Translations under genes and position numbers: made by a program
From: Strigamia acuminata
Taxonomy: Eukaryota
DNA length: 64,000 nt
Direction of reading: 5' to 3'
Assembly (NCBI GenBank): GCA_949358305.1
Contig: OX442314.1
Span: 5,642,001 to 5,706,000, forward strand
Part shown: piece after piece, positions 1 to 64,000 of the stretch
Layout: each line of letters begins with the position of its first letter
Numbering within the stretch: the stretch's first letter is position 1
The notes under the pieces: generated by a model
Database searches by the model: none
Told to the model about the DNA's origin: nothing
What the model saw: only the letters and a program-made list of their open reading frames with translations

Positions 1-2171
1 GCCACATGATTGTACTTCCCGGGGCGGTACGTAATTGTTATATCGCACGCCATTAACTCCAGTTGCCATCGTGCGAGTCGGCCGGAGGGTTCCTTGAGCT
101 TCATCAACCAGCTTAGTGCCTGGTGATCTGTCTGAACCTCGAAGTTCGTGTACTCCAGATAGTCGCGAAATTTCCGAACTGCCCAAATTACGGCTAGGCA
201 TTCTAGTTCCGTTGCCGTATAATTTTTCTCCGCGCCCTGTATTTTTCTGCTTATAAACATACAGGGTACTTCTTGCGAGATTCCGTTGTACACGTGGGTC
301 TGCAGAAGGGCTGCACCCAGTCCGATTTTACTCGCGTCGGTGTGCAACACGAACGGTCGGTTTAGGTCCGGCAATGGCATCTTTTCGACGTCAGCCAGCA
401 TTTGCTTGATAGTGCTAAATGCGGCCTCGCACTGGACCGTCCACTCAAACTCTTTATCCGTTCGTAAGAGATCCGTTATAGGCGCGGCCACTTCAGCCAG
501 ACCAGAGAGTAGTCGGCCGAAGAAATTGACCATGCCCATGAATCTCTGGACACCTTTTATATCTTCGGGGGCGGGGAATCCGTTTATTGCTTTGACTTTT
601 TCGGGGTCAATCGCGATTCCCTCGACTCCTATTCGATATCCTAGGAAGGCAAGCTCTTTCCTGCAAAACTTGCTCTTCCCTGGATGGATGTGGAGTCCTG
701 CCTTGGCTAGGCGAGAGACCACTCTATCGATGTGGTCTATGTGTTCTTCGAATGTGTCCGACGTTATTATGATGTCGTCGAGATACGCCCACACGAAGTC
801 GTGCAGCATATCTCCCAACACGCTTTCGATCAGTTTCTGGAACGTGCTCGGGGCGTTTACAAGCCCGAACGGCATCACGTTGAACATTAGTCTTCCTATC
901 GGGGAGTAGAAAGCCGTTTTCAGTTTGTCTTCGGGTTTTAGCTCCACTTGCCAATACCCCTTTGACAGGTCCATGGTGGTTACCCACTTGAACGGGCTCA
1001 GTTCCCGGAGGATCGAGTCTATAGACGGCATCTGAATCGGGTCTATAACCGTTATCGCGTTCAGGGGGCGATAATCAATGCATAGTCGAGGTTCCGAGCC
1101 TGGACGCATCACCAGGACGATCCGCATGGCGTATTCGCCCAGGGCTTGCGTTACTATGCCCTTGTCGAGCATGTCTTGGCACATTTGCGTCACGATGTCT
1201 CTTTTCTGGGGGTTCATCCCCTTGTAAGGCACTCGAATCGGCTTGTCTGTGGTTAAGACTATTTCGTGTGTTGCTTCCGTCGTTCGACCAGGTGTCTTGG
1301 TCAGAATTCTTTCATGCTTTCGAAGCACTCGCCTTAGTAGCGATGCCTCGTTAACACGCAGTGCTGCCTCCTCGACCAGGGTGTCCACGACGTTACTCCT
1401 CTGTAATTCCAGAGTGAAGGCTGCGAAATCGTAATCTTGGACGAATTTTCGCAATCCTCTTCCGTATTCCTCTTTGTCCTTGGCTTCGTCCAGTAATTTT
1501 TGGGGAACTACGGGGACTGACCGTTCTCCCTCGGGACTTATCCAGTTCCATGAACGGGTTATCGGGTTTGGCTGAATTTTCAGTTTCGCCATGATGTCCA
1601 TCCCTAGGAGGAATACTTTGTCGTGGGATGGCAAGACTATGAAGGGGTGGGACAGGTTCCCCCCCGTCCAGTCGATCATGATGCGAACTACGCCCTTCGG
1701 CTTGACGTAGCCGTTGGCGGTGAGCAATTCTACGTTCGCGTTCACTTGTGCCACCTTCTTTCCAATATCCAAGTCTTTTACTATATCTTCGGATATGAAT
1801 GAACGATCCGCTCCTGAATCCAGTAGACCGAACAATTTTTGGTTTTCTATCTCCACTGGCAGCATACACAGAGTTTCGCAATGTGCTTTCGTGACATTGC
1901 AGTGAAATACGCGTAATGTCTGGGGCTCAACCTCCAGATTGAACGGAAGGTCCGTCCAATCCATGTCGACCTCCGGTTTCGTTCTCACTTGCATACTCGT
2001 TAACGTCACTTTTTCCTCCTTCTTCGGAACGATCTGTATGCGGTCTTTGATCTGTGCCTCTGCCAAGGCATGACCTGCGGGTCCAGTGTGATATTTCTTC
2101 TTTTTAATTTCCGCGGCTGGCGCAGACGAAGCTGAATTTATTTCGGCGACGCCTGCGCTTGGAAGTTTTTT
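1..2171 (-). CDS. pol: Gypsy-1 Pol (protease, RT, RNase H; runs off the window), -1 frame relative to gag
   Basis: Minus-strand motifs GLLDSGADRS (~1820), MDLSKGYWQ (~970), AYLDDII (~785) and HTDASKIGLGA (~338); PR, YLDD and RH checked to be in one frame; slippery A AAA AAC at 2171-2165. Confidence 0.9.
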
Positions 2172-5100
2172 GCCAGATCAGTTCTTAACTCCATCATCAT
2201 TTTCATCATGGTTTGCATGATGTCCTTTTCTTTGACGGTTTTCTCACATTTATCTGAGTAGTGGCCGTATTCTCCACAGCTGTAACATTTGATGTTACTT
2301 TTATCCCCTGTGGGAGTGAATCCCGGTTTTTTCGGGACGAAGGGCGTCGGGAATCGTCTTTTTCCTCCCAATGCTCCTCTCGCTTTTGTTGCTTGCACGT
2401 GTGCTCTGAATTGTGTGATTGCCAAGGCCCGGTGTGCATGGTGCAAATAGGGACCTTGATCGTCGCATCCCGTCGATAAGTTTTCGAGGTGCTCATTTAG
2501 GGCTTCCTCGTCGCTCGATGCTGGCTCCTCTTCTTTAGCCGTGGCGAGAGGTGTTGTCTCTTCGACTTTCTCCATCTGGGTGGAGTCCGTCGAGGTCACC
2601 TGCATCGCCGTCGCTGCCGGTGCTTTCTTTGGGGCAGCTATCGGGTTGGCTGGAAGAATACTGCCTGCTTTAGGCGTCAGCATTCGTCCGAAGGATGCTT
2701 CGGTGAGACTCATTATGCCGCTCAAATATTCACTTGGCCTCATTAATTTTTCTGAGGTCTTGTGGCGTTCGGCGCTCGTCTGCAACCGCTTCTCGTGCGC
2801 GTCAGCTTCTTCCGGGGGCAGAGTGGCGTAATACCGCTGTTCTATTTCTAACGTGTTTGTTAGAAGATAGTTACTGACATCTTGGTAATCGCCAGTGCGG
2901 GGTGCACGCATGTCTAGCAGAATTCTTTGCGAGTGGGCCGATAATCCTCCGTAAAAGATCATCGTAAAACCAGCGGGGTTTATTTCGTACGGCGCTCTTG
3001 CAAACAGGAGTTTCGCTCGGGCGTCGTAGTCGGCTAATGTTTCTCCTGGGGCTTGTCGTAGACCCCGTAATTTGTTACTGATCTCGTCTGGAGTCTCGCC
3101 GTATCGGAGATCGAAACGGACGAGAAAATCGTCCCAGGTTGGGTTTTTCAGTCCCTGGTACCATTCTCGAGCTGACCCCGTAGTTAGCTCCACTAGCCCG
3201 TGGGTTAGCATGTCGGCGACGGTGGCTTTTGTCGCTTTCTTGATACGCATTACTTCGTCCAGGAAGCGGTCTCCGGCCTTCCACGAACCGTCAAATCGCG
3301 TTTGAATATAGTGTTGCCAGCGGATGTTACCCGTGGCTTCACTGCTTGGTTCGTTTCGTACGCCATATTTGCGCTTAACCCTCTCTCCAGCGCGATTATG
3401 TTCGTCGCCTGGATGGCCTAGATCGATTCCTTCTCTTCTGAAAGAGTTCAGCAGGGCTCGGCCTAGCTCAGACATCGTGTAATGTCGGCCAGATGAGTCC
3501 TGAAAGTTCCCTTCCTCTGAACGAGGGTTGGAGCTCCGGGAAGAGCGGTCTGAAGCATTCGGCCGGTTCGACCGGTGCCCATCGCTGCCTTCTTGACTCC
3601 TTCCTGTAGACGGTCGACTCGGATGGTCGTCGTCCGACGAATCGGAGGGCTCGGAGGGATCTCCTTGGGGGTGAAACCTCGGCCCTCTCGGTGGGGTCTC
3701 TCCGCCAGCCTTCTTCTGTTTCGAGCCTTCGGATGGCGGCGGCTCCCCTCCGTCGTTGTTCTCGCAAAAAGAATGCCATCTGTTTTCCTCGCTCTCGGGG
3801 CGTTCCCGATTTTTATTTGCGTTTTTCTTTTCGAGTAACGCGTCGATGGCTGCTCCCGTCTCGGATCTTTTTGAGGGGTGACGGTCCTTTGTTTTTGGGA
3901 CCGATCCGTCTCTCTTTTGAGATTTCCCCCTTTTTGCCGTTTTTGCCGGCTTTGCTGCATCTTCTCCTGTGTCGGTATCAGAGTCGCTTGGGGGTTCTGA
4001 CTTCCGTTTCGGGTTTTCTTCCCTTTTCTTCCTGCCCGAGACACCTTGTTCGTACTCTTTTTGGAACTTTTCTGTTTCTTTCTCCCAGTTTTCGGCTTCC
4101 CATCTTTTTTGCTCATCTATTATGGCTTGTTTCTTTGCTTTGTACTCTTCGGTCCATCTGACTCGGTCCCATTCCTCTTTCTCTTTCAGGAACTGTTCCT
4201 TTTCTTTTCTGGCTTCCTCTTCTCTCAACCTCTCGCGATGTTGTTCTTCCCATTTTTGGTGTTGTAAAATGGCTTCTTCTCGCAACATTTGTAGCTTTTC
4301 TGCTTTTCTTTGAGCTACGAGCGCTTGAAATTGGTCCTCGTACTCTTGAGCTTCTCGATGTCGCCCTTCCACTGTGGCGTTCCATTCTTTTCGAATTTTA
4401 GCTTCTCGTTCCTCCCTCATTTTTTGGACCAGTTTTTCTGTTCTCTCGGTGGTTCTTCTTTCGCGTTGCTCCCTTTCTTCCTCTTCCTTCCAGAGTTCTC
4501 GCCGCTCTGCGCTCAGTCTTCGTTGGCGATTAGTCGCTTCTTGTCTGGCTTCTTCGCGGGCCTTCTCTCTGGATTGGTGAAGTGCCCGGTTGGGGTCTGG
4601 CGCGAAACCTCCGGTGTCACTGGGCGTTACCTGGGGCATGGGCGTCTCCGCTGCTGGTCTTGCGACCGGCGTCGGGGCTTGTGCCGCGCAGATAGCGTCA
4701 GTGAGTAGAGTAATCGATTCCCAGACTGACGTTCCTACTGGAATGTCTATCATCGCTTTCAGTTGGGCAGCTTGCCGTGTCAACCGAATTAGGTGAGATA
4801 CCTCGAAGGAAACAACCGCAGGACTCGCCGTAACTCGGGGGGTTATCGGGGTCCCGCCGTCGTTTTTTCGTGGGGTTTGCTCCACGGACGTCTGAGCCGT
4901 GGGTGGCGATGGGTTCGTGCCGACCGTGACCGTTATTTTCGGAGCTTCATTCGTCTCCTCGGTCATCAATATCGATACTCGTCCTGGCGATACGTCGCGA
5001 ATTTCTTCTCGATTTTCTATGGCTTCCGGATCGGTATCCTCGAAGGGTTGCATATTCAAGGGAACCCGCTCTCGCTCTGGCCCGTCTAGGGCCGCGAGCG

Positions 5101-5278
5101 ATGCAGCTTGCTCCTCTTTCTGCGCCTTCGCTCTCCTTTTATTCGCTCGGGCTTTCGCCTTTGCGGACATTTCAGGGACGGGACCATCCGATCTCAGGTG
5201 GTAGTCGGAGGTCCTTTTTCCCTTCTCGGGCATTCTCTGCTCGGTTTCAGACGTGGATTGCTCGTCTTTGTCTGACAT
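2138..5278 (-). CDS. gag: Gypsy-1 Gag, 1046 aa, with long charged/coiled-coil N-terminal extension
   Basis: Capsid-like segment (AREWY...RQAPGETLADY) and zinc knuckle CYSCGEYGHYSDKC near the C-terminus. Confidence 0.9.
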   Translation of the reverse strand: MSDKDEQSTSETEQRMPEKGKRTSDYHLRSDGPVPEMSAKAKARANKRRAKAQKEEQAASLAALDGPERERVPLNMQPFEDTDPEAIENREEIRDVSPGRVSILMTEETNEAPKITVTVGTNPSPPTAQTSVEQTPRKNDGGTPITPRVTASPAVVSFEVSHLIRLTRQAAQLKAMIDIPVGTSVWESITLLTDAICAAQAPTPVARPAAETPMPQVTPSDTGGFAPDPNRALHQSREKAREEARQEATNRQRRLSAERRELWKEEEEREQRERRTTERTEKLVQKMREEREAKIRKEWNATVEGRHREAQEYEDQFQALVAQRKAEKLQMLREEAILQHQKWEEQHRERLREEEARKEKEQFLKEKEEWDRVRWTEEYKAKKQAIIDEQKRWEAENWEKETEKFQKEYEQGVSGRKKREENPKRKSEPPSDSDTDTGEDAAKPAKTAKRGKSQKRDGSVPKTKDRHPSKRSETGAAIDALLEKKNANKNRERPESEENRWHSFCENNDGGEPPPSEGSKQKKAGGETPPRGPRFHPQGDPSEPSDSSDDDHPSRPSTGRSQEGSDGHRSNRPNASDRSSRSSNPRSEEGNFQDSSGRHYTMSELGRALLNSFRREGIDLGHPGDEHNRAGERVKRKYGVRNEPSSEATGNIRWQHYIQTRFDGSWKAGDRFLDEVMRIKKATKATVADMLTHGLVELTTGSAREWYQGLKNPTWDDFLVRFDLRYGETPDEISNKLRGLRQAPGETLADYDARAKLLFARAPYEINPAGFTMIFYGGLSAHSQRILLDMRAPRTGDYQDVSNYLLTNTLEIEQRYYATLPPEEADAHEKRLQTSAERHKTSEKLMRPSEYLSGIMSLTEASFGRMLTPKAGSILPANPIAAPKKAPAATAMQVTSTDSTQMEKVEETTPLATAKEEEPASSDEEALNEHLENLSTGCDDQGPYLHHAHRALAITQFRAHVQATKARGALGGKRRFPTPFVPKKPGFTPTGDKSNIKCYSCGEYGHYSDKCEKTVKEKDIMQTMMKMMMELRTDLAKNFQAQASPK

Positions 5279-5352
5279 TTTCTTTCGGTAATTCTACGAT
5301 TTGGGTTATCTTATTGAGAGATCACAAGTTCAGATTTGAGATTTATTTCTAA

Positions 5353-5370
5353 ATCCCGGACAGACCCCCA
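5353..5370 (-). promoter_or_regulatory. Primer-binding site, tRNA-Pro-like
   Basis: TGGGGGTCTGTCCGGGAT 2 nt after the LTR end, versus canonical tRNA-Pro PBS TGGGGGCTCGTCCGGGAT. Confidence 0.7.
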
Positions 5371-5372
5371 CG

Positions 5373-6192
5373 TGTCGCGTCCTACTTGGTATAGGTTTAA
5401 ATAGCGCTAACGTGTAATACTTTACCTGTGATCAATTATGTAAATACCCAAATGAATACCAAATGTATGTAAATAAACAGGTAATTTATTCACCAGGCTT
5501 TATGCCTTTAAAATACACTCAGTAATAATTCTAGAGTCGACGTGGTCAGCGTCGAACAAAGGATTTCTCAAGATGGCGTCGTCGATTCCGCGTGGTCGGC
5601 GGAACAAAGGCGGCGTCTCGAGTTGTCGTCAATTCGTCACGGATTCGTCTTCACGGACGCGGTGGAATGCTCTTTCGAGTCTTCTATCCGTGCCTGTTGT
5701 CTAGGGTTTGTTTAGCGTCGCAGAGGCCTCGTCTAGGAACTTTGGGGTTCCCTACAAAGCACTCGGACACTTACTTCGGCGAATAATCGTCTGGGCGATT
5801 ATTCTGGGTGATTTCACAAGGGCTATTCTCGTGCTTTCGCAGGAATAGCTCGCAAGTGACTTCGTGAGAGTTACAGTTTGCACTTTACTCAGCGATCCTC
5901 GATCAATCCTAACTTGTAGTTGAAGTTGGCCTGACGGTGAGGTAGTTGCTGTGTTCTTGGTGTCGTTTGTGTAAGTTCTGACTTTAGGCGGGAAACACAG
6001 CCTTTTATGCAGTGGGGTGAAGGGCCGGCGATCAACCAATGGGGGCTGACCATCAGCCGCTTCCTCCCCCTCGGGGCACACACCTGCCATGGGGAGGTGG
6101 AGCCAACTCGGGGGGGAACGACTCTTCAATCACAGTGACTCAGAGGACAAGCATCCGCCCTGGGGGGACACTTATCCAACTGGGTCACCACA
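5373..6192 (-). repeat. 5' LTR of Gypsy-1 (820 bp)
   Basis: Minus-strand termini TGTGGTGACCC...GGACGCGACA match the solo LTR at 24437-25253; PBS adjacent. Confidence 0.85.
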
Positions 6193-6303
6193 AGTTCAAT
6201 AAAGGGTCGGTGCACATAACGATGCTTTGCGTATGTCGCACTCGGTAATACGCGAAGTAGTTGTAACTGCGATTCCGCACCAGAAAATACTGATAAAAAA
6301 ATG

Positions 6304-6332
6304 GTGTTTCCAGACTTTTGACTCACCCTGTA
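6304..6332. mobile_element. Right TIR remnant of a Tc1/mariner-type MITE
   Basis: gtgtttccagacttttgactcaccctg-TA; the same end precedes the paralogous exon (60681-60708) and occurs at 60030-60058. Confidence 0.6.
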
Positions 6333-6376
6333 CAGTAAATACAATCAAAATATTAATTAAATATCTTCTTTGCAAG

Positions 6377-7160
6377 CTTTCCCTTTACAAAGACCGATTT
6401 ACCACTTTGCAAATGTTCAAAGATAACCCATGAACTATACGGTATTGCAAATCGTTTAATTGAAACTACCGATCCAACTGCTGATTGTCTATGTCAACGT
6501 CCATGCGAACAGTTAATGTTTATACCATCCACTGATGCAGCCATAGCAGATGATAAAAACACTGTATCCGCATCGTTAGCAATAACTAATAATAAAATCA
6601 ATGTGTATGAAGAACGGTACACATATGATGTTATTGCTTTACTATCAGATTTAGGAGGCAATTTGGGCCTATTTCTCGGTCTATCTTTAACTTCGTTGCC
6701 TGAAATCGCTTGGTATATAGCAAAGATTTGGAAAAAAAGACCAGTTAATCCGATTCGCCGTGTTTACAACAAATGCACAAAGAATATAATTGAGAGTCAA
6801 AAGCAAAGTAAAAGAAATGTAATATCACTTGATCTTAAGACAATTCTTGTTATAATTTGCTCGGGAGTCACTTTGTACTGCTTGCAAATTCGTGTAAACT
6901 ACTACATTGAAGAACCGGTAACAAAAATTGTGAGAATAGTTCCACGACGCTTTACCGAATTTCCGTCTGTCACAATCTGTGGTGAACCACAAGATGATGC
7001 TATTGATGAAGCCACATTGAATTTAATGAAACAGACTAACAGGACCTGCGATAACATATCACCGTGGCATTTGTTCAACAACAATTTATCGTTGGATGAA
7101 ATCTGGGAAAAACTCAACATCCATGAAACAGTCACACTTAATAATGAATTAGCTGATACG
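6377..7160 (+). CDS. DEG/ENaC gene A, junction exon: thumb/knuckle and TM2 of subunit 1, linker, TM1 and start of ectodomain of subunit 2
   Basis: tttgcaag| acceptor and |gtatat donor; CLCQRPC, YEERYTYDVIALLSDLGGNLGLFLGLS (TM2 with GxS), then KTILVIICSGVTLYCL..YY..P..FPSVTIC with no stop. Confidence 0.9.
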
Positions 7161-7219
7161 GTATATTTCTTAATATAACGATGACTAAAATATTATATTA
7201 AATTATTTAATATTTATAG

Positions 7220-7304
7220 TATTTTCGTGGATATAAAACAATACTTAATGCATCAAAAAGTCTTAAACCCCTTCCTTTTGGACATTGTACACAAGTAAAT
7301 TCAG
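7220..7304 (+). CDS. DEG/ENaC gene A exon (subunit 2, FGHCTQVN motif)
   Basis: tttatag|...|gtacgt; open frame YFRGYK...PFGHCTQVNS matches the GxCxxFN motif; conserved in copy B. Confidence 0.8.
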
Positions 7305-7997
7305 GTACGTATTTCTCAAACACATATGGATCCAGTCTCTTAAGTTAGTTTTAATGGGCCCGAATTTCTCACGTTTATTCATAACATCAGATGCCTAATT
7401 TGGAAATTCACACTAGGTGCATTCAAAAACTCTAAAACGTATGCAAAACTCGTTTCGTGTTTGTACGTTACGTCATTCCCATGGATGTACTTCATTTTAG
7501 CGATTTTATTTTAGCGACAGTGCTGGACTGGCAAGGCGGGCTACCGGGAGTTTCCCGGTGGCCCGTGGCTCGGTGGCCCGTGGCCGACCCGCTCGATCCG
7601 CCGTCGCCCGTCCCGTCCCGATCCGCCGTCGCCCGTCCCGTCCCGATCCGCCGTCGCCCGTCCCGATCCGCCGTCATTCGTCCCGTTATACAGTATATAG
7701 CATGTAGTTTTTTTGTAATAAGTATGACGTCTACATTATTGCGCAATGCGCATGTTCAATTTAAAAGCATTCTGGTTCTGCACATCCGGACTGGTGTCAT
7801 GGCGTCATGCTCTCACCATCGCCGTCGCCAAGAAGAACCAGTTTGCACATTGGTTATATACATCATAAACACAGCAAACATCAAAGAAAATTATGATTTT
7901 CTCTTTGTATAAGGTATTTTGAACATATTTATTTACAAGTAGGATTTAAAAAATGTGATTTGATTCTAATTATGTAGGATATTTAAAACACTTAAAA

Positions 7998-10613
7998 ATG
8001 CCAAAATTCAAACGGCGAAAATCTAAACGGGAAAGTGGATGGCAACGAGAAAAAGCAAAACAGCAAAAAAATTTGATGGCTGAAGCTGAAAACTGTCACA
8101 AAATAGATGCTCTCTTTCATACTGCAACATCATCCGCGAAAGATACATTGATTGATTGTCACCAGGAAGAAAGCGTCGTTGAGAAAACAATAGAAGAAGA
8201 AGAAGAAACACAAGTAAATATTCAGCAATGTCAAAGTTTCGAAACAGAAGAAATAAATGAGGAAATTGGCGAAAAAATTGATTATTTTCTACAACCTCAA
8301 AATGAAAATTTACCAGATTTCTTAAAGTTTCATCCGGTCCAGCCAAGTTTAGAATCAAAATGTAATTTAAAAGACAGAAAAATATACTTTCGAAAAGATG
8401 GCGTAGGAAGATGCTGGTTAACTTTAGATGAAAATTGTGGAAAAATGTTTTGTTCTTTTTGCCTTGCTTTTTGTACGAATCCTTTGGAGCAATCTATTTT
8501 TATAAGTGGATATGATATTTATAAAACTAAGCACATGTATCAAAGAATTACTGAACATGAAAATTCTGCGCTTCATAATACAAATACCGAAGCATATTTC
8601 TTGAAAGTAAATAATAGAGATACGTTTAGTTTAATAAATAAACAGAAATTAGAAAATAATAATAGAAATCGCCAAATTTTAAATCGAGTTATTGAAATAA
8701 TTAAGTTAATTGGCAAACGGGGGCTAAGCTATCGCAGCATCAATGAATCTACTTCTCAGCTGTTGAATGAAAATCTAGATCATGGTAATTTTCTAGAATT
8801 GCTTTTGTTGATAAGTAAATTCGATCCCTTATTAAAAGTGCATATTGAAGATACCGTAAATAAAAGCAAAGGTAAAGGCAAAGGGCGGGGTAGTTTGGTA
8901 ACATTGTTTTCCAAAACTACCGCCAATAATGTAATAGATGTTATTCATTCTCTTATGAAAGAAACATTGGCTTCAGAAATAAGGGATGCAGAAATGTTTA
9001 GTGTTCAAATCGATACCACACAAGACATTAATGTTGTAGATCAATGTTCTATTATTATCAGGTATGCAAAAGATCGTGTTTATGAACGATTAATATCACT
9101 AGTTAATTGCTCATCCACTACAGGGGAGGATCTTTGTAATTTAATATGTGAGCAATTAAAAAACAATAATATTGATATTTCTAAGTGTATTGGGAATTGC
9201 ACAGATGGTGCATCAAATATGCAAGGGGCATATAAAGGCTTCAGTGCTTGGCTGAATAAAGTTTCACCAGGTCAAATACATACATGGTGTTATGCACATG
9301 TTTTAAATTTAATAATTGTTGATATAACTCAAAAGACAGCTGAAGCCATTTCTTTATTTGGTCTTTTAAATACTTGTGCAGTTTTCTTCAGAGAATCACA
9401 TAAAAGAATGAATGTATGGAGGGAATTTAGTAAATTTAAATTTATTGCAACAATTGGAGAAACTCGCTGGTGGGCAAAAGACAAAATTTTAAGAAAAGTA
9501 TTTGGTAATTATAATACTACATCCAGTATTATGTTTTATGTAGATGTTATTCAAACTTTTCAAGACACATCTGTCTCCAGTAATTTTAATAATGATGTTC
9601 GGCACAGGGCAAAATGCATGTTAGAATCTTTGTTAGAGTTTAAAACAATTCTCGTAGCTCAAATATTCTTACGTGTATTTGAGGAAACAACGCCATTGTC
9701 GTTGTATTTGCAAACAAGAGAAATGGACATAATTACTGCTTTTAGTATGGTGAAAAATACAGCTGAAAACATATTAAAAATTACCCGAGGTTTTGATGAA
9801 GTTTTTCAAGCAGCAGTTAATTTTGTATTGGCTGCCAATAAGGAATTGGAAAAGCGTGATATTGATATTTTCATTGTGCCACATTTAGATGATAGGAGAA
9901 AGCGAAATACAACTATTAGTGCAAAAGATTTATTTCGCATTAATGTACATAACATTATAATGGATAATGTTATGAACGATTTAAACGAACGATTTCTAAA
10001 AAACGATAACCTGTATGCCGAGTTATATTATTTAAATCCATGTAATTTTCAAAATATTGTAAGTAACAATATACCAGATTTAACTTTTCAATCAATTGTA
10101 GAAGTAATTAATAAGAAATTCAACAAAACCATAAATATAGTCGATGTACATGCAGAATTAAAAGATTTTGTAAAAAAGTGGCAATTGTTTAAAGATACAG
10201 TTACTGACGACATAAATATGGTTGATGCAGATTCCGATTCAAATTATGAAAATGATGATAACGAAAATTTGATAATCGGAGAAAATAATTCGTTAAAGTG
10301 CCAATCTTGTAAAAATTGTGTCACCTGCTGTTTTATGGTTTTGCAAAAATTTAATTTACATTCCTTAGCATATCACAATTTATTTTTAATATATAAATTT
10401 GTTGTAACATTGTCTTCCACACAAGTATCGTGCGAACGGTCATTTTCAAAATTAAAATATATATTGAATAGATTACGTAATTGTTTAGGCCAAATTAAAT
10501 TAGAAGCATTCATGATTATGTCTTGTGAAAAAGATATTTTGAACGTAATAAAGAATGATCAAATTGTTAATGCAATGAAAGAAAAAAGTAGTTTACTGAG
10601 GAAAATTTTATAA
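7998..10613 (+). CDS. hAT transposase (ZMYM1/DUF4371-like), 871 aa
   Basis: CxxC..HE..H zinc finger, FSVQIDTTQD, TDGASNM, CYAHVLNL, ETRW, CERSFSKLK dimerisation motif. Confidence 0.92.
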   Translation: MPKFKRRKSKRESGWQREKAKQQKNLMAEAENCHKIDALFHTATSSAKDTLIDCHQEESVVEKTIEEEEETQVNIQQCQSFETEEINEEIGEKIDYFLQPQNENLPDFLKFHPVQPSLESKCNLKDRKIYFRKDGVGRCWLTLDENCGKMFCSFCLAFCTNPLEQSIFISGYDIYKTKHMYQRITEHENSALHNTNTEAYFLKVNNRDTFSLINKQKLENNNRNRQILNRVIEIIKLIGKRGLSYRSINESTSQLLNENLDHGNFLELLLLISKFDPLLKVHIEDTVNKSKGKGKGRGSLVTLFSKTTANNVIDVIHSLMKETLASEIRDAEMFSVQIDTTQDINVVDQCSIIIRYAKDRVYERLISLVNCSSTTGEDLCNLICEQLKNNNIDISKCIGNCTDGASNMQGAYKGFSAWLNKVSPGQIHTWCYAHVLNLIIVDITQKTAEAISLFGLLNTCAVFFRESHKRMNVWREFSKFKFIATIGETRWWAKDKILRKVFGNYNTTSSIMFYVDVIQTFQDTSVSSNFNNDVRHRAKCMLESLLEFKTILVAQIFLRVFEETTPLSLYLQTREMDIITAFSMVKNTAENILKITRGFDEVFQAAVNFVLAANKELEKRDIDIFIVPHLDDRRKRNTTISAKDLFRINVHNIIMDNVMNDLNERFLKNDNLYAELYYLNPCNFQNIVSNNIPDLTFQSIVEVINKKFNKTINIVDVHAELKDFVKKWQLFKDTVTDDINMVDADSDSNYENDDNENLIIGENNSLKCQSCKNCVTCCFMVLQKFNLHSLAYHNLFLIYKFVVTLSSTQVSCERSFSKLKYILNRLRNCLGQIKLEAFMIMSCEKDILNVIKNDQIVNAMKEKSSLLRKIL

Positions 10614-10760
10614 TTGAAAATTATTATGTATACGAATACACCTTTTACAATAAATCATTTCCTGTGTATTGGCACTGTTCACTCACTCGCTGTATTGTGT
10701 TGGAATTTTAAATAAATAAGTTAATCAAATTTGGAATTTTTTTCATTTCACTAGCCTAGG

Positions 10761-10788
10761 TTAGGTTAGGTTAGGTTAGGTTAGGTTA
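10761..10788 (+). repeat. (TTAGG)5 telomere-type repeat in the hAT 3' subterminal region
   Basis: ttaggttaggttaggttaggttaggtta. Confidence 0.85.
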
Positions 10789-10993
10789 TATGTGGCCCGA
10801 CCGATCCAGTTTTCCCGGTAGAAAATTGGTTCCCAGTCCAGCCCTGTTTAGCGATTTCATTTTAGCGAACATGTCATTTTGGCGACACAAAAATCGCTAA
10901 AATGACATGTTTGCTAAAGTGATGGTCGCTAAAACGGCACTAATACTAACACTAATATTAACCTAACCATATAGTTTAGGTTTAAATCCTAAG

Positions 10994-12727
10994 GGGGCGC
11001 ATTTAGAGTCGCGAAAAAACGAATCGCGAATCCGGAAATCGCGAAATTTTTTGCTGTTAGACAGCATAACGCGAATCTAATGTACCGCGAATCCGTAAAT
11101 CGCGATTCGCGATTCAATTGCACACGTAATTAAATCGCGAATCGCGAATTGTGTATCCGCGAATCTGATGTACCGCGAATCCGTAAATCGCGAATCTAAT
11201 GTACCGCGAATCGCGAATTGTATATCGCGATTTAATTGCAAACGATACGAGACGAACACGAGAATGGGAAGGAGACGAGAACGTCTCAGTAACGTTTTAT
11301 TGTAAATAGCCAATAGGAGCTGACGATTGTACTACATAACCAGTTTGAATTACAAATAAAGGTCACTTTGAATTAAAACTACAGATCGCTTTGAATTAAA
11401 ACTACAGATCGCTTTGAATTAAAACTACAGATTGCTTTGAATTAAAACTACAGATTGCTTTGAATTAAAACTACAGATCGCTTTGAATTAAAACTACAGA
11501 TCGCTTTGAATTAAAACTACAGATCGCTTTGAATTAAAACTACAGATCGCTTTGAATTAAAACTACAGATCGCTTTGAATTAAAACTACAGATCGCTTTG
11601 AATTAAAACTACAGATCGCTTTGAATTAAAACTACAGATCGCTTTGAATTAAAACTACAGATCGCTTTGAATTAAAACTACAGATCGCTTTGAATTAAAA
11701 CTACAGATCGCTTTGAATTAAAACTACAGATCGCTTTGAATTAAAACTACAGATCGCTTTGAATTAAAACTACAGATCGCTTTGAATTAAAACTACAGAT
11801 CGCTTTGAATTAAAACTACAGATCGCTTTGAATTAAAACTACAGATCGCTTTGAATTAAAACTACAGATCGCTTTGAATTAAAACTACAGATCGCTTTGA
11901 ATTAAAACTACAGATCGCTTTGAATTAAAACTACAGATCGCTTTGAATTAAAACTACAGATCGCTTTGAATTAAAACTACAGATCGCTTTGAATTAAAAC
12001 TACAGATCGCTTTGAATTAAAACTACAGATCGCTTTGAATTAAAACTACAGATCGCTTTGAATTAAAACTACAGATCGCTTTGAATTAAAACTACAGATC
12101 GCTTTGAATTAAAACTACAGATCGCTTTGAATTAAAACTACAGATCGCTTTGAATTAAAACTACAGATCGCTTTGAATTAAAACTACAGATCGCTTTGAA
12201 TTAAAACTACAGATCGCTTTGAATTAAAACTACAGATCGCTTTGAATTAAAACTACAGATCGCTTTGAATTAAAACTACAGATCGCTTTGAATTAAAACT
12301 ACAGATCGCTTTGAATTAAAACTACAGATCGCGGAGTCAGCTACGTTGTTGTTAGTTTACAGAATGATTGTTAGTTTACAGAATCATCAGCCCGCAGCTG
12401 CCGGCTGATGATTCGGATTGTCCCGTTAATCTACTGCCGACACTAATCGGCAGCTGACGACTGTTAGCTAACGACTGCTGGCTGTCAGCCGGCGACCTTT
12501 GACCGTCAGATGACGATGTTTGGTCGACAGCTGACGATTGCCAACTGGGTTGTTTCCCTTTTTCGCGTTATATTTTTCGCGATATATTTTTTCGCGTTTT
12601 AATTTTTTCGCGTTTTAGTTTTTTCGCGATATATTATATTCGCGATATATTTCATTTGAGTTTGTAATCGCGAAAATCGCGATTCCTGGATTCGCGATGT
12701 ATTTTTTCGCGACAGTAGCGCCCCACC
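10994..12727. mobile_element. Non-autonomous TIR element (GG..CC ends, 8-bp TSD; Merlin/MULE-like) carrying a minisatellite
   Basis: TSD ATCCTAAG (10986-10993 and 12728-12735); imperfect TIR GGGGCGC..GTCGCGAAAAAA; TCGCGA-rich subterminal repeats. Confidence 0.7.
11366..12332. repeat. 23-bp minisatellite, about 42 copies
   Basis: Unit GCTTTGAATTAAAACTACAGATC, nearly invariant (two C>T variants near the left end). Confidence 0.97.
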
Positions 12728-13191
12728 ATCCTAAGAAGGGCTAACAAGTAGGGGGGGGCTGCGCTCCCCCTTGACCCCCCGCGAACCTAACCTTACTGGT
12801 TTTTTTATGCAAACCACTTTTTTGAGCCGGCTTGTCGCGGTAAATCGTGTCGCGTCGCTAAAACGTGTCGATCACTATTGGAAAATTACTTTATTGTCGC
12901 TAAAACGTGATCGCTAAAATGAGACTTTTTTGTAAAAATCGCTAAAATGAGCATCACTAAAATGACTATAACCGACTCCCATTGAATCACATGGGAAAGT
13001 TATTCAATGACGTCACGTTCAAACACGTTCAAACACGAAACGAGTTTTGCATACGTTTTAGAGTTTTTGAATGCACCTACTTCTTCATCAAGTGCAACAC
13101 GGAAAAATCTGTTTTCACACTTATCCATCAGTGCAGCTGCGGAATAAGTGTGAAAACTGCTTCAGAAAATTGACTTTCTACTGTTTTCTAG

Positions 13192-13253
13192 AAAATACAA
13201 ACAACCTAATAGTTCCTCTCGTTTTTGGATTTGAATTTCTAATTCCTTCAGAA
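13192..13253 (+). CDS. DEG/ENaC gene A candidate exon (subunit 2)
   Basis: ttttctag|...|gtatgt; phase 1 to 0 fits neighbours; ENTNNLIVPLVFGFEFLIPSE. Confidence 0.55.
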
Positions 13254-13423
13254 GTATGTAACCGGAATATAAAGGTATTGTAAAAGCTAAAATCATTAGA
13301 GAGAAAAATGCTTCAACAAAGAAGGGCTAGAGTCCGATCGACTGGATTCCTATTCACCCACAGGGTGACTAGATTTGGTGAATGAAAAACCTGGACAACA
13401 CACAATTTCTCAAAACATTAGTG

Positions 13424-13790
13424 TGACTGCTTGGCCACCCAAGGGTGACCTGTGTCACTGCCACACACTGCCCAATGGCCCCAAAGTCATCCCTATCTCG
13501 CGGAGTAGTACGACCTAGTGAAGGAAAGGAGAGAGCTGAGTGATATGTGGAGATAAGAGCATTGGGTTTCAACCGAGACAGACAAGTAAGACAAGTCCTG
13601 TGAAGTCGTGCTCTGTGCTGCTCCTGCTCTCCTCCCTATTCACCACTGTGACGCTCAGTGGTGAGATGTCAGATCTACCACAGCCTCTATGAGTGGTTGC
13701 ATGGGCCGTACAGGTAAGTACCCCAAAATAATAAAAGCCAATTGACCACTTCGTACATGGGGATAAGCTCCCTGTGTGTGATGGGTTGGT
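13424..13790. repeat. Unclassified structured interspersed repeat, copy 1
   Basis: Colinear conserved blocks with 26564-26916 (TTGGCCACCC, CACCACTGTGACGCTCAGTGG, CATGGGyCGTACrGGTAAGTAC, CCCTGTGTGTGA). Confidence 0.65.
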
Positions 13791-14391
13791 AGCAAACGGG
13801 TTGTCACAACCTGAATATCAATGGCAAAACTTGGCTAAAATGTGCAGAGAGACCACACCTGTGTCCGCCATATTTTAATGTACGGAAAACATGTGAAAAG
13901 TACACGTTTGGAAGCTAGTTAGCCTCAATAACATTACAATCAATACAAAAAGAACAAAGCAATGTTAGTTAATCATTGCTTTGTTCTTTACACCGAAAAG
14001 AAAACAATTATCATTTTACAAGTTAGATGCAGACGACAATATCAAATATACTCAAAAGTAAACGTTTAAACAGGAATGTGCCAGATAATTAGTCACAACA
14101 TTAGGGCACTTATTTATTATGAGATTGTAACTAATAATCATGATGCACTTTTGATGTAAACCTTCTATTAGGCCCTCCCATATGGTTCAAAAATGTATTT
14201 CAATTAAATTAATGACAATTTCAATATGTGATTCAATCAGGTATTGAATTTTAATTTAATTTTAATGTGCATCACCAAGTGCAATCTAAAGTGAACTCCA
14301 AATCTGTATCATTAAGTTGAATGCATCAATTTTCTCTTCCCTAAAGTAAAACACAAAGTCACCTAATTTTGAATTATATAATATTACTCAG

Positions 14392-14487
14392 TTATTCCTA
14401 AATAACATGAAAAGGGAAGTTAACTTTCTTGAATCATTGCCTACAGTCTATGGATGGATGAATAGTGCAATACTTCGAGTAATTACG
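14392..14487 (+). CDS. DEG/ENaC gene A candidate exon (subunit 2)
   Basis: ttactcag|...|gtaact; phase 0-0, 96 nt, open; size matches the 93-nt counterpart in subunit 1. Confidence 0.55.
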
Positions 14488-14565
14488 GTAACTAATTATA
14501 AATATAATATACTGTACTATGAACACATTACATCATGTTTACACTGACCTTGATTTTATTAATAG

Positions 14566-14675
14566 ATTGTGCGAAGAAATGCAAAGCGTAATCCATGTGA
14601 AGAAAACAAAACTGCTTATTTGGCGTGCAAAAAGGCTTGCATGAAAAACAATTTATTTAGAAGTATTAACTGCAG
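14566..14675 (+). CDS. DEG/ENaC gene A exon (subunit 2 thumb cysteines)
   Basis: aatag|IVRRNAKRNPCEENKTAYLACKKACMKNNLFRSINC(R)|gt; phase 0-2. Confidence 0.8.
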
Positions 14676-14949
14676 GTGTGGTTAAATAGTTGATTTTATT
14701 TTATTCACATCTCAGTGTTGATTTTCTGTATTAGCAAGCCTGTCTACAACTATTCACAAATCTATAGCGTATTTTGCGGAATTTAAGACGGGCTTTTCTT
14801 TACTTAGAAAAGTCAACCAAATATTTGTGCGTGTTTTATTGTAGCAAATCAGGGAATTCCATAAAATTAAGTCAGGGTTTCCCACGAGAATAAATCGAGG
14901 AATTGTGAAAATAATAATTAAAAATAAAATTTAAGAATTTTTTTTAATG

Positions 14950-15899
14950 TGTCATGTCGTATTCGACTTTTGAACAATGGTTCTGGAAATTTAGAACTTC
15001 CAAAGGTTTGTGTAACCAGAAAATTTAGGTTAGGCGCCGCAACTCTTAATACTTTGCCGGGGGTGGTAGCTAGGTTAACACATCATCTGTTCGTGAAATC
15101 TGTATTTTATGAGTGCAGGATATCAGCCCGGGCGCCGAGCAAAATGGCGAATGTTGATATTCGTATTGAGATCGTAATATCGTTCTTCAATAAGGGAAAA
15201 TGTTGTCACTCGCTAGGCGCTCTTATGAAGAGAATATTTCTTCTCCTGGACACGCGCAAACGTTGGGTGAACGCGAATACAGGTACCAAAACGCAGACAA
15301 TGTCGTCGAACCGTTGAAAATGAAATGAATACGCAATTGAGACGGCATGCAATTCAAAATGTCTAGGCTGAGGAGGACCGTTGAATACCCCGTTTCTCCC
15401 GTAAATTATACGCAAATACGGGCAAATAATAAATGTAGCGGTCAGATAGCCAACCATGAGAATTCGGGCTGCACAATGGCCGTATGAAGACAGGAGACGT
15501 TAACTCGTCGAAGGCAAAAATTATTCTGAATATTCTTAACAATTTGGTAAAACAAGTCACCTCCGATCAAATGGCCAAGTCTATTTCCAAAAGAAAAATG
15601 GACAAGAACAGGTGGTCAGAGGGAAATATGTAAATTTTTAGAGCGCGAATGCGTCAATTTATGGCAAAATTCTCATGAATGTCTGGATGGGGTGAGTATA
15701 ACTAGGCTAAATTAAGGATAAATGATAAAAATAGAGGAAATAAAATAAAACAAAATAATAAATTTGGATTTAGGAGAAAACGAAATTATTTAGAAGAATC
15801 AAAACAATTTCTTAATAAAAATGAGAAAAATCAGAGAAAAGGTGCAAATTGCGCTTAAAATTTTGAAAATTTCCACTGTCTAAAATCAGGACCGTGACA
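14950..15899 (-). mobile_element. Solo LTR related to the Gypsy-3 LTR
   Basis: TG..CA ends, 4-bp TSD AATG, diverged reverse complement of 46909-47951. Confidence 0.9.
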
Positions 15900-16048
15900 A
15901 ATGATAACATTATTTTTTATAAAAATTGTCTCTGTGTCTTTTCTTCCGTAAAATACAGTTTTCATTTTTTTCATTGAGTACATTTTTATTTATTTTTTAT
16001 GTTTTGTTGTCATTTATTTGTTGACTAAAAGTTAATTCTTATTTACAG

Positions 16049-16427
16049 ATTACCGTACATGTCAGCATCTAATTTGCCAGATTGCAACACTACAAAAGCT
16101 GTTACTACCGCTCATCGAATGTACTTCAATAACTACGACTCGAATCAAAAAGAGTGCAAATGTAAACGACCTTGCGAAAATATTTTTTACCAAACTATGT
16201 TGTATGGGAGTAAGTTACCAGTTGACTACATTACGTTTATCACTGTTCGATTAGCTGATAGTTTCACCGAGAACATAGAAGAGAACGAGAAATATCCAAT
16301 TTCACAATTATTAAGCGATATCGGCAGCATTCTAGGATTAACTTTGGGAATGTCATTATTATCGTTCTACATTTGCATTCTAAACACTTTTAATTGGTTC
16401 AGAGTCTGTTTGGTAAATCCTCGTTAA
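16049..16427 (+). CDS. DEG/ENaC gene A terminal exon (subunit 2 thumb, TM2, stop)
   Basis: tttacag|; LPYM..LPDC..CKCKRPC..EENEKYPISQLLSDIGSILGLTLGMS..stop. Confidence 0.9.
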
Positions 16428-17839
16428 TTTGTGGCATTGTCTACAATTTTCAATTCACAAATTCACAATTACACAATTTCAGACGATTTTTCCAAATTTT
16501 TCAAATTGCCATTACATTTCGATTTGCAAAAACTATTTTGTGATGAGTCAAATGCCTTTTGAACCTCCAGCACATCTCACAATCTAAACTCCACAGCAAA
16601 GGCACAAATAATCGTAAAAGTAAAAATTCATTTAGACTTCCGTATTTTATTTCATTGTACGATGTAATTGTACGTTTAAGCATTAATAAATCAGCTTCGT
16701 TTTCGTGTTGTTTCATTGCGGTGCCAGCATCTGTTCTTTATCATTAAAAAAAAACTAGAAACGCATTTTTTTCTGTGAAGGACAGGACACCTAAATCAGC
16801 TACGGTCGAGTCGTTTCTGCCACGAGGTTGCCAATTTTATATCGCCCACCGGAAGTTGTAAAAATAATTTAAAGAGTTGTAAAATTTATCTGACCTACTT
16901 GTTGGGTGTATTTTGTACCAAGGAATTGATTGCCATTGATGGTTTGGTGGTCCTAAATGATCTTGAAGGTTTCTGAGACCACGTACATCTCGAGGGAGAT
17001 TTTTCGGCCATTAGCGTCTACCTCGCACCTTTGATGACGTCAGATATCCAGAATTTGGGGTTTAACTAAAATTACAAGTGATTTTAAGATCTGCAAGATA
17101 ACGATTAAATGTTTCTATTAATTATAGTATTATTTGATGTTTTGAAATAATGAATAGACCGGGCTTGAGATTCCCGAGATGCGTGATTGGTTGAAACTTG
17201 TTCTACGCCTATTCGTTAAACACATCTCGTTGAAATCGGTCTAAAGAATTTCTAGGGGTTTTTGAGGTAACCTATCATTTTCTACGAGTTGTTATTTTGG
17301 ACCTGATGACAGCTCGTTTTCCTGTAATTAAAGAATTAATCGCTAATTTAGTTGGATCTTTTTTGCGTTCACAAATCGTTTGGAGTGGTTGAAGCAGGAT
17401 TGGAGTTGTTATTTTGCCAAAAGTTGATAAAAATTGAGAGGGAATAAATGGTACGTGTGGTTTGATGAAAACTTTGTTGTTATTTTGTGTCACCTGGTCC
17501 AATGTATTTGAAATCCCGTATGAGGGTCTCCCACCGCCAGGGGGAGTTGTATGACTGTACCACTGACCCATCACGTGACTTCCGGTGACGTTGCGGGGAC
17601 GTGCAGATCGTTGCAATAACGTGCAGCTGAATAAATGAAGTATATCAGCAACAATTCATGCCATCTCAACTCATTCAATTCCAACAAAGGGTTATGGGCA
17701 CAGCATCCTCAAACTGCGTGAGTTTTTGATTCGCCAAAAACACTTTTCGGGCATTTTCAACGTATCTATCGCTGACCGGACCACGAGACGTTAGGCCCAA
17801 ACCAAACACGTGGTAGATCACGAAATCCAAGATCGAAAA

Positions 17840-20800
17840 ATGACGGAAAGAGAAAATTCGAGGATCGAGAAGCTGGAGTAGTATATATCTTACTAAATAA
17901 TTAAACTGTAATGGAGCATGCAAAATAACGTGACCGTTGGTGCTGCTGAGATTTACATAACTGACTAGTTTATTCAAAGATAGGAGGCGCTGTAGTAGCA
18001 GCGTCACAAAATATAACAATGGTCAAGACTGACCAATGGAGTGCGAGACACTCCAGTATCCCCTCAATTGTGGAATGGGGGAAGGAACAATTTAGAACAG
18101 TGAAATCAATTGATCTACAAGGATGCAATGTAATTAAAGTGGGTTTAAAAACAATCAATTAAACAATGAATTAAAAGGTAACAAGTAACATGCATTGGAG
18201 TGAAGACACTCCATCATCCCCTCAATTGTGAACCAACTAGGGGAGCAATTAGTAAATTCAAAGTAACAGTTTGACATGAAATGCAAATTTAAATTGAACA
18301 ATAAAATACTTGGATTTTAAAACTACTGAATTATGCACGAAATAAAACTTGTAAAATTGAACATAACATGAATTTTGATTCCAACAATGAATGCAATTAA
18401 ACAATGACATGCCAACATGATACATAAACAATAGTTGAATGAACTAGCTTGATTAATTAGCAGCTAGACGGGAGACGGAAAGGAAGTCGAAATGATTCTC
18501 TCCTTCACTCACAAGAAGCCTGAACAACAGAGAGCTAAATGTGGCCCCGTGCCCAACGCGTGCGGTAGCGTTTTGATGGGCGAAAAGTGCGGCTAGACCA
18601 ACGATGGTCCGTGACATCACCTGCGATGCACACGCCGGCACAAGGATTCAACAACTTCGGCTGGTCCTGAGCAAACTTCATTTCAGACTGACTGATGATG
18701 GTTTGCTGAATGGCTGACTGGTGAGCCTGAGCGAACTTCATTTCAGACTGACTGATGATGGTTTGCTGAATGTAGACACAACTCAACCCGTGGAGTTGAT
18801 CAAAATAGTTGCAGTGCTCTGAACGCAGCTGCAACAAAATGGCGAAATCTGCAGCGGATTCCACCTGTCCCTGCACTCGGGTGTTAAAATGTCGACCGCG
18901 AGGAGGGGTTTTGAGTGCTGTTAATCGGCCTTCAACGTGGCGAGGGCAGCGAACGTCATCTGCACAAGCTTCATTGGAAAACAGGTTAGCCAGACGTGTG
19001 TACGGCAGCCCGCCGACGATGCACAGCAAAACAACCACTTTCTTCGTGTCATTGGTGATGCCACTGCACACGAAAAAGCAGTCCAACTGGTCAATGTAGT
19101 GGGTCCAGTTATTCTTGATGCAATATGGTTGCAGTGAACCGATACTTGAAGCGATCACAGAAGTTTTGCATGAAAAAGGCTTACATGGAAGTAGGCCTAA
19201 CGGCATGGTCACGGCGTGGTCACGGCGTGGTCACGGCGTGGTCAAGGGTCCGAAACAGCACTCAACACGAATTTTAAGCGATTTTGTACATTACAGTTCG
19301 TGAGGTATTACAAGTTGATCCGTTTTGCATGGCGATTTTCTTGAGAACACCGGAACAGTGTTAAACCTAACGTGTGGTCAGCGTGGTCAGCGTGGTCAGG
19401 CGTCCGAAAAGTGTCCAAAAAGTATCCAAAATTCACCAGTTTTGCAAAAATCGATTCGGTAGCATGGATTGGTATTCCATCTCGTCGCCAATTAGTATAT
19501 ATCTTACTAAATAATTAAACTGTAATGGAGCATGCAAAATAACGTGACCGTTGGTGCTGCTGAGATTTACATAACTGACTAGTTTATTCAAAGATAGGAG
19601 GCGCTGTAGTAGCAGCGTCACAAAATATAACAATGGTCAAGACTGACCAATGGAGTGCGAGACACTCCATGGAGGATGAGAACTACGCCACATGGGCGTT
19701 CAAAATGCGAGTTTACCTGCGAAAATCGGAATGGTGGACGGTAATTGTCGACGAGCCGCCAGTGAACGGGGCTTTAGCAGCGAGAAACGCGTGGCGTGGC
19801 AAAGACGAAAAAGCGATGAACGCGATCGTGCAGTCATTATCACCTGCCCAGACCGTCTATGTCATTAACAAAGACACGGGACGCGAATGCTGGGAGAAAC
19901 TGGAAGAAGTGCACCGAGGACGAGCGAGGCAGCGGCAGACCATTTTGCGGAGAGAACTGACCAAGATTCGATGGGAGAAAGCGGAGACGGCCACAAAGTT
20001 TCTACAGCGCGTGGAGTCGACGGTAAACCAGTTGCGAGCGGTTGGAGGCAAAATTTCGGAGCAGGAAGTGGGTACAATGATTATTCAAAACCTGCCGAAA
20101 GAGTACTACAGTATTCCGAGGGCATTCGATATGTGCGACGACAATGCCGTGACGATGGTGAAGCTGCGCCACATGATACTGCAGGAAGAGTCGCGCCAGA
20201 CGGGTGACGACGAGGTGTACGATAGGCTGCACAAAGTTAGTTTGTCGCAACGCACGAACGGCAACGATCGGGGCAGTGAACGCAACAGTGAAGGAAGCGG
20301 CGAGCAGAGCGGTGAACGCAGACGAGATTTGAAGCACGTGAAGTGCTACAACTGCCAGAAGTTCGGGCACATAGCGAGAAATTGTCGGAGCCAAGCGGGA
20401 ACCGAAAACGAGCACGATGCAGACCGCAACAAGCCAAAGCAGAACGCCAAGAAGGAGCAGCAGCCAGACGCGACCGTCAGGGCTGTGAAAACTAATCAAT
20501 TTGTTTTTCAGATTAAGACCGAGGGACGAGAATGAAACCTCGACTCAGGAGCGACACGACACATGACGGCAAGTTGGGATTTCTTCGAGACGTTTACGGC
20601 CAACGACGGAAGTCGCAAAGTAACGCTAGCCGACGGTCGAAAAATTTCCATTATGGGGAGCGGAAACGTGCGGTTAACGACGGACGATGCGGATCTGGTT
20701 GCGAAGGACGTGCTGTATATTCCCGATTTGTGCGACAACCTGATTTCGGTGCCGAGACTAGACGAGGCAGAGCTACGAATTGTTTTTGGAGGCGGAATGT

Positions 20801-21306
20801 GCTCGATTTCATGCGGGGATCGAGTGATCATGACCGCGACGAAGATAGGCGACGTGTATCGATTAAATGTAGAGACCGTAGTAAATGAGAGCATGGCTAC
20901 ACACTCGAAAACGCAAGAAGGTGCCATGTGTGCATTCGTAACTAAGAACGAAGGAGCAGTTACGGAGGAAATGCAGCCACAAAATAGCGGAGCGGACGAC
21001 GATGAAGTACGTAGCGACGTAGATGACACGTGGAGCATGGACGACCGTACGAAGAGCGACTTGGACGAGAAGAGTGCCCAACTTGATGCAAAACTCGCGG
21101 CACTCGATGCGAAATTGGCCAAAGTTGATGTGAAACTGGGCGAACTTGATGCGAGAGAAGCGAGACTGGATGCCAAAGTGGCTGAAATTAATAATATATT
21201 TGATAGGTTTGACGCAAGCAAGAAAATCGAGCAGTGTGAAATCGTGTCATGCGGAGAAGCGCAACACAACGGGCACGAGAAGGAATTGAGAGAAGGGCAA
21301 AATTGA
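17840..21306 (+). pseudogene. gag: Copia gag-protease ORF disrupted by an insertion (17879-19669) and an in-frame TGA (20533)
   Basis: MTERENSRIEKLE|DENYATWAFKM rejoins after removing the insert; E*NLDSGATRHMT suggests TGG>TGA; ORFs 19633-20535 and 20563-21306 share a frame. Confidence 0.85.
17879..19669 (-). mobile_element. 1.8-kb non-autonomous Gypsy-derived LTR element nested in the Copia gag
   Basis: Identical 177-bp LTRs (17879-18055, 19493-19669), TSD TGGAG, PBS TGGCGACGAG, PPT GAGGGGATAC, degenerate gag remnant 18535-19212. Confidence 0.88.
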
Positions 21307-23848
21307 GAAGAATCGAGGTCGAGTGGTTTTGGCTAATAATATCTGAGCGTGGATTGTGTTTTTGAAATTGTTTAATCGTATTGATGGAGTTTTGTTTACA
21401 AGTGTGATATGTTTTAAATAAGTGTATTTTATTGATTTTTCTTTTTGCTATATTACAAGTGTATTTTTGAATTTGTTTGTGTTTAATTTGACATTACATT
21501 TTAAGGGATTTATTTTTGAGTTTTACACATTGATCAGGTGAAGAAGGTGTGTGTTGTTATTTTGTGTCACCTGGTCCAATGTATTCCAAATCTCGTGTAA
21601 GGGTCTCCCACCACCAGGGGGAGTTGTATGTATCACTGACCGATCACGTGACTTCCGGTTACGTTGTGGGGACGTGGAGATCGTTGAAATAACGTGCGAG
21701 CTGAATAAACGAAGTATATCAGCAACAATCAATGCCATCTCCTCTCATTTAACAACAACAAACTTAACAGAAGTGGTTTTATTTTACTAAGTTTGGGGGT
21801 CTTGAAAGTGAATTCAGAGAAAGCCCCCAGACACAACACATATTTCCCTGACAGATCTATTCATTGATGTTAGATGTTAGATTTAACTAATAAAACATCC
21901 TAAAAAAATAATAAAACCACTAAAAACACCAAAATAACAACAAAAACACCAAAAATAATTTTTTTTAAATCAGTTGCGTCTTTGTAAGATGATGTTGCAG
22001 AAAACGGTTTCTTTGCCGTAGAAGGTTTCAAAACAATCGACGAGAACGAGCGATTGTTCAACCGACAAAAGATAAGGATAAACGAAAGAAACCGTATACA
22101 GGACACGAAGGAAATATTTTGCGAGGAAAACTGAGTGAAAACAATACAGCAACTCGGAACCAACAGAGGGGCGAGATGCGTTCTTCAAACGAGAAGGGCA
22201 AAATTGAGAAGAATCGAGGTCGAGTGGTTTTGGCTAATAATATCTGAGCGTGGATTGTGTTTTTGAAATTGAGATTGTGTTTTTGAAATTGGAGTTTTGT
22301 TTACAAGTGTGATATGTTTTAAATAAGTGTATTTTATTGATTTTTCTTTTTGCTATATTACAAGTGTATTTTTGAATTTGTTTGTGTTTAATTTGACATT
22401 ACATTTTAAGGGATTTATTTTTGAGTTTTACACATTGATCAGGTGAAGAAGGTGTGTGTTGTTATTTTGTGTCACCTGGTCCAATGTATTCCAAATCTCG
22501 TGTAAGGGTCTCCCACCACCAGGGGGAGTTGTATGTATCACTGACCGATCACGTGACTTCCGGTTACGTTGTGGGGACGTGGAGATCGTTGAAATAACGT
22601 GCGAGCTGAATAAACGAAGTATATCAGCAACAATCAATGCCATCTCCTCTCATTTAACAACAACAAACTTAACAGAAGTGGTTTTATTTTACTAAGTTTG
22701 GGGGTCTTGAAAGTGAATTCAGAGAAAGCCCCCAGACACAACACATATTTCCCTGACAGATCTATTCATTGATGTTAGATGTTAGATTTAACTAATAAAA
22801 CATCCTAAAAAAATAATAAAACCACTAAAAACACCAAAATAACAACAAAAACACCAAAAATAATTTTTTTTAAATCAGTTGCGTCTTTGTAAGATGATGT
22901 TGCAGAAAACGGTTTCTTTGCCGTAGAAGGTTTCAAAACAATCGACGAGAACGAGCGATTGTTCAACCGACAAAAGATAAGGATAAACGAAAGAAACCGT
23001 ATACAGGACACGAAGGAAATATTTTGCGAGGAAAACTGAGTGAAAACAATACAGCAACTCGGAACCAACAGAGGGGCGAGATGCGTTCTTCAAACGAGAA
23101 GGGCAAAATTGAGAAGAATCGAGGTCGAGTGGTTTTGGCTAATAATATCTGAGCGTGGATTGTGTTTTTGAAATTGTTTAATCGTATTGATGGAGTTTTG
23201 TTTACAAGTGTGATATGTTTTAAATAAGTGTATTTTATTGATTTTTCTTTTTGCTATATTACAAGTGTATTTTTGAATTTGTTTGTGTTTAATTTGACAT
23301 TACATTTTAAGGGATTTATTTTTGAGTTTTACACATTGATCAGGTGAAGAAGGTGTGTGTTGTTATTTTGTGTCACCTGGTCCAATGTATTCCAAATCTC
23401 GTGTAAGGGTCTCCCACCACCAGGGGGAGTTGTATGTATCACTGACCGATCACGTGACTTCCGGTTACGTTGTGGGGACGTGGAGATCGTTGAAATAACG
23501 TGCGAGCTGAATAAACGAAGTATATCAGCAACAATCAATGCCATCTCCTCTCATTTAACAACAACAAACTTAACAGAAGTGGTTTTATTTTACTAAGTTT
23601 GGGGGTCTTGAAAGTGAATTCAGAGAAAGCCCCCAGACACAACACATATTTCCCTGACAGATCTATTCATTGATGTTAGATGTTAGATTTAACTAATAAA
23701 ACATCCTAAAAAAATAATAAAACCACTAAAAACACCAAAATAACAACAAAAACACCAAAAATAATTTTTTTTAAATCAGTTGCGTCTTTGTAAGATGATG
23801 TTGCAGAAAACGGTTTCTTTGCCGTAGAAGGTTTCAAAACAATCGACG
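21290..23848 (+). repeat. Tandem triplication of an approximately 903-bp unit (Copia 3' UTR, 3' LTR, TSD and flank)
   Basis: Units start at 21290, 22191 and 23096; identical ORF translations repeat in the track; third unit breaks off near 23848. Confidence 0.93.
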
Positions 23849-24103
23849 GGGATGGAGCGGACTGCTACGTTTCTGCATTAGTACGGATGGGAAAGGAGTT
23901 AGAAACAAGAGTTTGCGAGGTAAGGATTACAGCCTGTGGAGATGCGGTAGAAGAGACATGGATAAGGAGGGTATATCAACACAAAAGTCCGTTATAATTG
24001 AAAACTAAGTGTTCATCTTTCTCGAGCATTTTGGTATAAGCTCAATATCTGTTACTATTGCCTGCATTTTTCTTATTTCAAACTAGCATGAAATAAATGA
24101 CTT

Positions 24104-24318
24104 AATAATCGTCGCGTATAGAGTTGCAATGGGGGAATAAAACATTACAGTAAACAGGAGAGAAGAGACAAGTCTAAACTCAGCTGTGGTCTGGCCCAAA
24201 ATACAGAAAATACAGCTGTATAATGCAAAAAATATGTCAAAATATGTCAAGATTAAGAATACGACGTAACGAAATTCAGCTCGTGATAAAAGTTGACGCC
24301 AACAAACCGAACTGCAAT
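24104..24318 (+). pseudogene. Degraded duplicate of the 5' part of DEG/ENaC exon 1
   Basis: Colinear with about 25468-25688 (ctcagctgtggtct..aatacagaaaatacagctgt, tgataaaag.tgacgccaacaaaccgaa.tgca) but with indels and stops. Confidence 0.75.
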
Positions 24319-24436
24319 GGGTGCATAACTTATTAACTTAGACTGAAGCACACCACTGAATGATGTTAGATTTGCGGGAGGGTTTAGCTCACTCTTGTAT
24401 CAATCGACTATGACTTTTCATTTGGTCCCTGTAAGT

Positions 24437-25253
24437 TGTGGTGACCCCGGGATAGTGCCACCCCTCCGCTGAGTAGGACGGTGAGGCACCCCGGGGTTCA
24501 CCCAGCTGCAGAGGCCATTACCCTTTCTTTGTGTGCAGTTTTGGCCTCTTCCCAGAAAAGGCAAGTGCCTATGGCGATAGAGCAACAGGTGGGGCGCCAC
24601 CATTGGCTGTCCTCACCCCAACCCAAATGTATAAAACCAAAGAGTTCCCGCCTCCGGTTAGAGCAGCACACCAAACACAACAAAAACAAAAACACTCACC
24701 ATCAGGCCTACTACATCCTAGTTAGGAGTGATTGAGGAATCTCTGTCCAGGTATAACTTGTAACTCTCCCCGACTTTACAAGCAGGCAATTCCCACGAAA
24801 GTGCAGGAATAGTCATTGTAGAGTTGTATTCAGCTAGCTAGGAAGCTATCTTCAACTGTCCCAATCCGAGTGCCTCGTGTTGTAAGAAGTAACGCTCTGC
24901 AGCACTTAATATTACCCCCCTAGATGACAGGCACGGATAGAAGACTCTGCGGAGCATTCCACAGCGTCTGAACGACGAATCCGAGAAGAACAACAGCGTA
25001 ACCGAGACGACACCATTGTTCCAGCGGCCACGGAAAACTCGAGGCGCCATCTTAAAAAATCCATTGTTCGACTTAGTCTCGAAGTGAACATTATAACTAA
25101 CAACTCATATTGCAAGGCCTAGCCCCCTTTTAATAAACCAGTTTATTCATTACATTTATCGTGTAATTATTTGAGTAGCAAAAACGATCACAGGTACTGT
25201 AAGTAAGAGAAACCATGTAGAAATATCTCTCAATACCAACAAAGGATGCGACA
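24437..25253 (+). mobile_element. Solo LTR related to the Gypsy-1 LTR (817 bp)
   Basis: TGTGGTGACCC...GGATGCGACA, TSD AAGT, internal blocks shared with 5373-6192. Confidence 0.9.
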
Positions 25254-25602
25254 AAGTCAAGTGACTTCTGGAATCGTCAACTTTGCCCAAGTAGACGAGA
25301 TTGTACTTTATAGGTCATTGGGTGTGGACCGTGACCGATAAACATTCTCAGATCAAAATTGACAGTAAAGCGAACAATATTGCCATAAATAATTAAACAC
25401 GATTAAAAATGCAATTATCTCCCAACGTCTAAATTATATAGTCAAGTTAGCAAGAAATAATTGAATCAATAATCGTCATGGAAAAAGTTACCATGGGAAA
25501 AAGACGTTATAGTAAACAGAAGCAAAGAGACAAGTTTGAACTCAGCTGTGGTCTAGCCCAGAATACAGAAAATACAGCTGTTAAAAGCAAAAAAAGTACT
25601 TG

Positions 25603-26061
25603 ATGGGAAGAAATATGCGAAGATTAAGAAAACTACGTACAAAAATTCAACTCCTGATAAAAGATGACGCCAACAAACCGAAATGCAGTTTAATTGGGCT
25701 GGATGATTTCGTAAACAGTAGAAAACATTGGAGCAGACGTCATACACTTTGGCTAATTTTGCTCCTATTTTGCACATGCATGCTCACTTATCAGACATAT
25801 GATCGAGTAATGCATTACTTAAGTTATCCAACAGCTGTTGATGTAAAGAGCAAATCGGAAGATATTGTGTTACCAAACTTAATGATCTGTAGTGGTAACA
25901 CAAAAGAAATGGCCAGACTTTGGAATAAAACTGATGACCATACAAGCCCTTATGAATGTTCAAACATGGTCAAACAACTGATGGCAATTCCAACTTACAA
26001 TATGGATGAACTTTGGAAAGCGACCAATTTGACCAAAGAGATAGTCAGCGTAAAAATGAAG
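25603..26061 (+). CDS. DEG/ENaC gene B first coding exon (N-terminus and TM1 of subunit 1)
   Basis: CSLIGL (HG-motif position), TLWLILLLFCTCMLTYQ..YLSYPT..LPNLMIC; donor aag|gtaaaa, phase 0. Confidence 0.88.
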
Positions 26062-26113
26062 GTAAAAAATATAAATAATCTTTTACATAAAAAGTCCTAA
26101 TTTAATTTTCCAG

Positions 26114-26186
26114 GGATTCTCAAACCAAACGGTTGTTCTTACGGAAACTGACACTGCATTTGGAATATGCTCAACATTTCAATTTC
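26114..26186 (+). CDS. DEG/ENaC gene B exon 2 (TAFGICSTF)
   Basis: ttttccag|...|gtaatt; TxxGxCxTF family motif; phase 0-1. Confidence 0.82.
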
Positions 26187-26268
26187 GTAATTATAAAGAA
26201 AAAATATACTGTACAGTATACATGATGTTTACTTGATCATACAAATATGATTTATTGGTCTACTGTAG

Positions 26269-26336
26269 CTGTAGCAACTAGCAAATCATTTAATCGGAAA
26301 TTATTGACAGCAAATATTGAAAAAACTGATGACTCC
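26269..26336 (+). CDS. DEG/ENaC gene B candidate exon 3
   Basis: ctgtag|...|gtatgc; phase 1-0, open; boundaries uncertain. Confidence 0.5.
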
Positions 26337-26563
26337 GTATGCCCTATAGCTCCGTACCTAGTAGGCTAATCTTACTAAATTATTTGTAATGTATCAGAAA
26401 ATGCAATTTTTCTTATTTACTGTATTTCTTCGATTACGAATCGTACTAGAATTATTCCAGGCAATTTTTCAAATGAATTTTAATTTTTTTAAACATATTT
26501 TAATGTAATAAACGTAGAAAGAACGTTGGAGGAGATTGCATTAGTGCTAAGTTCGTACATTTC

Positions 26564-26916
26564 TGACCGTTTGGCCACCCTAGTGGCCTACGTCACTCCA
26601 CACACCGCCAGGCAGCCCCAAGCCGTCCCCTTCTTGGAGGAGTGGACCGGCCTAGCAGGGGAAGTACAGAGCAGAGTGGTGTGGTGAGAGAGAGACGTTG
26701 CTGAGGGAGCCAAGAATGAAGATGTGCCAGGACCCTAACAATGGCAGAGACAACTGTCGACTCTGCTCCTCTCACCACTCACCACTGTGACGCTCAGTGG
26801 CAGGCTGAGATGACTGCTGCAGTGGCTACATGGGTCGTACGGGTAAGTACGGCAGTGTTCGTCCGAGGTGTCCGACCACGTCACCCATGGGGCTTGCGCC
26901 CTGTGTGTGACGGGTC
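26564..26916. repeat. Unclassified structured interspersed repeat, copy 2
   Basis: Colinear conserved blocks with 13424-13790. Confidence 0.65.
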
Positions 26917-26939
26917 TGTCACCGGTGCAGCGTGCCTAG

Positions 26940-27450
26940 TAGGCATGAGAACGAGACCAAATTTTCTGGTCCCGACCCGTCCAGAGTCCCAAAAATTTGA
27001 AATTTTCGGGTACCGACCCGTCCCGAATCCCGAAAATTTCCATTTTTCAGATACCAAACCCTTCCGAATCCCGATAATTTCAAATTTTTGGTCCCGACCA
27101 GTCCCGAATCCCAAAAATTTCAAATTTTTGGGTCCCGACCAGTCCCATGTTCCTAAATTTTTTTTTTTGTTTCTTTATGTTCTTGTATGTTTTTTTTTAT
27201 TTTATTTTTTTTGTTTTTTTTTATGTTTTTTTTAATGATTTTTAATGTTTTTTTATGTTTCTTTATGTTTATTTTTATTTTTATGAAAGTCAGCCAGTCC
27301 CATTCCGTCCCGTGTCTCAAATTTTCTGGTCCCGTCCCGTCCCGAATCCCGTAATGTTATAATTTTCTGGTCCCGATCCGTCCCGTATCCTGCTACGGGA
27401 CCGGGACCGGGACAGGGACTGGGACTATCCCGGTCCCGTTCTCATGCCTA
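26940..27450. mobile_element. Non-autonomous hAT-type element
   Basis: TIR TAGGCATGAGAACG(A/G)GACC, 8-bp TSD gtgcctag/gtgtctag, CCCGTCCCGA subterminal repeats. Confidence 0.85.
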
Positions 27451-27828
27451 GTGTCTAGCGGCACCGCACAGTGAGATAGGTGACCCAACCCCTAGATAAC
27501 GATTAAAGACCAAAACCCAACAATCTGAGTCCCTGTCTCGTTCTTACGTGAGATATGCGTCCCATCCCATGTGGTAAATCCCCAACTATGTGGGCAGGAC
27601 CATATCCAGTCACACATTATAGAAATGTACAAAAAAAATTGAACAAAAAAACATGGTTTTGAATAAAAGCCAAAGGTCTTATTCGAAGAAATATACGGTA
27701 TTTATTTTTTCGTATTTATTTATTTTTTCCCATTTATATTTTCTAATTTATTTGTTTTCTTATTTGTTTATGTTTTCTTATTCCGTTTATTTTTTCTTAA
27801 TTATTGTATTTTTTCAATTATCATCTAG

Positions 27829-27921
27829 TTCTACATGTCATTTTACGATTTTGGAAGAATTCTATACGTGACAACACAGAACCTTGGTGAAATATTAAAA
27901 ATAAATTTAGGGTTTGACAAA
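27829..27921 (+). CDS. DEG/ENaC gene B candidate exon 4
   Basis: catctag|FYMSFYDFG..LKINLGFDK|gtaaat; phase 0-0. Confidence 0.55.
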
Positions 27922-27986
27922 GTAAATTTTAAATTTTAAATTAAATTTATAAAGTAATATCTTATTTATTACTTATTATATTTTAG

Positions 27987-28093
27987 TTCATCTTTCTTAA
28001 TTCACTTATGAGTTCATGCTCCAGTGAAAACGAATACAAAAAATGCTATCATGGATGCTTAATGAAAAAATTTAAAAAACACCTGACTTGCAG
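27987..28093 (+). CDS. DEG/ENaC gene B exon 5 (subunit 1 thumb cysteines)
   Basis: ttttag|FIFLNSLMSSCSSENEYKKCYHGCLMKKFKKHLTC(S)|gtaaga; phase 0-2, joins in frame to 60754. Confidence 0.8.
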
Positions 28094-28718
28094 GTAAGAA
28101 TGATGAATTGATGATATACAGTGGTGGAAAAAAGTTTGAGACCACGACAGGTTTTTTGGTTGCAAATCACATTTTGACTTGAAAATTTATTTACTGGTTT
28201 ATATCATGACAATTAAGCATTGTTTAAAATTTTAAGACAGTAATTCAAATCAAATTTAAAAAATAAAAAAATTGGGTTTGTGCCGGTTCAAAAGTAGTAT
28301 TACTAGATATCACGGGGGAATTATGAAGGTTTGCCGGGAAATCCGCATTCGTCAATGCTCCGAATCGCCACTAGATGGCGCGATCGCAATTTAGCGGTAA
28401 ATTCGAATTACGAATAAGAAAATGTGTAAATAAATATAAAACTATATTTATTCGAGGATGCAAAGATCAGATAACATTAATATAAATATACTGTATATTA
28501 ATGTTTATTATTGTTGAAATACAATTAATCTCCATTTCGGTAGAAAAGGAGATTTAGCGAATCAATCAATCAATTGATCGATCTGATTGGTGGAACCCAT
28601 TTCCGGTCCTGGGTATCCAGTTCCGGTGTTGATGAGGATTAGCATAATCCGAATTATGCTCCTCTGTATCCACTTCCGGTAATACAGGATTGGTGGAAGT
28701 TAATCTGGACAGGGTATA

Positions 28719-29460
28719 CAGGGTGTCCCAAAAGTCTGAACCACTCTAAATATTTCGTGAGCAATTGCATCTAGGCCAACTTTGATGAAACGATCTTATA
28801 TGAAGTTTGGTGAGAGCAATCCAATGATGTCATCAAATTTGACCTTGAAGGCCATTTTCAAGGTCATTCAGTTGCTAACTTCTAAACCAATCAGGTTAGA
28901 GCAATATTTCCAATTAGACAGTTGTAGAGCATAACCTAATTAGTCTAGAACTGTTCTTAAAAAAGTTATCTCGTACTGAAAAGTTTTGAGAAAAAAGGTT
29001 TGAAATGTTAGTCAACTCAACTTTGTAACTCAACTTTGTAACCTAAAACTTTGAGGCAACTAAGCTAATCCTCAATTAGGACACTTTATTGGGTCATACT
29101 TGTAAGTAGAAGAGAGGAAACACAAAAGAAAGGAAATAATTTATTTTGGAAATACTTTCCACATGATAGTTTTAGGTTACAAAGCTGAGTAGACTAACAT
29201 TTCAAACCTTTTTTTCCCAAAACTTTTCAGTAAAAGATAACTTTTTTAAGAACAGTTCTAGACTAATTAGGCCATGCTCTACAACTTTCTAATTGGAAAG
29301 TTTGCTCTAACCTGATTGGTTTAGAAGTTAGCAAGTGAATGACCTTGAAATGGATTGGATTGCTCTCACCCAACTTCCTATATGATCGCTTTATCAAAGT
29401 TAGCCTAGATGCAAATGCTCACGAAATATTCAGGGTGGTTCAAACTTTTGGGACACCCTG
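28719..29460. mobile_element. Foldback MITE (Tc1/mariner type)
   Basis: TA|CAGGGTGTCCCAAAAGT...ACTTTTGGGACACCCTG|TA; arms inverted over about 300 bp. Confidence 0.88.
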
Positions 29461-30290
29461 TATATATCCAAAAAACTGACCATTCTCTCTCTCTGGCATG
29501 ATTTGGTTTTTTGGTATTTGGTGATGATGGTAAGGTGTTTTATGTATTTTCTTTTGGTTCAATTTTTTGGTTTCTTGTTGATTTGTTTACAAGAAATCGT
29601 TGCATGATTCTACAGAATCATGCAGTCGACCAATTGAAGGTGCAGGGCTGGATTCTAATGTTTCAGTTGGACGGTCTCGCCGAGGAGAACCTGCCTTCTG
29701 TGCAATTCAGTATTCTCCAGGCAGGACAGAGTGGTCATTTTCGGTATGAAAGCATCCTATTACCGCCGGTAACACTGAAGATTATGAGGATTGGTTCCAT
29801 CACCTGATGGTGCCAAAATAGTCCGCAAGCAGTAACCATGAGTAGCACCAAGTGTTTGGTCAGCTGATTCTCATGATACTTTGGTGTCAAAGCAGTCAGT
29901 TTGTTACTAGTGCCGCGAAGGGCTAAACTGCTGTGCAGAGCCGTGAGCTATCGACTCCTGGGTATGTGGTACTGCCAATCACTAGATGAACGACCGTGCT
30001 GCTATGCAGGGGACGCTTGATACCGTTCTGCATGGTAAGGCGATTCTATCGACAGCAACTGTGTGATTGCGACGGGAAGCCTAACCAGTATTACCTTTTA
30101 CCAGCAAGCATTATTAACTTGAAAACAAGTTAAACAATTAAGCCAGAAGACTTAATTACGATACATTGAACTCAATGTTCGATTACAAACCGAGCGGAAA
30201 AGACAATAAATTGGCGACAATTTATTAGCGAGACTTCTAGAGAAATCACAACGCTTTATGAATTAAATATAATTCATAATTGAAATACTA

Positions 30291-32285
30291 GGTGCATTCA
30301 AAGTCAAATGAATTATTTGACTGAAATGACTGATTTGACTGATTTGACTGATTTGACTTAACAGTCACAGGAAATGATGCAATTTACATCATCAGATGAT
30401 AATCAAAATTTGAAAAATCATAATCTGCTTATTTTTATGATTTTTTACAAGCTTTTCAAGACTTTTCACCCAGTTTTTGACGATTTTTGACGATTTTTAC
30501 ACAGTTTTTGACGATTTTTACCGAGGCTTTCACGATTTTTACCCAGTTTGTCACAATTTTTACCCTTTTCACCCAGTTTTTCATGATTTTTCACAATTTT
30601 TACCCTGTTTTTCACATTACATAATTTTTACCCAGTTTTTCATGATTTTACACGATTTTTACCCGGTTTTTCATTATTTTACACGATTTTTACTTGGTTT
30701 TTCATTATTTTACACAATTTTTACCCAGTTTTTCACGATTTTACACGATATTTACCGAGTTTTTCACAATTTTTATCTTGTTTTTCACAATTTTTTACGA
30801 TTTTCACCCAGTTTTTCATGATTTTTCCCTAGTTTTTAATGATTTATTTTATCCATTTTTACATATATAAAAAATATGTTTTAAAATCTGTTAAAAAGCA
30901 TGCATTTTTTTAAAAAAATATTTACTAAATAGCACTCATGTATTTTTTGATATTTACAGAAAAACATTCATTTATTTAAAAAATATTAATTTAATATGTT
31001 CACAAAAAAATTAACTTACTTTAATATATTCACAAAAAAAACATATTTTATTTAATTAATTTAATTTAATTTAATTTAATCCAATATATTTACTAAAAAG
31101 TTAACTCTTTATAAAAATAAAAATATTAATGTTGAAAAAGTACTATTTTCACTAAAAAAAAATCCACTGCCCAGTGGAAATGCTCAAAACATAAATTACA
31201 TGCAAACGAGGTTCAATGTTTGCAGGTTAGTAGCGCTTTTATAATTAGGTTAGTAAAATGCTAACACAACACTAAGCTAGTTTACAATAATATTCAATGA
31301 ATAAATTCAAAAAAAAATTCAAAAAAAAATTTAAAAATTCAAATAAATCAAGAAAATCTTCAAAAATGATGTTTTCAAGAAGTTGAAAGGTTTGTGAAGT
31401 CATCTGGTGCACTTCACATGCTTTTCCTTGAAAATCTGGTCCAAAATATCCATTATTCTACTGGTTGAAATATCCGAAACAATCCACACACTTCACGTGT
31501 ATTTTTCTGGTCAAAATGTCCGAAATTCACAATTTTCGCTGGTCTATGGTGTCCAAATCGATTCCCACACTTCACGTGTGTTTTCCTCTTGAAATTTGGG
31601 TCCAGAAAACGTCCAAAACATGCAAAACGTTCAAAAATGCCTCGCACGAGTCCAAATGGTACAAACCGTCGTCTGTGCTGCACGGCACGTCCTTCGCGAA
31701 CGTTTCGGCGACGTTCCTCGTTGTCCGCGAACGTCCGTGCGACGTTCCTCGTCGATTAGCGGTCGACGCCGCGAACGTGTCGGAAATGTGCGGCCCTGGC
31801 AATCGTACGATCGGCGTGCGCTCGAAAACATAAATTTGTGTTTAAAAATGTCAGCAATTACTAACCTTGCTTTTGCCTAAGTATGGCTGTTCAGCTAGGT
31901 AATGAGCACTGCTCATTTCTTGAGTCCTTGACCAGTTTCTTGCTGGATTCCTCTTTTCATGATAGACTGACTGGGGGCATCCATCTTGAATGACTTATTC
32001 CAGTGGCCAAATAATTCATGTGCTCAGCCATGATTGGAGGAATTTTTCCATCAGCCACTTATTGATAAGTCATGATTGGAGTGACTTATCAATAGGCCAC
32101 TTATTGCAATTGAATTATCTTTTCAGTGATGTAAATTACATCATTTCCTGTGGCTGGTAAGATATTTCAGCCACATCAGCCAAATAATTGCTCACTTTGT
32201 ATGGAGTTTAACCAAATGACTTACATGAATTATTGATAATTCAGATTATGATAAGTCAAATTTGGATTTTAACTTTGAATGCACC
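30291..32285. mobile_element. Non-autonomous TIR element, same termini family as 7416-13077
   Basis: TA|GGTGCATTCAAAGT ... ACTTTGAATGCACC|TA. Confidence 0.7.
30430..30855. repeat. Degenerate T-rich tandem repeat (TTTTCACGATTTTTACCCAG-like)
   Basis: Recurring 10/20-bp periodicity. Confidence 0.75.
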
Positions 32286-33793
32286 TAGTGATAAGTAAAT
32301 GAATACATTTACTTACACCAATATCCTCCCAAAGTTGTGGCGGTGCACGAAAGTCAACCGCATCTCTCCGATCATTCGATTCATCGACGTGCGATGATTT
32401 ACACAAGCGAACCAGTACAATATAATATGACTTTTATACGGTTAATTTTTATTTTTACAAACAAAATTAAGTAATAATATCACTATAAAAGTATCACAAT
32501 AATAATATCACAGATAAAAATCACTAAACTACCATAAAAAAATCAGTAATTTTTTGGCTTCTTTTTTCTTTGATTGCATTATTAATGATAAAATATTCTT
32601 AATTTATCATGGTTAAATTGATGTCATCTGGAGTATTGTCCAAAGTATTGAGACGATGTTTAACAGCTTTTACATGTTACATAACTTGAGAAAGAGTTAA
32701 TGGAGATGGACTATCTTTAAGATCAACTTGTTCATCATCTTCCTCTTCCTCATCTCCTTCTTTAGTTTGAAGAGCTTGATGACAAATTTTGTCATCAGTA
32801 AGTGATAATCTGCATTCCAAATTTTCGTCCAATTCCACATAATAGGATAAGATTTGAGAAATGCTTACACTTATTTGAAGTAGCCATCTTGTTTCTACAG
32901 GAAATGGGTCTTATAACGAGGGAAAAACCCACTTCCGGTATAAAAAATGTTCCTTATAGTGAGGGAATTCGTAATAACGAAATTCGTTATAAACGAATTT
33001 TTTAACATGGCATGGTAAAGGAAACCAGCCATTTATTTTTCAAAATTTGTTATGAACCTATTTGTCATTGAATTAACTAAATATTTTAGTTTATTTGGTG
33101 TTGTCCTTAGTATGGGTAGGTGCTTTATTTGGTGAAATTCAAACATTGGAACATTAATTTCATCTCTAAATGGAAGAAGAGTAGTGTAGATTCCAATCGC
33201 TTTTAGTTGGTCTTTCTAAAGTCTCTGGCTTCTTTGTAATTTAAGTGTATGTTTTTGAAATAAATCTGCAGCTTGCTTCCACCATGAATTTTGTACACTC
33301 ACTGGGGTTGGAATTTATTGTCTTTAAAAAGATATATACAAAACGCTCCTATTGGAGCACCACTAATCCGATAATTGGCTTCAGCTGCATTCCTAGAAGG
33401 AGAGCTGAAGCCAGGTCATGTGACAATAATCTAACCCTCTTTAAATAAAAGGTTAATGACACCAAAATGTGAAAGATAAACATGTTAAAATTGAATACAA
33501 AATATTAAATTGAGTTTCACAGAATAATGAATGATAGAACATTAAAAGGAATATATCCAAATCAGAATATATAAATCAAATAAAATGACATTAAAATACT
33601 AGAACAATTGAATAAAAAATGAACAAACACCAATGTAAAATTATCAAGTTAGGAAATATAAATGAAATGAATGACACTGAAATATTACATCAAAGGAAGT
33701 AAAAATACACAAATATTAAATGTAGGATAAAAATGCAAAATAACAAATAAAATCAACACATTAAAGAGAATGTGAACAGTAAAACGCCAGTTT

Positions 33794-36700
33794 TCACACT
33801 CCCCCCGCGCCGATCTCACTTTGAACTTCCAAATGGACCAAACGCTGAATCGGACGCCTCAACTTAGCCCCACCCGAAGTAACAAGCTCGCATGATCGGA
33901 CTTTGCCATCTCTTCCAACGCGCACTTCAGTGATACGGCCCATCTTCCACTGGAGCCGGGGTCGGCCTTGTTCTTCAACCAACACGACGTCGCCTGCTTT
34001 TAATTCGAGGAGTCCCGACTTTCCAGACTGTGTCTTCAAATCTGTTAGGTATTCTTTTTGCCAACGATTCCAAAAAGAAAGCAGGGTTCTTTGACGATGA
34101 CGCCATGGTCGGATAAAGGCCTCTTGTGTCGGCTCGATTTGGTTGATGTAACTAGGGTCCGGCAAGAATGTAACTCTTTCTCCCGTCAAGAAGTGGGCAG
34201 GAGTTAGGCTCTCAGGTTCATCGGGCTTCTCATAAACGTAGGTTAGCGGACGATGATTCAACACAGCTTCCACTTGGGTGAGGAGAGTGTTCAATTGAAA
34301 AAAGTTTAATGATGCAGTCCCAATAATTTTCTTCAAGCAGGATTTGACTGTCTTCACCATCCTTTCCCAAAATCCCCCCCACCACGGGCTATGTTCAACT
34401 ATAAACTTCCAATTGATCCCCTTGTTGCATAGATAATTCTTGAACGACTCATCCTTGGTATTGTTCAATAATGCAGCCAATTCTTTGTTGGTACGGCGAA
34501 AAGTTGTCCCGTTGTCGCTATATAATGTCTTTGGTAATCCACGGCGACTCACAAATCGTTCGAACGCGTCGACAAAATCAGGCGTGTTGAGCGAGGGCAC
34601 CAATTCGAGATGCACCGCTCGGATGTTAGCACAAGTAAACAGTGCGATGTATGCCTTTGTTTTGCGTCCTCTTATGTACAGGGGTCCCGCGAAGTCGACT
34701 CCTGTGACCGCAAATGGCTCGCAACGGGTGATTCTGTCAAATGGCAGCAATCCGGGTGATTCTTGCATCAATTTTCCCTGCACCTTCTTGCACGTGACAC
34801 ATCGACTTAATGTTGACTTCAAGGTTCTCCTTGCGGCTGGTGTCCAGTATGATTCTCTAAATTGGGCGAGCGTTGCTGTCAAGCCGCAGTGGAGAACCTG
34901 GGAATGAGAATGCGAAAATATTAGTTTGGTCAATTCGCATTTTTGTGGTAACACGATAGGTTGTGTTGCTGTTTGTTCATCTTTGGAGGTTTGTAGTCTG
35001 GTCCTCAGTCTCATTACTCCATTTGCATCGATGAACGGGTTGAGCAGCTTTAATTTGGATGCTGCCATCAATGGTTTCCCCTCGGTCAGTTGCTTCATTT
35101 CTGCGGCGTAGTGTTGCCGTTGTGAAGCGATGATCAATTTTTGCTTTGCCGTCACGAGTTCTTCTGCATTCAAAACCCCTTGTTGACGGTGTCCGCTATC
35201 GGCTTTTTGTTTTGAGTTGTGTGCAAAACGATAGCACCAGGCCCACACTCGACATGTGCGTAAATATGACCTGGAAATTGGAAATGCAAAATTTTGATTA
35301 TTTTGTTGAACTGCATTCGCATGGGTTTCTCCGCTTGGCTCTTCCTGATCGTCAGCTTCACTGTCTAATTCGTCTGGGTCTATGGGTAATTCTATCTTAT
35401 TATTTGGCCAGTTCTCTTGTTCTTCACTTAGCCATTTTGGCCCTTTCCACCACAGTTCGTCATTTGTCAGCTCCGCTGCATCAATGCCTCTTGTCAGTCG
35501 GTCGGCTGGATTTTCCGGGCCCGCGACGTGTTTCCATGCCTTTACATGCGATTTTTCTCTGATTTTGATCGCTCGATTGTTTATAAACGTTGGTGGTCGC
35601 TTGGATGTGTTTGTTATCCAATGCAAGCAGATCTGACTGTCGGTCCAGTAATGGTATCGGTTGCAGTCCATCACCTCTATTAATTGGTCTCTGAGACGTA
35701 CTGCAAGAAGGGCGCCCATTAGTTCTAGCTTGGGCAGCGTCAATGGTTTTACTGGAGCCACTCTAGATTTAGAAAATAAAAAACTTATTATTATTAAATT
35801 TTCTTCCTTTCTGCGCATATAAGCCACAGCGCCATAAGCTCTCGGGCTGGCGTCGCAGAATATGTGAATTTCGTTTTCTTGATGTGGCTTAAATCCAATC
35901 CATCTTGACAGTTGGACTTCTCTCAAATTGGGGATTTGTTTCGCCCATTTTTCCCAAGTTTCTTGCATTTCTTCATTTAATTTTTCGTCCCACTTCAATT
36001 TTCTTAGCCATAAAGTTTGAAAAAAAATCTTTGCCGTGATGGTGAAGGGACTCGCAAAACCCAATGGGTCAAAAATCTGTGCTGTTATGCATATGACTCT
36101 TCGTTTGGTGATTTGTTTGGTTCCAACGTCTTCTGCAATTTCTATAGCCAGGCCTATCTGGTCTGAGCTTGGACTCCATCGCAATCCTAAAACCTTGGTT
36201 TCCTCGTCGTTCATCAAGTCGCGGTCGGATGGGACTTCTCGTCGCATTATTGCTCGCAATTTGGTCGAATTTGTCTGCCATTTCACGAACTCCATTCCCG
36301 CTGCGGCCATGATGACGCGCGCCTGTCGAAAAATTTCTTCTGCCCTTTTCTCGCTGTCCAGGGAAGATATCAAATCGTCCATATAAAGAAATCGATTTAT
36401 GAATTCGACGGCTAGTGGAAATTCGTCTTTAAATTTCTTCAAATGGTGCTTTATGGTCGCACTCAGCAGGAATGGGCTGGGGGCGGCTCCGAACAGCACT
36501 CGAGTTTGGCGTAAAATCTTGATTATTGCTCGTCCAATTCCGTCCCACAGCTCATCGACCCAAAAAAAACGTGTTGCATCGCGATCCCTCATGGCAATCT
36601 CTATCTGATGAAATGCTTTCTTGATATCGGCTATTAATGCAAACTCATGAATTCGAAACTTCAGCAAAACAAAAATCAAAGATGGGAGTAGATTGGCTCC

Positions 36701-38368
36701 CTTTGATAAACAGTCATTTAGAGACAATTGGCCCTTTTTATGTGAAGAAGCGTCGAATACTATTCGCAATTTGGTCGTCACTCGATCTTCCTTGACCACA
36801 GGCCTGTGTGGCATGTAGTAAACGGGACCGGGAATTTCGCCTTTTGGCACCTCTTCAACAATGTTCTGCTCGATCTGCTCATCAATGACTTTTTTATACT
36901 CGAGATATAAATTGGGCTGCTTACGGAAACGACGTATCAAATTGAGAAATCTCTGCTCGGCGATTTGGTAGTTGTCAGCGAGCTCATCTGGATTCACTGT
37001 CCACGGTAATTGGACGGAATAATGGCTTCCTGTCCAGTTGATGGTTTGGTCGAATTTTTTCATTATTTCCTCATCTCCCGTGGTGGTCATGGACTCGTGC
37101 TGGACTCCAATCGATTCGAGCTCCCAAAATCTTCGTAACAGGTCGTCTGTGGAAGGAATAATAGTTATTTTGTTGGCTTGTGTCGGCGACGCGATGAGCT
37201 GTGTCCCCTGCGTCGTTTGTCCGTGCAACGTCCATCCCAAAATTGTGTTTACAGCAGCCAAATTTTCCTCGATAAATTTGGATTGACCCGTGGTAATTTT
37301 GTTGTAATGATCCACGCCAAGCAGAATGTCTACTTCGCTCGAATGCAAGGCGGCCTGTCTGCAGTTCACTTGGATTCCCAAGTCTTTTAATTTGCTGCTT
37401 AACTGGGGGGTCGGAATTTCAGTTGGAGTGGTCGTGCATCGTGGCGTTTCAATTGCGTCGATTAATATGGCTGGAGATGTTCCATTGATCGGTTGTATCT
37501 TCACCTGGACTCGGTTTCTCACTTCCATCTTGGGATGCTGACCAAAAGTGGCGAGGTTTATTTTTTCCGTGCCCAATTTCTTCAATTTCAATTTCTGGGC
37601 CACGTCGGCGCGAATAAATGTGCGTTGCGCTCCGCCGTCTATGTAGCAGACACCCTTGGTTTGCAGCTTCTCTCCGCTCAAATTCGCCATTTGGATCATC
37701 AAAAATTCGACAGCTGGTCGGTTTACGCTGACAACTGCATTTTGTTTAATTTCAGTCACCTCAATTTGTCTGTCGGAATTCAATTCGTTGTTTGCTGTCG
37801 ATTTCGGCTTGGTGCACAAATACGTGTGGTGCTGTCCCTCGCATCGAAAGCACTTCATTGACGTGCGGCATTCCTTGGTTGAGTGCGGTGTTCGTCCGAG
37901 ACACCGGAAACAAACGTTTTTTGTTTTTAGTTTTGCCATTCGTTCCTCGGCGTTGAGTGGACAGACTTTTCGATCATGGCTCTTCGAGTCGCAAAATTGG
38001 CAGGTCTTGACTGCAATTGACATCATCGACGCGGAGCTTTCTTGAACTCTTTTGTCTTTCTTGTCGAATCGCCTCTTTTCCTTCTTGAAGCTCGGGGCGT
38101 CGGGAGTTGTGTTCGACTTTTGATGTGATGCAGTCTGTTTTGATTGGTTCGCCATCATTTCGTATTGTGCTTCTTTCGTCACGAAATCGTGCAGCCAATT
38201 CATGAGGCGGGGGACCGATCGTTCTGCAGCGTTCTCTCGATCATACTCTCGCATCAGCGTGCGTGGGATTGCTGTGGCCAGTGTGGGAAACAGCGTCCTT
38301 TGATACTCCTCGAGGCCCACGTCGATGTTGCTCAAATTCTCGATGTTTATCTCGACGTGACGGTGCAA
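33794..38368 (-). CDS. pol: BEL/Pao gag-pol polyprotein, main open segment (Cys knuckles, PR, RT, RH, IN)
   Basis: CQFC..H..C/CFRC..H knuckles, IDGGAQRT, KLRIVFDAS, YMDD, FCDAS..AYG, VDFAGP, SDNGTTF, PWWGGFWER. Confidence 0.9.
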   Translation of the reverse strand: MHRHVEINIENLSNIDVGLEEYQRTLFPTLATAIPRTLMREYDRENAAERSVPRLMNWLHDFVTKEAQYEMMANQSKQTASHQKSNTTPDAPSFKKEKRRFDKKDKRVQESSASMMSIAVKTCQFCDSKSHDRKVCPLNAEERMAKLKTKNVCFRCLGRTPHSTKECRTSMKCFRCEGQHHTYLCTKPKSTANNELNSDRQIEVTEIKQNAVVSVNRPAVEFLMIQMANLSGEKLQTKGVCYIDGGAQRTFIRADVAQKLKLKKLGTEKINLATFGQHPKMEVRNRVQVKIQPINGTSPAILIDAIETPRCTTTPTEIPTPQLSSKLKDLGIQVNCRQAALHSSEVDILLGVDHYNKITTGQSKFIEENLAAVNTILGWTLHGQTTQGTQLIASPTQANKITIIPSTDDLLRRFWELESIGVQHESMTTTGDEEIMKKFDQTINWTGSHYSVQLPWTVNPDELADNYQIAEQRFLNLIRRFRKQPNLYLEYKKVIDEQIEQNIVEEVPKGEIPGPVYYMPHRPVVKEDRVTTKLRIVFDASSHKKGQLSLNDCLSKGANLLPSLIFVLLKFRIHEFALIADIKKAFHQIEIAMRDRDATRFFWVDELWDGIGRAIIKILRQTRVLFGAAPSPFLLSATIKHHLKKFKDEFPLAVEFINRFLYMDDLISSLDSEKRAEEIFRQARVIMAAAGMEFVKWQTNSTKLRAIMRREVPSDRDLMNDEETKVLGLRWSPSSDQIGLAIEIAEDVGTKQITKRRVICITAQIFDPLGFASPFTITAKIFFQTLWLRKLKWDEKLNEEMQETWEKWAKQIPNLREVQLSRWIGFKPHQENEIHIFCDASPRAYGAVAYMRRKEENLIIISFLFSKSRVAPVKPLTLPKLELMGALLAVRLRDQLIEVMDCNRYHYWTDSQICLHWITNTSKRPPTFINNRAIKIREKSHVKAWKHVAGPENPADRLTRGIDAAELTNDELWWKGPKWLSEEQENWPNNKIELPIDPDELDSEADDQEEPSGETHANAVQQNNQNFAFPISRSYLRTCRVWAWCYRFAHNSKQKADSGHRQQGVLNAEELVTAKQKLIIASQRQHYAAEMKQLTEGKPLMAASKLKLLNPFIDANGVMRLRTRLQTSKDEQTATQPIVLPQKCELTKLIFSHSHSQVLHCGLTATLAQFRESYWTPAARRTLKSTLSRCVTCKKVQGKLMQESPGLLPFDRITRCEPFAVTGVDFAGPLYIRGRKTKAYIALFTCANIRAVHLELVPSLNTPDFVDAFERFVSRRGLPKTLYSDNGTTFRRTNKELAALLNNTKDESFKNYLCNKGINWKFIVEHSPWWGGFWERMVKTVKSCLKKIIGTASLNFFQLNTLLTQVEAVLNHRPLTYVYEKPDEPESLTPAHFLTGERVTFLPDPSYINQIEPTQEAFIRPWRHRQRTLLSFWNRWQKEYLTDLKTQSGKSGLLELKAGDVVLVEEQGRPRLQWKMGRITEVRVGRDGKVRSCELVTSGGAKLRRPIQRLVHLEVQSEIGAGGV

Positions 38369-39052
38369 ACGCTGCAGTCCAGCATGATCCTTTTCGTCCT
38401 TTACTGCAGGTAAAACGGATAAATTATTTATAAATCAATTTTCAAGCAAAAGTTTATCGCCATATTTCTTTTTTAGGCGATCAACTGCGACCAGGTAATT
38501 TGGTACAGTAATTTCTAACGCTTTGATGTCATTCAAAGCGTCCCCGTGCAGATACGTGCGCAGGTGAAGCAATTTATTTATATTGTCCAACTGTGTATCG
38601 TCTCCATACTGCACGCTAAATGTTCTCCAGAACCCACTCCAATCTTCTGGCCGCCTACCGTCAAATTTTGGCACTTCCAACGGTTTTCGTTTTATAGAAT
38701 TGTTGGATTCAATGGTAGCGGTAAATTTTGAGGCACAGCGGGCTGAACTGGATAATTCCGAGCAGTGTACGTCATAATGGCGGCTCAAGTTGATGTAGCG
38801 CGGTCCTCTATGGCGTCGATCGCGTTGCTCACCTCGTCCACCTCAAGGTCACTTTTTGCCAAGTCCATGGCCAAATCACTGGCTTTTGTAACGCGGAGCA
38901 TTTTCCCCGCCAGTTGATCTGTCCAGATGCTGAGCACGTCTTTGGTCACCACCGGCACGCCAGCAAAGGCAGTTGTAATGGCGGCCATTAATGTCTGCAG
39001 CCTGGATGGCTGTGGTCAAGGCCCTTCTCTTCAATTCAAATTTCGGAGGCAT
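38369..39052 (-). pseudogene. gag: Frameshifted 5' part of BEL gag (DUF1759-like)
   Basis: Fragments MPPKFELKR.., PKFDG..DWSGFW..KLLHLRTYLHGDA in different frames, with a stop at 38435. Confidence 0.75.
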
Positions 39053-39076
39053 TTTTTTACTTGCAGTTTGGGGTAC

Positions 39077-39094
39077 TCCCGGGTTTCGGCACCA
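39077..39094 (-). promoter_or_regulatory. Primer-binding site, tRNA-Phe
   Basis: TGGTGCCGAAACCCGGGA 3 nt from the 5' LTR. Confidence 0.85.
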
Positions 39095-41041
39095 AAATGT
39101 AGATTCCAATCGCTTTTAGTTGGTCTTTCTAAAGTCTCTGGCTTCTTTGTAATTTAAGTGTATGTTTTTGAAATAAATCTGCAGCTTGCTTCCACCATGA
39201 ATTTTGTACACTCACTGGGGTTGGACTTTATTGTCTTCAAAAAGATATATACAAAACGCTCCTATTGGAGCACCACTAATCCGATAATTGGCTTCAGCTG
39301 CATTCCTAGAAGGAGAGCTGAAGCCAGGTCATGTGACAATAATCTAACCCTCTTTAAATAAAAGGTTAATGACACCAAAATGTGAAAGATAAACATGTTA
39401 AAATTGAATACAAAATATTAAATTGAGTTTCACAGAATAAAGAATGATAGAACATTAAAAGGAATATATCCAAATCAGAATATATAAATCAAATAAAATG
39501 ACATTAAAATACTAGAACAATTGAATAAAAAATGAACAAACACCAATGTAAAATTATCAAGTTAGGAAATATAAATGAAATGAATGACACTGAAATATTA
39601 CATCAAAGGAAGTAAAAATACACAAATATTAAATGTAGGATAAAAATGCAAAATAACAAATAAAATCAACACATTAAAGGGAATGTGAACAGTAAAACGG
39701 CAGTTTTCACAAGTAGTACATTGCTTCAGAATGTGGTGAAACAAATGTAGAATTTTGTGTAACAACTGCAAGATTTGGCCTTTAATTCAGGGCAATTTTA
39801 CCCAAATTATTAATTCTGCGCCAACATATAACTGGCCAAAAAAGTAATGAGAATTAATTTATTTTGGATCGACCTGATGGTGTTCTACACTATTGGTATG
39901 ATTTACACCCACTACCACATCTATTTTTTGCTAGTGGGTGCTAGTAAGTGAATAGCCTAAATGCCATTTTTTAAACAATTTTTTTTTATTTCTTAAATTT
40001 GATTTGAGTTATTGTCTAATAATTTTAAACAATGCTTTATTGTCATGATGTAAACCTGTAAATAAATTTTCAAGTAAAAATTTGCCTTGCAATCAAGAAA
40101 CCTGTAGTGGTCTCAAACTTTTTCCCAACACTGTAAAGGATAAGTCAAAAGTGTGGAAATACTTTTTTTTCGTGAAAATGACTAAAGATCAATAGGGGGT
40201 TTCATTAATTAAGCAATTTTGTAATTTTGCAACTTTAGCAATTTTGCACTTTTGGATTTGTCACATGATATCAGTTCCACCAATCATGTGCATAATTGCA
40301 AAAACACAAAGCTGAAAAAATACACAATCACAAAATCAAAGGTAGTTTTGCTATTTTGGCAAAATGGCAGCAGCCAAACTCAATCCAAGTGGCCATCACA
40401 AATTGTGATTAACAATTAGTTGCAAAAACAATCTCATGATTTTGCAATTTTGCAATTATTTAAATCACATGACTTCCTATCCACCGTATTGGGTTGACGC
40501 TGGAGGACCACCAGCGCACGTTGCAGGGGGGGAGTCAGACTTGTGACGCTGGGGGGACCACCAGCGCACGTTGCAAGGGGAAACCGAACTCGTGATACTT
40601 GATGATCACCAGCGCGCGTTGCTTGAGGGGGGGTCACCGGACGCTGCCGCCCAGTGACCACCCAGGCAAGGTAATTATTGTGAGCAGCCAATCAAGGCTG
40701 TCGTGGAAAGGGGGAGAAACCCTGGTTGTGTAAAATAAAGAGACACTTGAGATACAGTTGTCAAAAAGCAAAGACGTGTTTCTTGTCCGCTGTTTTCATT
40801 TCAAACAACATTCAACGAAAGTTCACATCAGAAGTGGGGTAAGACGACCGTAAATGCGACTGAACAATACGTAGACGATACGAGAGAGACGTAAAGCAGA
40901 CGTAAAACGAGACGACGATCGTTTTGCGACGAGACGAGGTTCAACAAGCGAGAAGCCACGTGAAAGGTCCGGAAATAAGGGAGAGCGATTTGCTGGGACG
41001 ACACGAGGTGAAGTTGAACTTTTTTAAAAAAAAAAAACGAG

Positions 41042-43036
41042 ATGGCTGCAAAGCAAAAACGAGCGGCGGTGTTGGCAAAAATTCAACGCGGAGAGCTGCC
41101 GGCAGACGACGAGTGGGAGCGGCTACGGATCCAGGACATTAAACCGTTGTTGCGGGCGCGCAATATTGCGCCACCAAAACTAAAGTTCGATTACCTGAGT
41201 TTGCTGCGCCAAGTGTTGAGAGAGGAGGCGGGAATCGAAGAAGACGACGAAGAGAACGACGAGGAAACCGACGAGGATGACGGCGACGAACCCAAGGTAG
41301 AAGAACAAAATAAGAATGACGAGTCACGTGAAGCAAACGTGCCACCGGCAGTGAGCGGTGTATTCAGTGCGGAGCAGGTGGCACAAATGATGCAAATGAT
41401 GCAGATGATGCAGACGCTGCAGAAAGAGCCAAAAGAGGTGAAAAATGCACCAAAGTTGCCGCGATTTTCGGGCGATCAAAACGAGTTGCGCACGACCACC
41501 GGGTGGTTACACGATGTCGACGAGTACGCCAGGGAGTGCAAATGGACAAATGTGACCAAGGTGACGTCTGCGGCGGCAGCTTTGGACGGGCCGGCGAAGG
41601 TGTGGCACGAGAACGCAGGGACGACGATCCGAAAATTCGACGAATGGGCGGCCGAGCTGAAGCGGAATTTCCCGGATGCGCAGTTAACGTACGAGGAGAA
41701 GGAGAGGTTGATTCGGGCACCACAAAAGAGCGACGAAACGGCGGAGACGTATCTGCGACGAAAATGGGCAACATGTGAGAAGTTGGGAATGGCGATCGGC
41801 GACGCACAGAACTATTTGTTAGACGGGCTAAAAATTAAATCAGCCGTGTCTCCCATGTATTTCCAACAATACAACCACATCAGTGAAATTGTTCGCACGA
41901 TGCGAGGCGTGGAAGCCCGCACGAAAAGCGCAACAATCGAAACGAAGGGGAAAACGACAGCGACGATGACGAGACCAGGCGGAAAGAGTTACGACGCGGG
42001 ACCAAAGTGCTTTAAATGCGGCGAGAAAGGGCACCAGCGGGCGGACTGCACTAATGAGTTCAAGTGCTTTAAATGTCACGAGTCGGGACATTTATCCAGT
42101 GCGTGCACAAACGGCGTAAAATGTTTCAATTGCAACGGGTTTGGGCACATGGCCAACGCGTGCCCAGAGCCGAAAAGGGAACGAAAACAGTCATCAAAGC
42201 CCAAGGCGGATGCCAAACCAAAGGAAGTGAAAAGGGTTGTGGTCACCAGCATGCAACCTAAATTCCAAGTAGAGATGCGAATCGACGGGAAGACATGCAG
42301 TGCGGGGATCGACACGCAAAGCGACGTGTGCCTGATCAGCAAGACGTTCGCGAAACGTACGAAAATTGACGAGCCCAATTACGAGTACGTGATTGAGGGC
42401 TTTAATCAAGATGCAAGTAGCTACCGAGGACGCACCAAATGCGACGTTGAGTGCTCGGGTGTAAGGTTGGAGAATGTTGAATTTTACGTCGTCGACGACG
42501 CCAAAATGACGACTGAAATATGGATTGGCAAACCATTCCTGGAGCACCCGTCGATTACAATGCGGTCCGAGGGAGGTCGGGTGACATTCAAACAAGGCGA
42601 GGAGATACGAGACGAGTCGGGCATCACGAAAATCGAGCCGAAACCCGCGACCACGAGACCACGGGCGCTCGTGATCGACGAGAATCGAATTGTGCCGGCT
42701 CATTCAGTGAGCTTGGTGTCGGTGCGGGCCAAAAATCAGCCGGACGGGCTGTTCTACGTGGAGGGCGAGCGGGCGATGGCAGATCGATTGGGGGTGCCAG
42801 AGGGACTGATCGAAGTAAGGGACGAGCGGGCGACGATGCCAATAATTAACGACGGGCCGGAGGAAGTACGAGTTGTACGGGGACGAAAACTTGGCCACGC
42901 TGAAATTACCGAGGAGGAACCATCGCTGCGGCAGATTAAGGTCAAGAAGGTGGCAACGAGCGAGACGAGCACGAGGGCACGAGTGACGGCCGCCGACATT
43001 AATTTGGGCAAGGCAGTGACGGCAGAGGAAACATAG
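41042..43036 (+). CDS. gag: Gypsy-2 Gag-protease (three CCHC knuckles, IDTQSD protease)
   Basis: CFKCGEKGHQRADC, CFKCHESGHLSSAC, CFNCNGFGHMANAC; ends at an in-frame TAG. Confidence 0.88.
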   Translation: MAAKQKRAAVLAKIQRGELPADDEWERLRIQDIKPLLRARNIAPPKLKFDYLSLLRQVLREEAGIEEDDEENDEETDEDDGDEPKVEEQNKNDESREANVPPAVSGVFSAEQVAQMMQMMQMMQTLQKEPKEVKNAPKLPRFSGDQNELRTTTGWLHDVDEYARECKWTNVTKVTSAAAALDGPAKVWHENAGTTIRKFDEWAAELKRNFPDAQLTYEEKERLIRAPQKSDETAETYLRRKWATCEKLGMAIGDAQNYLLDGLKIKSAVSPMYFQQYNHISEIVRTMRGVEARTKSATIETKGKTTATMTRPGGKSYDAGPKCFKCGEKGHQRADCTNEFKCFKCHESGHLSSACTNGVKCFNCNGFGHMANACPEPKRERKQSSKPKADAKPKEVKRVVVTSMQPKFQVEMRIDGKTCSAGIDTQSDVCLISKTFAKRTKIDEPNYEYVIEGFNQDASSYRGRTKCDVECSGVRLENVEFYVVDDAKMTTEIWIGKPFLEHPSITMRSEGGRVTFKQGEEIRDESGITKIEPKPATTRPRALVIDENRIVPAHSVSLVSVRAKNQPDGLFYVEGERAMADRLGVPEGLIEVRDERATMPIINDGPEEVRVVRGRKLGHAEITEEEPSLRQIKVKKVATSETSTRARVTAADINLGKAVTAEET

Positions 43037-45895
43037 ATAATTTTGAACATTATCAACGATGAATTTCGGGATTGTTTTGCGACAAGTCTGGAGGAAGTCG
43101 GATGCTTCCCCGGGTACCAAATGGACATCGAGTTGACCACGACGAAGCCAACCAATCTTCGACGGTACCAATATTCCGCGGCCCAACAAAAAGAAATTGA
43201 CAAGATGGTCAGCGAACTGGAGGGGGCGGGGTTCATTACAAGGTCGAAAAGCCCTTTTAATAGCCCAATAGTCATGGTGAAGAAAAAGACGGGAGAGTGG
43301 CGCATTTGCATCGATTTCCGGTCACTAAACGAGATCACCGTCAAGGAACATTTTCCGTGTCCCCGAATGGAAGAGCTTTTGGACGGGACACACGACTGGC
43401 GGGTCTTTCTCGTGTTTGACTTGGCGTCGGGGTATTACCAAATTGAGTTGACGGCTGCAGCACAAGAGAAGACGGCGTTTTCCACGATGAGCGGAAAATA
43501 CCAGTTTGTACGCATGCCGTTTGGACTCATAAATGCCCCATTCGTGTTTAATCGGGTGATGGAGCTGGCATTTGGCCATTTGTCGTACGAGACCTTGCGG
43601 CGCTACATGGACGATCTCCTGTCGGGCGCCAGGACTAGCATGGAATTAATTGAAAAGATGAGAAAAATTCTGATCGAGGTCCGGAGGTCGAAACTAACGC
43701 TGAAGCTGAGTAAATGCCATTTCCTTTGCGAGGAAGTGCAATTTTTGGGCCTACGGCTGACGATGGGTGGGTTGCGACCCGGACTGGAGAAAACGAGCGC
43801 CATTCGGAATTTTCCAAGACCAAGAGACGTGCGAGGCGTGCGAAGCTTTCTGGGGCTATGCGGGTACTTTAGGCGGTTCATTGCGGGGTACGCGACCAAG
43901 ACGAGAGCGCTGACGGCGTTGACCCGGAAAAATGTATCGTTCGTGTGGGCGATCGAATGTGAGGCGGCGTTTCAAAACTTAATCAGCGAGCTGATAGCGG
44001 AACCAGTCCTAAAGATTTATGACAACACACGACCGTGCGAGCTGCACACGGACGCGTCACAGGACGGCGTCGGAGCGGTGCTGATGCAGCGGGACGACGA
44101 CAACGAGCTACACCCGATACTTTACGCGAGCAGAACAACCACCGACTGCGAGAAACGTTACCACTCGACGGAAATTGAGCTGATGGCAGTGGTGTGGGCG
44201 GTACTGAAGTTTAAAATGTACCTGTACGGGGCCGAGTTCACAATCGTCACCGACTGCGAGGCGGTGCGATACGGGTTAAAGAAGAGGGAGTTGACACCAC
44301 AAATCGGACGCTGGGTGCTGGCGCTATCCGAATATGACTTCAAAACCATACACCGACCGGGACTGCTCATGGGGCATGCCGATGCTTTAAGCCGGAACGC
44401 AGAAGCGATCGGAGGCGAAGAAACGGAGTTTGAGCGGCGGTTTCGGGTCAACCAAATTAAGTTTTTGGAGGGCGATTGGCTCGTGGCTGCACAGGGGAGC
44501 GACCCGGAGTGCAAGGAGATGCGGGACGCGCTTTTGGCCGAGGACCCAAGCACGCTGGACGAGCGGATGCAGCACAAAATTCGGGGATACAAACTGAAGC
44601 GCGGGCATGTGTATTTTGGGCTGACGAGAGACGAACGACGGAGGGATGTATTGTACCTGCCGAAAATGATGCGACAGCAGCTTATACACGAAGTGCACGA
44701 CGGTCACGCACACCCCGGCGTCGACGCGACCATCGAGGCGCTTTTAAAGAGGTTTTGGTTTCCGAAAATGAGGAAATTCGTCAAGGCGGCGATTGGGGCG
44801 TGTGTCACGTGCCTGATGGGAAAGGAGCCAGGGGGAAGGCGCGCGGGCGAATTGAACATCATCGAGCGAAAGAAGGTGCCATTCCATACTGTACACGTGG
44901 ACCATGTGGGACCGTTCCCGAAGAGCGGCAACGGACTCAAATACATTTTGGTGGCAGTGTGTAATTTTTCCAAATGGGTGACTTTGATGCCAGTAAAGTC
45001 AACGAATGCGGTCACCACGTGCAGGGAGATCAGAAGACTCTGCACCCGAATGTGGATCCCGACACGGATCATCTCAGACAGGGGAACTGGGTTCACCAAC
45101 GCATTATTTGCACAGATGTGCGAGGAACTCGGGATCCAGCACGTGTTGACCTCAACGGAAAATCCGAGAGCAAACGGGCAGGTGGAACGGGTCAACCGGA
45201 CGCTGATTCCAATGCTGGCGAGTCAGACGACGAGGGACGATGGCAGCGACTGGAGCAGAGGGGTCGCCAAAGTCGAAGTGGCGCTGAACTCGAGAATGAG
45301 TCAGTCAACTAGGAAGACGCCGATGGAGGTTTTATATGGGTTCCAACCACGGACTGTGGTCGAGCCAAAGTTGGCAGCGGTGGTGGTCGACGAGGGCAGC
45401 GACGACGAGACCGAGATCGAGGCCACGAGGGACGAGGCGTTCGAGACGTTAACGGCAGGCCAGATTAAACAAACGCGGGCATTCGACAGGCATCGGGGGC
45501 CAAACCGCAGATACGAGATCGGAGATGTCGTTGTCGTCCGGCGGAAGGCGATCGCCATCCAAGGAAAAGCTGGGAAGTTGAGCAGTCTATATCGAGGCCC
45601 ATTGCGAGTCAGCAAGAGGATCTCGAGCACGGTCTACGAGATTACGAGTCTCGAGGAGCCACCGCGTTACGTGACGACGGCGCCGATCGACCAGCTGAAG
45701 AGGTGGGCGGTCGACGATGACGCCACGTCGGATGCGGAGGAGGACAAAACGACGGGCGTCGGCGAGGGCGCCGACGGTAGTCGGATGACCGAATGTAGAG
45801 TTTCAGGGTCATTGACACGCGTTGCAGGGGGGAGTCAGACTTGTGACGCTGGAGGACCACCAGCGCACGTTGCAGGGGGGGAGTCAGACTTGTGA
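43037..45895 (+). CDS. pol: Gypsy-2 RT-RNase H-integrase, same frame as gag after a single TAG
   Basis: WRICIDFRSLN, DLASGYYQ, YMDD, HTDAS, HHCC, VDHVGP, SDRGT, VERVN. Confidence 0.9.
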   Translation: MILNIINDEFRDCFATSLEEVGCFPGYQMDIELTTTKPTNLRRYQYSAAQQKEIDKMVSELEGAGFITRSKSPFNSPIVMVKKKTGEWRICIDFRSLNEITVKEHFPCPRMEELLDGTHDWRVFLVFDLASGYYQIELTAAAQEKTAFSTMSGKYQFVRMPFGLINAPFVFNRVMELAFGHLSYETLRRYMDDLLSGARTSMELIEKMRKILIEVRRSKLTLKLSKCHFLCEEVQFLGLRLTMGGLRPGLEKTSAIRNFPRPRDVRGVRSFLGLCGYFRRFIAGYATKTRALTALTRKNVSFVWAIECEAAFQNLISELIAEPVLKIYDNTRPCELHTDASQDGVGAVLMQRDDDNELHPILYASRTTTDCEKRYHSTEIELMAVVWAVLKFKMYLYGAEFTIVTDCEAVRYGLKKRELTPQIGRWVLALSEYDFKTIHRPGLLMGHADALSRNAEAIGGEETEFERRFRVNQIKFLEGDWLVAAQGSDPECKEMRDALLAEDPSTLDERMQHKIRGYKLKRGHVYFGLTRDERRRDVLYLPKMMRQQLIHEVHDGHAHPGVDATIEALLKRFWFPKMRKFVKAAIGACVTCLMGKEPGGRRAGELNIIERKKVPFHTVHVDHVGPFPKSGNGLKYILVAVCNFSKWVTLMPVKSTNAVTTCREIRRLCTRMWIPTRIISDRGTGFTNALFAQMCEELGIQHVLTSTENPRANGQVERVNRTLIPMLASQTTRDDGSDWSRGVAKVEVALNSRMSQSTRKTPMEVLYGFQPRTVVEPKLAAVVVDEGSDDETEIEATRDEAFETLTAGQIKQTRAFDRHRGPNRRYEIGDVVVVRRKAIAIQGKAGKLSSLYRGPLRVSKRISSTVYEITSLEEPPRYVTTAPIDQLKRWAVDDDATSDAEEDKTTGVGEGADGSRMTECRVSGSLTRVAGGSQTCDAGGPPAHVAGGESDL

Positions 45896-48101
45896 CGCTG
45901 GAGGACCACCAGCGCACGTTGCAGGGGGGGAGTCAGACTTGTGACGCTGGGGGGACCACCAGCGCACGTTGCAAGGGGAAACCGAACTCGTGATACTTGA
46001 TGATCACCAGCGCGCGTTGCTTGAGGGGGGGTCACCGGACGCTGCCGCCCAGTGACCACCCAGGCAAGGTAATTATTGTGAGCAGCCAATCAAGGCTGTC
46101 GTGGAAAGGGGGAGAAACCCTGGTTGTGTAAAATAAAGAGACACTTAAGATACAGTTGTCAAAAAGCAAAGACGTGTTTCTTGTCCGCTGTTTTCATTTC
46201 AAACAACATTCAACGAAAGTTCACAATGTCAATTCTATTGATGTGGTCATATAGGAAGTCGATGGTAGGCTATTCAGTGGTGACCTTAAATTTGACCCAG
46301 AAGGTCATTTTCAAGGTCATTCACTTTCTAACTTTTAAACCGTTTAAGATACAGCAAAATTTCCAAGTACAAAGTTGTAGAACACGATCGAGTTAGTACT
46401 ATCCAACTTATCTTAGACATCTTAATTTAAATGTTTTCATTTTAAAATGAAAACAAATCAGCTGAAGTAAAGCCAGCCATTGTGACAAAACTTAAATTTC
46501 TACTGCAAAAGTACTGAATTTCTTCAATAAATGTATTCAAATTTACTTGTTTACTTGTTTACTTGTAAACAAGTAAAGCCACTGTTTTTTTTTAATGTCT
46601 AAATTATTTTATTTTTATAGGAACAAAATATTTCAATTTGCTGATTTGTTTTCATTTTTTTAAAAAAACCTATTTTACTTAAAGTGACTAAGATAAGTTG
46701 GATAATACTAATTTGATAATGCTCTACAACTTTGTAATTGGAAATTTTGCTGTATCTTAAACGGTTTAAAAGTTAGAAAGCGAATGACCTTGAAGATGAA
46801 CTTCCGGGTCAAATTTAAGATCACCACTGGATAGCCCACCATCAACTTCCTATATGCCTACATCAATATAATTGATATATCTTCGGTTATTTCAAGAAAA
46901 AAAGGTGTTGTCACGGTCCTGACTTTAGACAGTAATAATTTTCAAAATTTTAAGCGCATTTTGCGCCTTTCCTTTAAATTTTCCCCAATCATATTGAGAA
47001 ATTGTTCTAGTTTCCCTAAATTATTTTATTTTTCCCAAATCTAAATTTATTATTTTATTTTATATTATTTTCCTTATTTTTGATATTTATCTTTAATTTG
47101 GCCTGGTTTTAATCACCCCATCCAGACAATTCATGAGAATTCTGCAATAAGTTGATATAATCGCGCTCTAAATTTACATATTTCACCCCTGATCGCCTGT
47201 TTTCTGCTCGGTCCCCATTGGAAATTGACTTGGCCTTTGACATGTGATCAGAGGTGACTTGTTCTGTCAAGACATTTTTGACAGAGAGAATAATTTTCGC
47301 CTTCGACTAGTCAACATCTTCTGTCTTAAACTGGAAGATTTCCAAGTGCGATTATGTTGCGTCTCAACGCATACGGTCACATTGCAGCCCGAATTCTCAT
47401 GTTAGTCTAACTAACCACAACATTTATTATTTGCCCATTATTTGCGTACAAATTACTGGAAAAACGGCGTATTCGACGGTCTCAATTCGTCAATACATTT
47501 TATGCCACGACTGTGACTTCCTCCTCGGCCTAGACATTTTGAACTCATACTCGTCTCAATTGCGTATTCATTTCATTATCGACGGTTCGACGACGTTGTC
47601 TGCGGTTTGGTACCTGTTTGCGCGTTCACCCAACGTTTGCGCGTATTCAGGAGAAGAAACATACTCTTCGTAAGTACGCCTAGCATATGACGACATTTTC
47701 CCTAGTGAAGAGCGATGTTTTGGTCTTAAAATTCGAAGTATCAACGTTCGCCATTTTGTACGGCGCCCGAATTGAATCCTGCACCCATAAAATACAGATT
47801 TCACGAATAGACGCTGTCTTAACCTAGCTACCACCCCCGGCAAAGTTTTAAGAGTTGCAGCGCCTGCGAACCTAAATTTTCTGGTTATTACAATCCCTGG
47901 AAATTCTTAAATTTCCGAAACCATTGTTAAAAAGTCGACTACGACGTGACAATCTTGGCGAGCTAGACAGGATTCAACTCGAAACGTGTTCTAAGAGAAC
48001 ACAAACCACCATTTTCTTCAGTGAAGACTACGCAAGTATAGGTCGTTATATTTATTTGATTAATTACTTATTTTTGCCGGCACACATATTATTATTTCAA
48101 C

Positions 48102-50018
48102 ATGGCTTCACGCGACGCTTTGTCGCAATCCAGTGTTTCGGACGTAGAAGCCGAACAAGCGCATACTTTGCCACTTCCAGACTCACCAACACATGAGCCG
48201 GACCAACAGCAGGATCTACTAGTACAACCAATCTCTACTGATGTACCATTTTCCAATCCTTGGAGGACATACGCTCAAATGGAAGCGGATCAACTCCAAC
48301 ATGAACGGGAAGCGGCTGCAGCACGGGATCAATGGGAGGAAAATAGACGCCATTTGCAGGACTCACTCATGGAGAGAAGACAAATAGTGGACGGGATGCG
48401 AGCGGTTCGAGAAGATATTCAACGAGGACCGCCGCCTCCTTACCAACCTGCGTTTATGCAACCGGAACCACAACAACATCGAAGGAATCCACCTGCACTG
48501 ACGATGGAAGCATTGATGAGAGTGTTACGAGAGGATAGAAGGGAGTTACAGCACGAACTTCGCCAGGAGTTGCTCGAGTCGATGAGGCAAATTAGGCGCG
48601 AGCTGAACGACAGAGTGGAGGAATTTATCCATTCGCACAACGAGCGAACTCAGCCTGAACCACCAGCACCAGAAGCAGGTTCAGGGGCCACACGTCGTGG
48701 TCGAGAGGGCGCTCGGGGAGCCGACTTTTCTTTTGGAGATACTGGACGTGCATCGGGACCACGACGCACTGGCTCTTATTCTCCGAGACGACGCCAACAA
48801 CATTCACAACAGGGAGACACGACTTCCAATGTTCCACGGGACCCACCACCGAATCCTGACCCGGATTCCGCTCAAGGAGGTAGTCAAGGCATACCACTCA
48901 GCGCCTCAAGACAGCTGCCTCACACGAGATCTCAACTCTCGTTGGAGTCGGAAGATCAGCGTCAAGCCGCTCAGGTTGGAAGGTATAAACTTAAAGTTGA
49001 AAAAATTCCATACTTTGATCCGGATGAGGCTACTTTCGACACAGTGGACCTGTTCCTGGGTAAGCTATATGCGCACATGTTTACCATGGGAGCACCGGAG
49101 GGAATATATTTGAAAGTATACGTGGTTCTCGCGCTCCGAAATAGAGCGCAACGTTGGTGGATGGCTCTAACTCCAAAACCTAACAATTGGGAGGACTTTG
49201 AATTAATTTTCAGGCAGGTATTTTCCATCAATTCAGCTTTAGCTAATGTTAAGTTGTCTCAGCGCAAACAAAAGCCAGGGGAATCAACTATGTCGTTCCT
49301 CAGCGAGATGATTCATTATTTAAATATTGCTGGATACAAGGACAAGGGCTTGCAGTGGGAACGAGTTCAGGGCATGATGCAAACTCAAGTCGTACAATTA
49401 ATGCGCTCTTGGTGCATCAGGACGATCGACGACGCAGTCAAAATGGGCAACGATGTCGATAATCGCCTTCAATTGGATTCGTTGCGGACTTTTGAGTACA
49501 AACAGTGCGGAGTTTCGGACCAGGAGATGCCTTTACCCGCAGGAGTGGGTCCTGCCACACGCACCAGAACAGAGGAGGAGAAGTTAAATCAACAATCTAC
49601 TTCGTCCAGGTCTGGTCGTTTTTCAAGATTCAACAAAGTATTTACAGCATTGCTCGAGGACATGTCGGCGTGCGCGCTCGATCCAGAGGATCCCAACAGC
49701 GAGGAAACCAATAAGGACCCGCCAAAGGAGTCTGCATCAGCGGCAGCACAAAAATCTGATGTCCACGCCATGACTGCGACTACTGCGCCAACACCTAGAA
49801 CGGATACACAGCACACATGTCCCAAGGACGTTGTCATTTTTCCAGCCGCTAAAGAAGCGCCTTCAGAGCCAAAGCTCCCGAAGAATGCTATGTGGAGAAA
49901 AACACCAACGGACAAATGGTTTATGTCCGACAGGCAATCATGGAGGCCTGTGTGCCCCGTTTGTGGCAAGGAATGGAGTCGTCAGTCGGGAAACGCAAGC
50001 GGCCTGCTCAAAGCATGA
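48102..50018 (+). CDS. gag: Gypsy-3 Gag, 638 aa
   Basis: Capsid-like AQRWW..WEDF..F..RKQKPGES; first ORF after the PBS. Confidence 0.88.
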   Translation: MASRDALSQSSVSDVEAEQAHTLPLPDSPTHEPDQQQDLLVQPISTDVPFSNPWRTYAQMEADQLQHEREAAAARDQWEENRRHLQDSLMERRQIVDGMRAVREDIQRGPPPPYQPAFMQPEPQQHRRNPPALTMEALMRVLREDRRELQHELRQELLESMRQIRRELNDRVEEFIHSHNERTQPEPPAPEAGSGATRRGREGARGADFSFGDTGRASGPRRTGSYSPRRRQQHSQQGDTTSNVPRDPPPNPDPDSAQGGSQGIPLSASRQLPHTRSQLSLESEDQRQAAQVGRYKLKVEKIPYFDPDEATFDTVDLFLGKLYAHMFTMGAPEGIYLKVYVVLALRNRAQRWWMALTPKPNNWEDFELIFRQVFSINSALANVKLSQRKQKPGESTMSFLSEMIHYLNIAGYKDKGLQWERVQGMMQTQVVQLMRSWCIRTIDDAVKMGNDVDNRLQLDSLRTFEYKQCGVSDQEMPLPAGVGPATRTRTEEEKLNQQSTSSRSGRFSRFNKVFTALLEDMSACALDPEDPNSEETNKDPPKESASAAAQKSDVHAMTATTAPTPRTDTQHTCPKDVVIFPAAKEAPSEPKLPKNAMWRKTPTDKWFMSDRQSWRPVCPVCGKEWSRQSGNASGLLKA

Positions 50019-53000
50019 GTCCAGAGAGCGGGTCGGATACAATCATCAAGGACTCTACTGAGAAGAAGACTGAAGAATCACCAGACGTCGATAGAAGTAC
50101 AACACCGTCTACTCCGACACCAGAGGCGCCGTCTGCTGTTCGAGAAGACAACAACAAATCATTAACCCCGTCTACGGACATTAAATTAACTACATTAATC
50201 AAAACAGATTCAAGTAAATCAAAAATAAAAATACCCGGTGTCGTAACACCACAACCAACAAAATCAGCGCAACTTTCGTCTGTGAAAGCCAAGGAAACCC
50301 CCAAAAAACCAACTTCGTTGACAACGCAGAGTGAGACGTTGCAAACAAACTTCGTTCTTTTGTCGCCCGAGGAATTGCAAAAATCCGAAGAGCCAAGAAT
50401 CGAAATTACGAAGACTGATCGCTTCAACAGAGAAGCACCATATATCAAAATAACATGGGCTAGCGTGAGTTTTGTCGCACTTTTGGATTCAGGCGCTCAG
50501 ACATGTGTAATGTCAGAGTCATTATTTAACAAACTTAAAGCCAATATGGGTTTGGAATTGCTCGAACTTCACGAAACAGTGCGTACAGCGGCCGATGACA
50601 AAATTCCAGTTAAGGGATCTGTTAAACTGTCGGTGCGCGCACCTTTGGCCGTTATTTCTTTCATTTGTTTAATTATACCCAAAACATCAGAGGACCTTCT
50701 GCTGGGAAGAGATTTCTGCAGAGCGGTTGGTCTGTGCACGGACTTTGAATTGTGCCAGTGGTATTTGAAGGGATCGCCGGAGCGAAGACAATTCATGACT
50801 TTAGAACAAGCTAACAAGTCAGAATCTGTTCTTTTATTTCCCATCAAGAAGCCCGATGATACAAAGAATAGCGCTAAGGATGTACCCAAGGTAGTAATTA
50901 ATAACATTAATTGTATTCTTCTAGAACATCGATCTTTGTCGCAAGAGATTTTCGAATATCCAAATGACGATGCTCAGCACCAAATCAAGAGGATTCGGAA
51001 TCGTACACGAGATCAGTGGTCATTTATATGGTCACCAAAGAGGAAGGATTCCATTAAAAAATCAAGAAGATTCAATTCATCATTGTTTTCGACGCTTAGC
51101 CAACGCAGACGTGCAAGACGACAGCGGAGACGCCTTTATGAATTGTCACCAACAATAAAACAACTTAACACGCAGGGAAGACAGCTTTTGCGTCGTGTGG
51201 ATGAAAATGCGCTCATGGCCAGAGTACACGATCATTCGACGATTTCGGAGCCGCCTCTGGATGTTAACGTACTACAATATCAACCAAGCAGTGATCCAAC
51301 GCAACTGGATTGGATTTACGACCAGCTGTGGTCATCATTGACGGTACCCCAAATTCGTTTATTAATTCAGACTCTTCGACCAATTTCGAAAGTATTTCGT
51401 GAGGAGGTCGGATTATGTAACAACACTCAGTTTGAAGTAAATTTAAAACCGGACTTTAGACCAATTCATGTGCCTGTAAGACCCGTTAACCCAGCAAAAA
51501 AGATGGTAATTGACGCTTATTTGGACCAAAAACTAAAACAAGGCATTATTCGTCGATCAAAAAGTGATTGTGCGGTGGCGCCTGTTGTTGTTCCAAAGAA
51601 GACTGGAGACTGGCGTACAGCCATGGATTTTAGACCGATGAATGCTCAGACTTTACCCGATGTCTACCCACTGCCCGACATCGATAATATATTTTCTTAT
51701 TTAGGAGGATCAAATTGGTTTTCGATCATAGACGGACGAGAAGCTTTCCACCAGATTGGAGTGCGTCCAGGTGACGAGAGATTTCTCGCATTTATTACGC
51801 ACAGAGGACTTTTCGAATATGTGAGAATGCCATTTGGACCCATTAATGGCCCAGCAACTCTGCAGAGAGCCATGAACAAAACTTTGTCGAAATATCTTTA
51901 CAAGTTCGTGTTCGTTTATCTCGATGACGTCATAATTTTCAGCAAGACTTTCGAGGAGCATGTACAACATCTCAAAATAATTCTTCAAGCCTTGGATGAG
52001 GCGGGATTCACGATGAACGCCAACAAGACGGAATTGTGCAGAACATCGCTCGAGGTTTTAGGACATATTGTAGAGGCTGGACACATTAAACCAAACCCAA
52101 ATAAGGTGACGGCAATTCAATATTTTCCGGCGCCTACCAACATCAAAGAATTACAAAGATTCAAAGGAATGATTGGTTATTATCAGTCATTTTTTCCAAA
52201 TTATTCAAAAACATGCGAGGTGTTTCGCCCTTTGCTCAAAAAAGATTCTGAGTGGAATTGGACGATCCAACACCAAGAAGCATTTAATTCACTCAAGAGA
52301 GGACTGGCTGAACCAACTCTACACCGAAGATTCCCAGATTGGACCAAGCCATACATACTGCAAACAGACGCCAGCTATTCAGGTTTGGGCGCTGCACTCA
52401 TGCAATTAAATGATCAAGGTGAACGAACACCAATTGCCTTTGCATCACGTGCATTGAATTCTGCTGAAAAGAATTACAGCGTTACTGAAATTGAATGCTT
52501 GGCGGCGGTTTGGGCGGTCAAAAGATTTCGTGTATATCTTGAGATGATGAATTTTTATTTAGAAAGCGATCATTTGTCGTTAAAGTGGCTTTTCCAGCAG
52601 CGAGAACCAAAAGGACGCCTGGCACGATGGGTTCTGTCCCTCAGTGAGTACAAATTTACATTTCTTTACTGCTCAGGAGCCCAGAATCGTGTTGCGGATG
52701 CCCTTAGCCGTGCGCCTGTGGAACCATCGGAACCATTGGATGCAGACGACTCGCCTCTCGTTGATGAAACATGCTACATCGCCTATTTTGACGACCCAAA
52801 TGATTGGCCAAAATTACCAATAATCAACATTATTGGAGTTGGATTGGCTGCGGCACAACAACGAAATAACGCAGCTGTGATGACAAGAGCGCAAAGACGA
52901 CAGCAGCAAATTAAACCAAAATTGGGCAGGCCAAAAGGTTCTAAAAACAAGAAGAGACCGCCACCAAATTATCAGGTATTAACTCGAGCCAGAGCGCGTC

Positions 53001-54760
53001 AACAGAAGCAAGTTTCGACGCCTCCTGGAGCTGTTGCGCCATTACCACCTTTAATACCGCCATTGCCATCACCAAATATGCCAACTGCATTGTTTCCGAC
53101 TCCTAATGTGTTGAGCCCACCTGCAGGACCATCTGGAGCTGCGCGACCGAATTATGACGGATATGGAGGTCCGGATTCGGATTCGTCGGACGATTCGACA
53201 ACTTATCAACCAGCATGGATGGGGCGTGCAGGATTTATGCCACAGCAAGTGCGTCAAGATCGATCACAATTTCAAAGAAATGCGACGAGACGCCCTGTTG
53301 CTGATGAACAACAAGACGAAGAAGAGGACGAGGCCGAGCGACTCCATGAGGCGCCGCAGGACCACCAACCATTTCGTCTGATACCAACTATTAACGAAAT
53401 AATTCGTCGACAACACGAAGACACGTGGAGCGCCGAGTTAATCGAATATCTTGATCAAGGACATTTGCCCAACGACCAAGTACAAGCAGCGCGTATCAGG
53501 CATCGTGCCGTAGATTTTGCTATGTACAAGGGAATGTTATGTCGTTATCCACCGATTGACATAAATAAAATTCGCCGTAGAAGACAAATCTATTTGCCCC
53601 TAATGTTACGCGAACAATATTTCAAGGCTCTGCATTACCCGCCGAGCTGCGGACATTTAGGAGTTGAGAAAACACTTCATCGACTCCGGGCCCGAGTTTA
53701 TTGGCCAAAAATGAAGGAGGACGTTTTGCTTTGGATTCAAAAATGTGAACCATGTCAACGAGCTAAGCCGTTAAATCGCCTTCCATATGGACCAATGATT
53801 ATGGCCAAACCACGACATTTGTTTCACACAATTTACATCGATTATTATGGTAAGAAACCCCGATCGATTGGAGGACATTGTTACGCATTAGTAATTGTGG
53901 ATGCCGCCAGTCGATGGTTGGATGTGAGATTGACCGAGACATCTGACTGGAAAACAACAATCAAACAATTGCAAGGATTTATTCAGCGATGGGCATTTCC
54001 AAAAGTTATTATAAGTGACAATGCGCCAGCTTTCCGATCAATGGAATTCCAGGCTGCATGTCAGAGTTTTGGCGCCATCAATCGCTACACGGCTGTTTAT
54101 CACCCACAGGGGAACTTAGCCGAAAGATTAAGCCAAGCATTGAAAAACTGCATTTTGGCATATATTGAAGAGCATGTGCGCTGGGACGTTCACATTGGAT
54201 ATTTTGTGCTAGCAATCAACTCAGCCTATCAAGCTTCACTTCGGTATTCTCCTTGTCAGGTGGTGACGGGACAAGAGGCGCGTTATCCAGGTGATTTCGA
54301 TTCGGACACCGACGATGGACAGCCGCTGCCGCCAGCACGAGCGCGAGAGACGCATGAATTGATGAGAGAATTGCGAAATAATGCCACTGCAAATTTACAA
54401 AAAGCTCAAATTAGACATAAACGTTGGTTCGATCGAAAAAGAAGACCACACGATTTCAAACCAGGCGATTTTGTGTCTATTAAAAATCGACAATTGTCAT
54501 CAGCGGACCGACAGTTTGCTGCAGGACTTCGACAGAGGACGGAAGGCGTTTACGTAATCCATAAATTAACTGGACCCAATACTGTCATTCTTATGGACAA
54601 GGATGGTCGTCGAATGCTGCCGTATAACGTCGTGGAATTGCGCCATTGGTTCAATAATGATGATGATTTGGACCAAACGGACGCAACAATGATCGAAAAA
54701 CATGTTGCTGCGTTTACATCGGAAATTGAAACCATTATCGCTTCATTTTCGATAAAATAA
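49988..54760 (+). CDS. pol: Gypsy-3 Pol (PR-RT-RH-IN) via -1 frameshift at G GGA AAC
   Basis: LLDSGA, YLDD, QTDAS, HHCC, IDYYG, SDNA, AERL; slippery heptamer 49988-49994 in the gag frame. Confidence 0.93.
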   Translation, partial: GKRKRPAQSMSPESGSDTIIKDSTEKKTEESPDVDRSTTPSTPTPEAPSAVREDNNKSLTPSTDIKLTTLIKTDSSKSKIKIPGVVTPQPTKSAQLSSVKAKETPKKPTSLTTQSETLQTNFVLLSPEELQKSEEPRIEITKTDRFNREAPYIKITWASVSFVALLDSGAQTCVMSESLFNKLKANMGLELLELHETVRTAADDKIPVKGSVKLSVRAPLAVISFICLIIPKTSEDLLLGRDFCRAVGLCTDFELCQWYLKGSPERRQFMTLEQANKSESVLLFPIKKPDDTKNSAKDVPKVVINNINCILLEHRSLSQEIFEYPNDDAQHQIKRIRNRTRDQWSFIWSPKRKDSIKKSRRFNSSLFSTLSQRRRARRQRRRLYELSPTIKQLNTQGRQLLRRVDENALMARVHDHSTISEPPLDVNVLQYQPSSDPTQLDWIYDQLWSSLTVPQIRLLIQTLRPISKVFREEVGLCNNTQFEVNLKPDFRPIHVPVRPVNPAKKMVIDAYLDQKLKQGIIRRSKSDCAVAPVVVPKKTGDWRTAMDFRPMNAQTLPDVYPLPDIDNIFSYLGGSNWFSIIDGREAFHQIGVRPGDERFLAFITHRGLFEYVRMPFGPINGPATLQRAMNKTLSKYLYKFVFVYLDDVIIFSKTFEEHVQHLKIILQALDEAGFTMNANKTELCRTSLEVLGHIVEAGHIKPNPNKVTAIQYFPAPTNIKELQRFKGMIGYYQSFFPNYSKTCEVFRPLLKKDSEWNWTIQHQEAFNSLKRGLAEPTLHRRFPDWTKPYILQTDASYSGLGAALMQLNDQGERTPIAFASRALNSAEKNYSVTEIECLAAVWAVKRFRVYLEMMNFYLESDHLSLKWLFQQREPKGRLARWVLSLSEYKFTFLYCSGAQNRVADALSRAPVEPSEPLDADDSPLVDETCYIAYFDDPNDWPKLPIINIIGVGLAAAQQRNNAAVMTRAQRRQQQIKPKLGRPKGSKNKKRPPPNYQVLTRARARQQKQVSTPPGAVAPLPPLIPPLPSPNMPTALFPTPNVLSPPAGPSGAARPNYDGYGGPDSDSSDDSTTYQPAWMGRAGFMPQQVRQDRSQFQRNATRRPVADEQQDEEEDEAERLHEAPQDHQPFRLIPTINEIIRRQHEDTWSAELIEYLDQGHLPNDQVQAARIRHRAVDFAMYKGMLCRYPPIDINKIRRRRQIYLPLMLREQYFKALHYPPSCGHLGVEKTLHRLRARVYWPKMKEDVLLWIQKCEPCQRAKPLNRLPYGPMIMAKPRHLFHTIYIDYYGKKPRSIGGHCYALVIVDAASRWLDVRLTETSDWKTTIKQLQGFIQRWAFPKVIISDNAPAFRSMEFQAACQSFGAINRYTAVYHPQGNLAERLSQALKNCILAYIEEHVRWDVHIGYFVLAINSAYQASLRYSPCQVVTGQEARYPGDFDSDTDDGQPLPPARARETHELMRELRNNATANLQKAQIRHKRWFDRKRRPHDFKPGDFVSIKNRQLSSADRQFAAGLRQRTEGVYVIHKLTGPNTVILMDKDGRRMLPYNVVELRHWFNNDDDLDQTDATMIEKHVAAFTSEIETIIASFSIK

Positions 54761-55290
54761 CTTAATTTCTTTTCATTTTATAATTTTATTTCTTTCTTTG
54801 CTTTGCCCAGCCTTCTTTCCTTCCTGTGTTTATAATTTTCCCTGCTTTAAACCAAATATTTACGGAGGATAGACGCTGAAAATAGTAAGTAAAGATTAGT
54901 TTAGGAATTTGAAATTCATCAATTTAAAATGATGATACAAAATTTACTAAGTCCAAACTCATGCTTCTTCGAAGTGCGTGATTAAATCTCGTTCACGCGA
55001 GAGGTCCGTGTCATATTTTATGACAAGGCGACCCCGTAGCGAGACCGCGTGTATTAAAGACATGTGAGGGCACGACTTAGCCACATTTTAATTTGCGTCT
55101 GAATAGTCGCGCCTCAAAAAACTTAACAATCACTTAAATTGGATAAATATTGTTAGAAATTGTGCGTCTATCACCCGTAAGTACTTTCTATCTCACAACA
55201 ATTCATTTTTAATTGAATATTTTCGTTAAAATAACTTTTTCTTTCTGGAAAATTTCCATTTCTTTTAGTTTCACTTTACGATAATTTATT

Positions 55291-58155
55291 ATGGCGTCCT
55301 ACGATCCAAAAGTAACAATTACGATTCCAAAACCAACGCAAAAAGGTTATCCAAAATACCTGCCGATGCCACCAATTGAAGCGTCGGGCGAAGGACTGGT
55401 GCCACGCTTTCATCCGGACCACCCAAACGACCAAAGTTTTCCAAACTATGAACTGTGCCCAGTTTGTAGCGGAACGGGATTTGAAATATACCAACTGCGG
55501 GCGCCACGAGAATGCCGAGCGTGTCGGGGCGGCGGTGACTTGCGTCGTTGCAAATTTCGGAAATGGATGCGCCTTATGTTCGCTTATGTATTGGGCTACG
55601 AGTCGATAGATAAAACTTCGTTGGCTGGAGTGGATTTTCCGCCGCCGAGGATTCCATTCGGCAGTGCAAACGCCATCGCTCGTTTTCGTCATGCACACGC
55701 GTCATATTTGGCACGCATAAAGCAATTGGCGAAGGAGAAGGGAATCCGGCCGTTAACTTGGAAATATCCAGAGGGAGCCTACATAATTGCCGGCGAGCAA
55801 CCTGCCGAGCTTCCGGACCAGTTTGTGACGCCTGAAGGAAAGACCTACGATGTGGAATCGGGTATAGAACTGTATTTGACGGCGCCTAATGTAATCGCGG
55901 ATGCGAAAAGAGCGTATTCGGAGCCGGAGAGAGTTGCGGCCGATTTGCCGTTTCAACATTCAAATCTGCGTCCGCGACATACGTACGAGGAGCGGAGCAC
56001 GCACCGTTTGAAGGAATACACGCAGAAAGTAACGAAAAGGATCGGAGCAGAGGCGAACCGGGACACTCACTTCGTGACGGGACGATCCGGACCAGCATTG
56101 GACGTCTCTTCAGTCATCATTGAGGAAAACGGAGCGGTTGGTGGAGCGCCTATTGCGTCGCCTATCATCGAATCGACTAAAGAGCTTTCGTTGGGCGATC
56201 AAGTGATTAAAAAGGTAAAGAAGAATGAAGAAAACAGAAGAGAGAGAGAAAAAATTAGTAATATCAACACGATGTCGACCCCGATTATCAAAACGGAATC
56301 GAGTGTGACGGCGGCGGAGGCGAAGTCAACCAACGTTACTACGGTGACCACTGCTGCGCCAATTGTCATTCCTTACTTTTATGTCGTGAAGAACAAATCG
56401 TCTTCGATTGAGACGTCTGAATCAAGCCAAGCTGCTCGATCTGTCGACACCACTACTGTGACCCAATCGAATGTGACGCCCAAGATGATGACTTCAGTTG
56501 CTGCGACATCAGTGCCGATTACGTACTCCAAAATTGCAACTTCAAACACACAAATGGACACAATTGCTGATTTTAATACAAAACTAATTAAAGCTGATTT
56601 TTCCCCACAGGTTGACCGAGATATTAAGGCGTTACTAAACTTTACACCGTCTTCATCCATCGCGAATATCGCTGCCGAGATTGCGAGAGATGCGGAGGAG
56701 TGCGCAAAGATCCACGACGTCAAGAAATTGGAAAACAAGATTTCTAATCCAATTGCTAAGGCCATTTCAGCGGTCTCAAACGGATCAACGTCGTCTGAGG
56801 GATGCGCGTCTCTGAAGCCACGTTATCTCCAGGGATTCGACCGAAATGGATGTACGATGCGCCCAGACCGTATTTTCACTCAGATGTCCGAAATATTCCG
56901 GCGCCACGAGCTTGAGATACTGTACCCCATGGAGAACAGGGGTCAAGGACGAATCAACCTGAGATCGGAAGGATGGAGCGAACTCTTCAAGATGTCGATT
57001 AATTTGGATTTCAACGTCAGCGCCTCGGACTTCAAGACGGTCGTCGGAACGATTTTCGGACGCCTCGGGAACATCGCGAAGGAAATTGAAGCGAAAATGA
57101 CAAAGGACTGTACCGGAGACGAACACGCGGTCCATCACCTCATTGTGCACGCCGTGCACTTTAATTTAAAAGAGATCATCACCCAAATGCATCAGAGTCG
57201 TCGTGACGCTGTCAAACGATTTCGAGAGGCCGACGCGCTCAAAGAGGCCCAGCGACTGGAGGACGAGAAAAATGCGCCCGCCAAACCACCACTGGATCCA
57301 GAATTGATCATGACGGAGGATGAAATTAAGAACTTTTCAGAGAAAATTCTCATCGAACTGGCGCCTGAGAAATTGGTGCAACAATTCGAGGATGCGATTG
57401 CTGAGAATCCAAGATTGGCGGATCCCCGAACCAAATATTCGTTCAGATACGACCCCGTAATTGTGGCGGACACAGGAGTACTCGCCTCGGAGTTATCATC
57501 GGATGTGGATTATTCGATGTCGGATGTCGAATCGCTTCGCGAGTCAACGGGCGATGAGGAAAACCACAAGGCATTTCTGGCGGCGCGGGAACACGACAAA
57601 ATTGAAGTGATTCAGGTCGACGAGCCTTTCAGACTTCCTGGAGTAGGACGAGGCGGTGCAAAGGCTGGACGTCGATCGCCGTTGATGTCGAGGATGCCAA
57701 AAATGATTTTGACACCGCCAAAGGAGAGTGACGACAATACAAGCGAGGTTGTCACGCGTGAGAGTTTACGCGAACCGGTCGAACTGAAGCCTAAGGAGAA
57801 GCGTCTCGTGGAGCCAACCTGCGCGTTAGCAATTATGGAGGAGATTATCCCGATAGATGATATTTTCTACTCATTGCCGTGGGAGCCTAAAATCGAATTG
57901 GTCGTGGATTGGAGTGTTCTGACGCGCCTTTTCGAAACGATCATCTTTTCGGACTTGCAGCTTGACCACAGCGCGGGCGAAAAGTTATTGTCCATCATTA
58001 AACAGTATTATGTTGGAGATTTCCTGTACCGAGTGAACAGAATTAGCCAAAAATGTTACGCGACTTCTAAACAACAGGTGAGAGTGATCCTCGTGAAAAC
58101 AGCGCTTAGACTGGTCTATTATGCGATGGACGGTCAGGGCGCGTCTGCATTTTAA
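55291..58155 (+). CDS. Gypsy-3 ORF3, 954-aa protein of unknown function (not Env-like)
   Basis: Long uninterrupted ORF between pol and the 3' LTR; CPVCSGTG and CRACRGGG motifs; no signal peptide or clear TM helix. Confidence 0.85.
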   Translation: MASYDPKVTITIPKPTQKGYPKYLPMPPIEASGEGLVPRFHPDHPNDQSFPNYELCPVCSGTGFEIYQLRAPRECRACRGGGDLRRCKFRKWMRLMFAYVLGYESIDKTSLAGVDFPPPRIPFGSANAIARFRHAHASYLARIKQLAKEKGIRPLTWKYPEGAYIIAGEQPAELPDQFVTPEGKTYDVESGIELYLTAPNVIADAKRAYSEPERVAADLPFQHSNLRPRHTYEERSTHRLKEYTQKVTKRIGAEANRDTHFVTGRSGPALDVSSVIIEENGAVGGAPIASPIIESTKELSLGDQVIKKVKKNEENRREREKISNINTMSTPIIKTESSVTAAEAKSTNVTTVTTAAPIVIPYFYVVKNKSSSIETSESSQAARSVDTTTVTQSNVTPKMMTSVAATSVPITYSKIATSNTQMDTIADFNTKLIKADFSPQVDRDIKALLNFTPSSSIANIAAEIARDAEECAKIHDVKKLENKISNPIAKAISAVSNGSTSSEGCASLKPRYLQGFDRNGCTMRPDRIFTQMSEIFRRHELEILYPMENRGQGRINLRSEGWSELFKMSINLDFNVSASDFKTVVGTIFGRLGNIAKEIEAKMTKDCTGDEHAVHHLIVHAVHFNLKEIITQMHQSRRDAVKRFREADALKEAQRLEDEKNAPAKPPLDPELIMTEDEIKNFSEKILIELAPEKLVQQFEDAIAENPRLADPRTKYSFRYDPVIVADTGVLASELSSDVDYSMSDVESLRESTGDEENHKAFLAAREHDKIEVIQVDEPFRLPGVGRGGAKAGRRSPLMSRMPKMILTPPKESDDNTSEVVTRESLREPVELKPKEKRLVEPTCALAIMEEIIPIDDIFYSLPWEPKIELVVDWSVLTRLFETIIFSDLQLDHSAGEKLLSIIKQYYVGDFLYRVNRISQKCYATSKQQVRVILVKTALRLVYYAMDGQGASAF

Positions 58156-60753
58156 GAAAATAAAATTCATGAATTGACTTTGAAAACCTACAAGTGACTT
58201 TGCGCCTCGGACCCATATACGAACTGTTGTGTGTGTGTGGACTTTATTGTGATAATTGTGATACAAACGATAAGTGTTATAATTGTTTAAAATGTGATTG
58301 TTATACGCCTCGATGAAGATTTTTTACGTAAAGTTCCGTGAAAACTCAAACGCCTACGAAAGAAGATAATATTCGTTTGCGAACTTTTTATTTTTTGATA
58401 TTTATATTTTACTAATCATTTTTGCTAATCATTTTTATTAACCATTTGTGATCATTGAAATTTTGCTATCCTTATATTGTAATAATTGACGCCAAATCAG
58501 CGCCTAATCAATATTTTTATTTGCTAATAATTTACATTTTTATAGAAATTTTGCCACCCATAGGCATTGTTAATTAATCTTGAATTATTTTATTTTCTAG
58601 TCATAACACAAAGTACCATTGTTGATGTCAAGTGTTATCAAATAGTTTAACAAATTTTATAATTTTATTTAGAATTTAGTCGTAATTAGCGCCTAAACGT
58701 CTATTGATTTTGTTAATTTTTAATCAAACGATTTTTTACAATATTCCTCTCCTAAACCCATTTGTTTGTGTTTGTTTGTTTTTGTCTGTAATTGCGCCAA
58801 GTTGTGCGCCTGTTGCGTCTGTCCAAATAAATCCCTACCTGTGTTATGTGTTTATTATGAGATTAATGTTGTTGATTCATTATTTTTATTTATTTATATG
58901 TTCGAATTTTTATCAATCATGTTGTTAACTCCATTTAGATGTTGATTATATAAAAACCATATAATAAACATCTAGGTGGGGGGGAATGTCACGGTCCTGA
59001 CTTTAGACAGTAATAATTTTCAAAATTTTAAGCGCATTTTGCGCCTTTCCTTTAAATTTTCCCCAATCATATTGAGAAATTGTTCTAGTTTCCCTAAATT
59101 ATTTTATTTTTCCCAAATCTAAATTTATTATTTTATTTTATATTATTTTCCTTATTTTTGATATTTATCTTTAATTTGGCCTGGTTTTAATCACCCCATC
59201 CAGACAATTCATGAGAATTCTGCAATAAGTTGATATAATCGCGCTCTAAATTTACATATTTCACCCCTGATCGCCTGTTTTCTGCTCGGTCCCCATTGGA
59301 AATTGACTTGGCCTTTGACATGTGATCAGAGGTGACTTGTTCTGTCAAGACATTTTTGACAGAGAGAATAATTTTCGCCTTCGACTAGTCAACATCTTCT
59401 GTCTTAAACTGGAAGATTTCCAAGTGCGATTATGTTGCGTCTCAACGCATACGGTCACATTGCAGCCCGAATTCTCATGTTAGTCTAACTAACCACAACA
59501 TTTATTATTTGCCCATTATTTGCGTACAAATTACTGGAAAAACGGCGTATTCGACGGTCTCAATTCGTCAATACATTTTATGCCACGACTGTGACTTCCT
59601 CCTCGGCCTAGACATTTTGAACTCATACTCGTCTCAATTGCGTATTCATTTCATTATCGACGGTTCGACGACGTTGTCTGCGGTTTGGTACCTGTTTGCG
59701 CGTTCACCCAACGTTTGCGCGTATTCAGGAGAAGAAACATACTCTTCGTAAGTACGCCTAGCATATGACGACATTTTCCCTAGTGAAGAGCGATGTTTTG
59801 GTCTTAAAATTCGAAGTATCAACGTTCGCCATTTTGTACGGCGCCCGAATTGAATCCTGCACCCATAAAATACAGATTTCACGAATAGACGCTGTCTTAA
59901 CCTAGCTACCACCCCCGGCAAAGTTTTAAGAGTTGCAGCGCCTGCGAACCTAAATTTTCTGGTTATTACAATCCCTGGAAATTCTTAAATTTCCGAAACC
60001 ATTGTTAAAAAGTCGACTACGACGTGACAGTGTTTTCAGACTTTTGACTCACCCTGTATTTGTGTGATGGAACAAAATTTTTTTTAAAAAAGGTACATTT
60101 TAATAAATATAAGTTTCACCGATTGCACCAGAGCCATTAATTGAGTTTCCTAGCTGTTATACAGTCATGGATGCATCAGCATATTGATGATATACAAGGA
60201 TACGAGTTGGCCACTTAGATAGAGCTTGGATGCCTCCATTTTGTTTTGAGTTTCACAAGCCTCAAAATCACTTCTTATCAAAATCACAAAAACTACCTTT
60301 TAGATGTTTTTGGGATTTTGTGTTTTTACTCTCTTGTGCTTTAGTGAATGTGAATGTGATTGGTAGAACAGATATCACATGGCAATACTCAAAAATCACA
60401 AAGTTGTCCAGATCACACAATTGCAAAATTGACTGGGTTAATTCAATGTAATCCCATTTTTGTAGGCATCAAAAAATAATGATTTTGTGATTAATGCAAA
60501 ATCACAAAATTGCAAAATCATTCATATAATGAAACCCCCTATTGTATCAATACTATTAATGTGGTCAAATAGGATATCCAGTCGTGATCTTGAATGTGAC
60601 CCGGACAATCATTTTCAAGGTCGTATAACACCATCGAATTAGTACTATGCAACAATCTTCAGTCTTTTTCAAGAAAAATAGTGTTTCCAGACTTTTGACT
60701 CACCCTGTATAGTAAATTCAATCAAAATGTTAATAAAATATCTTCTTTGCAAG

Positions 60754-61537
60754 CTTTCCCTTTACAAAGACTGATTTACCACTTTGCAAATGTTCAAAGA
60801 TGACCCATGAACTATATGGTATTGCAAATCGTTTAATTGAAACTACCGATCCAACTGCTGATTGTCTATGTCGACGTCCATGCGAACAGCTAAGATTTAT
60901 AACATACACTGATGCGGGCATAGCAGATGATAAAAACATTATATCTGTGTCACTAGCAATAACTAATAATAAAATCAACGTTTATGAAGAACGTTACACA
61001 TATGATGTTATTGCTTTACTATCAGATTTAGGAGGCAATCTGGGCCTATTTCTCGGTCTATCTTTAACCGCCTTGCCTGAAATCGCTTGGTATCTATCAA
61101 GCATTTTGAAAAAAAGACCGGTTAATAAGATTCGCCATGTTTATGACAAATGCACAAAGAATATAATTGTGAGTCAAGAGCAAATTAAAAGAAATGTAAT
61201 TTCACTTTATCTTAAGACAATTCTGGTTATAATTTGCTCGGGAGTCACTTTGTATTGCTTGGAAATTCGTGTAAACTACTATATTGAAGAACCGGTAACA
61301 AAAATTGTGAGAATAGTTCCACGACACTTTACCGAATTTCCGTCTGTTACAATCTGTGGTGAACCACAAGATGATGCTATTGATGAAGCCACATTGAATT
61401 TAAAGAAACAGACTAACAGGACCTGCGATAACATATCACCGTGGCATTTGTTCAACGACAATTTATCATTGGATGAAATCTGGGAAAAACTCAACGTCCA
61501 TGAAACAGTCACACTTAATAATGAATTAGTTGATAAG
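60754..61537 (+). CDS. DEG/ENaC gene B junction exon (subunit 1 TM2, linker, subunit 2 TM1)
   Basis: Paralogue of 6377-7160 with the same 784-nt length and splice sites; LLSDLGGNLGLFLGLS then FPSVTIC in frame. Confidence 0.9.
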
Positions 61538-61596
61538 GTATATTTCTTAATCTAACCATGGCTCAAATATTATATTAAACTATTTAATATTTATAG

Positions 61597-61681
61597 TATT
61601 TTCGTGGATATAAAACAATACTTAATGTATCAAAAAGTCTTATTCCCCTTCCTTTTGGACATTGTACACAAATAAATTCAG
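61597..61681 (+). CDS. DEG/ENaC gene B exon (subunit 2, FGHCTQIN)
   Basis: 85-nt paralogue of 7220-7304. Confidence 0.8.
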
Positions 61682-61792
61682 GTACGTATTTCTCAAACAC
61701 ATATGGATCCAGTCTCTTAAGTTAGTTTTAATGGGCCCGAATTTCTCACGTTTATTCATAACATCAGATGCCTAATTTGGAAATTCACACTA

Positions 61793-62273
61793 GGTGCATT
61801 CAAAAACTCTAAAACGTATGCAAAACTCGTTTCGTGTTTGTACGTTACGTCATTCCCATGGATGTACTTCATTTTAGCGATTTTATTTTAGCGACAGTGC
61901 TGGACTGGCAAGGCGGGCTACCGGGAGTTTCCCGGTGGCCCGTGGCTCGGTGGCCCGTGGCCGACCCGCTCGATCCGCCGTCGCCCGTCCCGTCCCGATC
62001 CGCCGTCGCCCGTCCCGTCCCGATCCGCCGTCGCCCGTCCCGATCCGCCGTCATTCGTCCCGTTATACAGTATATAGCATGTAGTTTTTTTGTAATAAGT
62101 ATGACGTCTACATTATTGCGCAATGCGCATGTTCAATTTAAAAGCATTCTGGTTCTGCACATCCGGACTGGTGTCATGGCGTCATGCTCTCACCATCGCC
62201 GTCGCCAAGAAGAACCAGTTTGCACATTGGTTATATACATCATAAACACAGCAAACATCAAAGAAAATTATGA
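61793..62273 (+). mobile_element. Duplicated left ends of the TIR/TIR/hAT nest; hAT (from 61895) breaks off at 62273
   Basis: Identical to 7416-7896, then unrelated sequence. Confidence 0.85.
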
Positions 62274-62617
62274 GTTTTAATGAGGCCAAAATTCTGTTTT
62301 GGTCAAATTGTGCTTAACCGTGAATGTGTTCATATGTAGGTCCTTCGGTTGTAACATTTTTGTCGTACGTCGTAATCCCTCGAGTACATGGTGCATAAAA
62401 ATTCCATTTCTTTCATTTAAACAACGAATTGTGGTAGTGACCCCTTATTTAAACATAATTTAGCATTTACTCACATTTTGGGCGTGGATGCTTCACCTGA
62501 AATTGTTTATTGTCTGATCTGTCTATCTAACGTTCGAGGCGGCTATTTTGAATTTGGTTGTAAAAATCAAAACTAGACATAAACCGATTCATAAACTACT
62601 CCAGTTGTAGTTTTAGC

Positions 62618-62856
62618 CAGGGCCGTTTCGACCTATGAGGCAAAGAGGCGGCCGCCTCAGGCGGCACACTGACAGGGGCGGCAATTTTGGCCAAAAAAAA
62701 AAAGAAAATTTTTTTTTTTTTTTTTTTCTAAAATGATTTTTGGACGTATTCAGAAATAAGTTTTTTTTTTTGTTTTTTTTTTTTTTGGGCGGGGGGAGGG
62801 GGGGGCGGCATTTTTAATGTTCGCCTCACCACAGATATTTACTAGGAACGGCCCTG
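62618..62856. mobile_element. hAT-type MITE
   Basis: TIR CAGGGCCGTT, perfect 8-bp TSD GTTTTAGC. Confidence 0.9.
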
Positions 62857-63359
62857 GTTTTAGCCTAGTACTCATAACACCATTCCGTTCTTGGAATGGT
62901 AACAGGAATCAACGCCTTAAGTTTCCTGCCAAGGGTGGTACTCACAAAAATTTTTTTTAGACTCTGAATCACCCTTGCACGTGGAAATGAAGTGTTTCCG
63001 GCCCCGATGGTGCTCGAAAAAATTTAATTGTTTCAGACTCTGAATAAATTTTGTTTACCCAGAATTCCCTTGTTTTTCATCTAAAATTTGCAACTGGTCA
63101 CAACCGGTTGCAAACAAAGCCACCCAACTACTACAATTGAACACGTTTGTTTTTCTAATTTCTGCACATGATGACATATACACACCACCGACAGCAGCCA
63201 GTATTAAACCCAAACAAACATCTTCTTAGTCATCTTCAGCCTCAGATAAATCGAACAAAGCTTCATTGCCATTGCATTCAATCTCCTCGGACACTTGGCT
63301 GATCACATGACTCACAACATCCTATGCCCATGTTAGAAAAAATAAAAAAATTTCTGTTT

Positions 63360-63648
63360 TAAAATCGCTGCCAAATAAAAAAAAATTTTGATTCAGGACA
63401 AGTTGAACATTTTTAATGCCATTAACAATGGCAAGAAGCTACCAATTGTAGCAGTTGAATTTAATTTGTCCCGTTTTACAATTTCAACAGTTTTTAAGAA
63501 TCGGGATAAAATTAACATGATTTCATGAATAAATAATGTTGTTTATGATGAAATTATATTTTTTTCAGCTAATTCGTTTTAACGAATTCTCGTTACAACG
63601 AATCGATTTGTCTGGTCCCTTGCGATTCGTTTTAAAGAGTTTTGACTG
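63360..63648 (+). mobile_element. pogo/Tigger-like deletion derivative
   Basis: QDKLNIFNAINNGKKLPIVAVEFNLSRFTISTVFKNRDKI resembles the CENP-B/psq HTH; ends gagttttgactg|TA. Confidence 0.6.
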
Positions 63649-64000
63649 TAGTCACTAATCCATGACTAGGAAGCAAAAAGTGGGGCAACCACTATATAAA
63701 TTAGAAAACCAAGTAGCCCAAAATCAAAAATACAAAAACGTATTAATATGAATGTTCCCAAATTACACCACAACCACTCCCAATGCATCTTGGTACTACC
63801 CGCAAACAAGTTGAGTAGGTGGGTATCAGGTTCGCAGGTGCTTGAGAGCTTGAGGGTCACAATAATTTCGTTAGATGCGAGTGGAAGAGGAGGAGAAGGA
63901 GAGAAAATAGGTTGATAAGGGCAAGAGAGAGTATAAAGTTGCTTACTGAGCGAGGCCGGGAGTCAAAAAGCTTCAAACATACCCGCGAGAAAGAGCAGGG

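What the first reader, a model, noticed from the sequence alone, without database searches (positions are those of the whole stretch)
6377..61681. Two DEG/ENaC subunits fused in one polypeptide (natural 4-TM concatemer), in both paralogues
Seen: in one open exon (6377-7160 and 60754-61537) the canonical TM2 (LLSDLGGNLGLFLGLS) is followed, with no stop or intron, by a basic linker of about 40 aa, a second TM1 and a new FPSVTIC ectodomain start. A second TM2 (LLSDIGSILGLTLGMS) ends gene A. Joining gene B exons 1-7 to the later gene A exons gives 2316 nt in frame (about 771 aa, a composite of two paralogues). Known: DEG/ENaC/ASIC/ppk channels are trimers of 2-TM subunits. Inference: a covalent dimer cannot homotrimerise simply, so it may fix a 2+1 stoichiometry with a third subunit, link trimers together, or be cleaved at the basic linker.
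Basis: partly seen in the sequence, partly recalled or inferred. Interest (0 to 1): 0.9.

Follow-up and report, generated by a model that had tools for sequence, protein, structure and literature searches.

The report
Naturally fused two-subunit DEG/ENaC channel
Two neighbouring genes, likely from a centipede, each carry the end of one DEG/ENaC ion-channel subunit and the start of a different one in a single open exon, so they are predicted to make a ready-joined two-subunit chain that would likely fix two of the three positions in a channel normally built from three separate chains.

Summary
Confirmed and wider than reported. Exons 6377-7160 and 60754-61537 are open 784-nt exons reading TM2, a 38-residue basic linker, then a new TM1 and ectodomain. 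Both units repeat the same intron phases (0,1,0,0,2), so the junction exon is the last exon of one six-exon gene fused to the first exon of another. The units are 20% identical. The junction is shared by 13 Strigamia maritima gene models; unit 1s and unit 2s form separate clades, so the fusion is old and was amplified. The units differ consistently in a pore-lining position. An AlphaFold model of a full relative folds both units (pLDDT 78, pTM 0.73). The search also found three-unit single chains in shrimp gene models and short Logan contigs, probably a separate origin. Ten paper searches found no description of natural DEG/ENaC concatemers. Not shown: a transcript, a protein, a current, or the assembly. 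Neither gene is complete in the window. Best reading: an uncleaved heterodimer completing its trimer with a third subunit; main rival: three dimers forming two tethered trimers. Furin-type cleavage is unlikely because the linker is predicted cytoplasmic.

The parts
6377..7160 (+). Gene A junction exon: end of unit 1 (thumb end, TM2a), 38-aa linker (about 6720-6833), start of unit 2 (TM1b, FPSVTIC)
   Evidence: open 261 codons, AG/GT ends; two Pfam ASC stretches
7220..7304 (+). Gene A, unit 2 exon 2 (PFGHC)
13192..13274 (+). Gene A, unit 2 exon 3 (FEFLIPSEVC); acceptor chosen from three nearby AGs
   Evidence: tblastn of T1JEH2; phase fit
14392..14487 (+). Gene A, unit 2 exon 4
14566..14675 (+). 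Gene A, unit 2 exon 5 (thumb cysteines)
16049..16427 (+). Gene A last exon with TM2b (LLSDIGSILGLTLGMS) and stop
   Evidence: Pfam ASC profile 329-449
25603..26061 (+). Gene B exon 1: ATG, N-terminal helix, TM1a, LPNLMIC
   Evidence: Pfam ASC profile 5-100; in-frame stop upstream
26114..26186 (+). Gene B, unit 1 exon 2 (FGIC)
26269..26360 (+). Gene B, unit 1 exon 3; acceptor chosen by length match to T1JEH2
27829..27921 (+). Gene B, unit 1 exon 4
27987..28093 (+). Gene B, unit 1 exon 5 (thumb cysteines)
28094..60753 (+). Gene B intron 5, 32,660 nt, holding three LTR retrotransposons; no alternative ENaC exon found in it
60754..61537 (+). Gene B junction exon (89% amino-acid identity to A's)
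61597..61681 (+). Gene B, unit 2 exon 2; the rest of gene B lies beyond the window

Best explanation
The two genes encode two different DEG/ENaC subunits in one open reading frame, predicted to make an uncleaved four-helix chain whose units would likely sit side by side in one trimer, with a third subunit likely supplied by another chain. Shown: the fused exon, matching exon patterns in both units, a conserved family, position-specific clades and pore residues. Inferred origin: two head-to-tail six-exon genes of different subunit types were joined by loss of the stop, spacer and start, after which the fused gene was duplicated many times. Inferred working: TM2a runs on as a cytoplasmic helix, turns, and enters TM1b, so both ectodomains face outside; the tether fixes neighbour order and makes an asymmetric pore (unit 1 DxGGN, unit 2 DxGS/N). 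The third place is likely filled by a free single subunit of the same clade. By kinship to BRTNaC1 and PDPNaC1 the likeliest role is a sensory cation channel gated by pH or another external cue; no gating stimulus was tested.
For: Intron phases 0,1,0,0,2 in both units. Units 19.8% identical; their sisterhood is rejected, p-AU 1e-9. Junction matches S. maritima T1JEH2 (57% over 97%), T1JGJ4 (54% over 99%), T1IYF0 (51% over 66%). 39 of the 150 listed hits carry a TM2-to-TM1 junction; 13 of 23 looked up are S. maritima. TM2-Asp to TM1-end spacing is 85-104 residues in 21 of 23 sequences. Unit 1s group 8 of 8 (SH-aLRT 92), unit 2s 9 of 10 (97). Second TM2 glycine kept in 14 of 14 unit 1s, changed to S/N in 7 of 8 unit 2s; this is three residues before PDPNaC1 Gly378, the pore constriction in PMC12714832. 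AlphaFold model of T1JD34: pLDDT 78, pTM 0.73, four long helices; best fold matches BRTNaC1 and PDPNaC1. All 9 N-glycosylation sequons lie in the two ectodomains. Engineered head-to-tail ASIC1a dimers gave currents (PMC4529235 passages). A single-unit protein with unit-1-like ends (P0021) lies in the same clade (support 83). Three-unit chains elsewhere fit fusion as a way of fixing trimer make-up.
Against: No transcript or protein of the window's genes was seen. The S. maritima records are automatic gene models whose DNA I did not see, so hidden introns in their linkers are not excluded; several are fragmentary or merged (T1JEH2 has a duplicated N-terminus). The linker itself evolves without amino-acid constraint between A and B (dN/dS 0.96 on 15 changes) and has pLDDT under 50. 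A high pTM may reflect AlphaFold's memory of trimers, and I did not see the coordinates. The source of P0021 is unknown and no third subunit was tested. The tree is a quick LG+G4 tree with long-branch warnings. Engineered ASIC1a concatemers also gave shorter by-products.
Confidence: 0.55

Rival explanations
1. The uncleaved dimer needs no other gene: three chains build two tethered trimers (two intact pairs, each completed by one unit of a shared third chain), or larger arrays of linked trimers, clustering and perhaps coupling channels.
For: The family is mostly made of doublets among the close hits; the 35-54-residue linker is long enough to reach a touching trimer (inference); engineered ASIC1a dimers expressed alone gave currents; the linker is flexible in the model.
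Against: Conserved linker length and the confident relative placement of the units (pTM 0.73) fit neighbours in one trimer; three-unit chains in other lineages suggest selection for complete trimers rather than cross-links.
Confidence: 0.27
2. The long frame is a precursor or by-product: single subunits are made by cleavage, internal initiation, or splicing and polyadenylation inside the junction exon.
For: Linker sequence is neutral between A and B; many relatives have a Met in the linker; weak donor-like GT sites exist near 6713, 6819 and 6894 in both copies.
Against: A and B have no Met in the linker and no NPGP motif; no acceptor-like site met my pattern in the linker region and no alternative TM2 or TM1 exon was found among 2529 segments of the window; a cytoplasmic linker is not a furin substrate (established topology); if it were untranslated, stops and frameshifts should appear, but the only linker indels listed in other copies are 3 and 6 nt.
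Confidence: 0.1
3. These two copies are decaying or mis-assembled members of the family and make no working channel, or one of the two units is a non-conducting scaffold.
For: Introns are packed with transposons, one with identical 1043-bp LTRs on the sense strand; 600 bp after exon 7 are identical between A and B while the junction exon differs at 53 sites; some laid contigs show 1-nt indels in the unit-1 part of the exon; neither unit has a canonical HG motif.
Against: All 13 exons seen are open with canonical splice sites; dN/dS 0.36 overall, 0.15-0.22 in the helices; contigs of two public runs match the A junction letter for letter over 6680-6908 and 6680-6877; PDPNaC1 works without HG; cysteines are kept in both units (16 and 17).
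Confidence: 0.08

Closest known systems
BRTNaC1 (PDB 8YMR; PMC9974506) and PDPNaC1 (PDB 9JF7; PMC12714832), centipede DEG/ENaC channels
   Same: Best matches in the PDB by sequence and by fold (TM 0.70-0.71 over the target); same compact ectodomain, cysteine pattern and TM2 motif; PDPNaC1 also lacks HG.
   Different: They are single 2-TM subunits (431 and 421 aa) deposited as three chains per entry; only 20-22% identical to either unit; they fall outside the doublet clades.
DEG/ENaC/ASIC/pickpocket superfamily (Pfam PF00858)
   Same: Each unit is a complete ASC domain with TM1, cysteine-rich ectodomain and TM2.
   Different: Two different subunits are in one chain; unit 1 has no free C-terminus and unit 2 no free N-terminus; subunit count per chain does not divide into three.
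Strigamia maritima uncharacterised UniProt models T1JEH2, T1JGJ4, T1IYF0, T1JEG4, T1JD34, T1ITL7, T1J963, T1IPM9, T1JF29
   Same: Same TM2-linker-TM1 junction; T1JEH2 is the closest relative of both units (58% and 48% in the tree alignment).
   Different: Not described as fusions in any paper found; mostly fragmentary automatic models.
Engineered ASIC concatemers (PMC4529235, PMC10329638)
   Same: Head-to-tail joining of TM2 to the next TM1 through a cytoplasmic linker gives working channels.
   Different: Laboratory constructs that keep the full tails plus an added linker; here the join is natural, short and old.
Two-pore K2P and TPC channels, four-repeat Nav/Cav (recalled, not from a call)
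   Same: Natural internal concatemers that fix subunit order and allow an asymmetric pore.
   Different: Unrelated fold with four-fold pores, where two or four repeats divide evenly; a doublet in a three-fold channel does not.

Membership tests
DEG/ENaC (per unit) | ASC domain PF00858 | tested here: met
   junction exons, B exon 1 and A last exon all above the gathering cut-off
DEG/ENaC (per unit) | Two membrane helices around a large cysteine-rich ectodomain | tested here: met
   hydropathy, 16 and 17 cysteines aligned with BRTNaC1/PDPNaC1, model of relative T1JD34
DEG/ENaC (per unit) | TM2 motif DxGGxxGLxxG-x-S | tested here: met
   unit 1 SDLGGNLGLFLGLS; unit 2 SDIGSILGLTLGMS with G-to-S at the second glycine
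DEG/ENaC (per unit) | Pre-TM1 His-Gly motif (typical, not universal) | tested here: not met
   unit 1 has IG, unit 2 none; PDPNaC1 also lacks it
Canonical DEG/ENaC subunit (whole chain) | One 2-TM subunit per polypeptide with free N- and C-termini | tested here: not met
   two units in one frame; hence filed as a variant, not a canonical subunit
DEG/ENaC channel | Trimeric assembly | not testable with these tools
   dimer plus a whole third subunit exceeds the size that can be modelled here; no experiment
DEG/ENaC channel | Cation conduction and amiloride block | not testable with these tools
   needs electrophysiology
Natural concatemeric channel | Repeats carried on one mRNA and one uncleaved protein | tested here: inconclusive
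   single open exon and conservation but no RNA or protein data for these genes

The most novel reading that the evidence does not exclude
Arthropods have repeatedly turned trimeric DEG/ENaC channels into single-chain concatemers: an old heteromeric doublet family and a younger three-repeat family in centipedes, and an independent three-unit pseudo-trimer family in decapods; the centipede doublet, which cannot fill a trimer evenly, assembles alone into tethered pairs or arrays of trimers, a channel architecture not seen in this superfamily.
Probability: 0.27. Interest if true: 0.92.

Novelty: new variant of a known kind. Interest (0 to 1): 0.82.

Why it matters
DEG/ENaC subunits are treated as 2-TM chains whose heteromeric partners and order must be found by trial. 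A natural fused pair names two partners and their order, shows which pore positions diverge between neighbours, and gives one cDNA to express. It poses a clear two-into-three puzzle, and the three-unit relatives would be complete one-gene heterotrimers, ready for structure and for testing how asymmetry shapes gating and selectivity. It also warns that surveys which discard long multi-ASC models as annotation merges lose real genes. Centipede DEG/ENaCs already include unusual heat and proton sensors.

Tried and rejected
RNA evidence: no RNA holder listed for window 6300-7400; this is no evidence either way. The two runs listed are of unknown kind and were laid as contigs; their summed depth is not a copy number, so I use only contig counts; they may be the window's own source. 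Joints such as 6685-6953 were marked 'between: not known' and are read as diverged paralogues, not deletions. Single-sequence fold of T1ITL7 failed (pLDDT 33.7). A profile search with alignment A2 returned only its first member. The Atlas returned only single-unit ASC clusters for T1JD34 and P0145, which shows neither novelty nor absence. Earlier scan findings: none by sequence or words. Annotation-merge artefact rejected for the window because the join lies inside one exon; not rejected for the Polypedilum, Oedothorax and Helobdella multi-unit models, whose units are each other's closest relatives. Recent internal duplication rejected. A weak TM1-like hit at 60191-60448 (E 0.03 with one profile, 4.6 with the other) was treated as chance. 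No complex prediction was run: dimer plus third subunit exceeds 1000 residues and split halves would pass by likeness to solved trimers. The rest of this genome could not be searched, so gene A's first half, gene B's second half and free subunits in this species remain unseen.
Full report
Setting. The window is animal DNA rich in transposons. Its two DEG/ENaC genes lie head to tail on the + strand. The closest named proteins are all from the centipede Strigamia maritima at 51-57% identity, so the source is likely a centipede; that is inference from protein similarity.

Observation. Exons 6377-7160 (gene A) and 60754-61537 (gene B) are 784 nt, bounded by AG and GT and open for 261 codons. Each reads the end of a thumb domain, TM2 (LLSDLGGNLGLFLGLS), a 38-residue basic linker, a hydrophobic TM1 and FPSVTIC. 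Pfam ASC gives two stretches in each. Using T1JEH2 as a guide I modelled gene B exons 25603-26061, 26114-26186, 26269-26360, 27829-27921, 27987-28093, 60754-61537, 61597-61681 and gene A exons 6377-7160, 7220-7304, 13192-13274, 14392-14487, 14566-14675, 16049-16427. Two short exons have alternative acceptors, so the exact length is uncertain. B starts at an ATG behind an in-frame stop and A ends in a stop after TM2b, so by paralogy each gene has two units; neither is complete in the window. Profile searches of all 2529 stop-to-stop segments found no further ENaC exon that could end unit 1 or start unit 2 separately.

Origin. The intron phases run 0,1,0,0,2 through unit 1 and 0,1,0,0,2 through unit 2. 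The junction exon is therefore the last exon of one six-exon gene joined to the first exon of another. The linker lines up with the basic helix that precedes TM1 in unit 1 and in relatives, so it is probably the old N-terminal tail of unit 2. The units are only 19.8% identical, no closer to each other than to BRTNaC1 or PDPNaC1.

Selection. Between A and B the junction exon has dN/dS 0.36 (22.5 synonymous, 30.5 non-synonymous changes); TM2a 0.22, TM1b 0.15, linker 0.96 (small counts). So the linker's letters are free, while its frame and length are kept. A 38-codon stretch stays stop-free by chance with probability 0.02-0.04. Contigs of two public runs show further copies in this genome or its sample: 6-11 contigs carry other letters at each listed linker site, and the only linker indels listed are 3 and 6 nt; 40 of 354 variant rows were shown. 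None of the substitutions I translated singly (25, 20, partly the same sites) makes a stop. Some contigs show 1-nt indels upstream of TM2a and may be broken copies or misaligned distant ones.

Relatives. A phmmer scan of 1.84 billion representatives with the junction exon found 202 proteins and listed 150. With a profile built from 35 single-unit hits, 39 of the 150 carry a TM2 followed by a new TM1. Of 23 multi-unit hits looked up, 13 are S. maritima models, 2 Halocaridina rubra, 1 each Polypedilum, Oedothorax and Helobdella, and 5 Logan records, one clustering with a Penaeus vannamei protein; the other 16 junction-bearing hits are unnamed. Across centipede-like sequences at 19-28% identity to the alignment's first row the junction aligns, and the TM2-to-TM1 spacing is 85-104 residues in 21 of 23 sequences (one mis-scored, one unmatched). 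These are gene models, and I did not see their DNA.

Tree. From 122 units I chose 49 for IQ-TREE (quick, LG+G4). First units of doublets form one group (8 of 8, SH-aLRT 92) and second units another (9 of 10, 97), with long tips, so one old fusion preceded a large expansion. The window's two units as sisters are rejected (p-AU 1e-9). A second S. maritima subfamily (T1IU28, T1IZL2, T1ITG7, T1IL99) has much more alike repeats and at least three units in T1IU28 and T1IZL2. Four three-unit chains of 1244-1289 aa (two Halocaridina, two Logan) form their own clade (98) with position-specific groups (92, 98, 97). The Logan ones lie on contigs of 4.4-4.7 kb, which fits spliced transcripts, though the run type was not shown. 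A common clade of centipede doublets and these triples is weakly rejected (p-AU 0.031; groups named after a first tree, long-branch warnings apply).

Pore and fold. The second glycine of the TM2 motif is kept in 14 of 14 first units and is Ser or Asn in 7 of 8 second units. In PDPNaC1 numbering this is position 375, one turn from Gly378, which forms the pore constriction and sets selectivity (PMC12714832, section 10 read). Neither unit has a canonical HG motif; PDPNaC1 also lacks it. AlphaFold2 on the complete relative T1JD34 with a 66-row alignment gave pLDDT 78 and pTM 0.73, with long helices at 42-71, 359-411, 423-452 and 755-790 and a low-confidence linker; Foldseek's best matches are BRTNaC1 and PDPNaC1, covering half the query. 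A pTM of 0.73 over two equal halves suggests a defined packing of the units, but this may be learned from trimers and I could not inspect it.

Mechanism. Shown: one reading frame with two complete, different subunits, conserved as a family. Inferred: one four-helix chain with both ectodomains outside and a cytoplasmic linker. Furin-type cleavage would need a lumenal site; no NPGP skip motif and no linker Met exist in A or B. Engineered ASIC1a dimers, trimers and tetramers gave currents, with some shorter by-products (PMC4529235, passages; that paper argues for a tetramer, against the trimeric structures); ASIC2a/3 concatemers formed trimers (PMC10329638, passages). I favour a 2+1 trimer (0.55), with a free subunit such as the unnamed single-unit P0021 that sits in the same clade; three dimers making two tethered trimers is the main rival (0.27); processing to singles (0.10) and decay or artefact (0.08) are less likely. 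No stimulus is known; kinship to antennal heat and proton sensors is a lead only (PMC9974506, first of five parts read).

Novelty. Ten searches of the held library (listings and abstract starts) found no description of natural DEG/ENaC concatemers. Term searches in the S. maritima genome paper (PMC4244043, no ENaC term in the main text), a spider-mite ENaC survey (PMC5203786), an insect PPK survey (PMC8438182; it notes 46 PPKs with three to five predicted helices without calling them fusions in the passages seen), a lobster study (PMC7510291) and a Deg/ENaC phylogeny (PMC10507113) showed none. I read no supplements, where such models could be noted, and subscription journals are mostly absent. 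The sequences exist in databases as uncharacterised models. Verdict: a real feature, a new architectural variant of a known channel family, untested at RNA, protein and functional level.

Noticed in passing
P0145, P0114 (Logan), P0087, P0061 (Halocaridina rubra): Single chains of 1244-1289 aa with three complete DEG/ENaC units, position-specific clades and different TM2 motifs: candidate one-gene pseudo-trimers; Logan contigs are 4.4-4.7 kb. Related 1001-1093 aa chains (P0052/Penaeus, P0060, P0076) have a shrunken middle unit.
   Followed up: partly
P0005, P0006, P0009, P0017 (S. maritima T1IU28, T1IZL2, T1ITG7, T1IL99): A second centipede subfamily with closely similar internal repeats and at least three units, suggesting unit number changes by unequal crossing-over.
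   Followed up: partly
window 14676 donor to 60754 acceptor: The block from the junction exon to the thumb exon starts and ends in phase-2 introns, so it can be duplicated in frame; a read-through splice from gene A exon 14566-14675 to gene B's junction exon would also be in frame and give a three-unit chain. Speculative.
   Followed up: no
window 7297-7896 vs 61674-62273: 600 bp, nearly all intron, are identical between A and B while the upstream junction exon differs at 53 sites: recent gene conversion or crossover, or an assembly join.
   Followed up: partly
window 46909-60029: Gypsy-type element with identical 1043-bp LTRs and a 4-bp target duplication inside gene B intron 5; after gag and pol it carries a third ORF (55285-58152, about 955 aa) with no Pfam match.
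   Followed up: partly
window 33185-39711 and 40495-46225: Two more young LTR elements in the same intron: a BEL/Pao element on the minus strand (LTRs 99.2% alike) and a Gypsy-type element (99.7%).
   Followed up: partly
window 24078-24316: A 79%-identical relic of the start of gene B exon 1 and its upstream DNA, cut short: remains of another paralogue.
   Followed up: no
window 7959-10610; 11344-12332; 19579-23848: hAT transposase ORF and a 69-bp tandem array inside gene A intron; between the genes a copia-type gag fragment followed by about three copies of a 900-bp unit.
   Followed up: partly
P0021 (unnamed, 411 aa): Single-unit DEG/ENaC with a unit-1-like N-terminus and TM2 that falls in the centipede doublet clade: candidate free third subunit; source not determined.
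   Followed up: partly
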